The notes beneath the pieces were generated by a model. It did not search any database. It was given only the letters and a program-made list of their open reading frames with translations, and was not told the DNA's origin. A program made the translations under genes and the position numbers. A stretch of 64,000 nt of DNA, from NCBI GenBank assembly GCA_965230295.1, contig OZ246001.1:3264001-3328000 (forward strand), read 5' to 3'. Source of the stretch: Marinicella sp. (GTDB taxonomy: Bacteria; Pseudomonadota; Gammaproteobacteria; Xanthomonadales; Marinicellaceae). Below are positions 1 to 64,000 of the stretch, piece by piece (the first letter of the stretch is position 1; each line of letters opens with the position of its first letter).

Positions 1-2520
1 GCGATCGAGTACGGTATCCAAATTCCACAGTTGGTCAATGCCGTTACATTGAGCAATGACGTCACTGGTGGATTTGTAGATGTTGGAAAGCGCCAATATA
101 CCTTGCGATTCAGCGGCAAATATCCGGTAGAGCAGCTCAACGAACTGACATTGGCTGCTGCCGATGGAACTCGCATTCGTTTGGGTGACATTGCAGTGGT
201 TGAACGGTATCGCAATGACCGTTTTAATCGTGCCATTCAAAATGGCAATCCAGCTTTCAGTATACGCATTGATAAAGCCAATGGAGCCAATGTTTTGGCT
301 ACTTTGGAGCGGGTCAAGGCTGAAGTGGACAGAATCAATCAAGACATCCTGGCCGATGAACAATTGGTGATGGTACAGTCATTTGATGCCTCGGTCTTTA
401 TTTATCGCGCCATCAGTTTAGTGACCAATAATTTATTTGCCGGTGTGATTTTGTCCTTAACGGTGTTGTGGTTGTTTATAAGGCGTGGCAGACCGACCAT
501 GATCATTGCTGTGGCAATCCCCATTTCATTGCTGGTGACTTTTGTGGTACTCAACGCATTGGGCCGGTCATTGAATGTGATATCGTTGGCAGGTTTGGCC
601 TTTGCTGTTGGTATGGTGCTGGATGCAGCCATTGTGGTGCTGGAAAATGTACTGCGGTTAAGGGAAGGCGGTCAAAGTAAACAGGAAAGCTCATTACAAG
701 GGACCCAACAAGTGTGGGGCGCCTTGTTGGCTTCCACAACCACAACGGTGGCCATATTTTTACCGGTGTTCTTTTTGGAAGGTGTGGAAGGTCAGTTATT
801 CGGTGATTTGGCCTTGACCATTGCCATAGCCGTATCAGTATCGCTGATTGTGGCAGTGGTGCTGTTACCCGTATTGGCTAAGTTGTGGATCAAAGACAAG
901 AAATTGGATGATAAATTGGCTGATCGATGGCAGAAAATCACACAAATGGTCATGCGCTGGACATCCACCAATAAAAAACGTGTGGGCTTGGCATTTGGTT
1001 TGATGTTTGTTCCGGTGATGATTACATGGGTGGCCATTCCAACCTTAGATTATTTACCTCCAGTTAAGCGAGATGCCGTTGATGCCAACTTGCGCTTTCC
1101 ACCAGGGGCCAATATGGAAACCATTAAACGTGAAGTGGTGGATCCTATAGTAGAACGGTTAAAGCCCCATATGGATGGCAAGAAACAACCGTATTTAAAA
1201 AACTATTACATATTTTATGGTCCTGGCGGTGGTGGCATGGGTATCAGGGCATTGGACCAATCCCGGGTTAATGAATTGTTGGATGTGGTACTCAATGAGG
1301 TGTTGGTTGATTTGCCGGACACCAATGCCTTTGCATCTCAAGGCAATCTATTCGGCGGGTTCAATGGTGGTAGATCGGTATCGATGCACATGCAGTCAAA
1401 AGATGACCGGGCATTGTTAGACGTGGCCAAAGAAGGCATCACCTGGATCGAAGAGGCCATACCAGGTTCACGGGTCCAACCCAACCCCGGGCTGGAATTG
1501 GCCGAGCCTGAATTGCGCCTGACACCCAATGACCGAGAAATATTTGAGCAAGGCTGGACCCGTCGGGATTTGAGTACTGTGGTCAGGACTTTGGGTGATG
1601 GCTTGTATGTGGGTGAGCATTTTGATGGCAGTAAGCGCATCAACATGATCCTCAAATCTGAAGGCTGGAATGATCCGGATAATCTGGGAGATGTCCCGGT
1701 GGTCACCGCAGCTGGTAACATCACTCAAATCAATCAACTTGTAGACATCAGTCGCACAGTAGGTCCCAGTAATTTGCGCAGGTTCAATGGAGAACGAACT
1801 GTCAGTTTGAACATTGTACCGCCCGATGGTTGGTCATTGGAACGAACCATTGCTGTACTTGAAGCCTCAGTAGAACCTAAGATTCGTGGCATATTGCCGG
1901 ATGATGGTGTGATTTTGTATGGTAACAACGTCAGTCAGTTACAGTCTACCATTCAAGTGATGGGACAAAACTTTGCCTTTGCTTTGTTGATACTGTTCTT
2001 GTTGTTGGCAGGTTTGTTCCGCTCGGCCAAAGACAGTTTGTTGGTGTTGGTGACTGTGCCCCTGGCCACTGTAGGTGGTGTTCTGGCCTTACAGTTACTG
2101 AATCGATTTGTGTTCCAGCCATTGGATCTGTTGACCATGATTGGCTTTGTTATTTTACTGGGGTTGGTGGTCAACAATGCCATTTTATTGGTGCACCACA
2201 CCCGCTTGGCAGAAGCCGCCGGAAAATTACGTCGAGAAGCTGTAGAGCAAGCATTGCGTTTGCGACTCAGACCCATTTTTATGAGCACTTTAACCAGTTT
2301 CTTTGGCATGCTGCCCTTGTTACTGGTGCCTGGCGAAGGCAGTGTCATTTATCGAGGCCTGGCCGCAGTCATCGTCGGCGGTTTAGGCATCAGCACTTTG
2401 TTTACCATTGTATTATTGCCCTGTTTGTTGCAATTCAAACGGACAGAATTTGTTTCATCCATACAGAGAGAAAAGCGTTTGACATCAGCGGTTGCTGATC
2501 CATACAGAGAAGCCCTATGA
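1..2520 (+). CDS. RND efflux transporter permease (AcrB/AcrD/AcrF family), 5'-truncated by the window edge
   Basis: Frame is open from base 1. RND motifs GMVLDAAIVVLEN, GLVVNNAILLV and RLRPIFMSTLTS; two TM bundles separated by a periplasmic domain. Confidence 0.95.
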   Translation, partial: AIEYGIQIPQLVNAVTLSNDVTGGFVDVGKRQYTLRFSGKYPVEQLNELTLAAADGTRIRLGDIAVVERYRNDRFNRAIQNGNPAFSIRIDKANGANVLATLERVKAEVDRINQDILADEQLVMVQSFDASVFIYRAISLVTNNLFAGVILSLTVLWLFIRRGRPTMIIAVAIPISLLVTFVVLNALGRSLNVISLAGLAFAVGMVLDAAIVVLENVLRLREGGQSKQESSLQGTQQVWGALLASTTTTVAIFLPVFFLEGVEGQLFGDLALTIAIAVSVSLIVAVVLLPVLAKLWIKDKKLDDKLADRWQKITQMVMRWTSTNKKRVGLAFGLMFVPVMITWVAIPTLDYLPPVKRDAVDANLRFPPGANMETIKREVVDPIVERLKPHMDGKKQPYLKNYYIFYGPGGGGMGIRALDQSRVNELLDVVLNEVLVDLPDTNAFASQGNLFGGFNGGRSVSMHMQSKDDRALLDVAKEGITWIEEAIPGSRVQPNPGLELAEPELRLTPNDREIFEQGWTRRDLSTVVRTLGDGLYVGEHFDGSKRINMILKSEGWNDPDNLGDVPVVTAAGNITQINQLVDISRTVGPSNLRRFNGERTVSLNIVPPDGWSLERTIAVLEASVEPKIRGILPDDGVILYGNNVSQLQSTIQVMGQNFAFALLILFLLLAGLFRSAKDSLLVLVTVPLATVGGVLALQLLNRFVFQPLDLLTMIGFVILLGLVVNNAILLVHHTRLAEAAGKLRREAVEQALRLRLRPIFMSTLTSFFGMLPLLLVPGEGSVIYRGLAAVIVGGLGISTLFTIVLLPCLLQFKRTEFVSSIQREKRLTSAVADPYREAL

Positions 2521-3608
2521 AAACTTTAAAAATCATCATTATCTCATTGATAGTTATCAATTATTTTAGCCCTGTTTATAGTCAGGAAGATGCTCAATTG
2601 GTCAGTACACAAGTGGCAAAAATCGAACAGGTCAGAGCGGTTACCTGGCTGCCTGGCAATGTGGTCAATCGTCTTGATGCCGCCATTTCAGCCGAACAGT
2701 CAGGTCAATTGTTATACATTGTTGAAATGGGTTCACAAGTGGACAAAGGCACGGTGATTGCCAAATTGGATGATCGAGCGCTGAACCTGGAACTCAGTCA
2801 GTTCGAAGCTCAACTCCGTCAAATCAAAGCCAATGTTGATTATTTAAAAGCACAACAAACCAGGATGGAAAAACTGGTTGAAAATTACAGCACTTCAGTG
2901 AGTGAAATTGACCGCAATCGACGCGACTTGAGGGTGGCCAAAGAACAGCAAGCAGCCATGGAGATTCAAATCCAACGCACGAAGTTGGCTTTAGATCAAA
3001 CCCAAATAAAAGCACCATTCAATGGTACAGTGAATGCGCATTTCGTTAACTTGGGAGAGTTGATTTCTGTGAATACACCTTTGATGCAACTGGTTGATAC
3101 TCAGCATTTGGACATCACTGTTGCCACCCCGTTGAACCTCTCTTCTTATGTTACAAAAGTTAAACATGTCCAGGTTAAATGGGGTGATCAATTACATAAT
3201 TTACCCATTAGAAACTGGAGCAGTGCAGGGAACCAAGCATCCAGAACTTTTGATTTACGTGTGGATGCCAGCGGTATTGATTTATTTGCCGGCAGTGCTG
3301 TTTTGGTGTCACTGCCTAAGAGTGAAGAAACGGTGGGTGTGACCATACCGCGTGATGGGTTAATTTTACGCGATAAGGAAAGTTACGTGTTTAAAGTTGA
3401 TGAAGAAAAAGTAGCACATAAAGTCAATGTTGATATTGGATTGGGCATTGATGACTGGGTGGTGGTTAATGGAGACATTCGAGCCGGCGATCAAATCATA
3501 GTTAGAGGTGGTGAACGCTTAGAAGATGGTCAAGCGGTCAGGATCAATAACGCCATAGTCGATCTGATACAAAACAGCTCATTGGAAGGCTTGGCTGATG
3601 CCGGATAA
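2517..3608 (+). CDS. RND periplasmic adaptor subunit (membrane fusion protein)
   Basis: ATGA overlap with the permease; N-terminal hydrophobic segment; lipoyl half-motifs (GSQVDKGTVIAKLD, IKAPFNGTV) flank a coiled hairpin. Confidence 0.93.
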   Translation: MKTLKIIIISLIVINYFSPVYSQEDAQLVSTQVAKIEQVRAVTWLPGNVVNRLDAAISAEQSGQLLYIVEMGSQVDKGTVIAKLDDRALNLELSQFEAQLRQIKANVDYLKAQQTRMEKLVENYSTSVSEIDRNRRDLRVAKEQQAAMEIQIQRTKLALDQTQIKAPFNGTVNAHFVNLGELISVNTPLMQLVDTQHLDITVATPLNLSSYVTKVKHVQVKWGDQLHNLPIRNWSSAGNQASRTFDLRVDASGIDLFAGSAVLVSLPKSEETVGVTIPRDGLILRDKESYVFKVDEEKVAHKVNVDIGLGIDDWVVVNGDIRAGDQIIVRGGERLEDGQAVRINNAIVDLIQNSSLEGLADAG

Positions 3609-3838
3609 TGATTGATAGCCAATCCTCGCTGCGGTTGTAGCGTTTTGTAACAGTTGCTTCAATGCCTCAATTAAAATAGATACCATCAATGAGGATGTTA
3701 ATGGTGTCTTGTTTAATTGTTTCTGTTGCCGTGAATTCTGTGCACAAATTGCCTGATTGAGTCTTCACAGTCCCTTCACGAAATTCGTACTACAATGAAC
3801 AAATAGTGAATTTTATACATCAGGTCAGTAAAATCAAC

Positions 3839-4174
3839 ATGTACACTTTGTTCAAAAAACGCCACAACATTTCCCAGATCAGAATATTATCCACCCATGT
3901 GGTCAGGTGTTTTAAGGGACGTTGTTTGATTTCCTCTCATGATGAAAACATTGCAGTTTGGTTGAATAAAAAGGATGTTTCTTATCAAGGTGATTACATC
4001 AAATTCAACATTGAACACAACAAAAGCTATTTCGTGTCTGAATTATACAGAATGTTGGTTGAAGAAGACTATCAGCATGAGGATGAAGAATTCAAAGGAT
4101 CAAAGCTGGTTTCATTGTTCATTGAAGAAAAAGCACCAATGATGCCGGAAGTACAAACTGTGTCTTTGTCTTAA
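3839..4174 (+). CDS. hypothetical protein (~111 aa; alternative start 3806)
   Basis: Only sizeable ORF in an intergenic gap; no recognisable motif. Confidence 0.55.
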   Translation: MYTLFKKRHNISQIRILSTHVVRCFKGRCLISSHDENIAVWLNKKDVSYQGDYIKFNIEHNKSYFVSELYRMLVEEDYQHEDEEFKGSKLVSLFIEEKAPMMPEVQTVSLS

Positions 4175-4472
4175 CTCACTGAAAACCATCATAAAAAATC
4201 AAATCCGGTAACAGAAGTGCCAAAATACAATCAAGCGGTTAATGTTGTTAAATAATGATGCTATTGAGTTTTCAACTACAGGCACATGCATGGGGCATCG
4301 AAGTCAGTGATGAATGTGATGAACAAGATTTGGGCAGAAACTATGCCAGTGATTGAACCGATAGGGAAGTTGTGAATGCAGAAGCTTGCCCCTCATTTTA
4401 TTTTCGGTTTATTTAAGGAGCTGGCTTTTGGTGACCCATGAATTCATTGTGTGGGATAGTTTTAAAGACACT

Positions 4473-4498
4473 GAATACCGGCCTTCGCCGGTACGACG
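4473..4498 (-). repeat. CGTC-tagged REP-like palindrome (single copy)
   Basis: Minus strand reads CGTCGTACCGGC-GAAG-GCCGGTATTC: a 7-bp stem preceded by a CGTC tag, between convergent genes. Confidence 0.6.
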
Positions 4499-4612
4499 GG
4501 ATTCGATTAGGTATTGTCGTTTAATTTAAGAATGAAAGAACATTGAACTGATGATAACTTGTAGTTATCTGGAGCAATTGTAGTTGCATACAAAGTTGAC
4601 CCAATTTACTAA

Positions 4613-7600
4613 TTATTGGCAATCGGTGGTTTTTCGTTCTGCCAAAATACCAGAAACTGTTTGACCGCTGTTTAAAAAGGCACTGGCGGCATCCACATCA
4701 AAAGGCTTGCTGAGCAAGAACCCTTGTACTTCTTCAATGTTGTATGACTCCAATAAATGCAGTTGCTCCATCGTTTCAACCCCTTCAGCCACCACCTCGA
4801 TGTCCAGGTTATGCGCCAAAGTGATGATGGAATCTACCATGCTGGCATCTCTGCTATCTAACACAATGTCCTTGATGAATGACCGGTCTATTTTTAAAGC
4901 ATGTATGGGGAACTGCTTCAAGTAATTGAGTGAAGAAAATCCGGTGCCAAAATCGTCCAATGAGAGTTTGACACCCAGCTTTCTGAGTTCATGTAGGGTT
5001 TTGATGGTGTATTGTAAGTTTTCAATTAAGGTGCTTTCGGTGATTTCCAGTTCCAGTGACTGAGGTGATATCTGGTATTTTTCTAGTACCCTACTGACCA
5101 AAACAACCAATTTTTTATCCATGAATTGCACCGCAGATAAGTTGATGGCTACATGAATATTTTGGTGACCGTTTTGTTGCCACTCATGTAATTGTTTACA
5201 GGCACTTTCAATAACAAATTCGCCTATGGATGCAATCAAGCCAGTTTCTTCAGCAATGGGAATGAAATCATCTGGCGGAATCAAGTCCCGGTCTATTCCT
5301 CGCCATCGGATCAATGCTTCAAATCCTGTGATCTGATCGGTGGCCAAGTTAAATTTTGGTTGATAATGCAACACCAGCTCTTGATTCTTAAGGGCTTTCC
5401 TCAACTTCATTTCAATGTCTACTCGATTCAAAACAGCCTGATTCATCGATTCAGTAAAAAATTGAAAATTATTACGCCCCGTTTTCTTGGCATGGTACAT
5501 GGCTGTGTCTGCTTGCATCAATAAAGTCTCGATATCTATGCCGTCATCGTCTTCATTGTAGGTCGCAATGCCAATACTGGGCGTGATGATCAATTCATGG
5601 TTGGTCAACTGAAAGGGCTTGGCCATTTTTTTCAATACATTTTCTGCAACCCTGATAACGTCGCTGATGTTGTCATAGTCAAGTATGCCAATGGTGAATT
5701 CATCACCGCCAATTCTGGCAACCATGTCTGACTTGCGGATGCAATGGCTTAAGCGGTTGGCTGCAGCAATCAACAACTCATCACCTATGGTGTGTCCAAG
5801 GCTGTCATTGATGTTTTTAAAGTGGTCGAGATCCACAAACATCACAGCCATTTTATTGCCTTTATGTTCTGCCATTTCTAATGATTGTTTCAGTTTAATC
5901 ATCATCAGTGAGCGATTGGGCAGGCCTGTTAAACTGTCATAGTTTGCCAGTTGTTTCAATTCCTCTTCGGTGTGCTTACGATACGTGATGTCGGTGATGG
6001 TGGCAATGTAATGACTGGGTTCTTTTTTGTTGTTATAAATGCAATTGACCCTTAAGTCGATTGGAATGAGCTTGTTATGCACTGTTGTTATGAAAACTTC
6101 ATCATGGTATGAACCGCCATTGATCACGACTTTGCTGATCATTTGGAACAATTCACTGGATTGCATTTCATTGGTGGATATAGGACCAGCACGCCACGGC
6201 ATGAATTTATTGATGATGCGATCATCAAAGCCTGTGATCGCAGTGAACGCAGCATTGATGGAAATGATTTTAAAATCAGCATCTAACACAATGGCGCCAT
6301 CCGATGAACTTTGGAATGCTGAAGCAATGAGCAGGCTGCGCTCTTCTTTTTCTTTGATGGTGTTGATGTTTCTGCTGATGCCATTAACAATCAACGGCTT
6401 GTTATTGAATGAACGTGATGTAACCCGGGCACGATCTTGAATCCAAACCCAATTTCCCTGGTTATTTTTTTGTCGATAAACGGCATCAAACTCATCGCTT
6501 TTTCCGGTCAGAATATCACTGATTTTATGTTGCAATTGTTCGATGTCATCCGGGTGAATTTTGAGGTTGTTACCAGCGAAAGTGCCGGTGAATGTGCGTT
6601 TGCGATCATCTGTCAATTCAGCACTGTTGGTTCTGGTGATTTCTTGCTTTTCGATGTCCCATTCCCACAGTTCATCGCCACTGCCCCAAATGGCTTGTGA
6701 CAATTGTACTTCCCTGTGTTGTAAAGCATATTGGGTTATTAATCGAGATCGATAAAGTCTGAATATCATTAAAGCAATGACTGCTGCAAACAAAAAATAC
6801 AACAATTTTGCCCACCAGGTAAACCATGGTTTGGGAAGTATGTTGAAATTGATGGCAGCTGTGTAATCACTCCACCCAAATCCTGCTTTGGTGGTTTTTA
6901 TTTGCAGTTGATAATCACCGGCTTCCAGATTGGTGAGTGTGAGCTCGTTGTTGTTTTGTAACTCAATCCAATGGTCATCAAGCTGAGGCAATCTGTAAGC
7001 ATAATTTAGGTTCTCTGCATTCAGGTAGTCCAATGCTGCGAACTTAAAATTAATGATCAGGTTGTGATGCGGGAAGGTGAATGTCTCAAGTTTATGAATA
7101 GGGGTTTTGGTGTTTATGGTTTTGTTGTTGTCGATGGTCACGGTCGACAGGTTTGAGTCATTCAAGTGAGTCGCTACTGATAGGTCATTACTATTGATCT
7201 CGGTGATGTATATTTTCACATCCTTTTTTGGGGCCTGAAGTCGGGTGTAATCAAACTTGATGACACCACGGTTGCTACCCATGAATAGCTTACCATCAGT
7301 AGAAATGTATTGAGAGTTCTCATGAAAGGAGATGTTTGACTCAAAGTAGCTGCTGCCATAATTGGTGACTTTTTTATTATTGAAATCAAGGTGGTATAAA
7401 TTCCTTCTGCCAGTAAACCAGACCTCATTCTCATTGAGAGGGAAAATGTTGTAAATACTTTGATCTTTGATGTTAGGGTGGGAGTGGTCCAAATGTAATA
7501 GGCGGTTGACCGTTCCATCTGAATTGAACTCCAATAATGACAAGCCATTGTGAAGTGTCGCAACCCAGTATTGGTTGTTCCAATGTTTTTGTATGGCATA

Positions 7601-9337
7601 AATCCAATCTTTATCAAACAGTGTTTCACCATTGTTGTTTCGCACGGCAGCTATGGTGTTATTTTCTGTGTTAAAAAAGAACAGGCCCGTGGCTGTGCTG
7701 AGCCAAAGGTTGCCATCAATGTTTTCTATGATGTTGGTGAATTCAACGTTGTCATATTGAGCCAGTGTTGTTTGGATTGTCTCAGTATAGTTCTTGATGA
7801 CTTTGTGGTCTTTATCAACCAAATACAAGGCAGAGTTATTGGTGCCTACCCATAGAGACCCGTCAGGCCTTTCATTCAATATCCAAACAGGGTTTTCAAG
7901 CAGGTTTTTGGTGCCTTCGGATAAGGGTGGTTTTTTTGTGTTTTCATGTAAATACAACAGTTGTTTGGTCTGTGTGTCGAATTGAGCCAAACCATTTTCG
8001 GTTCCAACCCATAATAATTCATTACTGATTTTGATGAGGTCCCAAATAGAAGCAAAATTGTTGGGTTCGGAATTTTCATCGCCTAATCCGCTGTAGTAAT
8101 GCTCTATGCTGTTGGTCGCTTTGTCCCAACGATTGAGTCCCTCAGTGGTCCCAAACCAAAAGGCATCATCTGTTTCTTCAATGGCCCAAACCATCTCGCT
8201 GCTCAGAGAATTGATTTGTCCAGGAATGGGTTGGATGCTTTCTACCGGATTGACGGGTTGGTGCAACACGACACCGTTGTAAGTGGCGATCCAAATCAAC
8301 CCCACATCATCAACGAAAACGGCGGTGGTCAAATTACTAGGAATACTTCTGTTGTCACCACGTCTGTGTTGGTGGCGTGTGATGGCTCCATTGGTGTCTA
8401 TCTGGTTGATGCCTTTTCCCCAGCTGGTCAGCCAAACATTGTCATCCTTGTCCAGGGCAATGGTCCACAATTCATCACTTGAAATGCTGTCAGGATTGTC
8501 TGCTTGGTGACGATAAACAGTTATCTTGTGACTTGAGGCTTCCATTTTAATAACTCCATTGAAACTGGTCACTACCCACAGCGCTCCGGTACTGTCGATG
8601 GCTAAATCAGAAACCTCCAAATTATGAAGTTCAGTTTCAGAAAATTCATGCTTGGTGAATGATCCCGACTCAATGTTAAACAGGTATAAGCCTTTCAAGC
8701 CACCAATCCAAAGGTGATTGGCATCCTTTTGGTTGATTACGCTGACATAATTGTCATCCACATTTTTAATGTCTCCGCTGATGTAGAAGTTTTTAAAATC
8801 ATTGCTGTCTGCTTGGTACAGGCTCAACCCCCGGTCTGTTGCGATCCATAATCGGTTTTGACTGTCTTCAAATAAGTGAATGATGTTGTTGCCAGAAATT
8901 GAATTAACGTTACTGGGGGAAAAAAGATATTGTTCAAAACTGATTTCATCGGGCAGCATTCGAGCCAAGCCTGTGGCTGTGCCAGCCCACAATTGTTGTT
9001 TGTGGTCTTCCAGCATCCAATTGACCCAAGAATTGGGCAAGCTGTTCAGATTATTGAGGATTGACTGATGATTGATGAAATCTCTGCCATCATATCGACT
9101 GATGCCCTCTGCGGTGGCCATCCAGATAAAGCCATCTTTCCTTTGTATGATGTGATTGACATAACTGGATGGTAGTTTTTCTATCCCAGGTAAAGGCTTG
9201 AAGTAGGCGGCTTCCGATCCGTAAGCCATTGATGTGTAAAGGGTAACAAAAACCAATGTCCAATTAAAAAGAGAAGCTTGAAATAAATTCCAAACAACAA
9301 CAAGACCACTCTTATTGATTACACACGCCTTCACCAC
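4613..9337 (-). CDS. Membrane-anchored diguanylate cyclase/phosphodiesterase with beta-propeller sensor (Reg_prop repeats + Y_Y_Y), TM, PAS, GGDEF and EAL domains
   Basis: Repeated D..G.LWI.T..GL motifs; YAYRL...W...L.NL.AG.Y.LQIK; TM after PWFTWWA; ARIGGDEF; GFEALIRW; LSLDDFGTGFSSL; VVAEGVET. True start uncertain. Confidence 0.95.
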   Translation of the reverse strand: MVKACVINKSGLVVVWNLFQASLFNWTLVFVTLYTSMAYGSEAAYFKPLPGIEKLPSSYVNHIIQRKDGFIWMATAEGISRYDGRDFINHQSILNNLNSLPNSWVNWMLEDHKQQLWAGTATGLARMLPDEISFEQYLFSPSNVNSISGNNIIHLFEDSQNRLWIATDRGLSLYQADSNDFKNFYISGDIKNVDDNYVSVINQKDANHLWIGGLKGLYLFNIESGSFTKHEFSETELHNLEVSDLAIDSTGALWVVTSFNGVIKMEASSHKITVYRHQADNPDSISSDELWTIALDKDDNVWLTSWGKGINQIDTNGAITRHQHRRGDNRSIPSNLTTAVFVDDVGLIWIATYNGVVLHQPVNPVESIQPIPGQINSLSSEMVWAIEETDDAFWFGTTEGLNRWDKATNSIEHYYSGLGDENSEPNNFASIWDLIKISNELLWVGTENGLAQFDTQTKQLLYLHENTKKPPLSEGTKNLLENPVWILNERPDGSLWVGTNNSALYLVDKDHKVIKNYTETIQTTLAQYDNVEFTNIIENIDGNLWLSTATGLFFFNTENNTIAAVRNNNGETLFDKDWIYAIQKHWNNQYWVATLHNGLSLLEFNSDGTVNRLLHLDHSHPNIKDQSIYNIFPLNENEVWFTGRRNLYHLDFNNKKVTNYGSSYFESNISFHENSQYISTDGKLFMGSNRGVIKFDYTRLQAPKKDVKIYITEINSNDLSVATHLNDSNLSTVTIDNNKTINTKTPIHKLETFTFPHHNLIINFKFAALDYLNAENLNYAYRLPQLDDHWIELQNNNELTLTNLEAGDYQLQIKTTKAGFGWSDYTAAINFNILPKPWFTWWAKLLYFLFAAVIALMIFRLYRSRLITQYALQHREVQLSQAIWGSGDELWEWDIEKQEITRTNSAELTDDRKRTFTGTFAGNNLKIHPDDIEQLQHKISDILTGKSDEFDAVYRQKNNQGNWVWIQDRARVTSRSFNNKPLIVNGISRNINTIKEKEERSLLIASAFQSSSDGAIVLDADFKIISINAAFTAITGFDDRIINKFMPWRAGPISTNEMQSSELFQMISKVVINGGSYHDEVFITTVHNKLIPIDLRVNCIYNNKKEPSHYIATITDITYRKHTEEELKQLANYDSLTGLPNRSLMMIKLKQSLEMAEHKGNKMAVMFVDLDHFKNINDSLGHTIGDELLIAAANRLSHCIRKSDMVARIGGDEFTIGILDYDNISDVIRVAENVLKKMAKPFQLTNHELIITPSIGIATYNEDDDGIDIETLLMQADTAMYHAKKTGRNNFQFFTESMNQAVLNRVDIEMKLRKALKNQELVLHYQPKFNLATDQITGFEALIRWRGIDRDLIPPDDFIPIAEETGLIASIGEFVIESACKQLHEWQQNGHQNIHVAINLSAVQFMDKKLVVLVSRVLEKYQISPQSLELEITESTLIENLQYTIKTLHELRKLGVKLSLDDFGTGFSSLNYLKQFPIHALKIDRSFIKDIVLDSRDASMVDSIITLAHNLDIEVVAEGVETMEQLHLLESYNIEEVQGFLLSKPFDVDAASAFLNSGQTVSGILAERKTTDCQ

Positions 9338-9515
9338 ACCATTATAATGAAGTAAAAACAGTTAAAAATCAACTGTTTAAGGTGTTAATCTATTATCACA
9401 TGAAATCTGACTGATGTGCTCGTTTTCAAGTATTCTGGTGCACAGTGATGATTCAAATCAATGATTAAATGGAATTTCCTGACCCCGGGATTGGGTTTGT
9501 AAAGTGGATGAATTC

Positions 9516-10232
9516 TCAAGGTCGGGACAGCTTTGATTGGATGTTTTGGGGCCAGAGAGCAACAGCTATCCATTCATTGTCGTGAGATAAACTGATTTCA
9601 TGAGGTAATGAGGTGTTGTTCGACATCAAAATAGGGGGGCCTGGTTTGGTGTAATCTTTGATGTTGAGAGGAGGGCGGTGGATTTTCGCCGAAATTCCAT
9701 TGTCTAAAAGCAGCCTTTGGGCCAATTTTCGAACTTCAGAAGATTGCTGTTTATAACTGGAGGAGTCGTCTATTTTTCTTAAAACAACCTGAACACTGTC
9801 CCAGTCATCTGTTTTCGAACTGATGATCGCCGTGACGTGCACGGCGGCTGGTTGGTGGGATGGTATTTTCTGAGTTATGTGTTCAGAATGATCGGCTGTT
9901 AACCAAGAGATTTTCAGTTGTAATGTAGCCTTGTGATGCTGTAGTGTGCCATGGAAATCTTTGTGGTTTTCATGATTGACCAGCTGGGATAGGCAATTGT
10001 TATCCAAGGTAAATTGTGATGGCGAGAAAAGTAACTGCTTATTCAATTTTTGACAGGCTTTGTAACTGGCTTCTTTGCAGGCCCAGAGACTCCATAAAAA
10101 AGTATTTTCATTCAGCGAGTGATTGAGATATGTTTTTTCCTCAAAGCTTAAAACCCGGTTAATAAACCTTTGGTTCAGGTGTTTTTCCGTGTCAGTGGTT
10201 AGGTCTACCACATCGTTGCCAAGCATGATCAA
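9516..10232 (-). CDS. 4'-phosphopantetheinyl transferase
   Basis: GNDVVDL, WACKEASYKA and C-terminal SLSHD motifs; last gene of an ACP-containing operon. Confidence 0.9.
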   Translation of the reverse strand: MIMLGNDVVDLTTDTEKHLNQRFINRVLSFEEKTYLNHSLNENTFLWSLWACKEASYKACQKLNKQLLFSPSQFTLDNNCLSQLVNHENHKDFHGTLQHHKATLQLKISWLTADHSEHITQKIPSHQPAAVHVTAIISSKTDDWDSVQVVLRKIDDSSSYKQQSSEVRKLAQRLLLDNGISAKIHRPPLNIKDYTKPGPPILMSNNTSLPHEISLSHDNEWIAVALWPQNIQSKLSRP

Positions 10233-10966
10233 TCGGCTGCAAAATGTTGTGTTTCTAAATCAACCAATTCATTGATCATATGAGTAGCCACATCTCTCAT
10301 GGCCCTGCGACCATTTTGATCACTGTTGGCAGCAATCAATTTCATATCTATCGTAAATGTTTCACCATTTTTGGGCATTTTACTGGCTGTGGTTTGTGAA
10401 CCACCACGTAAATAGACACACAACAACTGATTCAAGCCACTGTCGATGTGTAGTTTACCTACACCATAAATGAAATTTTCTGTATTGATCCTACCCGTGT
10501 TGCTGCGTGTGCCTTCCGGGAACACCATGACATATTGTCCCTGGTTCAATAAATAACCGGCTTTATCCATGGTTCGTTTTGAAGCTTTGGCATCTTGTTC
10601 AATCAGAATACATTTTCCAAGAAAACAAATCACCCTGTACAGTTTGCTTGCTTTTACATGAGAAGCTTTTGGTAGGTTCCAGCACAAGGTTCTGTATTGG
10701 ATTAAATATGACCAAGGACTGGCAAACGCCCAGATTAAAATCAATGAGTCCAAGAAAGTTAAATGATTGGGGCAAATCAACAATCCTTTGGGAGTGCTTT
10801 GCTTGATCTGTTTAAATTGTTTTCGTATGAGATTCAGGTTTTCAATGCGGTAATTCTTGATGAACCGGAGCCACAGAATGATCAATGGATACAGCACAGG
10901 AAAACACAGCAAAGAAACTCCTTTTTGCACAGTCAACATAATGCGTTCTTTTTTACTGATCATCAT
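10229..10966 (-). CDS. PlsC-family (lysophospholipid) acyltransferase
   Basis: HX4D motif (NHLTFLD) and FPEGTRS; start placed at the ATG at 10966 preceded by GAGG. Confidence 0.9.
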   Translation of the reverse strand: MMISKKERIMLTVQKGVSLLCFPVLYPLIILWLRFIKNYRIENLNLIRKQFKQIKQSTPKGLLICPNHLTFLDSLILIWAFASPWSYLIQYRTLCWNLPKASHVKASKLYRVICFLGKCILIEQDAKASKRTMDKAGYLLNQGQYVMVFPEGTRSNTGRINTENFIYGVGKLHIDSGLNQLLCVYLRGGSQTTASKMPKNGETFTIDMKLIAANSDQNGRRAMRDVATHMINELVDLETQHFAAD

Positions 10967-10978
10967 GTGATCAAACCT

Positions 10979-11013
10979 CAGTGCCTTTTGCAGCCATTCC
11001 ACAGAAGGCACTG
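10979..11013 (-). promoter_or_regulatory. Intra-operon stem-loop downstream of the ACP gene
   Basis: CAGTGCCTT...AAGGCACTG inverted repeat between the ACP stop and the acyltransferase RBS; no clear U-tract. Confidence 0.55.
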
Positions 11014-11037
11014 TTACTTATCATGAAATTGAGGTTG

Positions 11038-11277
11038 TTAAGCTTTGGCATTGATGACCTTAACAGCATCGCCCATGGTGCGAATGGCATCGGCTTCATC
11101 ATCACTGACCTCAATGTCAAACTCATCTTCAAAATCAATCACAATGTCAACCAAACGGGCCGAATTGACTGATAAGTCCTCCAAGAAACTGGTGGCATCT
11201 GTGGCAGCTGCCAAAGCATCTTGGTTTTTACAGTAAGGGGATACGATTTCTTTTACTTTTTCAAATACGTCACTCAT
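11038..11277 (-). CDS. Acyl carrier protein
   Basis: 79 aa, acidic; LEDLSVNSARLVDIVIDFEDEFDIEV (NS variant of the DSL motif); GAGGA RBS. Confidence 0.93.
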   Translation of the reverse strand: MSDVFEKVKEIVSPYCKNQDALAAATDATSFLEDLSVNSARLVDIVIDFEDEFDIEVSDDEADAIRTMGDAVKVINAKA

Positions 11278-11297
11278 TTTATTTTTCCTCGATTAAA

Positions 11298-12581
11298 TTA
11301 ATTGAATTTCTTGAACACAACACATGCGTTCACATCACCAAAACCAAAACTGGCTTTGGCCAAAATCTGAGCATCACTCGCTTGGGTTTTTTGTACGATA
11401 CTGTTTTCAAATGGCATCAGATCAGGGTGGATGTCTTCACAGTTTAATGAACCATGTACGAATCCTTTGTCCAGCTGCAAGACGGAAGCCACACATTCCA
11501 AGCCGCCAGCAGCGCCCAATGCATGACCCACCATGGATTTGGTGGAATTGATCAGTGGCAGATCCTGAGGTGTTATGTTAAGGCCATGTTGCCAGTTCAA
11601 AACTTCATAGGGATCAGCCATGGTGGCCGTTAAGTGCCCATTGATTAAATCGACATCAGAACCACTGATACCAGCACGACTTAAAGCTGTTTGGATACAA
11701 CGCTGAACGCCGGTGGGGTTGGGGAAAGTGGTGCTGCCACCATTTCGTTGTCCGCCACAGTTAACATCCACACCCAAAACCTCGGCATAGATGTAGGCCC
11801 CTCGTGCTTCAGCGCTGCTCAACGATTCAAGCATCATCATACCAGCGCCAGACCCAGGCACAAATCCAGCCGCAGAGGCACTCATGGGCCTTGAGGCTTG
11901 GGCCGGGTTGTCGTTGTATGATCTTGATAACACCCGCATGGCATCGAAACCAGCCCAACTGTACAGCGAAGCACCTTCGGTGCCACCCACCATGACTCGT
12001 TGACTGCGACCTTCCTGAATGGTGTGGTAGCCATTGGCAATGGCTTCTGTACCGGTTGTACAAGCACTTGAATTGGTGGTGACTTGGCCACCAATGCCCA
12101 AAATGCCACCTATATTGGCGCTGCTGGAACTGGCCATGACTTGTTCAACCATGGTTGATCCCAATCTTCTGACTCTGCCGGCATTGGTTAAAGGGACCAG
12201 TTTCTCACCAATGGTGTCTAAACCACTGATGCCGGTACCAATGATGGCGCCAGTATTCCAGTCAACTTCATCACCACGTTCTGGGTCTATTTCAGGCAAT
12301 TTGGCATCTCGCCAACAATCCATGGCAGCAACGGCACCAAATACCATCGCATCATTCATGGCCATGAGGGTTTCTTCAGGCAAGTAGTCGTGTTTAACCT
12401 CATCCATGCCTTCTGGAATGCCGCCCACTTGACAGGCAAATTTATGTGCTGCTAAGTGCTCATGGTGCTTAATGCCTGATACGCCATTCCTCAAAGCCTG
12501 TTCATAGGCAGCCAGACCATGGCCATTGGGCGCAACCACGCCCATGCCGGTGATGACCACCCGTTCTTTTTGTTGACTCAT
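11298..12581 (-). CDS. beta-ketoacyl-ACP synthase (FabF/FabB type)
   Basis: RVVITGMG, catalytic SSAC, NGH, STKSMVGHALGAAG and SFGFG; start at 12581 forms an ATGA overlap with the upstream gene. Confidence 0.95.
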   Translation of the reverse strand: MSQQKERVVITGMGVVAPNGHGLAAYEQALRNGVSGIKHHEHLAAHKFACQVGGIPEGMDEVKHDYLPEETLMAMNDAMVFGAVAAMDCWRDAKLPEIDPERGDEVDWNTGAIIGTGISGLDTIGEKLVPLTNAGRVRRLGSTMVEQVMASSSSANIGGILGIGGQVTTNSSACTTGTEAIANGYHTIQEGRSQRVMVGGTEGASLYSWAGFDAMRVLSRSYNDNPAQASRPMSASAAGFVPGSGAGMMMLESLSSAEARGAYIYAEVLGVDVNCGGQRNGGSTTFPNPTGVQRCIQTALSRAGISGSDVDLINGHLTATMADPYEVLNWQHGLNITPQDLPLINSTKSMVGHALGAAGGLECVASVLQLDKGFVHGSLNCEDIHPDLMPFENSIVQKTQASDAQILAKASFGFGDVNACVVFKKFN

Positions 12582-13042
12582 TGTTTTGCTACTCCCATGC
12601 CAGAAATCACACAACTGGACACCAGCTCTCCCTGGGCGTTGTGCATTTGGACACTGGCTTTTAATTTCATTCTCCGCCAAAAGACCTTTTTAGCGGTTAC
12701 GGTGACAGTCTCACCTGGATAAACAGGTTTGCTGAACTCAACTTCGGCGTCGCTGAATAAAGTGAGCCATTGATCTAATTCTTTGCGCTCGACCTGTAAG
12801 GACAAAAGGTACAAACCATAAGCAACCACACCGGTTTGGGCCATGGTTTCCAATAAAATCACGCCTGGTGTGACAGGTTTGCCAGGGAAGTGACCGGCAT
12901 AAAAACTTTCATCTTCTTTGAAGGTATAAGCCCCAACAATTTCATCTTCGTTCAAAGTGATGATCTCATCAATGAAACGAAAGGGGGCTTGTTGTGGCAC
13001 CAAAGCCAGTATGTCTGAATGGCTCAATGGTTCATGCATCAT
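12578..13042 (-). CDS. fabZ: 3-hydroxyacyl-ACP dehydratase, FabZ type
   Basis: PQQAPFRFIDEI and GHFPGKPVTPGVILLETMAQ (His/Glu dyad). Confidence 0.9.
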   Translation of the reverse strand: MMHEPLSHSDILALVPQQAPFRFIDEIITLNEDEIVGAYTFKEDESFYAGHFPGKPVTPGVILLETMAQTGVVAYGLYLLSLQVERKELDQWLTLFSDAEVEFSKPVYPGETVTVTAKKVFWRRMKLKASVQMHNAQGELVSSCVISGMGVAKQ

Positions 13043-13632
13043 CCTAAAGTTCCTCCCAATGAATTTTTACTTGCTTGTGGATAGTCCATGTATTGAATGT
13101 CTTTGAAAATGCCTGCTTTGGCATCATTGATGCTATATATCTCTTCATCGTCTACAAACACTTTGGCAGAACCAATGGCAAATGAGGCATCTTGTGCCGC
13201 CATGTGTGAGAAGCGTTTGATGTCCACTTCATATCGAACCACTTTGTTATGGGGTCTGATTTGGCCAAAAAATTCAATGCCTCCGGCCCCCAGAGCCCGC
13301 CCGGCGCCTTTGCCACCACGGATGATGGCGTAAAATCCGATCAATTGCCAAACGGCATCAACCCCTAAGCATCCAGGCTGTACCGGATCTTTGCGAAAGT
13401 GACACTGAAAAAACCAATCGTCCAATGAAATGTCCTGTTCAGCCACAATTCGGCCTCGTTTGCCTTGGTGGGAAATTTCTGTGATTCGGTCAAACATCAA
13501 CATCGGTGGTGACGGCAGCAGCCCGCAGCCTTCAATCGGCGGGTCTTCAACCAGATCGCCCCAAGAATAGGCCAACAGCTCCTGTTTATTGAAAGTGGTT
13601 CTGGCCAAAAAGTCGGCGTATTTAAGTTTCAT
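13039..13632 (-). CDS. fabA: 3-hydroxydecanoyl-ACP dehydratase/isomerase, FabA type
   Basis: LPSPPMLMFDRI, WFFQCHFRKDPVQPGCLGVDAVWQLIGF (His/Asp dyad) and GRALG. Confidence 0.92.
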   Translation of the reverse strand: MKLKYADFLARTTFNKQELLAYSWGDLVEDPPIEGCGLLPSPPMLMFDRITEISHQGKRGRIVAEQDISLDDWFFQCHFRKDPVQPGCLGVDAVWQLIGFYAIIRGGKGAGRALGAGGIEFFGQIRPHNKVVRYEVDIKRFSHMAAQDASFAIGSAKVFVDDEEIYSINDAKAGIFKDIQYMDYPQASKNSLGGTLG

Positions 13633-14644
13633 TGCTGGTTCCATTTGTTGATGAATTGGGACGGGTTTCATCCACCGAAATGTGCATGCCGCCCCAGGTT
13701 AATCCTGCACCAACCACGACCAAGGTGATGTGATCTCCTATTTTAAATTGATCCCAGTTTTGTGACAGCACGCTGGGTGCCCCTGCGGCACCACAATTGC
13801 CGTGTTGGTCAACATTGAAAAGGTGATTTTCATCAGGGATTCTTAATTTTTTACAAACCGATTTCAACATGGTTAAGTTGGCTTGGTGGCTGATAAAATA
13901 ATGTTGGTTTAATGACTTACCAGAAAGTTGCTCCAGTGATTTGAATGTTTCAATGGTCTTCTTGATGGCAAATTTTTGTACCGATAACCCTTCTTGGAAA
14001 AAGTGGTGTCCGGTTTTGGTTTGTACTTTTTCCCAAGCGTCGGGGTTTGATGTCATGGTGGTGTGGCCGATCTTCATGGCCGCCACGTGTTTTTTGGACA
14101 CCACCACGGCCGCCGCGCCATCACCAATCAGTACGGCTGTCCGGCGATCACTGTAATCGGTGGTTGTGGTCCAACTCTCTGGGATGACACAAACCACGTA
14201 GTCTGGCATGGCTGATTCATGCATGTTATTCAAAAAATGCATGTGGGCAGCAAAGCTAGAACAAGCCGAGGAGATGTCTACCGAGAAAGCATCTATCCCG
14301 CAAGCTTTGGCAACCACACAGGCATTGGCAGGTAATGAATAGGTTGGGGAACAAGAGGCTGCAATGACCATGCCCACTTCTTCTTTATTTATGCCAGCAC
14401 GAGACAGCGCCATTTCAATGGCTCGGGCGCCCATTTGGGCACTGTCAATTTGAAATTTAATGTCACCCACTTGTTTATTTTGGGTTGTTTTGATGTCGTT
14501 CAGGTCAAGCACCGTGTGGCGTTTTTTGATGCCAACACGCTCCATGATCCATTGATCGGTGGTGTCAATGTTCAAGCTTTCAAGGAAAGCATTGTCAATG
14601 ACATTGGGTGGGTGATAATGGCCTGCGCCATGAATATATAACAT
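13622..14644 (-). CDS. fabH: 3-oxoacyl-ACP synthase III
   Basis: Cys-His-Asn triad: SSACSSF, HQAN, GNCGAA; GDGAAA; GAGLTWG. Confidence 0.93.
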   Translation of the reverse strand: MLYIHGAGHYHPPNVIDNAFLESLNIDTTDQWIMERVGIKKRHTVLDLNDIKTTQNKQVGDIKFQIDSAQMGARAIEMALSRAGINKEEVGMVIAASCSPTYSLPANACVVAKACGIDAFSVDISSACSSFAAHMHFLNNMHESAMPDYVVCVIPESWTTTTDYSDRRTAVLIGDGAAAVVVSKKHVAAMKIGHTTMTSNPDAWEKVQTKTGHHFFQEGLSVQKFAIKKTIETFKSLEQLSGKSLNQHYFISHQANLTMLKSVCKKLRIPDENHLFNVDQHGNCGAAGAPSVLSQNWDQFKIGDHITLVVVGAGLTWGGMHISVDETRPNSSTNGTSNET

Positions 14645-14657
14645 CTATTTCTCTGGC

Positions 14658-15590
14658 TTAAAATGAGGCAATTTGTTCGCCACCATCGGCACGAATCAAA
14701 GCACCATTGATCCACTGAGCCTCATCCCTACACAACAGTGAAACCACATCTGCCACATCTTCAGGCGTGGTTAAGCGTTTGAATGGGTTTTTGAGTTTGG
14801 CCACTGATTTCATCCGACCGCTGCCTGGAATGGCTTGCAAGGCTTTGGTGTCGGTGACGCCAGCTTGAATGATGTTTGAACGAATGCCTTGTGGCGCAAA
14901 TTCGACCGCAATTGAGCGTGACACAGACTCCAAAGCCACTTTGGCTGCCGATACCGCCGCATAACCACGCCAGGCCACTGTGTTGCCTTCGCTTGTTAAG
15001 CCCAAGACACGTGCATCATCAGCAAACATATGCGCTGTTGAAAGTTTTTGTGTCCAAGTCAGCAAACTGGTACCCATGCTGTAAATGGTGCGAGACATGT
15101 CTTCGTCTTCAATGAGGTTGTCGCTATACTGAGGTGATTCCAAAGGAAACACTTCGTCTGCATTTTCAGTCAATAATTCTGCTACAGCCGCATTGAGTTT
15201 ACTTTCATCAATGCCTAACTTTTTAGCCAATTCGATCACGCCCTTGTTGTTTTCCTTGTGAACCGGTGCAATGGGCTTGAGGTTGCCAAATGCAATGGAG
15301 TGGAGTAGAACGCGAACCTGTCCGGTTTCACCCATTACACTTCTTAAGCCATCAAAAACTTTGTCCATGCCTTTTTCACTCAAAGCATCCACATTGAAAC
15401 TGAGGAATTGGGTGCCGTATGACTTAACAATTTCGAATTCTTGATTGATTGCTTCCATAGCACCACGGCGGTCTCGATGAACGATGCAAACATTCATGCC
15501 TTGTTCACTGAGTTTCTTCGCGCTGGCCAGACCAAAACCGCTGGAGCCGCCAAGTATCAAAGCCCAATGTTTGTTGTTAAATATATTCAC
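14658..15590 (-). CDS. SDR-family enoyl-ACP reductase (FabL/FabI-like)
   Basis: LILGGSSGFG Rossmann motif; YX6K catalytic spacing (YAAVSAAK); GTG start at 15590 with GAGGA RBS. Confidence 0.85.
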   Translation of the reverse strand: MNIFNNKHWALILGGSSGFGLASAKKLSEQGMNVCIVHRDRRGAMEAINQEFEIVKSYGTQFLSFNVDALSEKGMDKVFDGLRSVMGETGQVRVLLHSIAFGNLKPIAPVHKENNKGVIELAKKLGIDESKLNAAVAELLTENADEVFPLESPQYSDNLIEDEDMSRTIYSMGTSLLTWTQKLSTAHMFADDARVLGLTSEGNTVAWRGYAAVSAAKVALESVSRSIAVEFAPQGIRSNIIQAGVTDTKALQAIPGSGRMKSVAKLKNPFKRLTTPEDVADVVSLLCRDEAQWINGALIRADGGEQIASF

Positions 15591-15624
15591 TCGAAATTCC
15601 TCGGTATCGTTCAATAAGAAAGAA

Positions 15625-16557
15625 TCATGCAAAGGCCTTAAGGGCACTTTTAACATTGATGACTGATGTGATGTTCACTCCAATGGATTTAAAAAATCCT
15701 CGCAGCGGTCGATTTGGGCCCAGTTCTAAAATGCGTAAAGACTTGAATAGATCCATGTTGTTGCGCCACTTAACACTGCCACTGATTTGTTTGGCCAGAC
15801 CGTTGACCAACTGATCTTTATCTGCGGCATAAAAGTCACCCAGATAATTCGAAGCAACCTGCGGTAATCGGTCAACATTCATGTCAGCTTTGAAATCTTG
15901 CAAGAAGTCAAAATAAGTATTCTCAACGGAATCCATCCACCTGGAATGAAATGCTGAACTGACGGTCAGTGGCACGGCTCTGAATACCGTGTTATTGAAA
16001 TGTTGGGTTAATGCTTCAATGGCATTTTCCATGTCATTTTTTAAACCGCTGATCACCACTTGTTGTTGAGAATTGTCATTGGCCACATCGACTTGATGTT
16101 GATTGACAATGTCTGTAACCTCGTCAAAAGGAATCTTTTCCATGATGATCGCTGTCATGGTGCCCTCGGCAGTAGCTTGATTCATCAGTTCACCGCGTTT
16201 GGTTACCATTTTTAAGGCACTTTCAAAACTGAGTACGCCTGCAGCAGTTAAAGCCGAGTACTCTCCCAATGAATGGCCGGCAAAATACTCAGGGCATAAA
16301 TCAAACTCACTTTTTAGGGCTTCAAACATGGCCACTTCTGCCACCAAAATGGCAGGTTGGGTGTAATTGGTTTGATTCAACAGGTCTGTATTTTCATGAC
16401 AAACATGATAAATATCGAATGGTAGCCATTCATTTGCTCTGGAAAAGACATCAGCAGCGGCTGAGTACGTTTCAATGAAATCCTTAGCCATTCCCAGTTT
16501 TTGAGCACCTTGACCTGGAAATACCAAGCCATCGAATTTAGTTTTGGGTGTGTTCAT
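15625..16557 (-). CDS. fabD: Malonyl-CoA:ACP transacylase
   Basis: FPGQGAQ, TQPAI, GHSLGEY and SAFHS motifs. Confidence 0.95.
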   Translation of the reverse strand: MNTPKTKFDGLVFPGQGAQKLGMAKDFIETYSAAADVFSRANEWLPFDIYHVCHENTDLLNQTNYTQPAILVAEVAMFEALKSEFDLCPEYFAGHSLGEYSALTAAGVLSFESALKMVTKRGELMNQATAEGTMTAIIMEKIPFDEVTDIVNQHQVDVANDNSQQQVVISGLKNDMENAIEALTQHFNNTVFRAVPLTVSSAFHSRWMDSVENTYFDFLQDFKADMNVDRLPQVASNYLGDFYAADKDQLVNGLAKQISGSVKWRNNMDLFKSLRILELGPNRPLRGFFKSIGVNITSVINVKSALKAFA

Positions 16558-17048
16558 GAAAATTATGGTACTTGTTCATCTGTTGTTCTGAGTGAGCCTC
16601 ATGTGCAGTTGACACTTGGTCTCTCGATTTCGCACATTGTTGATGTTCATAAATACCCGTGTCATCAAAGTTTCTGGTCATGAATGGGTTTTTCTATACA
16701 TAACTGAAATTAGTGATTCAGTTACAGCAAACAAGTGTACGCCGAAAACTCATTGTATGTATGATGAAGTTCTTTTCAAGTGCTTGACTGAAATAATGGA
16801 AACTTTGAAACAAACGTTTGAAAATAACGGCTGCTATGGGTGTGTAACCGTTTTTTGATATTCCGATTAAAACCTGTACATAAAAGCCTTAAACATTGAA
16901 AAAGCTGTTCTCTTTTTTAAGTGAACAAATGTAAGCTTTTATCGAGCGACTTTGACTACGACTTGGTTTGCGTGTTATTCAAGAAAACAAGTCAACATTG
17001 AGTTGGCCTGGGAAGCGGGGCAGCCAGGTACTTTTACAGCTGAATATG

Positions 17049-17494
17049 GGAAAGCTGCTGAGCAGCCTGATCCGCCGAGCCGGTTAGGCAGCGCAGGTGA
17101 TGAAAGGTTGGCGGTTTCATCGAAGATGAAGAAGCCTGCCTAGAATGCCGTAGCGCGTGAATGAAATCATGGTGGTTTGACGAAGTCAAGAAACCTTATG
17201 TGAATGGCGTTATAGCACAGGTAATGAAAGTTGGGCGGTTTTATCGAAGATAAAGAAGCCCGATTTGAATACCGCAGTGCGTGCGAGGTAGCATGTCATG
17301 TTCGTCTCGGCAGCTACCGCATCGATCCCCAGGACGGGGTGAATGCAGAAAATTGTTGGGAACAATTCCTGCCTGCTATCGCTGCATATTTACATCCATG
17401 TAAGCAGTCGCTTTCACTTTTGTCTGGAACAGACATGCAGTGCGAAGCAACTGCTCAGACCATGAACCAGAATGAAGCCCCAAGAACATTCCTT
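17049..17494 (+). repeat. Structured intergenic repeat element, copy A (446 bp; three hairpin cassettes plus a nested GGA-hairpin insert)
   Basis: Begins GGAAAGCTGCTGAGCAGC and ends CCAAGAACATTCCTT; long near-identical blocks shared with 42605-43140 and (inverted) 20824-21036. Confidence 0.9.
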
Positions 17495-17544
17495 CATAGC
17501 TATTGGCATGTCCTATACCATCAACACAGGCATTCAAGCCATGT

Positions 17545-18357
17545 TCACCATTTTTTTCGAGGCAAAAAATGTTTGTGCTTTTCAGCTTCGTGGGTTTGGT
17601 TGTAGGCTTTGATTTTGCTGTTTTTACCCAACAGGATTTTCATTTGATAAAAAGTCTCTCTCATCAGTACTGCACCACGCGAACTGAACCAGCCTTTGTT
17701 GTAGAGTTTTTTCACGGCTGCCACTGAATCTGGTGATTGTTGACTCATCTCTTCAGCCATAGACTCAGCCATGGCCATCGGGTCGTCGGTTAAATGGGTG
17801 ATGAGTCCGGCGGCTTGTGCCTCTTTGCCATCGATGATTTTTGCCGTCATGGTCAACTCTTTGGCCACATCCATGCGACAATGCTGCCTCAAAGCCAATA
17901 AACCACCCATATCAGGAATCATGCCCCAGCGACCTTCCATGATGGAAAGTGATGCATCAGGCGTGGCAATGCGAACATCTGCACCCAGGGCGATGTGTAA
18001 TCCGCCACCCCAACAACGCCCATGAATCACAGCAATCACCGGTGCGCCTACCTTCTGCCACTGGGTCGAAACTTTCTGAGCTGTGTTGGCCCGCCAAGGG
18101 TTCAGTTTAAACAGCAGCTTCATAGGACTTTTGATTGATTGCATCATTGACTTAACATCCAAACCCGTACAAAAATCTGGACCTTGGCCAGAAATGATCA
18201 CAGCACGGATGCCTCGGTTCTTACTCAAAGCTTTGGCTGTATCAACAATGGCCTCAAACATGGGCATGTCTAAGGCATTGTGTTTATCAGGACGGGCTAA
18301 GCTCACGTAAGCAATGCTGTGTTTGATTTCTACTTCAACTCTCTTGGGTTTGCTCAT
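17545..18357 (-). CDS. Crotonase/enoyl-CoA hydratase family protein
   Basis: RPDKHNAL, FCTGLD, PVIAVIHGRCWGGG and ME.RWG.IPD.GG motifs. Confidence 0.93.
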   Translation of the reverse strand: MSKPKRVEVEIKHSIAYVSLARPDKHNALDMPMFEAIVDTAKALSKNRGIRAVIISGQGPDFCTGLDVKSMMQSIKSPMKLLFKLNPWRANTAQKVSTQWQKVGAPVIAVIHGRCWGGGLHIALGADVRIATPDASLSIMEGRWGMIPDMGGLLALRQHCRMDVAKELTMTAKIIDGKEAQAAGLITHLTDDPMAMAESMAEEMSQQSPDSVAAVKKLYNKGWFSSRGAVLMRETFYQMKILLGKNSKIKAYNQTHEAEKHKHFLPRKKW

Positions 18358-18672
18358 TGATGTGATTTAATGATTCTCAATTAAATCATTACTTTAACCA
18401 AAGTTGGCTTGGGTGTCTAGACAGCAATTTACGACAATCCTGAGTTCTTGATTTCAAATTACATTCACCCTGCCAGTAGCCCATGGAATAATTTTAGTCA
18501 TTCCTCTTAAGTAAATGACAATACTAGTCTGATTTCTATGATGGTATTTGTTAAATGCTTGTGTTAATGATTTCATATTAAATTCTTTAAGTTGATGAAT
18601 ATATTTTCCATTCATTCTCAAGAAATGAGAAACCGTGCGGCCAAGATGTGGTTTTCACAACAGGAATACAGC

Positions 18673-18924
18673 ATGCAACAACTCGTTATTAAACTCAGTC
18701 CGGAAGTGACGCAGGGTTATTTAAGAATGGCTCAAGATCATAAAGACTCTGCCGAAAAACATGAAAAGGGAGTTTCAAACTTTCAACTGGACATCAATAT
18801 GGCCATGGTTGCTGGCTTATGCTTTGCCGACATAGATGTTAATGGGAAAAACATCAATTCGGACTCAGACACTGAGGACCTAGAGGTTCAGTTGATCGAT
18901 TTCAGTCAGGCGACAACCAGATAA
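18673..18924 (+). CDS. hypothetical protein (~83 aa)
   Basis: AGGA RBS before the ATG at 18673; no known motif. Confidence 0.55.
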   Translation: MQQLVIKLSPEVTQGYLRMAQDHKDSAEKHEKGVSNFQLDINMAMVAGLCFADIDVNGKNINSDSDTEDLEVQLIDFSQATTR

Positions 18925-18955
18925 ACCATGATTACAATGACTACAGGAACTCACC

Positions 18956-19246
18956 ATGAAACCAGATTTAAACACCATTCCCAATGACCCAAAGACCACT
19001 GTGCTTTTTGAACAGCAGGGTGTGTTTGATGACATACCTGCTTGTTACCAGGCTTGGCAACACGATGGCATCCGCGGAGAAAGCATTGTTTTTTTGAAAA
19101 AAGATTTGAAAAACCGCAAAGACACCGATTTGATTCACAAAGTCAAAGCATCTAAGTTGGTCAGGTCCAACAGTCAGATCACATTCAGCAGGAACCCACC
19201 TGATTATTTATTCATTAACTTCAACATTCAACTTGACAGTTTATGA
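18956..19246 (+). CDS. hypothetical protein (96 aa)
   Basis: AGGA RBS; protein-like composition; no family recognised. Confidence 0.7.
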   Translation: MKPDLNTIPNDPKTTVLFEQQGVFDDIPACYQAWQHDGIRGESIVFLKKDLKNRKDTDLIHKVKASKLVRSNSQITFSRNPPDYLFINFNIQLDSL

Positions 19247-19317
19247 CCCACATGGAAGTGGGAAATGCTGACAATTGTCAGGAACAATTACAGTGGACCC
19301 GCATGGAGGTGGGAAAT
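19245..19317 (+). repeat. GGA-loop hairpin mini-repeat (about 1.5 copies of a 51-bp unit)
   Basis: CCCAC-ATGGAA-GTGGG, AATTGT-CAGGA-ACAATT and CCCGC-ATGGAG-GTGGG; same architecture as 17324-17372. Confidence 0.75.
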
Positions 19318-19329
19318 ATTGAAGTGCAT

Positions 19330-20484
19330 CTACCGTTCAATCGCTTCAATCACCTTTTTAATCAAGGGGTCCATGGCGTCTCTTTTGATCCATCGAGCCA
19401 CCACCACCAGGTCATGTTCCGGATCAACATGAACCATGTTGGTGCCAGCACCCAGATGGGTGATGCTGCTTGTGGAGGCACTGGGAAGGAATTTTTTGTC
19501 ATCGTTTAGAAACCAGTTCATATACCCATAGGATGTGTTTTGTTCAGTGGGTGTTGTTGCCAGTTCATACCACTCTTTTGAGAAAATCTGCTGGTCTTGC
19601 CATTGGCCTTTTCGTAAAGTCAAATAGCCAAACCTGGCCTGATCATAGGCATTGATAAACATGCCGCCACCCCAATGTCCACCTCCACTGACTGATTGCA
19701 CCTTCAATCCATCAATCATGACCCATGAGTTTTCATAACCATGCCAGCGCCAGGTGTCAGATGCCCCTATGGGATCCATCAAATGTTGTTTCAGCACTTG
19801 TGGTAAAGGGCGACGCCACAATTCCAGTAAGGCCAGAGCAAAGGCATTTACCCTGACATCGTTGTATTTCCATTGGGTACCTGCTTTCGGAACTTCACGA
19901 TCAGGCCATGCAAAAGCATCGTCGCCAACTGGACGGTCACCCCAATCGGGTTTGTCCCATAAACTGCCTTCCCAGGCACTGGTCTGACGCAGCATGTGAT
20001 CCCAGGTGATGGTCTTGTTGTGTTCGGATTTAAAATATTTGCTGTCGATGTAGGTCGAAATCGGTTCATTCAAATCCCTGATTAACTGCTGATCATAGGC
20101 CAACGCGGCAACCGAAGACAGGAAGCTCTTTGAAACACTGTGGGTCATGTCTACTTTGTTTGGTAACCCCCAGACAGCAACAATGTAACCATGACGGAGT
20201 ATGATGCCAGTTTGTTCACCACGAATGGTCGTGGGGCCGATGATTTGATTGTAAGGTTCTCGGGCAAACCCAAGCGCGCTGGCCAAGGCCTGATCACGCG
20301 GTCGATCTGATTCCTGGGCTTGTGCATATCTGACAGCTTGTGCGAGTTTGGCTGCTGAGAACCCCACTTGCTCAGGTGCTTTATGTTGCCATTCTGCGTT
20401 GTTTTTGACTGGGTAATAAGGTTCTTCAGCTTGGCTGATCAGGCTGCCAAATAACATGGTGGCCATTAAAAAGTACTTAAACAT
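19330..20484 (-). CDS. Secreted serine hydrolase (beta-lactamase-like family)
   Basis: Signal peptide; SXXK (HSVSKS); YND; GGAG RBS before the ATG at 20484. Confidence 0.9.
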   Translation of the reverse strand: MFKYFLMATMLFGSLISQAEEPYYPVKNNAEWQHKAPEQVGFSAAKLAQAVRYAQAQESDRPRDQALASALGFAREPYNQIIGPTTIRGEQTGIILRHGYIVAVWGLPNKVDMTHSVSKSFLSSVAALAYDQQLIRDLNEPISTYIDSKYFKSEHNKTITWDHMLRQTSAWEGSLWDKPDWGDRPVGDDAFAWPDREVPKAGTQWKYNDVRVNAFALALLELWRRPLPQVLKQHLMDPIGASDTWRWHGYENSWVMIDGLKVQSVSGGGHWGGGMFINAYDQARFGYLTLRKGQWQDQQIFSKEWYELATTPTEQNTSYGYMNWFLNDDKKFLPSASTSSITHLGAGTNMVHVDPEHDLVVVARWIKRDAMDPLIKKVIEAIER

Positions 20485-20578
20485 CAGTGTGCTCCACATG
20501 AATCAATTGAGTCTTTAAGGAATACTCTAGGGTCTTATGCTTACTGTTCCAGCTCACCCTGTACACTTACATTCATAT

Positions 20579-20778
20579 AGGCGTCATTCAAATTTATTTC
20601 CGACAAATTTGAAAACGACTACAGTCTACGGCATTCATTGATCGCTTCTTTGACTGCGATGAAAACACGCTTGCTTCATCGCCTGACCTGTGAGTATGTC
20701 TTACAATCTCGGGTTTACGCCCTCTGATTCGCTTCGCTCACCAACCGAGTGCGTCGGTTGAGCTGATATCAGCTCTCC
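20579..20778 (-). repeat. Structured intergenic repeat element, diverged copy D
   Basis: Minus strand GGAGAGCTGATATCAGCTCAACC...GGTTGGTGAGCGAAGCGAATCAGAGG...GTCGTTTTCAAATTTGTCGGAAATAAATTTGAATG parallels copy B, with compensatory stem changes. Left boundary approximate. Confidence 0.75.
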
Positions 20779-20823
20779 TAAGTCAGTAAGGTTAATGCAA
20801 AGGCCGCTTAAGTACAATCAAAT

Positions 20824-21036
20824 AAGGAATGTTCTTGGGGCTCCATTCACTTTTGTTCCAGACAAAAGTGAAAACGACCGCGGCGAACATGACATACTAC
20901 CTCGCACGAATGACGCCATTCACATAAGGTTTCTTGACTTCGTCAAATCACCATATGTTCATTGGCTATTCTCTTCGCCTCTGATTCGCAAAGCTCACCA
21001 ACCGGCTCGGCGGGTCAAGCTGCTCAGCAGCTTTCC
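20824..21036 (-). repeat. Structured intergenic repeat element, compact copy B (213 bp, one hairpin cassette)
   Basis: Reverse complement has the same ends and internal blocks as copies A and C. Confidence 0.9.
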
Positions 21037-21048
21037 ATCGACCGAATA

Positions 21049-21096
21049 AGGGTCAGGTATTTGACTTAACATAGGGTCAGGTATTTGATTTAACAT
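21049..21096. repeat. 24-bp tandem duplication covering the gntR 3' end
   Basis: AGGGTCAGGTATTTGACTTAACAT followed by AGGGTCAGGTATTTGATTTAACAT (one mismatch). Confidence 0.9.
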
Positions 21097-21727
21097 CCAG
21101 CCAATTGCATATAACGTCAATACCATGCAAGTTGTTATGGGTCAAGGCGCTGCGAGCTTCTTTGATTTTTCCTTGTTTCAATAAATTAAGGATGTTTTCA
21201 TGTTGTGAACTTGAGTTATTGATGTTTCCGCCGTTCCTAAAAAACATGTTTTCATAACGGTGGGCATCTTCTCTGACGCGAGCAATACAATCCATGAGGT
21301 AATTGTTGTTACATTGAGACAGCAACAACTGGTGCCATTCGTTGTCTAACTCTATGGATTTTTCACCCCTTGATATGGCAAATTTCTTGTTAATTTGTTC
21401 TAGCTTTTTGAATACATCCTCAGGTATTGAAGTTATTGAGGCCAGAGCCGTCTCTTCTAGTTGAGCCAATACAGGGTAAATTTCTCTGACTTTTTTTGAT
21501 GACAGTTCGGTGACAAAAAAGCCACGTCGTGCTTTCGAAAGAACATAACCTTGACCCTCCAAACCCAGCAGGGCTTCACGTATGGGAGTCTGGCTCACCC
21601 CCAATTCTTTGGCAACCGCTGTTTCATTGATTCGTTCACCTGGTGACAGCTCTCCACGCATGATTTTTTCTATCAGGATTTGACGTACTTGGGATCTGGT
21701 AGACATTTGATTAATCATGTCGCTCAT
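21077..21727 (-). CDS. GntR-family transcriptional regulator (FCD domain)
   Basis: GELSPGERINE...LGVSQTPIREAL...LE..G wHTH; FCD His motifs (NEWHQ, QHENI). Confidence 0.95.
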   Translation of the reverse strand: MSDMINQMSTRSQVRQILIEKIMRGELSPGERINETAVAKELGVSQTPIREALLGLEGQGYVLSKARRGFFVTELSSKKVREIYPVLAQLEETALASITSIPEDVFKKLEQINKKFAISRGEKSIELDNEWHQLLLSQCNNNYLMDCIARVREDAHRYENMFFRNGGNINNSSSQHENILNLLKQGKIKEARSALTHNNLHGIDVICNWLDVKSNT

Positions 21728-21756
21728 TATATACGGTTATCACCATTTAAATAAAC

Positions 21757-21794
21757 TTGACTTAATTCTATATTCTATATAATATAGAATTAAG
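21757..21794. promoter_or_regulatory. Putative GntR operator overlapping a sigma70-like promoter
   Basis: Perfect 14-bp inverted repeat CTTAATTCTATATT-N6-AATATAGAATTAAG (21761-21794) overlapping TTGACT and TATAAT/TAATAT, between divergent genes. Confidence 0.75.
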
Positions 21795-21839
21795 TGTTAC
21801 CATTGCACAATAATCCCAATTCAACCGAGTAAGATCACA

Positions 21840-22862
21840 ATGAATAAATTATTCAAGATAATCACCCAACCACCCATCAAGACAGCATGGATGATACTTG
21901 CCGTCATTTATTTGAGTTCTTTAGGAGCAGCACAGGATTTAAAGAAAGCCGATGCTGAAAAAGCCATTGAATACTTGTCAGATTTATTGGCCAGTTACCC
22001 CATAAAATCAGATGCTGTAAAAATGCGACAACTGATCAAGCAGAAGTTAGCCCATGGTGAATACAATGAGCTAGCAAATCGTCAAGCGTTGGCAAAAACA
22101 TTGACAGCGGACTTAAGGTCCATCAGGCATGATTTTCATCTGGGTGTTCAGTATTCTGCAGAGGCATCAACTGCAGACGCAGCGCATAATTTATCTAATC
22201 CAGAGGTGATCAAAAGACTGAAGAAAACCAACTACGGATTTGCAGAAACGCGCATAATGGAAGGCAATGTGGGCTTCCTCAAAATCACTGCATTAAATAC
22301 TCCAGAAGTGGCAAAAGATCAGGCATTGAACGCATTGGGTTTTTTACAACACACAGATGCATTGATCATTGACTTGCGTGGTAACCTGGGTGGTGAACCA
22401 GAGATGGTGCGTTTAATTTCAAGTGCATTTTTTGCGAAGAAAACCCATCTGAATACCTTGCACTATACAGATGGTCGCGATCGTGCTGTTGAAGAAATAT
22501 GGACTGATCCTGATCTGGTTAATGGCATTAATTTGCATGATAAACCGATTTATATTCTGACTAATTTTTATGTGGCTTCTGGAGCGGAAGACCTGGCGTA
22601 TTCATTACAAGCACAAGGCAGGGCAACAATAGTTGGCAAAAAGACTGCAGGAGCTGCTCACCCCGGAACTTCACATTACCTTGAAGAACTGCAACTCAAT
22701 TTCAGTATGCCACATGGTTATGTTGTGAATCCTGTTACCGGTAAAGATTGGGAGGGAACAGGCATTTCTCCTGATGTCAAAAGCAAAGACGCGCATGCAT
22801 TAGACACTGCACTTTCACTGGCATGGCAAGACATTGGTTACACAGCTAGAGATGTTGAGTGA
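21840..22862 (+). CDS. S41 family peptidase (IRBP/tail-specific-protease-like), exported
   Basis: Signal-like N-terminus; GNVGFLKI, IIDLRGNLGG, ASGAE, IVGKKTAG and WEGTGISPDV. Confidence 0.92.
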   Translation: MNKLFKIITQPPIKTAWMILAVIYLSSLGAAQDLKKADAEKAIEYLSDLLASYPIKSDAVKMRQLIKQKLAHGEYNELANRQALAKTLTADLRSIRHDFHLGVQYSAEASTADAAHNLSNPEVIKRLKKTNYGFAETRIMEGNVGFLKITALNTPEVAKDQALNALGFLQHTDALIIDLRGNLGGEPEMVRLISSAFFAKKTHLNTLHYTDGRDRAVEEIWTDPDLVNGINLHDKPIYILTNFYVASGAEDLAYSLQAQGRATIVGKKTAGAAHPGTSHYLEELQLNFSMPHGYVVNPVTGKDWEGTGISPDVKSKDAHALDTALSLAWQDIGYTARDVE

Positions 22863-24361
22863 AAAAAGTTAACTCAGAATCCCATGTAGGGCATCAAGCA
22901 GGCGGATTGACAGATGAATGGCAGAACGCCATAGTTTCTAGTCGTCTGGGTGTATTGGATTTACTGCGTGGTGTGGCTCTTTTGGGTATATTGCTCGCCA
23001 ATGTGCATCAAATGATGATGCCATTTGAGGTAGCCAATCACCCGATAGATTTTACCGGCAACAAAACATTCACTTTCATCGAATGGTTTGCCATCGAAAG
23101 TTTAGTCAGTTCTAAATTCCTTACGCTTTTTTCATTGTTGTTTGGGGTGGGGTTTGCGATTCAAATTGCTGCGTTGAAATCTAGAAATCAAGGGAGGTAC
23201 CGGTCAGTTTACCTGCGCCGGATTGTTGTTTTGGCTGGTATGGGTATCGGGCATGGCCTGTTCTTGTATGGAGCGGATGTGTTGCTATACTATGCAATCA
23301 CAGCGTTTATGCTTTTGTGGTTATGTGAGCTGCGATCAACGACATTGTTAAAGATCGGGTTGATTTTGATTTTGTGTCATTTGCTGCTTGGCTTTGTGTT
23401 GGAATGGAGTTCATCCAAAAAGGCTTTGGTATTATTGTCTGGTGTGATTTTCATTGTTGTGACAGTTGGCTTCTCCCGTAAAAAAATGCAGCAGCTTTTC
23501 CAAAGAGGCATGGTGGCTTTGTTAGTCGTTGTTTTGGCTTATGCATTGTTGGCACCAACAGAAGCAACCAGCACTTCACAATGGCATGAGCTACAAGCAC
23601 TTGCAGAGAATTCCTGGCAAGCTATTGACCATCAAGCTGAAAGTGTTGTTATCGATGGCAGGACCTACGATGTACCACTTGCTGATGAACTTGCACACCG
23701 CTTGTATCAAGGCTCATTGGATAACGCAGATCGCATCACCTTACAAATGACCGGGTTTCGAGATGGCCCTACTTCTTTGGCTCAGTCACTTCGTAAGGAT
23801 CAATTCATACACATCCAAACCATCTTTGTGTTTTTTTATTTTTGGCGTACTTTAGCCATTTTTTTGATTGGCCTGGGTCTGGTTAAATATGGTGTGTTGA
23901 ATAAAAACAACGATCAAGTCATTCGCTCAATTATCAAAATAGGCGGTCTGGGTGGGGTGTTGTTATCTGTTTTTTCCACATACCTCAAAGCGTTGGCGAT
24001 GACCACAGCGACTCAAGTGAATGCATGGGCATTTTTACTCCATGAAATCAGTGTTTACATGCTTGCATCGGCCCTGGTTGCCCTGGTTGTTATGTGGTCA
24101 AAAACCCAGCGATGGATGCGGGTACAAAACACCCTGAAAAACACTGGGCGCATGGCTTTAACCAATTACCTGGCGCAGTCAGCTGTGATGCTGTTTGTTG
24201 CCAGTAGCTTGGGTTTATATGGTATGTTGACAAGGCCTCAACTGGCTGGGTTGGCCATTGTGGTGTTTGTGGTGTTGGCACTCTTGTCCAGCTTGTGGAT
24301 GGTGCGCTTTAAAAGCGGTCCTGTCGAACGTGTTTGGCGTCTGCTGACATACTTCAGATAA
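22859..24361 (+). CDS. DUF418 (YeiB-like) membrane protein
   Basis: LDLLRGVALLGILLAN, KF.TLFSLLFG.G, GRMALTNYL.QS and GPVE.VWR.LTY. Confidence 0.92.
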   Translation: MKKVNSESHVGHQAGGLTDEWQNAIVSSRLGVLDLLRGVALLGILLANVHQMMMPFEVANHPIDFTGNKTFTFIEWFAIESLVSSKFLTLFSLLFGVGFAIQIAALKSRNQGRYRSVYLRRIVVLAGMGIGHGLFLYGADVLLYYAITAFMLLWLCELRSTTLLKIGLILILCHLLLGFVLEWSSSKKALVLLSGVIFIVVTVGFSRKKMQQLFQRGMVALLVVVLAYALLAPTEATSTSQWHELQALAENSWQAIDHQAESVVIDGRTYDVPLADELAHRLYQGSLDNADRITLQMTGFRDGPTSLAQSLRKDQFIHIQTIFVFFYFWRTLAIFLIGLGLVKYGVLNKNNDQVIRSIIKIGGLGGVLLSVFSTYLKALAMTTATQVNAWAFLLHEISVYMLASALVALVVMWSKTQRWMRVQNTLKNTGRMALTNYLAQSAVMLFVASSLGLYGMLTRPQLAGLAIVVFVVLALLSSLWMVRFKSGPVERVWRLLTYFR

Positions 24362-24451
24362 CGTTGTGACAGATTTATTGATGCTTTTATGCCAGGTTGC
24401 ATAACGGTGTTTCAAACTTGGGCGCTGGGTTAAAACAAATTTGTGGCGCCA

Positions 24452-24703
24452 TTATTTAAAATACACCTTGCCTCCAATCATTTTGAAAGCTGGTGTGCCT
24501 CGTACCAGTGTATCCCGAGCAAAAGTTTGTTCACAGCTTGGGCAAACACAAGGAATTCGGGTGAAATCTTTTGCTATGCGTTCCTTGAAACATTTAACCA
24601 AGGTACCTTTGCCACCCTTGCGGTATTTGAACAATTGGGTTTTGCATTGGCTGCAGAAGACATCTACTGTTGCTGTGGGGCCTTTTGTATTGGGTTTCGC
24701 CAT
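24452..24703 (-). CDS. Small putative zinc-binding hypothetical protein
   Basis: CSQC...YRKGGKGTLVKC...CPSC: two CxxC pairs. Confidence 0.75.
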   Translation of the reverse strand: MAKPNTKGPTATVDVFCSQCKTQLFKYRKGGKGTLVKCFKERIAKDFTRIPCVCPSCEQTFARDTLVRGTPAFKMIGGKVYFK

Positions 24704-24838
24704 GTTTCAATGCATTGAAGAGTTGAACACAATAACAGGAATTGGTGGCTGGTTCAATGTTCAACTCCAGATGTAAAAACATTGCCTGTTGGCCTGTGTT
24801 ATTATAATTAACGCAGTAGATATCCAGTTGAGGTCAAC

Positions 24839-25540
24839 ATGAAAAAATCAGGTGTCTTGAAATTATTAAAAGAAAATCAAAACGATCGTGGTATCGAGAA
24901 TTGGAATGAAATGGAATCAGCAAGTCCATACAAGAGTTTTGGCATTGGCTTAACTGTGTTACGTAAATTGGCCAAACAAGTGGGCAAGGATCATGAGTTG
25001 GCACAAGAACTGTGGGACAGTGACTACTATGACATGAAAGTCATGGCAGTATTGATCGATGACCCCAAGTGCATCACCCCTGAACAAATGGAAGCTCAAG
25101 TCGAAGACGTTGATTTTGGGATGATGGTCCATGTCTATTCGGCTTGTGGGGCTCCTGTTGCAAAGACACCCTTTATCGATGAAATGGCCGATAAGTGGGT
25201 CAAAAGTGATGACCCGGTGCGCCGTCGATGTGCCTATGGCTTTGTTTACGAATTGTCGAAATCCAAAAAGAAAAGTGCACCTGATGATGGTTATTATCAA
25301 AAGTACATTGACCACATCAAAAAAACATTCAAAACCGAGGACAAATCTGTTCATTTGTCCATGGGGGCGGCTTTGATGGGTATCGGTAAAAGAACCCTTG
25401 AATTGAACAAGGCTGCTTTGAAAGTGGCTGAATTCATGGGCCCCATTCCGGTGGAATCTGGCAAAACCCAATGTGACCCGATGGATATAACCAAGCATTT
25501 GACCAGTGATTACTTGGTTAAGAAATTGGCATCTGATTAA
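24839..25540 (+). CDS. DNA alkylation repair protein (AlkD-like HEAT-repeat family)
   Basis: FGIGLTVLRKLAKQVGKDHELAQELW...DPK pattern; GAGG RBS. Confidence 0.88.
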   Translation: MKKSGVLKLLKENQNDRGIENWNEMESASPYKSFGIGLTVLRKLAKQVGKDHELAQELWDSDYYDMKVMAVLIDDPKCITPEQMEAQVEDVDFGMMVHVYSACGAPVAKTPFIDEMADKWVKSDDPVRRRCAYGFVYELSKSKKKSAPDDGYYQKYIDHIKKTFKTEDKSVHLSMGAALMGIGKRTLELNKAALKVAEFMGPIPVESGKTQCDPMDITKHLTSDYLVKKLASD

Positions 25541-25562
25541 GAATCGAGCCAGGGTTTTGGGC

Positions 25563-26249
25563 TCATAGAATCAGCTTTTTCATCCTGGATTGGAATGTTT
25601 CTCCTATAGGAATTTCTATGTCGCCTATCTCAATGTCATTCTTGGTATAAGCTGATATGTGGGACTTGTTAACAATGTAGGAACGGTGTACTTGAATAAA
25701 CCGGGTTGGTAAAGTTTTGATAAAAGACTTCATGGTGTCCTTTGTGACCAAGGTATGTGTGTGGGTGTGAATTTGCAAATAGTCCTTGAGACCCTGGATG
25801 TATAAGATGTCATTCAATTTTATTTTTATTTGTTTTCGATTGACCCTAATGTAGAGGTGGTCAGCTTGGGGAGCTGGTTGTGGCGTTTGCTGTCTTCTGA
25901 AGCGTTCACAAGCTTTAAAAAAACGCGCAAAGGTTATGGGTTTAAGCAAATAATCTATGGCCTCAAGTTCAAAACCATCCACTGCATACTCACGATATGC
26001 AGTGGTAAAAATGGCTTTGGGTCTTTTGCTTAAATTGTGGTAAAAATCAGTGCCATTTAAAACCGGCATTTCGATGTCTAAAAACATCAAGTCAATGTGC
26101 TGTTGGTTGAGTACTTTACTGGCTTCGATAGCACTGGCACAGCTGGCGACCAAATGAAAATCCTTCAATTGTTTCAGGTGTGTGGTGAGTAACTCTCGCC
26201 CAAGCTGTTCGTCATCAACAATCAGGCATTGAATCTTTTTGTCAGTCAT
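25563..26249 (-). CDS. LytTR-family response regulator
   Basis: IVDDE, FLDIEMP, FTTAY, DYLLKP; LytTR motif FIQVHRSYIVN. Confidence 0.95.
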   Translation of the reverse strand: MTDKKIQCLIVDDEQLGRELLTTHLKQLKDFHLVASCASAIEASKVLNQQHIDLMFLDIEMPVLNGTDFYHNLSKRPKAIFTTAYREYAVDGFELEAIDYLLKPITFARFFKACERFRRQQTPQPAPQADHLYIRVNRKQIKIKLNDILYIQGLKDYLQIHTHTHTLVTKDTMKSFIKTLPTRFIQVHRSYIVNKSHISAYTKNDIEIGDIEIPIGETFQSRMKKLIL

Positions 26250-27333
26250 TTGCAGGTGTCCTGTTAAGTATGTGCTTGGGGAGTTTCAGGATTACCGAGT
26301 GATTTCTGTCGGTTGAAGAGATTTTAAGGTCATGAGCATCCGGGTAAATCAACTCAAGTTGGCGCTGCAAGTTTCTTAACCCAATAGGCTCATGTGTCAC
26401 ATTTTTTGGTGTGGTATTTGGCTTGCTGTTTTCTATGGTAAAAATAATGTCATCACCCTTGTCGTTGATAACTATATTGATGTGAGCTTGGTCTAACTCT
26501 TGAACCACTCCATGTTTAAAAGCATTTTCAACCAATGTCAAGAACAACAAAGGTGCCACTTGGGTGGTTTCTTTGATGTGGTTTTTTAAACTGACGTGAA
26601 CGCGATCACCATAACGAAGTTCTTCCAGTGCCATATAATTTTCAATCATTTCCACTTCGTCATCTAAGGACACAAAGCGCTCATTACAGCGGTACAACAC
26701 ATAATCAAAAATACCAGAGAGTTTCGCCACGGATTCGGCAGTTTTATCAGATCCATTGATGGCCATGGAATAAATGTTATTCAGGGTGTTAAAAATAAAG
26801 TGTGGGTTGAGTTGGGTCTTGAGGGCGTTCAACTCTGCCGCGTGTTTTTGTTCCTTGTATTCAAGCAGACGTTGTTGTTTTTCATAAAAATTTGCCGCGA
26901 TCAGAATCACTGCCGGAAACAGCAATGTGGGTATTTTAGAAATGATGATGTATCTGATCATGTCTGAAAACCCCAACCTTTCCAGCAGAGAGTAATCACT
27001 TAGGTTGGTGTTGTAGTAAGCACCATAGGTTAGGGGGTAGGTGGGTTCCAAATATAAATAGCTCACGGTGATGAATAATTCCGCAACCATAAATGCCAAT
27101 AGCAATATCAGCATGGTGAATGCAAAGTGGCGTTTTTGATCCAAGAATTTTGGGACTAAAAGGTTTATGCCAATAACAGCAACCAGCCATTGAGATATTG
27201 TTTTTAATCCACCCACCTCCATTGCTTCTTTGAACGAAGCAAAACGATGCCAGTCATAGCCGAGATTAATCATGAAAACCACCATCCAAAATGCCATGAT
27301 TAGGCCTGATTTTTTATTGAGTATAGTTAACAA
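26242..27333 (-). CDS. LytS/YehU-type sensor histidine kinase
   Basis: TM segments; ELNALKTQLNPHFIFNTLNNIY; LVENAFKHG; IGLRNL. Confidence 0.95.
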   Translation of the reverse strand: MLTILNKKSGLIMAFWMVVFMINLGYDWHRFASFKEAMEVGGLKTISQWLVAVIGINLLVPKFLDQKRHFAFTMLILLLAFMVAELFITVSYLYLEPTYPLTYGAYYNTNLSDYSLLERLGFSDMIRYIIISKIPTLLFPAVILIAANFYEKQQRLLEYKEQKHAAELNALKTQLNPHFIFNTLNNIYSMAINGSDKTAESVAKLSGIFDYVLYRCNERFVSLDDEVEMIENYMALEELRYGDRVHVSLKNHIKETTQVAPLLFLTLVENAFKHGVVQELDQAHINIVINDKGDDIIFTIENSKPNTTPKNVTHEPIGLRNLQRQLELIYPDAHDLKISSTDRNHSVILKLPKHILNRTPAND

Positions 27334-27422
27334 ATTGCTTTGTATTAGGCAGTTGAGTGGGCTTTAGTATAGCTGATTTGAACCTGGGATTTGGCTGGAC
27401 TTGTTCAATGAAAGTACTTTAA

Positions 27423-27503
27423 TCGACGAACGATCTGTTTTCGTCGATCAACCAGTGATGCAACCGTTTTAACGGGTTCATGCGCAAAATTTCCCGTTTG
27501 GTC
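27423..27503. promoter_or_regulatory. Possible LytTR-type binding repeats
   Basis: TCGACGAACG and TCGATCAACC at 21-bp spacing, plus CCGTTT boxes, in the divergent intergenic region; resembles the AlgR-type CCGTTCGTC site. Confidence 0.35.
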
Positions 27504-27569
27504 TAGTAATGATCTCACCGGCCTGATTCAAAGAATAAGCTGGGCCCTCATTCAAATACTCAGGAATTA

Positions 27570-28571
27570 ATGATGAACACTAAAAAAATCGGGTATGTCA
27601 TGTTTTTCATGCTGTTTGTGACATCAATATCGGGAGTGGTTAATCAAGCCAACGCTTTAGATATGGAATCACACAAAGGTCATGTCATTGGTGCAGGCCG
27701 TGCCGTGTTGGTTACAGGAGCCAGCTCAGGCATTGGTAAACAAATTGCCATCACTTTATCGGAACAGGGTTTTTTTGTTTATGCGGGCGCCAGAAAAACC
27801 AAAGACATTGCGGCACTGAGTGCCATGCCAAATATACAAGGCATTCGTTTGGATGTGACTGTTCAAACTGACATAGATGCTGCAGTCAAGCAAATCGAAG
27901 CAGGTGGGCGGGGTTTATATGGTTTAGTCAATAATGCCGGTGTGTTTCTTTTTGACCCCTTGATCGAAGTGAGTGAGCGAGATATGCAATTCATTATGGA
28001 TGTCAATCTGATGGGACCTTATCGGGTCACCAAAGCGTTTGCACCTATGATCATGCGCCGCAAAGGGCGCATTACCACCATTGGCTCTGTTGCCGGGTTG
28101 TTTTCAGGCCGGTTATTTGGTCCATATGGCATGTCAAAATTTGCGATTGAAGCATACTCAGAAGCTTTGGCCAGTGAAATGAAGAAATTTGGTGTGGCAG
28201 TGGGTGTGATTGAACCAGGTAATTTTCGCTCGAACATCATGCAGAACATGGCAGCACGTATCAAAAAATTAAACGAGGGTGATGACCATACCCTATACAA
28301 GGAGGAAATTGAGCGATTTGCTGGCTTTGCTAAGACTGACCGATCTGATCATGCTGCACCAACTCCCGTGGCTGAAGCTGTGCTGCATTTTATGGTTGAT
28401 GAAAATCCACATTTCAGATATTTGGTCACACCCAACCAGCAAGAAGCAGATTTGACCATTAAAAAATTGATCAGTAAATTGGTGGCTATCAATCGGGGTC
28501 AATCACACCGCATGAGTGATGCAGACTTGTTAAATGCGTTGAAAGTCGCATTAGACAAAGAGCAACCATGA
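27570..28571 (+). CDS. SDR oxidoreductase with an apparent N-terminal signal peptide
   Basis: TGASSGIG, NNAG and YGMSK; basic-hydrophobic-ANA N-terminus. Confidence 0.92.
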   Translation: MMNTKKIGYVMFFMLFVTSISGVVNQANALDMESHKGHVIGAGRAVLVTGASSGIGKQIAITLSEQGFFVYAGARKTKDIAALSAMPNIQGIRLDVTVQTDIDAAVKQIEAGGRGLYGLVNNAGVFLFDPLIEVSERDMQFIMDVNLMGPYRVTKAFAPMIMRRKGRITTIGSVAGLFSGRLFGPYGMSKFAIEAYSEALASEMKKFGVAVGVIEPGNFRSNIMQNMAARIKKLNEGDDHTLYKEEIERFAGFAKTDRSDHAAPTPVAEAVLHFMVDENPHFRYLVTPNQQEADLTIKKLISKLVAINRGQSHRMSDADLLNALKVALDKEQP

Positions 28572-29920
28572 CGTCGATCAGAGAGAAAATCACCCTGGTT
28601 ACACTGATGAAGCCTGACGAGCAGAAAGCAGCATTGGCTTCCTTTGTTATGGTTTTTATGCTGATGGCCGTTTACTTTATTTTGCGGCCAGTGAGAGATG
28701 CCATGGCCAGTGATTGGACTGACACTGAGGTGAGTTTGCTGTGGAATATTCAATTCTTTTTAAGCACTGGCATTGTCATGCTGTATTGTTTAGCCATCAA
28801 TCACATGCGCTTCAAGCATGTGGTTCCCGCCGTTTATTCCCTATTCGCCGTTTCATTTCTGGCTTTTTACTTCTTGACTCAGCACATCATTGAACTGTTT
28901 TGGATTGAAAAAGCATTTTATCTGTGGGTCACGTCTTTCAGCTTATTAAATATATCTGTGTTTTGGAGCTTTATGAGTGAAACCTTTTCCAAGAGCCAAG
29001 GTAAAAGGTTGTTCCCTTTTATTGGTGCGGGTGCCAGTGCCGGGGCAATAGTGGGGCCTGCAGTCCCGGCTTTATTTGCTGACTTTTTGGGGTTGTCAAG
29101 CTTGATGCTGATAGCGGCAACGGGTTTATTGTTGGTTATTCCCATCATTCTGTATCTACTGAAAAATCAACAGCAAATCCATCCAGAAAAGACACGAATG
29201 ATCGCTGACCACCTAAAAATGCAGGGCCAGTGGTGGAGCGGCTTCCGAGACACCTTCACCCATCCACTGTTGTTGGGTATTGCAGTATTTATTTTGCTCT
29301 ATGTGTTTGTCAGTTCGTTTGTGTACTTTCAGCAGAAGAATTTATTGGCGGAATTCAGTCGCTCTGATCGGGCCCAGATTCTGGGTGCGATTGATTGGTT
29401 GGTTAACGTGTTGACCTTTGTGTTTGCCATCGCGATTACCGGAAGGATGGTTAGGCGATTGGGCATGGGGTTGACTTTGGCATGTGTACCTCTGGCTTTG
29501 GTTTTCGGTTTCATGATATTGGCATTTGCGCCAATGGTGGTGATCTTACTTGGAGTACAAATGGTTCGACGCGTTGGTAATTACGCCATCACTCGACCAG
29601 CCAGAGAAATGTTGTTCATTCAAGTCGACCGGGAACAAAGATTTAAAGCCAAACCGGTGATAGATGTGGCGGTTTATCGAGGAGGGGATGCGGTCAGTGC
29701 ATCTGCATTTGCAGGATTGACTGATGGTTTAGGTGTTGGAATGATTGGCATGTCCCTCATAGGTACAGCTGTTGCTGGTTTTTGGGCAATGGCCGGTTTC
29801 TTCATAGGCAAACGATTTACTGGTATCAAGGGATACAGTAACCAAAGGGCTTTAGTCATACCAAATCTCAAAACAAACTTAAATAATTTAACAACAGGAA
29901 AATCTAATGAAAACTCTTAA
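28568..29920 (+). CDS. NTT/TLC (ATP:ADP antiporter-like) MFS transporter
   Basis: YFILRPVRDAM, SVFWSFM, RLFPFIGAGASAG, RPAREMLF and KAK.VID..VYR.GD; ATGA overlap with the SDR. Confidence 0.85.
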   Translation: MTSIREKITLVTLMKPDEQKAALASFVMVFMLMAVYFILRPVRDAMASDWTDTEVSLLWNIQFFLSTGIVMLYCLAINHMRFKHVVPAVYSLFAVSFLAFYFLTQHIIELFWIEKAFYLWVTSFSLLNISVFWSFMSETFSKSQGKRLFPFIGAGASAGAIVGPAVPALFADFLGLSSLMLIAATGLLLVIPIILYLLKNQQQIHPEKTRMIADHLKMQGQWWSGFRDTFTHPLLLGIAVFILLYVFVSSFVYFQQKNLLAEFSRSDRAQILGAIDWLVNVLTFVFAIAITGRMVRRLGMGLTLACVPLALVFGFMILAFAPMVVILLGVQMVRRVGNYAITRPAREMLFIQVDREQRFKAKPVIDVAVYRGGDAVSASAFAGLTDGLGVGMIGMSLIGTAVAGFWAMAGFFIGKRFTGIKGYSNQRALVIPNLKTNLNNLTTGKSNENS

Positions 29921-30455
29921 AATGAACAACGGTTTGAAACTCAGCTTATTGGTTGCGGTTACGGTTTTGAATCTATTTTTACCAGTCACACATGCGAAAA
30001 ACAATGTGGTGGAAAGCGATGTGGCCATAAAGTCCGAAGTCAAGCAGTTTTTTGACACTTACTTAAAGACCTATAACCAACGCTTTGGGCGACCTGACAG
30101 AACTGAATCGTTCATCAATTCACTGTCAAACTTGGTTCATCAACCTTTTATCATGTCACCACCAACGGGTGCACCTTTTCAACCTAAGGATCAAGCAGCT
30201 TTTACCCAGGTATTTAACGGGTTTGTTCAACAACTTGAAAAGAAAGGTGCGGTAAAATTGACATGGAAATCGGTTGATTTTGAAATCCTGTCTCCCAATA
30301 AAGTCTTGGCCAATAACATTGGAATTGCCACGAATGTAAAGGGTGATGTGATCTATGAAACCATTTCAGTCTATTTATTGTATCGCAGTGAAGATGGCTG
30401 GAAAATTGTCTTGTTCAGTCCTTATGAACTTGAACGCAGTGTGGTTTTGAATTGA
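29907..30455 (+). CDS. Exported hypothetical protein, possibly NTF2/SnoaL-like fold
   Basis: Signal peptide ending THA; C-terminal YLLYRSEDGWKIV strand typical of NTF2-like proteins. Confidence 0.7.
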   Translation: MKTLKMNNGLKLSLLVAVTVLNLFLPVTHAKNNVVESDVAIKSEVKQFFDTYLKTYNQRFGRPDRTESFINSLSNLVHQPFIMSPPTGAPFQPKDQAAFTQVFNGFVQQLEKKGAVKLTWKSVDFEILSPNKVLANNIGIATNVKGDVIYETISVYLLYRSEDGWKIVLFSPYELERSVVLN

Positions 30456-30659
30456 TCTTACAAACATTATTTGAGTGGGCCCAAAGAAATGTTCTTTGGG
30501 CTTCATGTTCATCAGGTGAAAGTTTCATTGCTGAGCAAAGCCACGCCATCTGCGGAGAATTGCTCATCAGTTTGACAGTGGAATCGACAAACGTCTGATC
30601 GGTCATGTTGGAGTTGATTCGTTAGTCACATCAGGGCCCATGTTGTGTATTAACAACAA

Positions 30660-31502
30660 TCAGGCCGATAGCCTGACTGAGATCTCTTTCAGGCGGATCA
30701 ATTGTTGGATTTGTAGTGGTAACATGATGATGTTTTCAATGTAATCCAAGACATACATTAATACCGAAAAAACCAGCCCATACTTCAGCACCCCAGCTTC
30801 AATAACGGTTATTGGTGCATAGAGGAATAGGGCAATGGCTGCCAGCCAAATGATCAAATAATTAAATGTTTCCAAATCCGAAAGCTTGATATTCCACAGC
30901 ATCAGACTGTTAAAGTGCCGAGCGATCAAAGCAGGCTCTTTTTTTTCAATCACCAGAACTTGCTTTTCCAGCTGGTTGTTGTATTTTCTATTAAGCGTGA
31001 AGTTCAGTTTGCCAGTGAAAAGATAAACCAGTATGATCACCAACATCAGTGTTAGACAAGCCCAAAAAACATTAAGATTCAGGTTGGCAATGATGATCAA
31101 TATACCTAGTAATGCAATGATTCCGCCAATTGCGGTTGGCATAGAATCTTCTAAAAAATCAATGAACTCTGTTAATAGGCTTGAGCGGGCAGATATTTTT
31201 GAAGTTGAGCTGTTCTTGTGTAATTCATTGTCCACCATTTCAGGTGCAATCTGACAATAGATGCCGGAATAAATTCGGGTGTCATAAAACCGGCGAGCAC
31301 TGCCAAATACCAATGAGGCCAATCCCAGCAAAGCCAAATTGATGATACCATCATATTTTTGTTCGAGTAAGTCATTGATCGCAAGACCAATGAACAGTGG
31401 AAAAAGTACACTTAACAATGATTCGATGACAACCAAAGCCACAGTGAAAGATATCCGCCATTTGAATTGTTTGATGAGTTTTTTGATTGAAATTTTATAC
31501 AT
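30660..31502 (-). CDS. ABC-transporter six-TM-domain protein without a nucleotide-binding domain
   Basis: PLFIGLAINDLL, RRFYDTRIY, AR..L..EFIDFLE and L.EIS.R; no Walker motifs. Confidence 0.8.
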   Translation of the reverse strand: MYKISIKKLIKQFKWRISFTVALVVIESLLSVLFPLFIGLAINDLLEQKYDGIINLALLGLASLVFGSARRFYDTRIYSGIYCQIAPEMVDNELHKNSSTSKISARSSLLTEFIDFLEDSMPTAIGGIIALLGILIIIANLNLNVFWACLTLMLVIILVYLFTGKLNFTLNRKYNNQLEKQVLVIEKKEPALIARHFNSLMLWNIKLSDLETFNYLIIWLAAIALFLYAPITVIEAGVLKYGLVFSVLMYVLDYIENIIMLPLQIQQLIRLKEISVRLSA

Positions 31503-31554
31503 AATTAGTTTTTAGAGAGACTTTTTCAAGAACAAAACCATGCCAGTAAGCGGG

Positions 31555-32124
31555 TTATTTTGGTTTGATTCCTTGATTGAGGGACCTGAATGCATACTCA
31601 GCAACCTCTTCAAAAGAGTTTTGATGTGCTTTCTGTGACACGTATCCGGCATAAAACAAACCTTCTATCATGTTCACAACCCAAGTAGAGGGCAGTGATT
31701 GACAGATGCTGCCTTCGGCTTTGCCCATGTTAACCAGATCCAACATTTCTTTTTCCTGTCGTTCCAAAATAGCCATCACATCTGTGTCTTCTTCTGCCCA
31801 ATGTCCTAAATTCGCTAAAAACTGAAACTCCTGAGTTAATGGCATGGCCAATTTAAACAATAAGCGGATGGCGTCAATGGCTGAGGTGGCCTGTTGATCA
31901 ATCGGCCCGGTGGCTTCATCGAATCGTTCCAGGCAAAAAAAGGCTATCGACCTGATGAGTTTTTCTCGATTGTTGAACAATCGATACAGCGTGGCCCTAC
32001 CCACACCTGCATGGGCGGCAATGTCGCTGAAAGAAGCCTCTTTATTGACATTGAGTAGTTCCATTCCTGCCTTCAACAAGGCTTTTTGTGAGCGGATGAT
32101 TCTGGCATCCAATTTGGGACTCAT
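31555..32124 (-). CDS. TetR/AcrR-family regulator
   Basis: SDIAAHAGVGRATLYRLF HTH. Confidence 0.95.
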   Translation of the reverse strand: MSPKLDARIIRSQKALLKAGMELLNVNKEASFSDIAAHAGVGRATLYRLFNNREKLIRSIAFFCLERFDEATGPIDQQATSAIDAIRLLFKLAMPLTQEFQFLANLGHWAEEDTDVMAILERQEKEMLDLVNMGKAEGSICQSLPSTWVVNMIEGLFYAGYVSQKAHQNSFEEVAEYAFRSLNQGIKPK

Positions 32125-32173
32125 GGTTAAGATTTTGTGGTTAGCTTGAAAAACTTGTATTCTACCCCAAATC

Positions 32174-32203
32174 TATTTATGATACAAATATGTCTCATAA
32201 ATA
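32174..32203. promoter_or_regulatory. Putative TetR operator
   Basis: TATTTATGATACA-N4-TGTCTCATAAATA: 13-bp inverted repeat with one mismatch, between tetR and the divergent efflux operon. Confidence 0.75.
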
Positions 32204-32221
32204 TTTAATTTTGGAGTTGAT

Positions 32222-33334
32222 GTGAAAGCTAAAATTTGGAAAACATTGATCGCAACCGGTTTTGTCTTACTGGTGATGTGGATCTTGACTGAGGACCATC
32301 ATCAGTCAATAAACTCAGATGAACAGCAAGCCATTATGCTTGTGTCAACCTTAGAAGTTAATCCACAAAACACAGCATTCAGTGTAGAAACAACCGGGGT
32401 GACCTGGTCTCGATGGCCAACAGAAACCATTGCTTCTTTCAGTGGTCGGATCAAAAAAATTCCAGATCTGACAGAACCGGGTAATTTGGTTAAAGCCGGT
32501 CAATCACTGGTCGATGTATTTAATTCTTCTTATGAATCTGATGTGGCAGCTGTCCAGGCCAGGGTGGCTCGGGCCGAACTGGAATTGTCAAGAATGAAAC
32601 ATGAACAACATGTCAAAAAACAAATTTCTGTAGGCACGAAGTTAACTTCATTCGGTCGATTAGAACCCCATGTGAAAGCAACCGAAGCTGAACTGTCGGC
32701 AGCCAAATCTGCCCTTATACATGTGCAACAACTGTTAGAGGATACCCTTGTCAAAGCACCATTTGATGCTGTGATTTTGGATAAAAAAGTATCTCCGGGC
32801 CAATGGGTTAATAACGGTGATGTGTTGTTAGCTATAGCTGCCAGCAATTTCATTGATGTACAAGTGGAGCTTTCAGCCACACAATGGTATCAATTAGACA
32901 ACTTGGCTGTGGGCACAGAAGTCCATGTTACCGACCCCCGTGGTCAAGTGTGGCCAGGCAAAATCCGGTACTTAAGTCCCATCATGAACGCCGCTACACG
33001 ACAACGGAGTCTCATGCTAGAAGTGCCCAACCCTTATGAGGGTGAAGCACCCTTGCTGCCTGGCCAACAAGTGGATGTGAAATTCAAGGGCATGGAACAA
33101 AATGATGTGGTTGTAGCCCCGGCATCTGTGTTGACCCAGGATGGACAGGTGTGGTCAGTGAATGGTGGTGTATTGAACCTTGAAAACATCCAAATACTCA
33201 ATGAACAAGCGGAATCAGTCACTTTTCGTTACCTTCAGAAACCGCAAAAAGCACGTACTTTGGTTTTGTATCCGCTAAGCACCATGCTGACAGGCCAAAG
33301 GGTTAAGGTACAAAAGCGGGAAAATAACTCATGA
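32222..33334 (+). CDS. RND periplasmic adaptor subunit
   Basis: N-terminal anchor; SGRI...GNLVKAGQSL; VKAPFDAVI...PGQWV. Confidence 0.92.
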   Translation: MKAKIWKTLIATGFVLLVMWILTEDHHQSINSDEQQAIMLVSTLEVNPQNTAFSVETTGVTWSRWPTETIASFSGRIKKIPDLTEPGNLVKAGQSLVDVFNSSYESDVAAVQARVARAELELSRMKHEQHVKKQISVGTKLTSFGRLEPHVKATEAELSAAKSALIHVQQLLEDTLVKAPFDAVILDKKVSPGQWVNNGDVLLAIAASNFIDVQVELSATQWYQLDNLAVGTEVHVTDPRGQVWPGKIRYLSPIMNAATRQRSLMLEVPNPYEGEAPLLPGQQVDVKFKGMEQNDVVVAPASVLTQDGQVWSVNGGVLNLENIQILNEQAESVTFRYLQKPQKARTLVLYPLSTMLTGQRVKVQKRENNS

Positions 33335-36300
33335 AAGCAATCACAGAATGGTTTTTAGACAACCCGGTAGCCGCCAACTTGTTGATGGTTTTTATTCTGA
33401 TAGCAGGGTACTTGTCTTTTCAGAATCTACGGGTAGAAAGCTTTCCACAAATACCACCCACTCGTTTGGTGGTGGAAGTCACGTACCCAGGTGGCACCGC
33501 CAAACAGGTGGATGAAGGCATCACCCAACGTATTGAGGATGCCATCAGTGGCGTTGCAGGCATCAAAAGTATCAACAGCCAATCCAGCCGGGGAGGCGCC
33601 ATCGTCAGGGTTGAAAAGAATACCGGAATCAAGCTGGATCGGTTGATAGAAGATGTTCGCAACCAAGTCGAAGGGATTGTGGGATTTCCCGAGAACGCCC
33701 ACCGCCCGCGAATATACCGTGATGAATACGGGAACCTGGCTACATTTGTGATCATCTATGGTGGCAATGACCCAGACACACTACAAACTGTATCCGGGCG
33801 AGTACAAAATGCCCTGAAAGGTCACAAAAGTATCTCTCATGTGGCCAATCTGGGAAAACGTCAGCGTGAATTGGTGATCGAACCCAACACCGAAGCACTG
33901 AAAAAATATGGCTTGAACGCACAAGCCCTGGCCAACAGCATCAGCCAATGGTCACTTGAGTACCGCAGCGGACAATTAAAAACAGCTCAAGGCACCATCA
34001 CTTTGAGAGGCGATGGTTATGCCGACAACCTCAGTGAACTGGAAAGCTTGCCAGTGATCGTGACAAACCAATCAATCGTCAGACTTAAAGATGTGGCCAC
34101 CATAACAAGGGGGTTTCGCCAAACTGACAGCATCGTCAGGTTCCAGGGCGAACAAGCCATCGCGCTACTGGTTTCTACCAGTCAGAAAGACAATTTGTTG
34201 AAAATCAGTCAAGCCGTCAAACAAACCCTCAAAGAGGTGCGAACCACACTGCCCGATGACATGGATGCTGTGATGATGGCTGACATGGCTCCTTACATCA
34301 ATGAACAGCTGGACTTGCTGGGTACCAATGCGTGGCAAGGCCTGCTGATTGTGATGGTGTTACTGGGCATATTCCTGGAGCTTAAACTGGCTTTCTGGGT
34401 GGCGTTGGGTATCCCCATTTCTTTGGCTGGTGCTGTTTCGCTGATGGGCTTAGGACCTTTTGATTACAGCATCAATGACATCACACTTTTTGGGATGATT
34501 TTGGTATTGGGGATTTTGGTTGATGATGCAGTTGTGGTAGGCGAAAGCATTCATGAGGCAAGAAAAACAACACCCGACCCCAAAGAAGCAGCCAGCAAAG
34601 GAGTGGAGTCGGTCGCTGTTGCAACTGTATTTGGTGTGCTCACAACCATCGCCGCCTTTTCACCCATGTTGTGGATAGAAAATGAGTTGGCCAAGGTGCT
34701 GGCAGGTTTTTCAGCGGTGGTGATCTTTGCGCTGATTTTTTCCTTGATAGAAAGTAAGTTCATTTTACCCTCTCATCTGAGTTCAGGCCCAAGAGACAGC
34801 AAGAGCCACCTGTTCAAAACATGGCTGCTCAAAATCCGGGGGGGGTGCATCGGGGGACTAAAAAAATTCAATCAAGGCATTTACCAACCAACATTGCGTG
34901 TGGCCTTGACACATAAAGGTGCGTCGTTGTTGTTGTTTTTAACCCTTGTACTGGGTGCTTACGGTGCATTGATGAAGGGCAACATTCGTTCGGTTTTTTT
35001 TCCTGAGATCCCGGGGCGATACGCCACCTTAACTATTACCATGGATCAAGATGCCGCTTTGTCATTAACTCAGCAACATGTGATGCATTTAGAGCGTTCG
35101 CTGCAATTGACCAACGATCACATGAAAGAAGAATTTGGCTTGAATGAACCACCCGTCGAAAAATATTTAATATCCGTGGAGGGAGCCGAATCCCTTGAGT
35201 TAACTGCAGAGCTTTCAAAACAGGCATTGGCCAGTATACCCAGCGAATATTTCTTACAACAATGGCAACAGCAAACCGGTCCTATTGAAGGCAGTTATGC
35301 AGTTAAATACACCTTGGCTGATGAGCCCGCCGGTGGCACGGGCATCACCATTGCAGCCGAAAACCGGGATGTGGCCAGGCATGTGGCACAGATACTCAAA
35401 AAACAATTGGCTTCATTACCAGGGGTGATGAATGTGTATGATGACAGCCAGAGTGGTAAGCGGCAATTGCAGGTGCGATTGAATGATCGCGGGATCCAGC
35501 TGGGTGTTGACCAACAGCAGATAGCGACTTTGGTTGGTGGTGCTTATGGTGAAATAGAGGTTCACAGGTTGCTGGAAGGTGGTGAGGAGAATCTGGTGTT
35601 ACTGCGTTTACCTGAGGCACAAAAGAAAACCGCCGAACAATTAAAGGCCACGCCAGTTTTTATAGATAAAGACAACTATGTCAGTTTAGGAGAGATCACT
35701 CACTTTGAATATTCACGAGAACCTGAAGTACTGTATCGCCGCAATAGGGATGAGGTGGTCAGTGTCTATTGGCGGCAAAACCGTGACATCAGTTCACCGC
35801 AAGAAACTTGGAAAATCATGCAAGCAAACTTTTTGCCAGAACTGAATCAACAGTACCCGGATGTGAAAATTGAAGCAGTAGGCGAGTATGCTGAAATTGC
35901 AGATGTTCAGGATGGCTTTAAAAAGGCAATGATCTTAACCTTGTTATTGATCTATGTTTTGTTGGCCATTCCGCTCAAATCCTACTGGCAACCGTTCATC
36001 ATCATGTCGGTGATTCCCTTCGGCTTTGCGGGTGCCATTTATGGCCATGGCGTGATGGATTTGTCTGTCAGCTTGTTGTCACTGTTTGGGATGATGGCCA
36101 TGACGGGCGTGGTGATCAACGACTCTCTGGTCTTGATGACACGTTTCAATCAACTTCATCGATCTGGTATGGAAGTCAAAGAGGCTCTGATCGAAGCAGG
36201 AAAAAGCAGGCTTCAGGCCATTTTCCTTACCACGGTGACGACGGTTTGCGGCTTGTTGCCGCTGCTGAGTGAAACCTCAGAACAAGCTCAATACCTGAAA

Positions 36301-36417
36301 CCTGCTGCAGTGTCTCTGGTGTTTGGTGAATTATTTGCTACTCCGATCACCTTGATCCTTATTCCTGTGTTGCTCAAGTTTGGTAGATATCAATCAGATC
36401 AAAAAGTGATCAGTTAA
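33331..36417 (+). CDS. RND efflux transporter permease
   Basis: NPVAANLLM, GILVDDAVVVGE, GVVINDSLVL and RLQAIFLTTVTT. Confidence 0.95.
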   Translation: MKAITEWFLDNPVAANLLMVFILIAGYLSFQNLRVESFPQIPPTRLVVEVTYPGGTAKQVDEGITQRIEDAISGVAGIKSINSQSSRGGAIVRVEKNTGIKLDRLIEDVRNQVEGIVGFPENAHRPRIYRDEYGNLATFVIIYGGNDPDTLQTVSGRVQNALKGHKSISHVANLGKRQRELVIEPNTEALKKYGLNAQALANSISQWSLEYRSGQLKTAQGTITLRGDGYADNLSELESLPVIVTNQSIVRLKDVATITRGFRQTDSIVRFQGEQAIALLVSTSQKDNLLKISQAVKQTLKEVRTTLPDDMDAVMMADMAPYINEQLDLLGTNAWQGLLIVMVLLGIFLELKLAFWVALGIPISLAGAVSLMGLGPFDYSINDITLFGMILVLGILVDDAVVVGESIHEARKTTPDPKEAASKGVESVAVATVFGVLTTIAAFSPMLWIENELAKVLAGFSAVVIFALIFSLIESKFILPSHLSSGPRDSKSHLFKTWLLKIRGGCIGGLKKFNQGIYQPTLRVALTHKGASLLLFLTLVLGAYGALMKGNIRSVFFPEIPGRYATLTITMDQDAALSLTQQHVMHLERSLQLTNDHMKEEFGLNEPPVEKYLISVEGAESLELTAELSKQALASIPSEYFLQQWQQQTGPIEGSYAVKYTLADEPAGGTGITIAAENRDVARHVAQILKKQLASLPGVMNVYDDSQSGKRQLQVRLNDRGIQLGVDQQQIATLVGGAYGEIEVHRLLEGGEENLVLLRLPEAQKKTAEQLKATPVFIDKDNYVSLGEITHFEYSREPEVLYRRNRDEVVSVYWRQNRDISSPQETWKIMQANFLPELNQQYPDVKIEAVGEYAEIADVQDGFKKAMILTLLLIYVLLAIPLKSYWQPFIIMSVIPFGFAGAIYGHGVMDLSVSLLSLFGMMAMTGVVINDSLVLMTRFNQLHRSGMEVKEALIEAGKSRLQAIFLTTVTTVCGLLPLLSETSEQAQYLKPAAVSLVFGELFATPITLILIPVLLKFGRYQSDQKVIS

Positions 36418-36535
36418 AGAGGAGCTTGGCATGTTTGCTGCACGAACTGGATTCAAGGTTCAAGCCAGAAGGGAAAGGCTGTAAAGGATTGGCTCAATCC
36501 TCACAGCCTTTTAAAATCATCGAGATTAGTTCAAA

Positions 36536-36721
36536 TTATTCTTTGAATTTAGGGCTTACATACCTTTTCCAAATGATATCACCTTCAGTTTTGTCAAAGC
36601 CTCCTGAATATACACTCCCGTCTCGAGTATCGAGAAGAAATGCTTCAAGTAAATTGGATTCTGGGTTAAGCACAACTGTGAATGAATAGGTACCAATTGC
36701 TTGTTCTTTGTTGCTAGTCAT
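36536..36721 (-). CDS. small hypothetical protein (61 aa)
   Basis: GGGGA RBS before the ATG; protein-like sequence in an AT-rich gap. Confidence 0.5.
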   Translation of the reverse strand: MTSNKEQAIGTYSFTVVLNPESNLLEAFLLDTRDGSVYSGGFDKTEGDIIWKRYVSPKFKE

Positions 36722-37043
36722 TTTCTATTCCCCTAAAAAAGTTCATTAATCGTTAATAATATGGTCAGCAATTCGTTTTTGGCTTATAAATAATTGCCAA
36801 TAACAGGTGCAGGTATATAGATTAATGAACTTAACAAGCGGAATATCTCATTAAAAATATGCTTTTCTACTGATTTTGTTAAAATTCCTGGTTTTCTTTC
36901 CAACCTTTACTCTCCAAGTGGAGAAAATATATGCTTCGCCGTGGTGACTACCGTTGAATTCCTGTTGTTCATGACTCTTGCAGTATTCATGTGCCTTGAT
37001 GGTGATCTGGGTTTGCAGTATCTTGTCTCAGAATGACCTCAGT

Positions 37044-38177
37044 TTATTGTCCCACCAAAGCCAACAACACACCGGCAGCAACCGCAGAACCAAGGACGCC
37101 GGCCACATTGGGCCCCATGGCATGCATTAATAGGTGGTTTCTGGGGTTGGCTTCGGTGCCCAACTTGTTGGCCACACGTGCCGCCATGGGGACGGCAGAA
37201 ACACCCGCAGCGCCAATCAAAGGATTGATGGGGTCTTTGGACAGTTTATTCATGACTTTGGCCATGATGACTCCTGTGGCGGTTCCAATGGAAAAGGCAA
37301 CAATACCAAGTCCCAGAATTCCTAAGGTCTCCAAATTCAGAAATTGATCAGCGCTGAGTTTTGAACCAACGCCCAATCCTAAAAATATGGTCACAATATT
37401 GATCAACTCATTCTGGGCGGTCTTATTCAATCGCTCAACCACACCAGCTTCACGCATCAGATTGCCTAAACAAAACATCCCGATCAATGGTGTGGCTGCG
37501 GGTAGGAAGAAAATGGTTAGCAGCAGTACGCCCAATGGGAAGATGACTTTCTCTACTTTGGTCACATGCCGCAATTGGACCATTTCAGTTTTGCGTTCTT
37601 GTTCATTGGTCAGTGCGCGCATGATGGGTGGCTGAATAATGGGTACCAAGGCCATGTATGAATAGGCCGCCACTGCAATGGCGCCGAGTAAATCCGGTGC
37701 CAGTTTTGATGCCAGGAAGATGGCGGTTGGTCCATCGGCACCACCAATGATGGCAATGGCAGCGGCATCCTGGATGCTGAACTCTATGCCTGGTACAGCA
37801 TTCAAGGCAATGGCACCAAATAAGGTAGAGAAAATACCAAACTGAGCAGCCGCACCCAATAACAGCATTTTGGGATTGGCAATCAAAGCGCCGAAATCTG
37901 TCATGGCACCGACACCCATAAAGATCAACAAGGGAAATATGCCCGTATCAATGCCGGCATAGTAGATGTAATGCAACAACCCGCCGGCTTCAGTGAAACC
38001 TGCCAATGGAATGTTGGTCAGTAATGCACCAAAACCAATGGGCAACAAGAGCAGTGGTTCGAATTTCTTAACAATGGCTAAAAACAGTAGGCCAAAACCC
38101 ACCACCATCATCACCACCTGGCCCCATTCGAAATTGGCCAAGCCTGTAGATTGCCACAGTGTATTCAAGGTTTCCAT
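37044..38177 (-). CDS. oadB: Na+-translocating oxaloacetate decarboxylase beta subunit
   Basis: [29 protein letters not shown] and [11 protein letters not shown]. Confidence 0.97.
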
Positions 38178-38183
38178 GACTGC

Positions 38184-39965
38184 TTATCCAAAGCTCACTA
38201 AGGCATCACCCACTTTGACATTGTCACCGTTTTTGATGTGAATGGCTGATACGGTTCCAGTGACGGTGGAGACCACTTCGGTTTCCATTTTCATGGCTTC
38301 CAGGACAATCAACACATCGCCTTCATTGACTGAATCACCGACATTGATGTTGATTTTAAAGATGTTGCCGGACAAGGGCGCATCCAATGTTTCACCCGAT
38401 GGAGCTGTTGGTGCAGCGGGCGTTTCTTGCACCTGAGTGATGACACCTGAGGGAGCCACTTGCACTTCATAGACTTTGCCATCAACTGTAACCGAGTAGC
38501 TTTCAATGGTCTGGTTGGCAGTGGGCGTGGTCTGAGGCGAGGAGGCAGGTGCTTGACTCGCAGCCTGCGGGGCTGGTTCAAAAGCCTCTTTGTTGTGACG
38601 ATTTTTAAGGAATTTCAATCCAATTTGGGGGAACAGCGCATAAGTTAAAACATCATCAATGACCTCATCTGCCAAGTCGATGTTTTCTTTTTTGGCCAGT
38701 TCAATAAGCTCTTGGGTCAATGAGTCGACTTCTGGTTCAAGGAGATCAGCAGGTCGGCATGTGATGGCTTCAGCACCCTCTAATACCTTGGCCTGCAGTT
38801 CTTGATTGACTTCAGCAGCGGTGGCGCCGTATTCGCCTTTAAGTACGCCAGCAGTTTCTTTGGTGATGCTCTTATAACGTTCGCCGGTCAAAACATTCAA
38901 CACTGCTTGGGTGCCGACTATCTGCGAGGTTGGGGTGACCAATGGTATATAGCCCAAGTCTTTCCTGACTTTGGGAATTTCAGTCAACACATCATTGAGT
39001 TTGTCTGCGGCCCCTTGTTCTTTGAGCTGGTTTTCCATATTGGTCAGCATGCCACCAGGTACTTGGGCGGTCAGTATCCGGGCATCGATGCCTTTCAGGC
39101 TGCCTTCAAATTGGGCGTATTTTTTGCGTACTTGGCGAAAGTAAGTGGCGACTTCTTCCAATTTTTGTAGGTCTATCCCGGTATCACGGGGCGTGTCTTC
39201 CACAATCGACACAATGGTTTCAGTGGCTGAATGGCCATAGGTCATGCTCATGGATGAGATGGCGGTGTCAATCACGTCAATATCGGCATCAATGGCTTTC
39301 ATGTGAGTGGCCACACTCAGCCCTGTGGTGGCATGGCAGTGTAAAGAGATAGGAATGTCTATGGATTTTTTTAACTCAGTGATCAGTTCAGTGGCGGCAT
39401 AAGGTTTCAGCAGGCCGGCCATGTCTTTGATGCATAAGGAGTCTGAACCCATGTCTTCCAATTGCTTAGCCATGGTTAACCAGCCAGCCAAATCGTGCAC
39501 TGGGCTGACGGTGTAGCTTAAAGTGCCTTGTGCGTGTCCGCCCACCTTATTGGCGGCCTTGATGGCTGATTGCATGTTGCGAACATCATTCATGGCATCA
39601 AAGATGCGAAACACCTCAACCCCATTTTTGTAGGATCGTTCGACAAATTTTTCCACCAAGTCATCGGCATAATGTCGATAGCCCAGTATGTTTTGTCCAC
39701 GGAACAGCATTTGCTGCTTGGTTTTGGGCATCACTTTCTTCAATTCACGGATGCGTTCCCATGGGTCTTCGCCTAAATAGCGAATGCATGAGTCAAACAC
39801 CGCACCACCCCAGGATTCAATCGACCAAAAACCAACCTCGTCAAGCACCGGTGCAATCGGCAACATATCTTCTATGCGCATTCTGGTGGCCAGTAAAGAC
39901 TGATGAGCATCTCTTAAGACCAATTCTGTGATACCAAGGGCTTTAGATTGAGGAGATTCTGACAT
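38184..39965 (-). CDS. oadA: Oxaloacetate decarboxylase alpha subunit
   Basis: [34 protein letters not shown] and biotin site EAMKM; start at 39965. Confidence 0.97.
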
Positions 39966-39987
39966 GGTGTGTTTTCCTGTATTGAGA

Positions 39988-40236
39988 TTATTGCTGGTGG
40001 GTCTGTCGGTATTTGTTGACCGCAACACTGATGGCTGCGATCACTGCTGAAGATGGGTTGTTTGTTTCTGTTTGGGCAGGTGGTGTTGGATCGGGGAAGT
40101 GTCTGGCCAGTGGTGAAATCAACACCTTTATCACCAAAATCAGTAGACTCAAGAATGCAAACACAAAACCCATGCCAACCATCATCAGTACAGCAGCCTG
40201 TGAAAACAGTTCAGTTGAAGCCTCTATTTCTGTCAT
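39988..40236 (-). CDS. oadG: Oxaloacetate decarboxylase gamma subunit
   Basis: [15 protein letters not shown], Pro-rich linker, VIAAISVAV; directly upstream of oadA. Confidence 0.93.
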
Positions 40237-40364
40237 AAAATAATTATAGTTATCAGCAGATTAGTAGATTATTTTCATATTTGGCCTTAAAAGCAATGAT
40301 TAATCTGATTATTTTGTGTTTAGAACCCATTCGTTGGGTCACTGGGTGATGAAACTAAAGACAA

Positions 40365-40384
40365 AGGGCCTGTAAGCAGGCCCT
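40365..40384 (-). terminator. Probable intrinsic terminator of the protease gene
   Basis: AGGGCCTG-N4-CAGGCCCT followed by TTGTCTTT on the minus strand. Confidence 0.6.
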
Positions 40385-40411
40385 GGATGATGTATGCCAG
40401 AAAACTTTCAA

Positions 40412-42439
40412 TTATGGACTGTTGCCATCAAATCCGTCTTTAAAGATGGGGCATTCTGGTGGGGTATTGGGTTCTGACACCAAAATGACATCATCTATGG
40501 CTGCTTCAATGATGCTGCCATTGTTGGTATCTTGGGCAATGAAACGGATTTGAAATTGATTGGTGTTGTTGACAAAGTTTGCCACACGAAATTCTTGATA
40601 AACCCATTCTGCAGCTACACCATTGCTGATGGTTTCTACGGTGGTCCAGTTGCCACCTGCATTGTCAGAGACCTGAACCACGAACGTATCATCGCTGTTG
40701 CCGTTATCACCCCACCAGCGCCAGTATGATATGTGTGCTTCGGTACTGCTGGCATCTAAGATGGGTGAAACCAAACGGGTCGCACCGCCATCAACGTCAG
40801 TATTACCGGCAGCATTACCCGTGACATAAGCTGACCCTGATGAATCTGCATCCCATGGTGGGTCTTGTCTGCGACCAAAACCAGCAGGTACGCCTCGTTC
40901 CCAGGATCCGGCGGTTAAACTGGGATCATCATCAACAGTCCATCCCTGATCAGTCTCGAAGGTGTCTCTGAATGTGTCATTGAATGAATTACCCACTCGC
41001 CTGATGAAACGCCTGTTGGCAGAGTTATCTGCGGTAAACGGGTGATGAACAATGCCACCACTGAGGGTTTCCACATCGATTTTAAAGGTCACTTCACTGG
41101 CACAGGCTGAAGCAGGTAGAGTGGCTTCATAGGTGGCTGCTGCTACTGGTGATAACGGAATGGTTACATCACCATTGCCATAATCATAAATCAAGCTGGC
41201 TGAGTTGAAACTGGCCGGTAAGTTATCACGATCAAGGATGTCAACCTGGAAGCTGGTTCCTGACGTAGGTATATCCTGTGCAATGGGTGTAACTTGTTCG
41301 ATCCGAATCTGAGGTGGACCATTGAGGCAAATGCCAATGGGGTTAGCCAGGGCATTGAGTAATCCTGTATTGGCCAATGAAGTGCCATTATTGGCACCGC
41401 CACCAGCAGAACAGCCCGCATTGGTGTGAATACCAATCGCAGTTCCTGTTCCTTCAACTTCGACTGCAGACCCTGAATTACCACCTGTGGTATCAACCGT
41501 GTATTGTAAAGAGGTACCCGATACACCTGTCAGCTCACCGGTGTGTGTGGTTTGTGTTTGGCTCCAGTCTTGCGGAGTCCCTTGGGTACCATCGATCGTG
41601 CCATAGCCGGTGATCCGTATGGTCTCTCCTCCCGGAGTAGCAGGAGGGGCGGCTAAAATAAAGTTGTTGCCTTGCGCTTCAAAAGGTGTCAATCGGGTTT
41701 GGCTGTTGGGAAATGCACCAAAATAAGCCCAGTCATTACCAATACCAGTTAAATCCCATTGCACCGAGCTGAAATCAATGGGGTATTGATTATCTGGAGA
41801 TGCGTGGTTGGTGGATCCATTGGGGTTAGACAAAGGCACATCAAACTCAACCACACTGGCAGCCGCATCGAGGTTACCTTGGGCGTCTTCTACGCAGTGT
41901 CCGGCAGTCAGAAAGCAGCCCTGAACATCGTCAATCAGCCAAGCTGTACACCCAATAGGCATGATGCGAGCCGTCCTTGCATCTGACGCCAGTGTGCGAT
42001 CATCATCAGCACCACAGATTGAACGTGAGTTATCAGTGGGCGGGCTTCCCACTTCACCCACACTGATTTCATCGATTCTGATCCTGGCTGTGTTGCCTGG
42101 ATCACTCAGTAACTCAATTTTGACTGCATCACCGTTGAAATAGGCACTGGTGTTGCGCCACTCTTGTAAGGTTTCGGCATCATGGGTTTGAACAGCGCCA
42201 TCCAACAATGAGGTGATCCTTATGGAAGAAGTTTGACCTAAAACTGCCGTTGAAAAATGTAAGCGAATCCAAGTGGCACCGTCTACTTTAATCTCCTCAT
42301 CAAAAATAACTGCATGTTCTGTACCGAAGTTTTTGACTACCCCAGAGTCCACTTCAATGTCCACCAATCTTGAGGGCAATGGGTTCTTAGCGAATACGCT
42401 TGATGACACCATCAAACAGGTCAAAATGATCAATTTCAT
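40412..42439 (-). CDS. Secreted trypsin-like (S1) serine protease with N-terminal and C-terminal accessory domains
   Basis: Signal peptide; catalytic TAGHC, NDW and GGNSGS; ends IFKDGFDGNSP. Confidence 0.9.
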   Translation of the reverse strand: MKLIILTCLMVSSSVFAKNPLPSRLVDIEVDSGVVKNFGTEHAVIFDEEIKVDGATWIRLHFSTAVLGQTSSIRITSLLDGAVQTHDAETLQEWRNTSAYFNGDAVKIELLSDPGNTARIRIDEISVGEVGSPPTDNSRSICGADDDRTLASDARTARIMPIGCTAWLIDDVQGCFLTAGHCVEDAQGNLDAAASVVEFDVPLSNPNGSTNHASPDNQYPIDFSSVQWDLTGIGNDWAYFGAFPNSQTRLTPFEAQGNNFILAAPPATPGGETIRITGYGTIDGTQGTPQDWSQTQTTHTGELTGVSGTSLQYTVDTTGGNSGSAVEVEGTGTAIGIHTNAGCSAGGGANNGTSLANTGLLNALANPIGICLNGPPQIRIEQVTPIAQDIPTSGTSFQVDILDRDNLPASFNSASLIYDYGNGDVTIPLSPVAAATYEATLPASACASEVTFKIDVETLSGGIVHHPFTADNSANRRFIRRVGNSFNDTFRDTFETDQGWTVDDDPSLTAGSWERGVPAGFGRRQDPPWDADSSGSAYVTGNAAGNTDVDGGATRLVSPILDASSTEAHISYWRWWGDNGNSDDTFVVQVSDNAGGNWTTVETISNGVAAEWVYQEFRVANFVNNTNQFQIRFIAQDTNNGSIIEAAIDDVILVSEPNTPPECPIFKDGFDGNSP

Positions 42440-42604
42440 TGGCTTATTCCTCTTTAACTGTTGTTATATTTTTGTATCAGCAAGACATCCTACATCAATC
42501 TGGCTACATTCCCAATTAATAATCATCTTCTGAATAAAAATAACACTGATCTATTACAAATGAACTTGTAGTGACTGATACTTAATCGATGTTTGATGTG
42601 ATCA

Positions 42605-43140
42605 GGAAAGCTGCTGAGCAGCTTGACCCGCCGAGCCGGTTAGGCAAATCATGCAATCATGGCGATTTTGCAAAGCAAAGAAGCCTTGATGTAATGATTG
42701 ATTAGCCGTGAGCTTTTGTTATAGCGGCCGCTATCACTCCTAGCTATCGCGGCAGACCTACATCCATGTAGTCACCTCTGATACCGGCATCCTGCCTCCT
42801 CAGAGGACTTACTTCCATGTAAGCCAATCAGAGGCGAAGAGAATAGCCAATGAACATGTGGCGATTTGACGAAGTCAAGAAGCCTTATGTGAATGGCGTT
42901 ATAGCACAGGCAATGAAAGTTGGGCGGTTTTATCGAAGATAAAGAAGCCCGATTTGAATGCCGCAGTGCGTGCGAGGTAGCAAGTCATGTTCGCCGTGGT
43001 CGTTTTCACTTTTGTCTGGAACAGACATGCAGTGCGAAGCAACTGCTCAGACAATAGTCTGTAAAGGTCGGTTTATTTGCGCAGCAAATATGAAGACCTG
43101 TCAGACCATGAACCAGAATGAAGACCCAAGAACATTCCTT
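42605..43140 (+). repeat. Structured intergenic repeat element, copy C (536 bp; four hairpin cassettes plus a nested GGA-hairpin block)
   Basis: Same termini as copies A and B; long near-identical blocks shared with both. Confidence 0.9.
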
Positions 43141-43194
43141 GTATCAATGGGTGTAGTCATATGACCACCAACTTCACAATATCGCAATCTGCTT

Positions 43195-43893
43195 ATGGCT
43201 TATACTATGCGACTGCGTGTGCTGAAAAGCAAAAATAAAAACAATCAAATAGTGGGTGATATTTTTATGAAAACTGCTTTAGAAATTTTTCGAATCCATC
43301 ATGAATCCATCAAAAGGCTGATCAGAGCCAATGATGTGTATGACCTCATTAAAATGTATGCTCAGAGGAAAGACGACATTCTTTTGGATTTGGCCATAAA
43401 TGTGGTCAACAGTGAAGGGATCAGTTCAATCACAGAATCAAAAGACATCTATGGGGCTGATGATGAAATCAGCGAAGTCGAAGAGGGTCAATACTTGGCC
43501 TATGCCTGTGAACAAAGCATCCAATCGACTTATACGGCATTTGAAAAATACTTGGTGAACAAATATTGGGAGTTATTCAGGACCAAAGGATTGGGGTCTT
43601 ACAGTTCTGATGCCAAGCGGTTTATGGGTCTTTCTTCAATTGCCGATATTTATCACAGTAAACTCAACATTGATTTAAAGGCCTTCAGCGATCAACAAAT
43701 TGAGCTGAATGAAGATGATTGGTTTTTTGCAGAAACACCCTGGCATGCCATTGAAATTCTGCAACAGGCAAAAAATGAAATTGCCCATGAAGGCCAGTCA
43801 AGCCGATATCAAATTACTCAGGTGGAGGATGCGTTTTTTGTTCATGTTTTCATAGGGCAGTGGGTCCATGCATTCGATGCTGCGCATACGTAA
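43195..43893 (+). CDS. Hypothetical protein, possible HEPN domain (alternative start 43267)
   Basis: Helical protein with STYTAFEKYL and C-terminal KNEIAH, resembling HEPN E...RxxxxH with R replaced by K. Confidence 0.6.
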   Translation: MAYTMRLRVLKSKNKNNQIVGDIFMKTALEIFRIHHESIKRLIRANDVYDLIKMYAQRKDDILLDLAINVVNSEGISSITESKDIYGADDEISEVEEGQYLAYACEQSIQSTYTAFEKYLVNKYWELFRTKGLGSYSSDAKRFMGLSSIADIYHSKLNIDLKAFSDQQIELNEDDWFFAETPWHAIEILQQAKNEIAHEGQSSRYQITQVEDAFFVHVFIGQWVHAFDAAHT

Positions 43894-44098
43894 AAAATAA
43901 GTGACTCAGGGTGTCATATTTGGCTTCTCAGGACGCCTTTATGATTAAATAAATATTTGTTTCAGTGATTCTGAGTTCAAAATAGCCACCTGAATTAAGT
44001 TTGCTGTTTAAAGTTCAGGTATTCCAACTATAATACCCACCTAATTCCGGGCCATGTGCTCAGAGCTTACCCCAACCTAAATATTGATGAGAGATTAT

Positions 44099-47000
44099 AT
44101 GCTTGATATCCGATCTTCTGCGCTTAATAAAATAAGTGCCTTGGCTTTACTTTTGTTGACCAATTGGGCCTATGCCGGTAACACCACATGTGATTCTATT
44201 GCCAGTGGCAACTGGAGCGATGCCAGTACCTGGTCTTGTAACACAGGTTCTGGTATTCCTGTGTCAGATACTAATGTGAACATTCTCAATACCCACACAG
44301 TTTTGTTGGATATCGATGCCAGTGTAACTCGGGTGATTGTGAACCCAGGTGGTGACTTGGATGTGGCCGCCAGTCCTGGTGGACTGGCTTTGTCATGGAT
44401 TTCTAATTCGAGTGACATCAGTGCGGCCAATATTGATTTATTTGGTGATTTCACGATCAATGCCTTAACAGGATCTCCCATTGATTTGATCTTGGGTGCA
44501 GTTGACGGTCCGTTTGATTTAAATCTCAATGCAGAAGGCAATACGCTTATTAATGGCCCATTAGGCGCTATTACACCTCTGAATGGTTTTGATACTGATC
44601 AAGATGGCACCATCACAATTGCTCATACAATCACCACAAATTTTAGCCAGTTTATTGATGATGATGCAGTGATTATTAGTGGTGATGTAACCTTATCAGG
44701 GCTTGGTATTAACATCAGAGGTACTGTAGATGCCGATGTGTTAGCCAGTGACCGAAATTTAGCCATTATTTCAACAGGTGGATCACAATTCATCAACACC
44801 GTTGGTGGGATCACACCTTTGAACTCATTGGTAGTTGATGCCAGTTTCATGACCCTAGAAGCTGATGTGAGTACCACTGAGACGCAAACATACATTGCTG
44901 CAACTCGAATCAGAAGTGCTGTCAACTTGACCGGAACCATTGTCAATTTCAATGGTGAGCTGAATTCAGAATCAGTCACTGCAAATGGATTTGATTTAAC
45001 GGTGACAGGGGATGCCAATTTCACTTCTGATTTGGGCACATTGACCCCAGCTGCATTTGGTGTGATCAACTTGAACAGCATCACAGTCTCAGGAAATGTA
45101 GATTTTAATGTATCTGGTGATGGTGCAGACATCATAACTGATGGCGATCAAGCTTTTAATAGCACGTTAACCGCTCAAACTGATATCAAGTTAAGCAGTC
45201 GAAACTCAGGAGACATTACTTTCAGGGATGACATCTTTGCAATAGGGCAGCATTTAACCATCAATACTGCTGGAACCACCATGTTTACCGACAATGTGTT
45301 TGGCGCTCCTGTCAATGTAGAAGCTGCCAGTATCACCACTGATGCAGCAGGAGTGACTCGAGTTACTTTCAATGCCGACTTCCAGCTGACCAGTGATGAC
45401 ACACCTACCACGTTCAATGATGAATTGCGATTGGGGCCAAGCACCCGTTTTACCCTCAATCAAAATGGTGCAGCCGATACGGTGTTTAATGACGATGTGA
45501 TCCAGATCAGTGGCGGTTCAAAACTGTTGACCGTGAATGATGTCAGTGGTCAAACCATCTTCAATGGATCGGTCAATCTGGGTGAACTGATCACCAATGA
45601 CGGTTCAGGTGATGACAGCACAGTCATCAATACGCCAACGATGACCATCAACCAAGCGGTCTCTAATTCAGGGATCATGACCTTCAATGATCCGGTTGAA
45701 TTGATGCAAGATGTCACCTTCACAGAAAACAACAGTGGCCAGATCATCTTCAACAACACCTTGGATGAGGCGGATGGTGCTGGCAGTGTTGATGTTGTCA
45801 TCAATTCAGACAACGAAGTGGTTTTAGGGCCCGTAGGTACTGTCAGAAGCATCAATTCCATCACCACAGACGCTGGCGGTTCAACCACTCTGAATGGTGA
45901 TGTGTTGGGTAACACGCCCTTTAACTTCAATGATGCTGTTACATTGGGACAAAACTCACGTGTTTCTGCTGAAGACGTGGCGTTTAATGGCGCAGTTAAC
46001 CTACAAACCTTTGATCTAACAGTCAGCGCCTTAGACGCCAGTATGGATGGTGTCATCAGTGGTTCAGGTAACCTGATCAGTCAGGTCTTTAGCGAATTGC
46101 GCTTGACCAATGAGAACACCTACACTGGAGAAACCAGAATCACTGAAGGCAATTTGAGCTTCATTGGTGCCATTTCGAACAATCACATCATCAACTCGAG
46201 TGCCATCATTCTTGAAAATGGCACAACATTGACACCTAATAATTTCACTTTCACCTACAATTTGCCCAATGGGCAAACCCTGTCTGGAGAAGGAACTGTT
46301 AATGACTTTTTCGTCGCTGACTCAGGTTCGATAGTCAGTCCTGGCAGCAGTCCTGGTATCCTGAATTTTGCCAGTTTGTCCATGGCTACTGGCAGCACCT
46401 ATCAAGTAGAAATTGAGGGCTTAACACCTGGCAGCGGTCATGATCAGTTGGTTGCCAATTCTGTGCAGTTGGATGCATTTCTTCCTGGTGGTGCCACTTT
46501 AGAATTGACCCTCAACAGCAACATCACTTTGAATGATGAATTGGTGGTGATTGATAATCTGGGGGTCTCTCCAGTCATTGGTACATTTAATGGATTGTCA
46601 GAAGGATCAATGGTAACGGCTTCCAATGGCACCACTTTCACCATCAGTTATGTGGGTGGTGATGGCAATGATGTGGTATTGACCGGAACTTGTTCCAGTG
46701 CCATCACAGTTACCAATGGAGCAGACAGCGGTGCAGGATCATTTAGAGAAGCAGTTTCGGACATTTGCCCAGGTGGCACCATTGATTTTTCTGGTAATAC
46801 CAGTGTCACATTGAACAGTGAAATTTTGATTGATAAAACCATCAATATTGATGGTACCGGATTCAATGTTGTGTTTTCAGGTAACAGCGCCAATCGCGTG
46901 TTCTATGTTGGAGCCACAGGTGAATTGAACCTGCAATCAGTATTTGTGGTCTTGGGATTCAGTGCCAATGAAGGTGGTGCCATTTTCAATGAAGGGGCCT

Positions 47001-49039
47001 TGTCTGTTATTGAAAGCACCTTTGAAGCCAACTCATCAGCCAGTAATGACTTGGCTGGGGGTGCTATATTTAATGCCAGTACAGGCTCATTGGACATAGA
47101 AAGCAGTACATTCCTCAGTAATACAGGCATTCGCGGAGGAGCGATCTTTAACAGTCAAAATGGCGCCGATGAAGGTGCTGTTGTGATCAGGAACAGTACA
47201 TTTGCCAGTAATGGTAACAATGCTTTGGAAGGCGGAGCCATCAATAACCGCGGTGTGATGATCTCAACCAACAACACCTTTGCCAACAATGGCGGAGCTG
47301 GAACAAACGGTGGTGGTGTGTTTACCTGGGATGGAGACACCACGTTGATCAACACCATAATCGCTGACAGTCCCAGTGGCTCCGATTGTTTCATTGCAAA
47401 CAACAGTGTTGAATCGAATTCGAATAGCTTGATTGAGGGTGGCAATTGTGACGCGGCCTTGACTGATGATCCACAGTTATTGGCATTGGATTTATATGGT
47501 GGCAACACCTTAACCATCGGGTTGAGCTTACAAAGTCCGGCTGTGGACGCTGGTAGTGATGCTTTATGCACCACTGAGGATCAACGCGGTTTGCCAAGAC
47601 CTCAATTGGAGTCATGTGATATTGGCGCCTATGAAACTGAATTTCTAGGCATCATTCATGTGAATCAAAATCCAACGCCAGCTCTTTCTGGTACCTGTTT
47701 ACCAGGTGCCTGTTGGTCCAACGCTTATACAAATTTGCAGGATGCCATAGCTGTGGCCGGTCCGACTTCGGAGATTTGGGTGGCCGAAGGCGTTTACCTG
47801 CCTGATGTTGGACAGAATCAAACAGATGATGACCAAAATTCAAGCTTCGTTTTACCAGAAAGTGTGTTGCTTTTTGGTGGCTTTGATGGCTCTGAAACCG
47901 TTCGAGAACAACGAGACTTTATCAATAACGTCACCATTTTATCCGGTGATATTGATGAAAATGATGTCAATTTGGATGGTAACAACACAGCCGAAACCGT
48001 GGCTGATATCATGGGCCAAAATGCATTCAATATTCTTGAAACAACAGGAGACTCAGTGGTGTTGGATGGCTTTACCATCACTGCAGGGTTTGCCAATGAT
48101 AAGCCAACGAACAGCCGACGTGGTGGTGGTATCAATTGTTCAGGAACGCAAAGTACCAATAACGTGTTTGCGAACAACTTGTGGATTGCTAACTGGGCCG
48201 ATAATAGAGGTGGTGCATCGTATTCATGTCATGGTACCTTCTTAACGTCTCAATTCGTGGCCAACCAATCGGGTGATAATGGAGGTGCAGTTTACGCCGG
48301 TTTTGCAGCCAACCTGGAACAAGTCAGTTTCATCGGCAATGCAGCATCAGGCCAAGCTGGGGCATTGTATGCAGGGATGCTGAATATTGATCGAGGGTAT
48401 TTTGCAGCCAACCAAGCAGGCACATCAGCTGGTGCAGTTTACTCATTCATTGAATCGACCATCACCAACACATTGTTCCGTGGTAATGCTGCAGTTTCTA
48501 ACGGAGGAGCTCTTGAACTTGGAGGTCAAAACGAGTTGGTCAATGTAACTTTAACCGGCAATGTAGCAGGTCAATCAGGTGCCGCCATTTACAGCCAAAA
48601 TGGTCCCATCAGGCAAGGTGGAGACGGCATAGATTTGTCCAATTCCATCATCTGGAATAACCAGGATAACTCTGGTACTGGAACCATTGGAGCGGGTATT
48701 ACCAGTGACATCATACCTTCAGTCACCAACAGCCTGTTCCAAGGCTCAGGTGGCAGCACCAACTGGAATGGGGCTGCAGGCACTGATGGTGGTAACAACA
48801 TCGATCTGGATCCTGAGTTTGTTTTGGATGTGATTCTCTTTGATGTGCCAACGGTATTTGGTAACGCACGCTTAACACCTGGGTCTGTAGCCATAGGTTC
48901 AGGGAATAATAACTTAGTGACCACACCATTCGATTTAGATGGCAATGGCCGCATCAATGGTGGCACCGTTGATATGGGTGCCTATGAATACAGTGACTTG
49001 ATCTTTAAAGATGGTTTTGATCAAAACAGCGGGAAATAA
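44099..49039 (+). CDS. Large secreted beta-helical surface protein (passenger-associated repeat, GGA(I/V) repeats, choice-of-anchor-Q-like segments)
   Basis: Signal peptide ending AYA; NTYTGETRITEGNL; PGSSPGIL; ISYVGGDGNDVVL; many GGAIFN repeats; SPAVDAG...DQRG.PR....CDIGAYE; ends DLIFKDGFD. Confidence 0.9.
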   Translation: MLDIRSSALNKISALALLLLTNWAYAGNTTCDSIASGNWSDASTWSCNTGSGIPVSDTNVNILNTHTVLLDIDASVTRVIVNPGGDLDVAASPGGLALSWISNSSDISAANIDLFGDFTINALTGSPIDLILGAVDGPFDLNLNAEGNTLINGPLGAITPLNGFDTDQDGTITIAHTITTNFSQFIDDDAVIISGDVTLSGLGINIRGTVDADVLASDRNLAIISTGGSQFINTVGGITPLNSLVVDASFMTLEADVSTTETQTYIAATRIRSAVNLTGTIVNFNGELNSESVTANGFDLTVTGDANFTSDLGTLTPAAFGVINLNSITVSGNVDFNVSGDGADIITDGDQAFNSTLTAQTDIKLSSRNSGDITFRDDIFAIGQHLTINTAGTTMFTDNVFGAPVNVEAASITTDAAGVTRVTFNADFQLTSDDTPTTFNDELRLGPSTRFTLNQNGAADTVFNDDVIQISGGSKLLTVNDVSGQTIFNGSVNLGELITNDGSGDDSTVINTPTMTINQAVSNSGIMTFNDPVELMQDVTFTENNSGQIIFNNTLDEADGAGSVDVVINSDNEVVLGPVGTVRSINSITTDAGGSTTLNGDVLGNTPFNFNDAVTLGQNSRVSAEDVAFNGAVNLQTFDLTVSALDASMDGVISGSGNLISQVFSELRLTNENTYTGETRITEGNLSFIGAISNNHIINSSAIILENGTTLTPNNFTFTYNLPNGQTLSGEGTVNDFFVADSGSIVSPGSSPGILNFASLSMATGSTYQVEIEGLTPGSGHDQLVANSVQLDAFLPGGATLELTLNSNITLNDELVVIDNLGVSPVIGTFNGLSEGSMVTASNGTTFTISYVGGDGNDVVLTGTCSSAITVTNGADSGAGSFREAVSDICPGGTIDFSGNTSVTLNSEILIDKTINIDGTGFNVVFSGNSANRVFYVGATGELNLQSVFVVLGFSANEGGAIFNEGALSVIESTFEANSSASNDLAGGAIFNASTGSLDIESSTFLSNTGIRGGAIFNSQNGADEGAVVIRNSTFASNGNNALEGGAINNRGVMISTNNTFANNGGAGTNGGGVFTWDGDTTLINTIIADSPSGSDCFIANNSVESNSNSLIEGGNCDAALTDDPQLLALDLYGGNTLTIGLSLQSPAVDAGSDALCTTEDQRGLPRPQLESCDIGAYETEFLGIIHVNQNPTPALSGTCLPGACWSNAYTNLQDAIAVAGPTSEIWVAEGVYLPDVGQNQTDDDQNSSFVLPESVLLFGGFDGSETVREQRDFINNVTILSGDIDENDVNLDGNNTAETVADIMGQNAFNILETTGDSVVLDGFTITAGFANDKPTNSRRGGGINCSGTQSTNNVFANNLWIANWADNRGGASYSCHGTFLTSQFVANQSGDNGGAVYAGFAANLEQVSFIGNAASGQAGALYAGMLNIDRGYFAANQAGTSAGAVYSFIESTITNTLFRGNAAVSNGGALELGGQNELVNVTLTGNVAGQSGAAIYSQNGPIRQGGDGIDLSNSIIWNNQDNSGTGTIGAGITSDIIPSVTNSLFQGSGGSTNWNGAAGTDGGNNIDLDPEFVLDVILFDVPTVFGNARLTPGSVAIGSGNNNLVTTPFDLDGNGRINGGTVDMGAYEYSDLIFKDGFDQNSGK

Positions 49040-49063
49040 CCACTGCCATCTTTGATGATCTGA

Positions 49064-49087
49064 AAAAGGGCGGTTTTCCGCCCTTTT
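49064..49087. terminator. Bidirectional intrinsic terminator
   Basis: AAAAGGGCGG-TTTT-CCGCCCTTTT between convergent genes. Confidence 0.9.
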
Positions 49088-49116
49088 ATTATGGGTAGGT
49101 TAAAAGCTACAACGGT

Positions 49117-49989
49117 TTAGACGGCCTCATTTTTGTCTTGTGTTTTGCTTTCAAAATCACTGGCATCATGGCGTTCATGTAGCTGATCGCCGAGATCACC
49201 CCAGCTGCGATTGACCTTGCGGCCGCGTTGTACAGCGGGTCGGGCGTCAATGGCATGTGCCCAGCGTTGTATATGCTTGTAGTCGTCTACTTGAAGAAAT
49301 TCTGCAGCATCATACAGCCGACCCAATACCAAAGCCCCATACCAGGGCCAATTGGCGATGTCAGCAATGCTGTATTCACTGCCGGCCAAATACTCATTGT
49401 TTGCCAACTGCCGATTCAACACATCAAGTTGTCGTTTGACCTCCATGGTGAATCGATCAATGGGGTATTCCATGGGTTCGGGAGCATAGCTGTAAAAATG
49501 GCCAAAACCACCGCCCAAATAGGGTGCGCTGCCCATTTGCCAAAACAACCAATTCAGACACTCGGTGCGCTGTGCCGGATCATCTGGAATTAAGGTGCCA
49601 AACTTGTTGGCAAGGTGCAACAAGATCGAACCGGACTCAAATACACGGATCGTTTGTTCACCACTGCGGTCTAGCAGGGCAGGGATTTTAGAGTTGGGAT
49701 TGATTTCAACAAAACCACTGCCGAATTGATCACCTTCATTGATGTCTATCAAATAAGCATCGTATTCGGCACCCGTATGGCCAGCCTCGAGTAATTCTTC
49801 AAACATCACCGTCGCTTTGACGCCATTGGGGGTGGCCAATGAATACAGTTGAAACGGGTGACTACCTGTAGGCAGTGTTTGTTCTTGACGGGCTCCTGCA
49901 GTGGGCCGATTGATGTTGGCAAACTGCCCGCCGTTACCCGGATTCCATTGCCACACCTTGGGTGGTGAATAAGTTGTTGATTCTGTCAT
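49117..49989 (-). CDS. yghU: Glutathione-dependent disulfide-bond oxidoreductase (GST family)
   Basis: YSPPKVW, INRPTAGAR, LYSLATPNGVK, NPNSKIP and FESGSIL. Confidence 0.95.
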   Translation of the reverse strand: MTESTTYSPPKVWQWNPGNGGQFANINRPTAGARQEQTLPTGSHPFQLYSLATPNGVKATVMFEELLEAGHTGAEYDAYLIDINEGDQFGSGFVEINPNSKIPALLDRSGEQTIRVFESGSILLHLANKFGTLIPDDPAQRTECLNWLFWQMGSAPYLGGGFGHFYSYAPEPMEYPIDRFTMEVKRQLDVLNRQLANNEYLAGSEYSIADIANWPWYGALVLGRLYDAAEFLQVDDYKHIQRWAHAIDARPAVQRGRKVNRSWGDLGDQLHERHDASDFESKTQDKNEAV

Positions 49990-50165
49990 GTTTTGTTCCT
50001 GTTGTGGTATTGGGAAGATGAAAAAAGATGACCTGATCTTATGAAATATCATGCAAAAAAAACGTAAAAATGGTTGATACATTTTCAAATCAAATCATGA
50101 GTAAAGTTCAAATTGTCACCAATCAGGTTACAATGCGATGCATTCGGCTTTATTACTGAACAAAC

Positions 50166-52340
50166 ATGGAAATCAAAACCCGCTTTCTTGACAACCTCCG
50201 CGTTGAGGCCATCTTTGATGACTACTCTGTGGTCACCGATCAACCGATACGTTACAAGGGTGATGGATCAGCTCCAAGTCCATTTGACTACTTTCTGGCA
50301 TCATCGGCTTTGTGCGCCGCTTATTTTGTCAAGGTATATTGCAAGGCCCGTGGCATCCCCACGGAAAACATCCGATTGTCACAGAACAACATCGTTGACC
50401 CGGAAAATCGCTATAACCAAATATTTAAAATCCAGGCCGAATTACCGGAAGGCCTGTCTGAGAAGGACCAGCAAGGCATCTTGCGTTCTATTGATCGTTG
50501 TACGGTTAAAAAAGTCATCCAAACCGGGCCTGAATTTCAGGTTGAGGTGGTGGAAAACCTGGAGGAGGACGCGCAGGCGATGCTGATGGATGTGGCTGAT
50601 GATGACAACAGTACATTCATTTTAGGTAAAGACTTGCCCTTGGAACAAACCATTAAAAACATGACCGGTATCTTAGAACAATTGGGCATGAAAATTGAAA
50701 TTGCTTCATGGCGTAATATAGTGCCCAATGTGTGGTCATTGAACATCCGTGATGCCGCATCTCCTTTGTGTTTTACCAACGGAAAGGGCAGCACCAAAGA
50801 AAGTGCTTTGTGTTCGGCATTGGGAGAGTTCATCGAAAGATTGAATTGCAACTTTTTCTATAACGATCAATATTTTGGTGAAGAGATTGCCAACAGTGAA
50901 TTTGTCCATTACCCCAATGAGAAGTGGTTTAAGCCTGGACCCAATGATGAATTGCCCTCAGGAATTTTGGATGACCATTGTTTAAGTATTTACGACCCTG
51001 ATGGTGAACTCAGGGGGTCTCACCTGATAGACACCAATTCAGGCAACCGAGATCGGGGGATATGTTCCATTCCTTATGTTCGGCAATCGGATGGTGAGAC
51101 GGTTTATTTTCCATCAAATTTGATTGAAAATTTATTCCTCAGTAATGGCATGAGTGCCGGTAACAATTGGTTTGAAGCACAGGTACAGTGTTTGTCTGAG
51201 ATTTTCGAGCGGGCTGTCAAAAAGCAAATCATTGAACAGGAAATCGTGTTGCCTGATGTGCCGAAGTCAGTGCTGGATAAATACCCCAGTATTTTGGCCG
51301 GAATTGAAGCACTGGAAACACAAGGATTTCCCGTTGTGGTCAAAGATGCGTCATTGGGCGGCCAGTTTCCCGTGATGAGTGTGACCTTAATGAATCCAAG
51401 AACCGGTGGTGTGTTTGCATCATTCGGTGCTCACCCAAGCTTTGAGGTGGCGCTGGAGCGCAGTTTGACTGAATTGTTGCAAGGTCGCAGCTTTGAAGGA
51501 TTGAATGATGTACCCAAGCCCACCTTCAACACTCTGGCAGTGACTGAGCCCGAAAATTTTGTTGATCACTTTATTGATTCTACGGGCGTGATTTCATGGC
51601 GGTTCTTCAGCAATCAGGCAGAATATGCGTTTGTTGAATGGGATTTCACCGGTAGCAATGAAGAAGAAGCCGATGGTTTGTTCGAAATCTTGAAAGACTT
51701 GAATAAGGAAGTGTATGTGGCTGAATTCAATGTGTTGGGGACCTCAGCTTGCCGCATTTTGGTGCCTGATTATTCTGAAGTTTACCTGGTAGAAGATTTG
51801 ATTTGGGACAACACCAACAAGGCCTTGGATTATCGTGAGGACATCTTAACCATACATGCGCTCAATGACGATGCCCTGAGTGGTCTACTTGAACGCCTCG
51901 AGGAGAGTCAACTGGATAACTACATGGACATCAAAACCCTGATCGGCATTGAGTTTGATGAAAATACGGTGTGGGGACAGCTGACCATATTGGAGTTGAA
52001 AATCATGTTGTACATGGCGCTGGGTGAGCTTGAGGAAGCCATCGACCTGGTGGCTGAGTTTTTACAATACAATGACAACACCGTTGAGCGGAACTTGTAT
52101 TACCAAGCGGTTCATGCCGTGTTAGAAGTTGCTTTGGATGAAGTTATGCAAATATCTGATTTCAGGTACAATTTTGATCGAATGTTTGGATCTGATGTGA
52201 TGGAACGGGTGATCGGTGCCGTTGATGGGACGGTGCGGTTTGATGGCTTGACCCCTACCAACATGAAGTTGGATGGATTGGACAAACATTTGCGTTTGAT
52301 TGAGAGCTATCAGAAATTGCATCAAGCTCGCCAGTTATAG
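50166..52340 (+). CDS. OsmC-domain/YcaO-domain fusion protein
   Basis: N-terminal TDQP...GDGSAPSPFDYFLASSALC...C (OsmC-like); YcaO motifs NGKG...SALGEFIER, SNGMSAGN, LSEIFER and ALERSLTELLQGR. Confidence 0.93.
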   Translation: MEIKTRFLDNLRVEAIFDDYSVVTDQPIRYKGDGSAPSPFDYFLASSALCAAYFVKVYCKARGIPTENIRLSQNNIVDPENRYNQIFKIQAELPEGLSEKDQQGILRSIDRCTVKKVIQTGPEFQVEVVENLEEDAQAMLMDVADDDNSTFILGKDLPLEQTIKNMTGILEQLGMKIEIASWRNIVPNVWSLNIRDAASPLCFTNGKGSTKESALCSALGEFIERLNCNFFYNDQYFGEEIANSEFVHYPNEKWFKPGPNDELPSGILDDHCLSIYDPDGELRGSHLIDTNSGNRDRGICSIPYVRQSDGETVYFPSNLIENLFLSNGMSAGNNWFEAQVQCLSEIFERAVKKQIIEQEIVLPDVPKSVLDKYPSILAGIEALETQGFPVVVKDASLGGQFPVMSVTLMNPRTGGVFASFGAHPSFEVALERSLTELLQGRSFEGLNDVPKPTFNTLAVTEPENFVDHFIDSTGVISWRFFSNQAEYAFVEWDFTGSNEEEADGLFEILKDLNKEVYVAEFNVLGTSACRILVPDYSEVYLVEDLIWDNTNKALDYREDILTIHALNDDALSGLLERLEESQLDNYMDIKTLIGIEFDENTVWGQLTILELKIMLYMALGELEEAIDLVAEFLQYNDNTVERNLYYQAVHAVLEVALDEVMQISDFRYNFDRMFGSDVMERVIGAVDGTVRFDGLTPTNMKLDGLDKHLRLIESYQKLHQARQL

Positions 52341-52373
52341 GATGTTCACCTGATGGAACGTTTGAATTGAGTC

Positions 52374-53831
52374 ATGTCTATGTCAATATTAAAAAATCTA
52401 AAAGCCTTGGAAAAACAGTGGGCGGTGTTGGAACCTTCTGAGCATACCAGAGATCAGCTGAATAAACAGGTGACAAAGTTCACAGACGCATTTCTGAATC
52501 AGCTTGAACACTTGCCTGCTTACTGCAGTGATGACCAAGTCGGACCCGGGTTGTCAATCGGTGATGAGCCGCCTCAGGACATCACAGGTATTCTTGATTC
52601 ATACCGCAAGGAAGTCATCGATCGAGGCATTGTGGCTTCTTCAGGTGGGCATTTGGGTTATATCCCGGGTGGCGGCATTTATGCCTCTTCCCTGGCAGAC
52701 TATCTGGCTGCTGTGAGCAATGAGTATGCGGGTGTATTCTATGGATCACCAGGGGCTGTTACCATAGAAAATGAATCGATTGAGTGGTTAAAAAATGTAT
52801 TCGATTTTCCAGCCGAGGCGGTTGGTAATTTAACTTCTGGCGGGTCGATAGCCAATTTAATTGCCTTAACAGCAGCCAGAGATCATTTTGGGATCAAGAA
52901 TGAAGTGATCTCTGAATCTGTCATTTATTTGAGCCCTCAAGTTCATCATTGCCTACATAAAGCAGTCAGAATCATTGGGCTTGAAGACATTCAATACCGC
53001 ATAATTGAACTGGATGATGATTCCAAAATGGTGGTGTCAGATTTAGAACAACAAATTCAGAATGATAAAGAACAAGGCCTCAACCCATTTTTGGTTGTTG
53101 CCTCTGCCGGAACCACCGATACGGGTGCCATTGATCCACTGGACGCCATGGCCACAGTGGCTGAAGCTCATGGCTTGTGGTTTCATGTGGATGCTGCCTA
53201 TGGTGGTTTTTTTATCTTGGTTGATAGCAAAAAAGCCGACTTTAAAGGCATAGAAAGGGCAGATTCTTTGGTGGTTGATCCACACAAGGGGCTGTTTTTA
53301 CCTTATGGTCTTGGTGCTGTTTTGGTGAAAAACAGGGCTTCTGTATTGCATTCACACCATTATCTGGCAAACTACATGCAAGATGCCCACCAGAACGGCA
53401 TGACTGACTCACCAGCAGATTTATCTCCTGAATTAACCAAGCATTTTCGCGGGCTGCGCCTGTGGTTACCACTCAAGTTATATGGAACCCAACCATTTGT
53501 GGCCTGTTTAGAACACAAATTGCTGTTGACTCAATATTTCAGGGATCAACTCAAGGCCGTTGGTTTTCAACTGGGACCTCAGCCAGATTTATCAGTGAGT
53601 TATTTTTGGTTCCCAACTGAAAAGAAAACGCAAAATCAATTCAATCAAAAACTTTTGGAGTACATTCTAGCAGATGGTTCGGTGTTTCTCAGCTCTACAT
53701 TGATCAATGACCAATTTGTGATTCGTATGGCCATATTGTCATTCAGAACTGACATCAAAACCATCGACAAAGCCATGGTCATGATCAACCAAACACTTGA
53801 ATTAACCCGAAAAGATTTTGGGCCCAATTAA
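52374..53831 (+). CDS. PLP-dependent group II amino-acid decarboxylase
   Basis: TSGGSIAN, AGTTDTGAIDPL, HVDAAYGG and PLP lysine motif DPHK. Confidence 0.93.
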   Translation: MSMSILKNLKALEKQWAVLEPSEHTRDQLNKQVTKFTDAFLNQLEHLPAYCSDDQVGPGLSIGDEPPQDITGILDSYRKEVIDRGIVASSGGHLGYIPGGGIYASSLADYLAAVSNEYAGVFYGSPGAVTIENESIEWLKNVFDFPAEAVGNLTSGGSIANLIALTAARDHFGIKNEVISESVIYLSPQVHHCLHKAVRIIGLEDIQYRIIELDDDSKMVVSDLEQQIQNDKEQGLNPFLVVASAGTTDTGAIDPLDAMATVAEAHGLWFHVDAAYGGFFILVDSKKADFKGIERADSLVVDPHKGLFLPYGLGAVLVKNRASVLHSHHYLANYMQDAHQNGMTDSPADLSPELTKHFRGLRLWLPLKLYGTQPFVACLEHKLLLTQYFRDQLKAVGFQLGPQPDLSVSYFWFPTEKKTQNQFNQKLLEYILADGSVFLSSTLINDQFVIRMAILSFRTDIKTIDKAMVMINQTLELTRKDFGPN

Positions 53832-53924
53832 TGTGAGTTTAATGATGGATCCTGGTGTTCAATACCAGGAAGCAAGTGCTGCTATAATGTTGTGTTTCTG
53901 TATCTTGAGAGTCACTCCAAATCC

Positions 53925-54359
53925 ATGCCCAGCCCCAGAAAATTGTTTCACACCATCAGTTATTTACAATACCCCCTGATGTTGGCTGCGTTGGCATTTT
54001 ATGTGCCGTTTGTCATCACGCTGTTCAACAAAGCCCCTGATTGGTCACTACTTAATTATGTACTGATATTATTCGGTGTTTCATTAAGTTTTTCGACCCT
54101 ACAGGACACCACCACGACACAAAATAAATTTTCCAAGAAAATTTGGCAAAACCCCACCAAAGGCAAAGTTGTCTTGACCCTCATTGCACTGATGGCATTT
54201 GTGTTCATTGTGGTCGGGTTATTGGCCTTGCTGATGTTCAAGGCCGATCAAACAGAAAGTGTGGCGGTTGGGGTCACAGTTTTGGGCATTGGCATGCTTG
54301 GCTTGCTCAAAGCAGCGATTGAGATGTTTGAAAATCACCGTTTGGATAAAAATGGTTAA
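53925..54359 (+). CDS. Hypothetical membrane protein (about 4 TM)
   Basis: Four hydrophobic segments; start uncertain (53892 or 53925). Confidence 0.75.
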   Translation: MPSPRKLFHTISYLQYPLMLAALAFYVPFVITLFNKAPDWSLLNYVLILFGVSLSFSTLQDTTTTQNKFSKKIWQNPTKGKVVLTLIALMAFVFIVVGLLALLMFKADQTESVAVGVTVLGIGMLGLLKAAIEMFENHRLDKNG

Positions 54360-54548
54360 CGCTCAGGCCTTGACATCGAAAATATGACACAACGCCCAAA
54401 TAAGCAATTTAATGAGCACAGCCGTTGTCAAAAACACCATCAACACCACCATTCAAGAAACCTGAGATGAACCATCACAGATCATAAAGAATACATGTTT
54501 CAAATCAATGTGATTGGTATTAAGTTATGGTTACACCTGACAATGAGG

Positions 54549-55310
54549 TTAAAAAACAAACCGGGTGTGTGGTGTTTTATGGTTTATGGAATCTAAAATA
54601 AAATTCCTGTTGCCACCATTAACAATCCACATATTGGTTTGACTTCTGGAACAAATCTCTGCTGCTTGTATTTTTGAGGTCATACCACCGGTACCTAAGT
54701 CGTTGTCGTGGTTTTCATCGATGTATTGTCGGCAGGATTCAATGTCATTGATTTCTGGTATCAATTGAGCATTTGGGTCTTTTTGTGGGTTTTTATCAAA
54801 CAAACCATCGATGTCGGAAGCCAACATGAGTAAATCTGCGGCCATGAGGTTGGCTACATACGCCGACAGTTTGTCGTTATCGCCGAAGACGATTTCATCA
54901 ACCGCTATGGTGTCATTTTCATTGATGATGGGAATGAAGTTGTTATTGAACAAGTCATTTAAAGTGTTTTTGATGTTGGATTGGGCTTCAGGGTTATCAA
55001 AGTCACGGTAAGTTAACAGGCATTGTGCGGTGGCGATACCAAAATCCCTGAAAATTTCATTGTATATTTGCATCAAAATGGGCTGTCCAATGGCTGATAA
55101 GGCTTGGCGTGACGCAGACATGTACCAGTTGTTGACTGTGGCGAAATGTTTGGCTGTGGCAATGGCGCCAGATGAGACAATGGCTATGTTGTGAGTGGGC
55201 TGAAGTTGTACCAATTGTCTGGCTATGTCTTCTATCTTGCCTCGGGAAATGCGATCAGAACCTGCCGTGAGTGTTGAGGAGCCGATTTTCAATACCAGGG
55301 TTTTTTTCAT
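54549..55310 (-). CDS. proB: Glutamate 5-kinase (short form, no PUA domain)
   Basis: VLKIGSS, VSSGAI, PIINENDT, FGDNDKLSA and GTGGMTSK. Confidence 0.95.
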   Translation of the reverse strand: MKKTLVLKIGSSTLTAGSDRISRGKIEDIARQLVQLQPTHNIAIVSSGAIATAKHFATVNNWYMSASRQALSAIGQPILMQIYNEIFRDFGIATAQCLLTYRDFDNPEAQSNIKNTLNDLFNNNFIPIINENDTIAVDEIVFGDNDKLSAYVANLMAADLLMLASDIDGLFDKNPQKDPNAQLIPEINDIESCRQYIDENHDNDLGTGGMTSKIQAAEICSRSQTNMWIVNGGNRNFILDSINHKTPHTRFVF

Positions 55311-55317
55311 GTTAACC

Positions 55318-56499
55318 TCAACCCCTGATGTTGCCGTTACCAGTGATGAACCATTTGTTGGTCACCAGTTCATTCAAGCCAACAGGGCCTCTGAAGTGAA
55401 GTTTTTGGGTACTGATGGCGATTTCCGCCCCTAAACCAAATTCACCACCATCGGTAAAACGGGTTGATGCATTGTGGTAAACGGCAGCACAATCTATTTC
55501 ATGTTGGAATTGTTGAGCTGTTTGTGGGTTGTTGGTGATGATACAGGCTGAGTGACCACCTGAATACCGGTTGATGGTTCGAATGGCCGCAGGCAATTCA
55601 TCGGTGAACGCCAATAAAATTTTCGGTGCTAAAAACTCTTCATAGAAAACAGCTTCACTGTTGATCGGTTGAACGGCTGGATTCAATGATTGAATGGATG
55701 CATATGCCAGTACTTCGATGCTGTTATTCAGCAATGCCTGGACCAAATCAGCCACCTGTTGACGATCCAAATTTTGGTGGATCAAGACTTTATCCAGCGC
55801 ATTGCAAACACTGATGCGTTGCTTGCCATCCAATATGACTGATAGGGCCATATCAAAATCGGCGTCTTGGTCAATATAGAGGAAATTATTGCCCCGACCA
55901 GAAATAATCAAGGGTATGTCGGTGTTTTCTCTGATTGACTGAATCAGTTGTTCACCGCCACGTGGAATGATCACATCAATGTCATGGGTGTTGTCGCTGA
56001 TCAGTGCTTGGGTTTGGTGCCTGTCATAATCTAAATAACTAACCCGGGCGGTGTCTTGGTTGTTTTTAGCCAGTGCTTGTTGCCACAGGTCTACCAGCGC
56101 CCTATTACTCTTTCTTGCCTCTTTTCCACCTTTGAGTAAGATTTTATTGCCTGCTTTGAAGGCAGTGATGGCTGCTTCAATGGTGACATCCGGTCGAGAT
56201 TCATAAATGATCAGAATGGTTCCAAATGGTACGACACGATTTTCAATCAGGAGATCACTGGCTTTTTGATGGCGGTATAGGACCATGCCTTCCGGATCGT
56301 CCATTTGCCTCACTTTTAATACCGATGCTTGCATGCCTTTGACTTTTTCGTCATCCACTTTGAGGCGATCGTAAAGTGCCTCATCTTCTTTTGGGCAGGC
56401 AGCAAGGTCTTGATGATTGGCATGCAAAATGTGATCTTTGTGTTGCTCAATCAAGCTGGCTAAATCTAGCAGTACTTGGTTTTTAATTGCGGTCTCCAT
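55318..56499 (-). CDS. proA: Gamma-glutamyl phosphate reductase
   Basis: IIYESRP, IPRGG, catalytic VCNA and NASTRFTDGGEFGLGAEIAISTQKLH.RGP. Confidence 0.95.
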   Translation of the reverse strand: METAIKNQVLLDLASLIEQHKDHILHANHQDLAACPKEDEALYDRLKVDDEKVKGMQASVLKVRQMDDPEGMVLYRHQKASDLLIENRVVPFGTILIIYESRPDVTIEAAITAFKAGNKILLKGGKEARKSNRALVDLWQQALAKNNQDTARVSYLDYDRHQTQALISDNTHDIDVIIPRGGEQLIQSIRENTDIPLIISGRGNNFLYIDQDADFDMALSVILDGKQRISVCNALDKVLIHQNLDRQQVADLVQALLNNSIEVLAYASIQSLNPAVQPINSEAVFYEEFLAPKILLAFTDELPAAIRTINRYSGGHSACIITNNPQTAQQFQHEIDCAAVYHNASTRFTDGGEFGLGAEIAISTQKLHFRGPVGLNELVTNKWFITGNGNIRG

Positions 56500-56751
56500 G
56501 GTGCTGATTTTAGCAGTGAATCAGGTTTGTACATAAGTTTGCTTATAACTTTTTTGCATCCAATTCAATTGTTGTCAGATACTGAATGCAAAAGACGTTT
56601 TTTATGGGGTGTACAAGTTCACAAATTTCTTCAGGTATTTTCTGGTAAGATATTAATAAATAACAAAAAGTGGAGGAATTAAAAACAATGATCCCGGTTG
56701 GTTTTTCCATTACTGACCATTGCAAAAACGCACTGCCAGCGAGGTGTGTAG

Positions 56752-58386
56752 ATGGACTATAGCTGGATCACTTTAGCCCTCAATGACTTTTTATGGATTG
56801 GGCTGACCTTTGTGCTGGGGTTTTTGGCCCAGAAAATGGGCTTACCTCCATTGGTTGGTTTCTTAACAGCTGGGTTTATCTTAAGCACGCAGGACATCGT
56901 TTCACAAACGCTGTTAAAAACCATGTCAGATCTGGGTATCACTTTGTTGCTATTCACCATAGGGTTGAAAATTAAAATCAACAACCTGGTTCGGCCTCAA
57001 GTTTGGGGCGTGACGTTGATTCATTCCTCTTTGATGGTTTTGGGTTTTACTGCCATCATCAGTTTGTTGACGTATTTAGGAGCGGCCTTATTCATTGATC
57101 TCAGTTTCAAGAATGCGCTGCTTTTGGCTTTCGCTTTGAGTTTTTCCAGTACCGTTTTTGTGGTGAAGGTCATGGAAGAGCGGGGTGAATACGATGCCTT
57201 ACATGGTCGCATTGCCATCGGTATATTGATCATCCAAGACATCATGGCTGTGGTGTTTTTGGCTTTTTCCGCCAACAAAGTACCAACGATCTGGGCCATT
57301 TCATTGTTGCTACTCATACCATTCAGGTTTCTGTTGCGACGCTTGTTAAACTCAGTGGGCCATGGTGAATTGCTGGTCTTGTTCGGTTTTCTCTTGGCCA
57401 TTGGTGGGGCCGAAGTATTTGAAATCTTGGGGGTGAAGGGTGATTTGGGGGCCTTGATATTGGGAGCTTTACTGGCCAATCACCCCAAATCCATCGAATT
57501 GGTTAAGAAAATGCTCAGCTTCAAAGACTTGTTTTTGTTGGGGTTCTTTCTGTCAATTGGACTGTATGGTCAACCCAATTGGAATGACGTGATGTTGGCC
57601 TTGTTGTTAACCCCACTGGTGATGATCAAGTCTTGGGTGTTCTTTGTGTTGTTCACCAAATTCCAATTACGTGCCAGAACGGCTTTGTTGTCTACCATCA
57701 ATTTAAGCAATTTCAGTGAGTTTGGTTTGATTGTGATTGCCATTGGTGTCAGCCAGTTATGGATTGCAGATACATGGTTAATCGTGATGGCATTGATGGT
57801 GTCTTTTTCGTTCATTGTTTCTGCCATTTTTAGCCGTTTAGCCAATGAAATTTATAACAGGAATCGAAAATGGTTCAAAAAATTTCAAAGCAAGGATCGC
57901 TTGCCTTTTGATCCTGTTTTGAACATTGGTAAAGCAGAAGTCGCTGTGATTGGTATGGGCACCATAGGTACCGGTGCCTACGATCAATTGAGTCAACTAC
58001 ATAAAAAGTTAGTGGTTGGCATAGATGTCAATGTATACAAAGTGCTGAATCATAAAAAAGCCCATCGACATGTGGTTTTGGGTGATCCCAGCGATGCAGA
58101 CTTTTGGGATCGAGTGAAAAAGATGCACCGATTGAAATTGGTGGTGCTGACATTACCCAATTTTGAGACCACCATTGAGGTGGTTAAAATGATGAAAGAA
58201 ATGGGTTACCACGACCGTTTGGTTTCCATTGCGAAATTTCAAGAGGACATTGAGGCACTGGAAGATGCTGGGGTTGATATGGCTGCCAATATTTTCACCG
58301 AAGCTGGGGCCGGTTTTGCCAGTCACATCATGGAAAACAATGATGATGCCAGAAAGGATGGTCTTTACATGCCGATTAAGGGTTAG
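56752..58386 (+). CDS. CPA2 cation:proton antiporter with C-terminal TrkA-N (KTN) domain
   Basis: LPPLVGFL, LSFSST, IGILIIQD, SEFGLI and GMGTIG. Confidence 0.93.
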   Translation: MDYSWITLALNDFLWIGLTFVLGFLAQKMGLPPLVGFLTAGFILSTQDIVSQTLLKTMSDLGITLLLFTIGLKIKINNLVRPQVWGVTLIHSSLMVLGFTAIISLLTYLGAALFIDLSFKNALLLAFALSFSSTVFVVKVMEERGEYDALHGRIAIGILIIQDIMAVVFLAFSANKVPTIWAISLLLLIPFRFLLRRLLNSVGHGELLVLFGFLLAIGGAEVFEILGVKGDLGALILGALLANHPKSIELVKKMLSFKDLFLLGFFLSIGLYGQPNWNDVMLALLLTPLVMIKSWVFFVLFTKFQLRARTALLSTINLSNFSEFGLIVIAIGVSQLWIADTWLIVMALMVSFSFIVSAIFSRLANEIYNRNRKWFKKFQSKDRLPFDPVLNIGKAEVAVIGMGTIGTGAYDQLSQLHKKLVVGIDVNVYKVLNHKKAHRHVVLGDPSDADFWDRVKKMHRLKLVVLTLPNFETTIEVVKMMKEMGYHDRLVSIAKFQEDIEALEDAGVDMAANIFTEAGAGFASHIMENNDDARKDGLYMPIKG

Positions 58387-58424
58387 ATATTGATTTAATA
58401 ATGTCGAAAAACAAAGGTTAATAA

Positions 58425-58754
58425 GTGAATCATAAAAAACCAATACATAAAAATTTTGGCTTGTTGATGTCCGGAATGGGTTTGGCTTTGGCGATAGGTG
58501 GTTGGTACATTTACTCAACAGTTGGAACTTTGTATTTTGTTGTGGTTGGTATATTAATTCTGGTCAGTGGCGTGCTAATTAACAGAGGTCTGAAATGGGG
58601 AGCCTATTTATTCATGGCCACATTTACCCTGATGGTGATATGGTCTATTCAGGAAGAAGGCTGGGTCATCGAAAAATTGTTCACGCGTCTGGGTATGGCT
58701 TTGATCATTTTGATTTATATTTTCGCCTCAAAAATTTTTAAAGGTTTGAAATAA
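58425..58754 (+). CDS. Small membrane protein resembling the membrane-anchor domain of PQQ glucose dehydrogenase (SldB-like)
   Basis: GG(W)...G.LY....G....SG.L.......GA.LF.......IWSI.E.G......F.RL pattern. Confidence 0.65.
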   Translation: MNHKKPIHKNFGLLMSGMGLALAIGGWYIYSTVGTLYFVVVGILILVSGVLINRGLKWGAYLFMATFTLMVIWSIQEEGWVIEKLFTRLGMALIILIYIFASKIFKGLK

Positions 58755-58771
58755 ACGGGTCATGATTGAAC

Positions 58772-59995
58772 TCACTTCAGGATTTCAAATGTTACCCCGG
58801 CATGATTGTGCAAACGGTCAATCAATGGATCACCCATCAAGGTGGCAGGTGTCCAGAATCCGCCAGGAACTTCGTCTGATACATCTTCTATCATACAGAC
58901 GGCTGTTTGGCTCATGACTTTTGCAGTGGAGCCGTAGCCTGGATCCATATCACCCAAGACTTTGGTGATGATTTGACCGCCATCCTCAGTGGTGCCGACG
59001 AACCTGAAATCATAAAAGCCATTAATTTGTTCTTCTTTACTGGGACCTTCGCCAGGTTTAGGTAAGACAAATTTTTTCAATATGCTGCGAATGGGTCCAA
59101 TGCCAATGCCCAAGAAAAATGCACCCAAACCCCAGTAAATACTTCTGGCTCGCATCTTGCCTCTGATTCCAGGTCCGGTCATCATGCCTTCGTTGTATTG
59201 GAAGTTTGAACCATAGGCGTTGTCGCTTAAGGCATTGGAACGATGCACTATGCGGGTGTTGATGGATGACATAAAAAAGGGTGCTGTCCATTTTTTGAAT
59301 GTGTCATCAAACTCCAGTTTAACTTCATGCTGTCTGGTTTTGAACCCATGATCTTGGGGACATAGGGAGTAGGGATTCACCAATGTTTTCTTAACTTGTG
59401 GATCGTCTTTGATCTGTTTGGCAATGTTCAAAGCCGTCGCTATGGTGCCACCTGATGCTGCACCACGCATGTTTTTGATGCGAAGTTTCACTTTTGAACA
59501 GTTGGAGCCCAGTCGTTTTTTGGCTTCTCTTTGTAGGTGGTAGACGCCTAAATCTGATGGTATTGAGTCAAATCCTGTGCAATGTACGATGCGGGCGCCT
59601 GATTGCTTGGCAACATGTTCGTATTTATCCAGCATTTTTTTGATCCAATGTGCCTCACCTGTGAGGTCACAGTAATCAGTTCCAGTCTCAACACAAGCCT
59701 GTACCAAAGGTTCCCCATATAAATCATAAGGGCCAACCGTCGACATCACCACTTGTGCTTGTTCACACATGTTTTTCATGGCTGTCAGATCGCTGGCATC
59801 AGCAATGATCAAAGGCATAGCCGAGGCAGATGACCCCAGGCTCTCTTGCAGTTTCTTGAGTTTTGGCTCGGAACGTCCTGCCAAGGCCAATTTCAAATCC
59901 TGGTCTGCAAAGTGCTGCAACATGTATTCACAAATCAGTTCACCCACAAAACTGGTGGCGCCAAATATTACGATGTCATACTTTTTTTTACTCAT
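58772..59995 (-). CDS. Saccharopine dehydrogenase-like oxidoreductase (trans-acting enoyl reductase family)
   Basis: IFGATSFVG, AGRS, TVGPY, YCDLTGE, GFDSIPSDLG and DPGYGSTA. Confidence 0.92.
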   Translation of the reverse strand: MSKKKYDIVIFGATSFVGELICEYMLQHFADQDLKLALAGRSEPKLKKLQESLGSSASAMPLIIADASDLTAMKNMCEQAQVVMSTVGPYDLYGEPLVQACVETGTDYCDLTGEAHWIKKMLDKYEHVAKQSGARIVHCTGFDSIPSDLGVYHLQREAKKRLGSNCSKVKLRIKNMRGAASGGTIATALNIAKQIKDDPQVKKTLVNPYSLCPQDHGFKTRQHEVKLEFDDTFKKWTAPFFMSSINTRIVHRSNALSDNAYGSNFQYNEGMMTGPGIRGKMRARSIYWGLGAFFLGIGIGPIRSILKKFVLPKPGEGPSKEEQINGFYDFRFVGTTEDGGQIITKVLGDMDPGYGSTAKVMSQTAVCMIEDVSDEVPGGFWTPATLMGDPLIDRLHNHAGVTFEILK

Positions 59996-60056
59996 TGTGG
60001 TTACAAAGGTTGAATCCAATTAAGGGTAACACATCAGGTGCAAAGAAAAAAACCAA

Positions 60057-61112
60057 TCAATTGTCATCATCAACCACCAACCCTTTGGCAATGGCACGTT
60101 GTCGCCATTTATCCCTGGCATGTTTTTGCATGTCTTTAACTTGATCGACTTCATCCATGATTTCAAGGCCCAACAAGGTTTCAACGACATCTTCCAGTGT
60201 TACCAAACCTGCGGTGTGGCCATATTCATCGACCACCAATGCGATGTGTTGTCTTTGATTCAACAACAATTCCAACAAGACTGGCATGGTGGTTGATTCA
60301 ATCACCGTGGGGATTTCCCTTTGTATGTCTTTCAGTGGCTTGTTTTCGCCATTGGCTTGGGCCAATAATATGTCTGTTTTCAGTACAAAGGCAGCGATGT
60401 CATCCATTTCTTCAGAGAACAATGGCATGCGCGAAAATTGGGATGTGGCTACGGTTTCAAAAACCGAGTCGACTTCTTCACTGTCAGCTAAACAAAACAT
60501 GACGTTGCGTGGGGTCATGATGTCTTTGGCATAAATGGCATTGAACGTGAATAAATTATCAATGATGCGCGATTCTTGTTCGTCAATGTGTCCAGTTCTG
60601 TGTCCCAGCCCAGCCATGGCGATGAATTCATCCCGATTGAAACCATGGTGACTTTTTCCTTTTGAAATCAATCGGGTAACCAATTCTGAAAGCCAAATTA
60701 TGGGGTATAAAATTTTGATTAAAAAAGACACAAAATAAGCCACAGGATTGGCCAAGCCTTTCCAATAGACCGCCCCTATGGTTTTAGGTATGATCTCTGA
60801 AAAAAACAGGATCAACACTGTGATGATGGCAGAAAATAAGCCAATCCAGGCATCGCCAAAGACATAGGTGGCTTTGGCCCCGGCCACAATGGCACCAACG
60901 GTATGTGCTATGGTGTTTAAGGTTAAAATGGCCGCCAAAGAACTGTCAATCTCTTGAAATCGCAAACGCTTGATCCTTTTGGCTTTTTTCTCATCTGATT
61001 GGATGAGATTTTCAATATATGAGGGTGTGATGCTGAGCAACACAGCCTCAGCAATGGAGCACAAAAATGAAAAAAACAACGCCCCAAAAACATACAACAG
61101 CAATAAAAGCAT
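60057..61112 (-). CDS. CNNM (DUF21)/CBS-domain membrane protein
   Basis: SFLCSIAEAVLLS, ILTLNTIAHT, SEIIPKT, IMTPR and VVDEYG...GLVTLEDVVE. Confidence 0.95.
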   Translation of the reverse strand: MLLLLLYVFGALFFSFLCSIAEAVLLSITPSYIENLIQSDEKKAKRIKRLRFQEIDSSLAAILTLNTIAHTVGAIVAGAKATYVFGDAWIGLFSAIITVLILFFSEIIPKTIGAVYWKGLANPVAYFVSFLIKILYPIIWLSELVTRLISKGKSHHGFNRDEFIAMAGLGHRTGHIDEQESRIIDNLFTFNAIYAKDIMTPRNVMFCLADSEEVDSVFETVATSQFSRMPLFSEEMDDIAAFVLKTDILLAQANGENKPLKDIQREIPTVIESTTMPVLLELLLNQRQHIALVVDEYGHTAGLVTLEDVVETLLGLEIMDEVDQVKDMQKHARDKWRQRAIAKGLVVDDDN

Positions 61113-61181
61113 AGTCAGTCAAATGTCAATTAGGATATATGTATGGACGCCGAAGCACTTTGGCAATGGCTAAATAAAACT

Positions 61182-61211
61182 AGTTGGCTTGAAAATCATT
61201 TCAAGCCAACT
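61182..61211 (-). terminator. Intrinsic terminator downstream of the aminopeptidase
   Basis: AGTTGGCTTGAAA-N4-TTTCAAGCCAACT followed by a T-rich tract on the minus strand. Confidence 0.8.
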
Positions 61212-61236
61212 TCTGTCGTGGTCTGCCAAGTTAGGA

Positions 61237-62805
61237 TTATTCAGATTCAAAATTGGTTTTGATGTAGTGGTTTAACAGGCGTATGCCAAATGATGATGAA
61301 CCAGGAGATGCTTTTAGTGGCGCCTCTTTGTCTCCCCAAGCCACCCCAGCAATGTCAAAATGAACCCAAGGGGTGCTATCTCTTACAAAGGTTCCAATGA
61401 AGGCAGCTCCGGCACTGGCACCAGGCGCATCAGGCCCTGAATTCATCACATCGGCCACTTTATTTTCAATGGCCTTGAAGTGGTTGTCATTCAATGGTAA
61501 CTGCCACACTTCTTCGCCACTTTCTTTGCCGGCTTTGATGAAATTGGCCACCAATTCATCATGACGGGTAAGCAAGCCCGCATAATCCTTGCCAAGAGCA
61601 CGTCCAACAGAACCCGTTAAAGTGGCTAAATCTACCAGCAGGGCAGGGTCGTATTTCACATCGCCATAATGAATGCCGTCGGCCAATACCAGTCGACCCT
61701 CAGCATCTGTGGAACGGATTTGGATGGTTTTGCCAGACATGGAAGTGACCACATCACCTGGACGTTGAGCGTTGGCTCCGGGCATATTTTCAGCCAATGC
61801 TGCGATGCCAACTGCGTTGACTTTGGCCTCACGCCCAGCCAAGGCATAGATGGTGCCGATGGTGCTGGCAGCACCTGACATGTCAAATTTCATGTTCCAC
61901 ATGTTGGGTGGGTTCTTTAAACTGATGCCACCGGTGTCAAAAGTGATGCCTTTACCAACAATGACAACGGGTGCATCACCTTTGCTGCCACCCATGTACT
62001 CAACGACCATCAAACGAGGAGGCCGTTGACTGCCACGTCCAACACCATAGAGCGCCCCCATGTTTTGTTGCAAAATGGCTTTTTCATCGTAAACTTTCAC
62101 AGTTAAGTTTTTCAGGCCTTTCAAGTGTTTGTTCCATTGAGAAACGAAACTTTCCGGGTAAATCACATTGGCCGGTTCATTGGACATGTTTCTGGCCAGC
62201 CAAACAGCGTTGGCAACGGGCTCAAGTTCATTGTTATAAAATTGTTCTGTTTTTGTGGCATTCTCGGAAACCAAGGTGAGATCAGACTGGCTTTTGTGGC
62301 GATCACTGTCGCTGTAATATTTGTCAAAATAATAACTTCCCAGTTTGGCCCCAAAAGCCAAATGGGCCATGATCTCTGAATTGTGTTCTGTATCAAAAAC
62401 CAGGGTGGGTACAGTTTTGAATGCTTTGATGGAGGCTTGTACAGCATCTCCAGCTATTTCTTGCCACTGTCGATTGGTTTTGCCCTCATCGCTGTTACCT
62501 AAACCAACCAACAGGATTTGTTCATAGCCAGATCCCATGGGTGCTGTAATGACTTGAGTTTTCATCATTTCAGCTGTAAATCCAGTGGCTTTGATGGCAT
62601 GGCTTAAAGCACCTTGGTTAGAGCTGTCTATGCTTGTGCCATGGGTGCCCAAAACACCATCTTCATAGACTCCTAACACCAAATTTCCTGCATCGGGCAA
62701 AGTTTCAGTGAAGTTGATTTTTGTGAAAGATGGGTCAGTTGCTGCAACAAGGGTGTTGGTTGTGATCAGCAATAAACTGATCAGAAATAGTGATCTGATG
62801 TTCAT
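61237..62805 (-). CDS. M17 leucyl aminopeptidase with signal peptide
   Basis: VGKGITFDTGG, MKFDMSGAA, TDAEGRLVLAD, ATLTG and HFDIAG. Confidence 0.95.
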   Translation of the reverse strand: MNIRSLFLISLLLITTNTLVAATDPSFTKINFTETLPDAGNLVLGVYEDGVLGTHGTSIDSSNQGALSHAIKATGFTAEMMKTQVITAPMGSGYEQILLVGLGNSDEGKTNRQWQEIAGDAVQASIKAFKTVPTLVFDTEHNSEIMAHLAFGAKLGSYYFDKYYSDSDRHKSQSDLTLVSENATKTEQFYNNELEPVANAVWLARNMSNEPANVIYPESFVSQWNKHLKGLKNLTVKVYDEKAILQQNMGALYGVGRGSQRPPRLMVVEYMGGSKGDAPVVIVGKGITFDTGGISLKNPPNMWNMKFDMSGAASTIGTIYALAGREAKVNAVGIAALAENMPGANAQRPGDVVTSMSGKTIQIRSTDAEGRLVLADGIHYGDVKYDPALLVDLATLTGSVGRALGKDYAGLLTRHDELVANFIKAGKESGEEVWQLPLNDNHFKAIENKVADVMNSGPDAPGASAGAAFIGTFVRDSTPWVHFDIAGVAWGDKEAPLKASPGSSSFGIRLLNHYIKTNFESE

Positions 62806-63060
62806 GATTTGAGGGGGTCCTGTTATTAATAAATGTCAGAAAATAATTTGAAATTACCTGTTAAATTGGCAGTTATTCTAATATCTAATCAATCAAAATT
62901 GCGTAGAAAATTTGTTATGTATGGGAAATGCACTGCCCGTGTTTGTTTGTACGAGGTGTTTTGAGAAGAGATTAAATCATGCCGGCGAACCAACCAATGA
63001 CACATTCGGCCACCCTTCAATCAATTTTTACGCAGTTGTTGTTATTATCAGGAGATGATG

Positions 63061-63540
63061 TCATTTTTGTTTGCTCAACCAACGCATTTGTAAAATGAGC
63101 ATGATCAAAAACACCACAAAGATGCCTAGAAATGTCTTATGTAACAGGGGGTCTTTTAAAGAGGATACCATGGGTGTATCCACAGGAAAACGGGTCAGAA
63201 TTTCTGTGGATGTTGGGATTAAGTGGAATAAGATGGTACTGGAATAACACAAGGCCATAAAATATTTGTTCCAGGATTTTAAGAAAACAGTTTTTTCGGT
63301 GATGACTCCAACAACAACGGCCAATAAAGTCAGGATACCCAAACCATGAGCCACATTAAAGCCACCATGCTTGAAAATAGTCAGAGATGAGGCTGCTGTG
63401 ATAACCGTAGCCCAGAGGTAAATTTTTCCGGTTAGCGGTTGAAAACTGATCTGTTTGTTTTGCCACAGTATTTTAAAACCACTGATCAAAGCGACTATGC
63501 CGACGACGGTATGCAAGATACCCATGTTGCTGAGTTCCAT
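63061..63540 (-). CDS. Hypothetical membrane protein (DUF2306-like)
   Basis: GILHT..G..AL, GKIY and H.LGILTL; several TM segments. Confidence 0.75.
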   Translation of the reverse strand: MELSNMGILHTVVGIVALISGFKILWQNKQISFQPLTGKIYLWATVITAASSLTIFKHGGFNVAHGLGILTLLAVVVGVITEKTVFLKSWNKYFMALCYSSTILFHLIPTSTEILTRFPVDTPMVSSLKDPLLHKTFLGIFVVFLIMLILQMRWLSKQK

Positions 63541-63745
63541 ATGATGCCCCTGTATCTGTGTTGGTAATGAATGTACCATCAGTGTATCTAACTAACCATT
63601 TGTTAACAATCTTTATTGTCATCATCAAGTTGGTCAGGATCTGTGGGCATAATTTGAAACGATTGATCCTTGAAGTATGTTTGGCATGATTATGTTTCAA
63701 ATGTAATTCACTTGGACAGTCAAAAACCTGTTTTATTGCTTTGGG

Positions 63746-64000
63746 TTACTCCCTTATCTCTGGATCTGTAGGGGCTTGATTGCGTTTTGCCAATTCTTGA
63801 CTGACCAATGATTTCTCCTTAATGGATAAAGTTTTGTAACCTCTGAAGTAAGGCCATCCATAAGCCCAGCGGAATCGGGTAGGCAAATAAGGTGTCCCTC
63901 CCACCCGGACACCAGCAAGCATCAATTCAGCAATCATCGGTTTACCCACTTTTGCCACACAAGTTTTTAGGTCTTGGTCTGCTTGATTTCTTTGCTCTGC
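63746..64000 (-). CDS. C-terminal part of a hypothetical protein (possibly phospholipase A2-like helical family), truncated by the window edge
   Basis: Frame open to the edge: AEQRNQADQDLKTCVAKVG...M.AGVRVGG.PY.PT.FRW.YGW. Confidence 0.65.
   Translation of the reverse strand, partial: AEQRNQADQDLKTCVAKVGKPMIAELMLAGVRVGGTPYLPTRFRWAYGWPYFRGYKTLSIKEKSLVSQELAKRNQAPTDPEIRE

Follow-up and report, generated by a model that had tools for sequence, protein, structure and literature searches.

Small interspersed repeats are common in bacteria, and for most of them we know of neither a mobilising enzyme nor a role of the secondary structure. The ERIC/IRU repeats are intergenic and about 127 bp long, each a single imperfect palindrome, with longer and shorter variants arising through internal insertions or deletions at fixed sites. 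The pneumococcal BOX elements (boxA–boxB(n)–boxC) are composite, highly base-paired intergenic repeats of 67–637 bp, in which the variable module folds largely independently of the ends; they are described as having terminal inverted repeats and target-site duplications and no transposase of their own, an IS transposase being proposed as the mobiliser (PMC3049150). Members of the IS200/IS605 family and their miniature derivatives lack terminal inverted repeats and target-site duplications, carry subterminal hairpins on one strand, have a 5' end that abuts a short target in the flank, and follow a single-strand logic coupled to replication (PMC5027513). The REP/BIME and REPIN-RAYT systems, finally, are abundant intergenic structured repeats that are sometimes clustered or in tandem (PMC3333891, PMC6006769).

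The element described here was found in a 64,000-nucleotide stretch of a Marinicella genome, hereafter the window. It is like BOX in its fixed end modules and variable internal content, a likeness of architecture only, and differs from BOX in lacking terminal inverted repeats and target-site duplications, in expanding at four separate sites and not through a single tandem array, in its covariation-supported and non-palindromic core, and in showing no sequence similarity. With ERIC/IRU it has in common that intergenic repeats occur in longer and shorter variants, whereas its core folds into two domains with long-range helices, and here too sequence similarity is nil. Like IS200/IS605 it has no terminal inverted repeats or target-site duplications and has hairpins on one strand; of a short target next to the 5' end, the flank conserves only a C at -4, and this in 46 of 61 copies. 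Unlike that family, it occurs mostly in genomes where no Y1 transposase or TnpB was found, has a target of only C-N3, is structured throughout instead of at two end hairpins, and, in the lineages that show a strand bias, has its folding strand on the leading-strand template, where the active strand of IS200/IS605 lies on the lagging-strand template. REPs, in turn, are 20–40-nt palindromes flanking their own RAYT gene, which this element does not flank.

Copies in the window and across the order

The window holds four copies, with features as follows.

17049..17494, + strand: copy A, 446 bp, in which the core is joined by hairpin modules at the P3 site, site 2, site 3 and, in part, the P6 site; same orientation as the leading strand; TATG in the left flank, C absent at -4
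20517..20778, - strand: copy B', a diverged subfamily member placed by the covariance model (68.8 bits), 45 bp downstream of B and on the same strand, starting GGAGAGCTGATATCAGCTC and ending ...TATTCCTT; left flank CTTA, C present at -4
20824..21036, - strand: copy B, 213 bp, made up of the 149-nt core and a single 64-nt hairpin module; anti-leading; top model score in the window, 119.6 bits
20908..20971, within copy B: its hairpin module, element positions 66–129
20824..20827, - strand: copy B's own 3'-terminal tetranucleotide, CCTT
21037..21040, - strand: left-flank target tetranucleotide of copy B, CGAT; its C, at -4 from the junction, lies at window base 21040
42605..43140, + strand: copy C, 536 bp, the 633-bp form without its 97-nt domain at site 3; same orientation as the leading strand; ATCA in the left flank, C absent at -4

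A first, sequence-only reading of the window had described A, B and C as intergenic copies with common ends, differing in length by whole modules, with a diverged fourth copy in tandem with B and with neither a target-site duplication nor a transposase. This description was borne out: the 5' end was as it had given it, the 3' end read ...CCAAGAACATTCCTT in all three, entire internal segments were present or absent between copies, the fourth copy was B', all four were intergenic, no target-site duplication was found, and none of the seven flanking ORFs that were scanned against Pfam was a transposase. The boundaries of A and B are further supported by contigs from public DNA runs, which break exactly at 17494/17497 and at 21036; with contigs terminating at element boundaries, the family disrupts short-read assemblies of Marinicella. 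Spurious ORFs are also created by the element.

A BLAST search with copy B returned 119 matches in the genome from which the window comes (G000; 4.0 Mb, a single contig, 97.9% complete), and nhmmer matches clustered into 119 loci. The 5'-end motif matched 62 times, and 61 of these matches had a partner 3' end no more than 1 kb away, giving 61 complete copies of 149–633 bp, every one of them intergenic. Such repetition of ends and copies is far beyond chance. The 14 copies of 149 bp were mutually 91–100% identical, and the coding DNA of congeners was at most 78% identical in the single 7.5-kb stretch compared. When 151 genomes of the order were searched with the covariance model, the family was found in 15, belonging to four genera, with sequence conservation spanning two families; among congeners, copy number ranged from none detected to more than 100, and each lineage had its own dominant near-identical subfamily. 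Searching Rfam with the whole window at gathering scores gave no match, and at E<=1 the loci with the 633-nt and 149-nt forms gave nothing relevant, the sole match being snoZ165 (E=0.57; 24 bits, where the cut-off is 90), located outside the element. Known repeat families thus do not account for it, in line with the first reading, which could not match it to a named family.

Relatives also provided evidence of movement. Among 40 filled sites in these genomes, 23 were syntenic with G000, and 18 of those were empty in G000. Two of the 23 were common to both, with the same spacer and orientation and with a diverged or fragmentary copy in G000, and a third spacer held an element fragment in matching orientation; old copies thus decay. 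The copies and empty sites together support what had been proposed from the window, a non-autonomous mobile element whose ends are fixed and whose hairpin modules are optional, and we consider that the family probably consists of small non-autonomous mobile DNA elements, folding on one strand.

Fold, modules and the choice between DNA and RNA

The fold was derived from an alignment of 68 copies from nine genomes. In the 149-nt core, RNAalifold gave six helices with 38 pairs, 28 of them with compensatory changes; 97.0% of cells were paired as compared to 86.1% in shuffles, the covariation score was 0.336 as compared to 0.138 in shuffles and was equalled by none of 500 shuffles, and slid controls were 35–39% paired. 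The structural model thereby passed the covariation analysis, although not in the shape first drawn. A single closed multibranched fold had been suggested, with the flanks extending a GGAA/TTCC stem, whereas the fold supported by covariation consists of two domains side by side. P1 is the 5' hairpin, and P2 is a long-range helix around the P3 hairpin, which contains tandem G.A pairs and two invariant G.T wobbles; in the second domain, P4 (ATGTTC pairing with GAACAT) encloses P5 and the P6 hairpin, and after this domain comes a single-stranded tail with the terminal CCTT. GC-rich copies from another family of the order retain the fold. The end-to-end pairs G1-C, G2-C and A3-T were paired in 53, 55 and 43 of 65 distinct sequences, with no compensatory change at any of them and A.A in 18, and in the 61 copies no left- and right-flank positions were complementary above background. 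As for which strand folds, G.U cells outnumbered A.C cells by 169 to 24, or by 43 to 24 without the two invariant wobbles, and it is likely that the sequence of the element has been shaped by a need of one strand (GGAAAG...) to fold alone.

What the longer forms have in addition is hairpin domains at four sites, in loops or at junctions, all of which are occupied in the 633-bp form. Most architecture differences are indels bounded by short direct repeats (CCATGTA, TCAGAC, GCTATCGC and GGYGATTT), and the variants therefore look like deletions. From the window alone, cassettes had been thought to be both gained and lost; the junctions look like those of losses, by slippage between short direct repeats, and are not gain-like. 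The minimal active unit is probably the 149-nt core, with intermediate sizes being deletion or recombination derivatives that would themselves have been copied to new sites.

These features must be weighed against the alternative that the copies are transcribed structured RNAs, either a multi-copy sRNA or a cis-acting stabiliser or processor of mRNA, with helices kept for RNA function. The strong covariation and the excess of G.U over A.C would be expected of such a family, as would the tandem sheared G.A internal loops found in the core and in every optional module, the GGA in several hairpin loops, and unpaired motifs (GGTTGG, AATCAGAG and GAATGAAG.CCCAAG) that vary little or not at all between genera; a functional RNA, too, would have tandem G.A pairs, invariant wobbles and conserved unpaired motifs. 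However, orientation was not linked to genes: the upstream gene had the same sense in 34 of 61 cases, and both neighbours had the same sense as the element at 16 of 61 sites and the opposite sense at 18, which is near random. No consensus promoter was found inside copies A or B, the sole terminator-like site in copy A was weak and on the antisense strand, and Rfam had no match. With syntenic sites mostly empty and shared old copies fragmentary, single copies are evidently not maintained. The loops, moreover, are of a DNA type. Loops of 3 nt dominate the 633-bp form (8 of 15 loops when folded as RNA, 12 of 19 when folded as DNA), and the P3 tip was GCGAAGC, GCGTAGC or GCGATAGC in 34 of 68 copies, GCGNAGC and GCGNNAGC being 'mini-hairpin DNA' motifs (PMC13037366). 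The transcribed RNA family, which had been left as an alternative from the window alone, is therefore less likely than a mobile DNA element given its gene-independent orientation, the lack of a consensus promoter in A and B and the decay of old copies, and we regard it as unlikely.

Junctions, orientation and candidate enzymes

At the left junction, flank position -4 was a C in 46 of the 61 G000 copies, as compared to a background of 22% (p=1e-18). The same was seen in relatives, in 39 of 48 copies, and in all nine G033 copies that start with the P1 hairpin. It is a one-base signal, and 15 of the 61 lack it, copies A and C of the window among them. The element itself ends in CCTT in 55 of 61 copies, and the C at -4 from the right junction was invariant in all 68 aligned copies, and is so in three genera. 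Left and right flanks of the 61 copies showed no identity above background that would indicate a target-site duplication, and terminal inverted repeats were absent, the ends having only GGA/TCC in common. A classical MITE mobilised by a DDE transposase was rejected on both counts.

Orientation followed replication in some lineages. In G000, 46 of 61 copies were anti-leading (p=9e-5), including 21 of 21 canonical 149- and 633-bp forms as compared to 25 of 40 odd sizes (Fisher p=0.001), so that all 15 co-leading copies were odd-sized variants; in G021, 12 of 14 copies were anti-leading. In both genomes the folding strand is thus mostly the leading-strand template. Three relatives, judged by local GC skew, had no strand bias (anti-leading in 4/9 copies in G001, 4/9 in G002 and 6/13 in G023), and the bias is therefore not an obligatory property of insertion.

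Replication-tied orientation in two genomes could also be expected if the repeat served its host as a chromosomal DNA element, such as a preferred site for topoisomerase I or a nucleoid protein or a polar replication signal, copied by recombination and not by transposition. Motif conservation across genera, and over two families, could reflect such a function, and topoisomerase I has this same C-N3 signature (PMC3467081). Against this stand the variation in copy number among congeners, the three genomes without bias, the decay of old copies, and the near-identical subfamilies dominating each lineage, as with transposable elements; we find a host-serving role improbable.

Another route would be that of REP/BIME-type repeats (REPINs) spread by a RAYT, or of a miniature IS200/IS605 derivative mobilised in trans by a Y1 HUH transposase. 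Subterminal hairpins without terminal inverted repeats or target-site duplication would agree with this, as would the link between orientation and replication seen in two genomes. A tetranucleotide position is, moreover, conserved in the 5' flank alone, as it is in IS608 (PMC5027513). G000 does encode one Y1_Tnp (RAYT) protein, at 1669261–1669824, but this gene is flanked by a different REP, with GGA(A/G)CG-hairpin repeats (GGAGCG plus hairpin), and the nearest copy of the element is about 10 kb away. An orthologue was present in only three of 23 congeners (G023, G003 and G012), and in G003 no match to the element was obtained by BLAST or the covariance model; conversely, no Y1_Tnp was found in four of the five element-rich genomes (G019, G021, G016 and G033, with completeness of 94, 99, 89 and 89%), and no TnpB gene was found. 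The polarity of the strand bias is also opposite to that of IS608 (PMC5027513). The earlier suggestion of an HUH/RAYT route is accordingly not supported, in that the sole Y1 gene neighbours another repeat and RAYT and element do not co-occur, and we hold this explanation to be very unlikely. Retroelements (group II intron or retron) were rejected on the lack of an RVT_1 match in G000, as were IS110/IS1111 or IS91 derivatives, with no match there to the DEDD transposase domain PF01548 or to PF04986 (IS91 Y2), the latter matching one of 24 genomes of the genus.

Returning to a mobile element that folds on one strand, we propose that it may move as single-stranded DNA, being cut and rejoined at two C-N-N-N| sites, one the target beside the 5' end and the other the element's own 3' end. 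The logic would be that of IS200/IS605 'peel and paste', with the enzyme acting in trans and not being a Y1 transposase of these genomes. On single-stranded DNA, bacterial topoisomerase I favours scissile bonds that have a cytosine 4 nt to their 5' side, and it leaves a 5'-phosphotyrosine and a free 3'-OH (PMC3467081), and both element junctions match such C-N-N-N| sites. Judging from this signature, host topoisomerase I is a candidate enzyme. Each genome has one gene for a type IA topoisomerase, with the motif ARRALDYLVGF identical in genomes with and without the element. In what we take to be its alignment to the E. coli enzyme, this motif keeps the residue aligned with R169, and not those aligned with R173 and Y177. 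Numbering of these residues is that of PMC3467081.

The boldest reading, which we advance as a long shot, is that of a single-stranded DNA transposon with no transposase, borrowing instead TopA, the one type IA topoisomerase of its host. Both C-N-N-N| sites would be presented by the fold and cleaved by TopA, and the 5'-phosphotyrosine and 3'-OH ends would be rejoined crosswise, giving an excised single-stranded circle with the junction CCTT|GGAAAG that could be pasted in on the 3' side of C-N3 wherever this is exposed in A/T-rich single-stranded DNA. This would explain the lack of target-site duplication and terminal inverted repeats, the absence of a co-occurring transposase, the invariant C near the 3' end and the DNA-type mini-hairpins. 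Excision-competent copies might, furthermore, leave the lagging-strand template and accumulate on the leading-strand template, which would fit with all canonical copies being anti-leading and all co-leading copies being odd-sized. In a literature search we found no mobile element using a type IA topoisomerase as recombinase.

Among bacterial interspersed repeats, this family is an unusually clean case, with covariation behind its complex fold, some 100 recent copies in one complete genome, precise ends, relatives with and without the element, and a one-base junction signature that is common to both ends and conserved across genera. If that signature does come from the host's topoisomerase I, the family would be the first case of a mobile element with no need for a recombinase of its own, and an essential enzyme would be a new source of genome change; if not, the family would still be a well-defined substrate leading toward a new single-strand DNA recombinase.

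Three copies of one folded intergenic repeat family, here termed the element, had been proposed for the window by the sequence-only reading, and copies A, B and C were indeed found with the coordinates, strands and sizes listed here, having a common 37-nt 5' end and 25-nt 3' end. A suspected diverged fourth copy near B was also recovered, placed by a covariance model 45 bp downstream of B.

Copies of the element in the window
17049-17494, + strand: copy A, 446 bp
20824-21036, - strand: copy B, 213 bp
20517-20778, - strand: diverged copy B', placed by the covariance model
42605-43140, + strand: copy C, 536 bp

All four lay between ORFs, among ordinary genes (acyltransferase, enoyl-CoA hydratase, GntR regulator, beta-lactamase-fold protein and peptidase), one of which encodes a protein 82% identical to that of Marinicella meishanensis. 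Copy C was adjoined by a 1651-aa ORF (44084-49039, +) and by a trypsin-like peptidase of 675 aa that carries a MAM domain (40412-42439, -).

Census, architecture and distribution of the family

The window's own genome, G000, is a single contig of 4,008,074 bp with 44% G+C, the window occupying bases 3,264,001-3,328,000. BLASTN of the 213-bp copy B against G000, as the sequence-only reading had suggested, gave 119 matches. The 5'-end motif, with up to six mismatches allowed in 37 positions, occurred 62 times, in 61 cases with the 3' end no more than 1 kb further on, and a profile search returned 143-161 matches at about 119 loci, including diverged subfamilies, fragments and one tandem array. 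All 61 complete copies were intergenic; four copies apparently inside ORFs were discounted, these ORFs being spurious and made by the element's own open frame. That single frame (peptide RKAAEQLDPPSRLVS...) yields spurious ORFs of 60-120 aa upon simple ORF calling, 11 of which clustered together as a false protein family.

Spurious ORFs made by the element
Window 20795-21049, + strand
Window 42958-43164, + strand
G000 1541359-1541700, and others

The copies fell into discrete sizes, with 14 of 149 bp and seven of 633 bp, together with recurrent intermediates of 236 bp (n=6), 356 and 420 bp (n=3 each) and 215, 269, 300, 453 and 485 bp (n=2 each). When compared with a 633-bp copy, the shorter copies always retained five skeleton segments and lacked at least one of four internal blocks, the 149-bp form being the skeleton alone, in agreement with the proposal of fixed ends with optional internal modules. 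In pairwise architecture alignments, blocks were bounded by the direct repeats CCATGTA (51 nt), TCAGAC (54 nt) or GCTATCGC (13 and 14 nt), and a 199-nt block was bounded by GGYGATTT, a repeat contained in two homologous modules; blocks of 97, 87 and 64 nt had no bounding direct repeat in these alignments. The repeat-bounded blocks are apparent marks of slippage or unequal recombination, i.e. of loss. The possibility that the modules are nested insertions carrying their own junction signature (a C followed by any three bases, C-N3) was rejected, since direct repeats at the junctions are typical of slippage. Each architecture was found at several unrelated loci, which implies that variants rarely arise and are then copied.

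One variant lacking the 5' hairpin of the fold, P1, formed a tandem array outside the window.

G000:C1:1312994-1313525 (L156:107-630): head-to-tail array of the P1-less variant, 4.3 x 122 bp

Similar P1-less arrays were seen in G015 (loci L195 and L196, of which L196 directly follows the 3' end of a tRNA), and probably also in G008. Confinement to arrays seems to be typical of the forms without P1, and dispersal of those with it.

BLAST with a 149-nt copy detected the family in one of 17 genomes from outside the genus; within it, 18 of the 23 other genomes were positive. Out of 151 genomes sampled across the order, 15 had matches to the covariance model of the element, R1. These were 11 of 12 sampled congeners, a sister genus (seven weak matches without P1), G033 from another family (with 17 matches) and, elsewhere, a single weak match; 60 other genera within that sample gave no match. 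The G033 copies have 55-63% G+C, their helices being kept by compensatory changes and their unpaired motifs also retained. The dominant subfamily differed by lineage, being GGAAAG...CATTCCTT in G000 and GGAGTG...CACACCTT in G001, G002, G014 and G016. A pattern search of metagenomes returned 10 contigs as candidate carriers, and no match was found in plasmids, phages or viral contigs. Comparison with Rfam gave no match, consistent with the earlier failure to assign a named family, and the best-ranked Marinicella literature, going by titles and abstract openings, concerned community, taxonomy and ecology, with none on repeats.

A covarying fold and its interpretation as DNA or RNA

For the core we aligned 68 copies, comprising 19 from G000 (12 of them diverged) and 49 from eight congeners. 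RNAalifold predicted six helices with 38 pairs, 28 of which displayed compensatory changes. P1 is a hairpin at the 5' end; P2 is a two-part long-range helix around P3; the P3 hairpin contains a tandem G.A internal loop and two near-invariant wobble pairs (U.G in 64 and G.U in 62 of 65 distinct sequences). In P4, ATGTTC pairs with GAACAT near the 3' end, enclosing P5 and the P6 hairpin, and the last five bases, TCCTT, form an unpaired tail. Standard pairs made up 97.0% of 2,463 cells vs 86.1% in shuffles, and the covariation score was 0.336 vs 0.138; for all five measures used, none of 500 shuffles reached the observed value, and the structural model thereby withstood the covariation check. With the partners slid by 1-3 columns, 35-39% of cells were paired and the covariation score fell to 0.04-0.07. 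The extra domains of longer copies occupy four expansion sites, namely the P3 tip, the P2 internal loop, the junction after the P4 5' strand and the P6 tip, and thus leave the core undisturbed. One structural proposal did not hold: a closing stem between the two ends, lengthened by the flanks, lacked both covariation support and flank complementarity, the flanks not extending such a stem in general.

A conserved fold of this kind could be that of a transcribed structured RNA, an explanation that we consider unlikely. Using crude longest-ORF gene calls, the upstream gene had the same sense as the element for 34 of 61 copies, with 18 copies in convergent and nine in divergent contexts, 16 with both neighbours in the same sense and 18 with both opposite, so that orientation relative to neighbours was close to random. 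Copies A and B contained no sigma-70-like promoter and a single terminator-like site, weak and on the antisense strand of A. The loops also speak against an RNA: most hairpin loops are of 3 nt (C-GAA-G, C-AAA-G, C-GCA-G or C-TGA-G), and at the P3 tip the sequence is GCGAAGC in 21, GCGTAGC in seven and GCGATAGC in six of 68 copies. GCGNAGC and GCGNNAGC are known as "extraordinarily stable mini-hairpin DNA" motifs (PMC13037366), and d(GNA) triloops are described as highly stable in DNA with an influence of the closing pair (PMC3201870). We therefore read the fold as selected in single-stranded DNA. The folding strand is the GGAAAG strand, because G.U cells outnumbered A.C cells by 169 vs 24, or by 43 vs 24 with the two invariant wobbles left out.

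Junctions and candidate enzymes

Comparison of the flanks of the copies showed neither target duplication, as had been noted for the window, nor complementarity between flanks. Instead, 46 of 61 copies had a cytosine at position -4 relative to the 5' junction, where 22% would be expected (p=1e-18), followed by A/T-rich bases, and 43 of 61 had a T at +3 past the 3' junction. The left-flank cytosine was also present in 39 of 48 congener copies, seven of 14 diverged G000 copies and all nine P1-starting G033 copies. At the other end, the last four bases of the element were CCTT in 55 of 61 copies, and the first of these four positions, at -4 relative to the 3' junction, was always C in the 68 aligned copies; G033 copies end in CCGA and sister-genus variants in CCTT, CTAT, CCCT, CTTT or CATT, i.e. 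C plus any three bases. Both joins thus have the form C-N-N-N immediately before the junction. The mechanism that we consider most likely would be one in which a trans-acting enzyme cuts and rejoins a single strand at the two C-N3 sites.

Only one Y1_Tnp gene was found in G000, a 187-aa ORF with HUH motif HVH resembling RAYT, the REP-associated Y1 transposase.

G000:C1:1669261-1669824 (L041:1300-1863): RAYT-like Y1 gene, outside the window

The possibility, raised earlier, of a Y1/RAYT gene flanked by the element was not borne out, as this sole gene is flanked by its own REP hairpins (GGA(A/G)CG and then a TTCAG-loop hairpin) and has an orthologue in only three of 23 congeners, one of which lacks any element match; the Y1 family was not found in four of five element-rich genomes. 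These REPs constitute a separate, smaller repeat family, and a REP of the same type precedes the tandem array at 1312900. A search of G000 for RVT_1, the IS110 DEDD domain and TnpB was negative, and an IS91-type Y2 was matched in one of 24 genomes of the genus. Clustering of the 585 crude ORFs that lay no more than 2.5 kb from any of the 119 loci revealed no nuclease or recombinase family, only large paralogue families and element-made ORFs. One clustered family, of 13 proteins, would be putative two-component systems as suggested by two sizes and adjacent pairing. Six members of a family of about 900 aa adjoin element copies, and in three cases there is also a paralogous neighbour of 170-200 aa; with a gene family so large, the adjacency may have arisen by chance.

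G000 near 1139330, 1525791, 2030055, 2290358, 3160905 and 3451688: copies beside the ~900-aa paralogues

After cleavage by a type IA enzyme, the 3' end is a free hydroxyl and the 5' end a phosphotyrosine, which is the polarity of HUH transposases as well. A C four bases 5' of the scissile phosphate marks the single-stranded DNA sites that are cut selectively by bacterial and archaeal topoisomerase I and by reverse gyrase (PMC3467081). The boldest reading that the data allow, a long shot in our view, is that the host topoisomerase I (TopA) would be the mobilizing enzyme.

G000:C1:1820949-1823357 (L201:772-3180), - strand: type IA topoisomerase locus, outside the window

There was one type IA topoisomerase per genome, with extra matches being split contigs or contamination, and no additional paralogue tracked element presence. 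Ten of the 11 genomes checked in the order had ARRALDYLVGF in the cytosine-pocket region, and G031 had ARRALDHLVGF; co-adaptation of TopA to the element found no support, as this motif was the same with or without the element. In alignment with the E. coli enzyme, the R169-equivalent arginine is presumably kept in the 11 genomes, and the equivalents of R173 and Y177 would be Y (H in one genome) and F.

Replication orientation, turnover and the overall reading

The origin of G000 was placed at about 1.71 Mb (cumulative GC skew minimum; dnaA at 1.722 Mb) and the terminus near 3.82 Mb. The folding strand was opposite to the leading strand (anti-leading) in 46 of 61 copies (p=9e-5) and in 80 of all 119 loci (p=2e-4), including 14/14 of the 149-bp and 7/7 of the 633-bp copies, with the 15 co-leading copies all being odd-sized variants (Fisher p=0.001). 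Recent inversions were rejected as the origin of these 15, local GC skew agreeing with the replichore for 61/61 copies at 50 kb. In five congeners, analyzed by GC skew sign in 20-kb windows, the bias recurred in G021 (12/14 anti-leading), with G014 at 2/2, and was absent in G001 (4/9), G002 (4/9) and G023 (6/13); it is thus real in G000 but lineage-specific. In the biased genomes, it is the leading-strand template that carries the folding strand. This polarity is the reverse of that of IS608, in which the active strand is directed to the lagging-strand template (PMC5027513). Possibly, excision-competent copies would quit the lagging-strand template and pile up where they are seldom single-stranded.

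The 149-bp copies were mutually 91-100% identical within G000. In the one stretch compared, coding DNA of all 23 congeners was at most 78% identical to that of G000, and translated synteny was therefore used in place of exact empty sites. Of 40 element sites from five congeners, 23 had both flanks syntenic in G000, and 18 of these intervals were without element there. Two spacers held a G000 copy in the same orientation as that of the relative (one a 3' fragment, the other a diverged tandem pair), and a third held a fragment in the relative's orientation beside a canonical copy in the opposite orientation. In one clean case, the element separated two genes whose spacing in G000 is 12 bp, with CAAT at the junction in both genomes. 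Such decay of old insertions and appearance of new ones is the behaviour of a transposable family.

With regards to known systems, pneumococcal BOX elements are closest in architecture (PMC3049150) and IS200/IS605 in transposition logic, but the element did not pass the tests that define either, nor those of REPIN-RAYT and classical MITEs. Of the earlier interpretation, the non-autonomous mobile element with modules was supported, and the kinship to REPIN/RAYT was not. The reading as mobile single-stranded DNA, taken as a whole, is one that we regard as reasonably probable. Within window positions 14000-24000, contigs from three public DNA runs ended at element boundaries, and over the copies the summed contig depth climbed from about 18 to 260-540. 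We conclude that the element represents a genuine family of mobile DNA repeats, not described before, which are modular, strongly folded and non-autonomous and which break up short-read assemblies of Marinicella.
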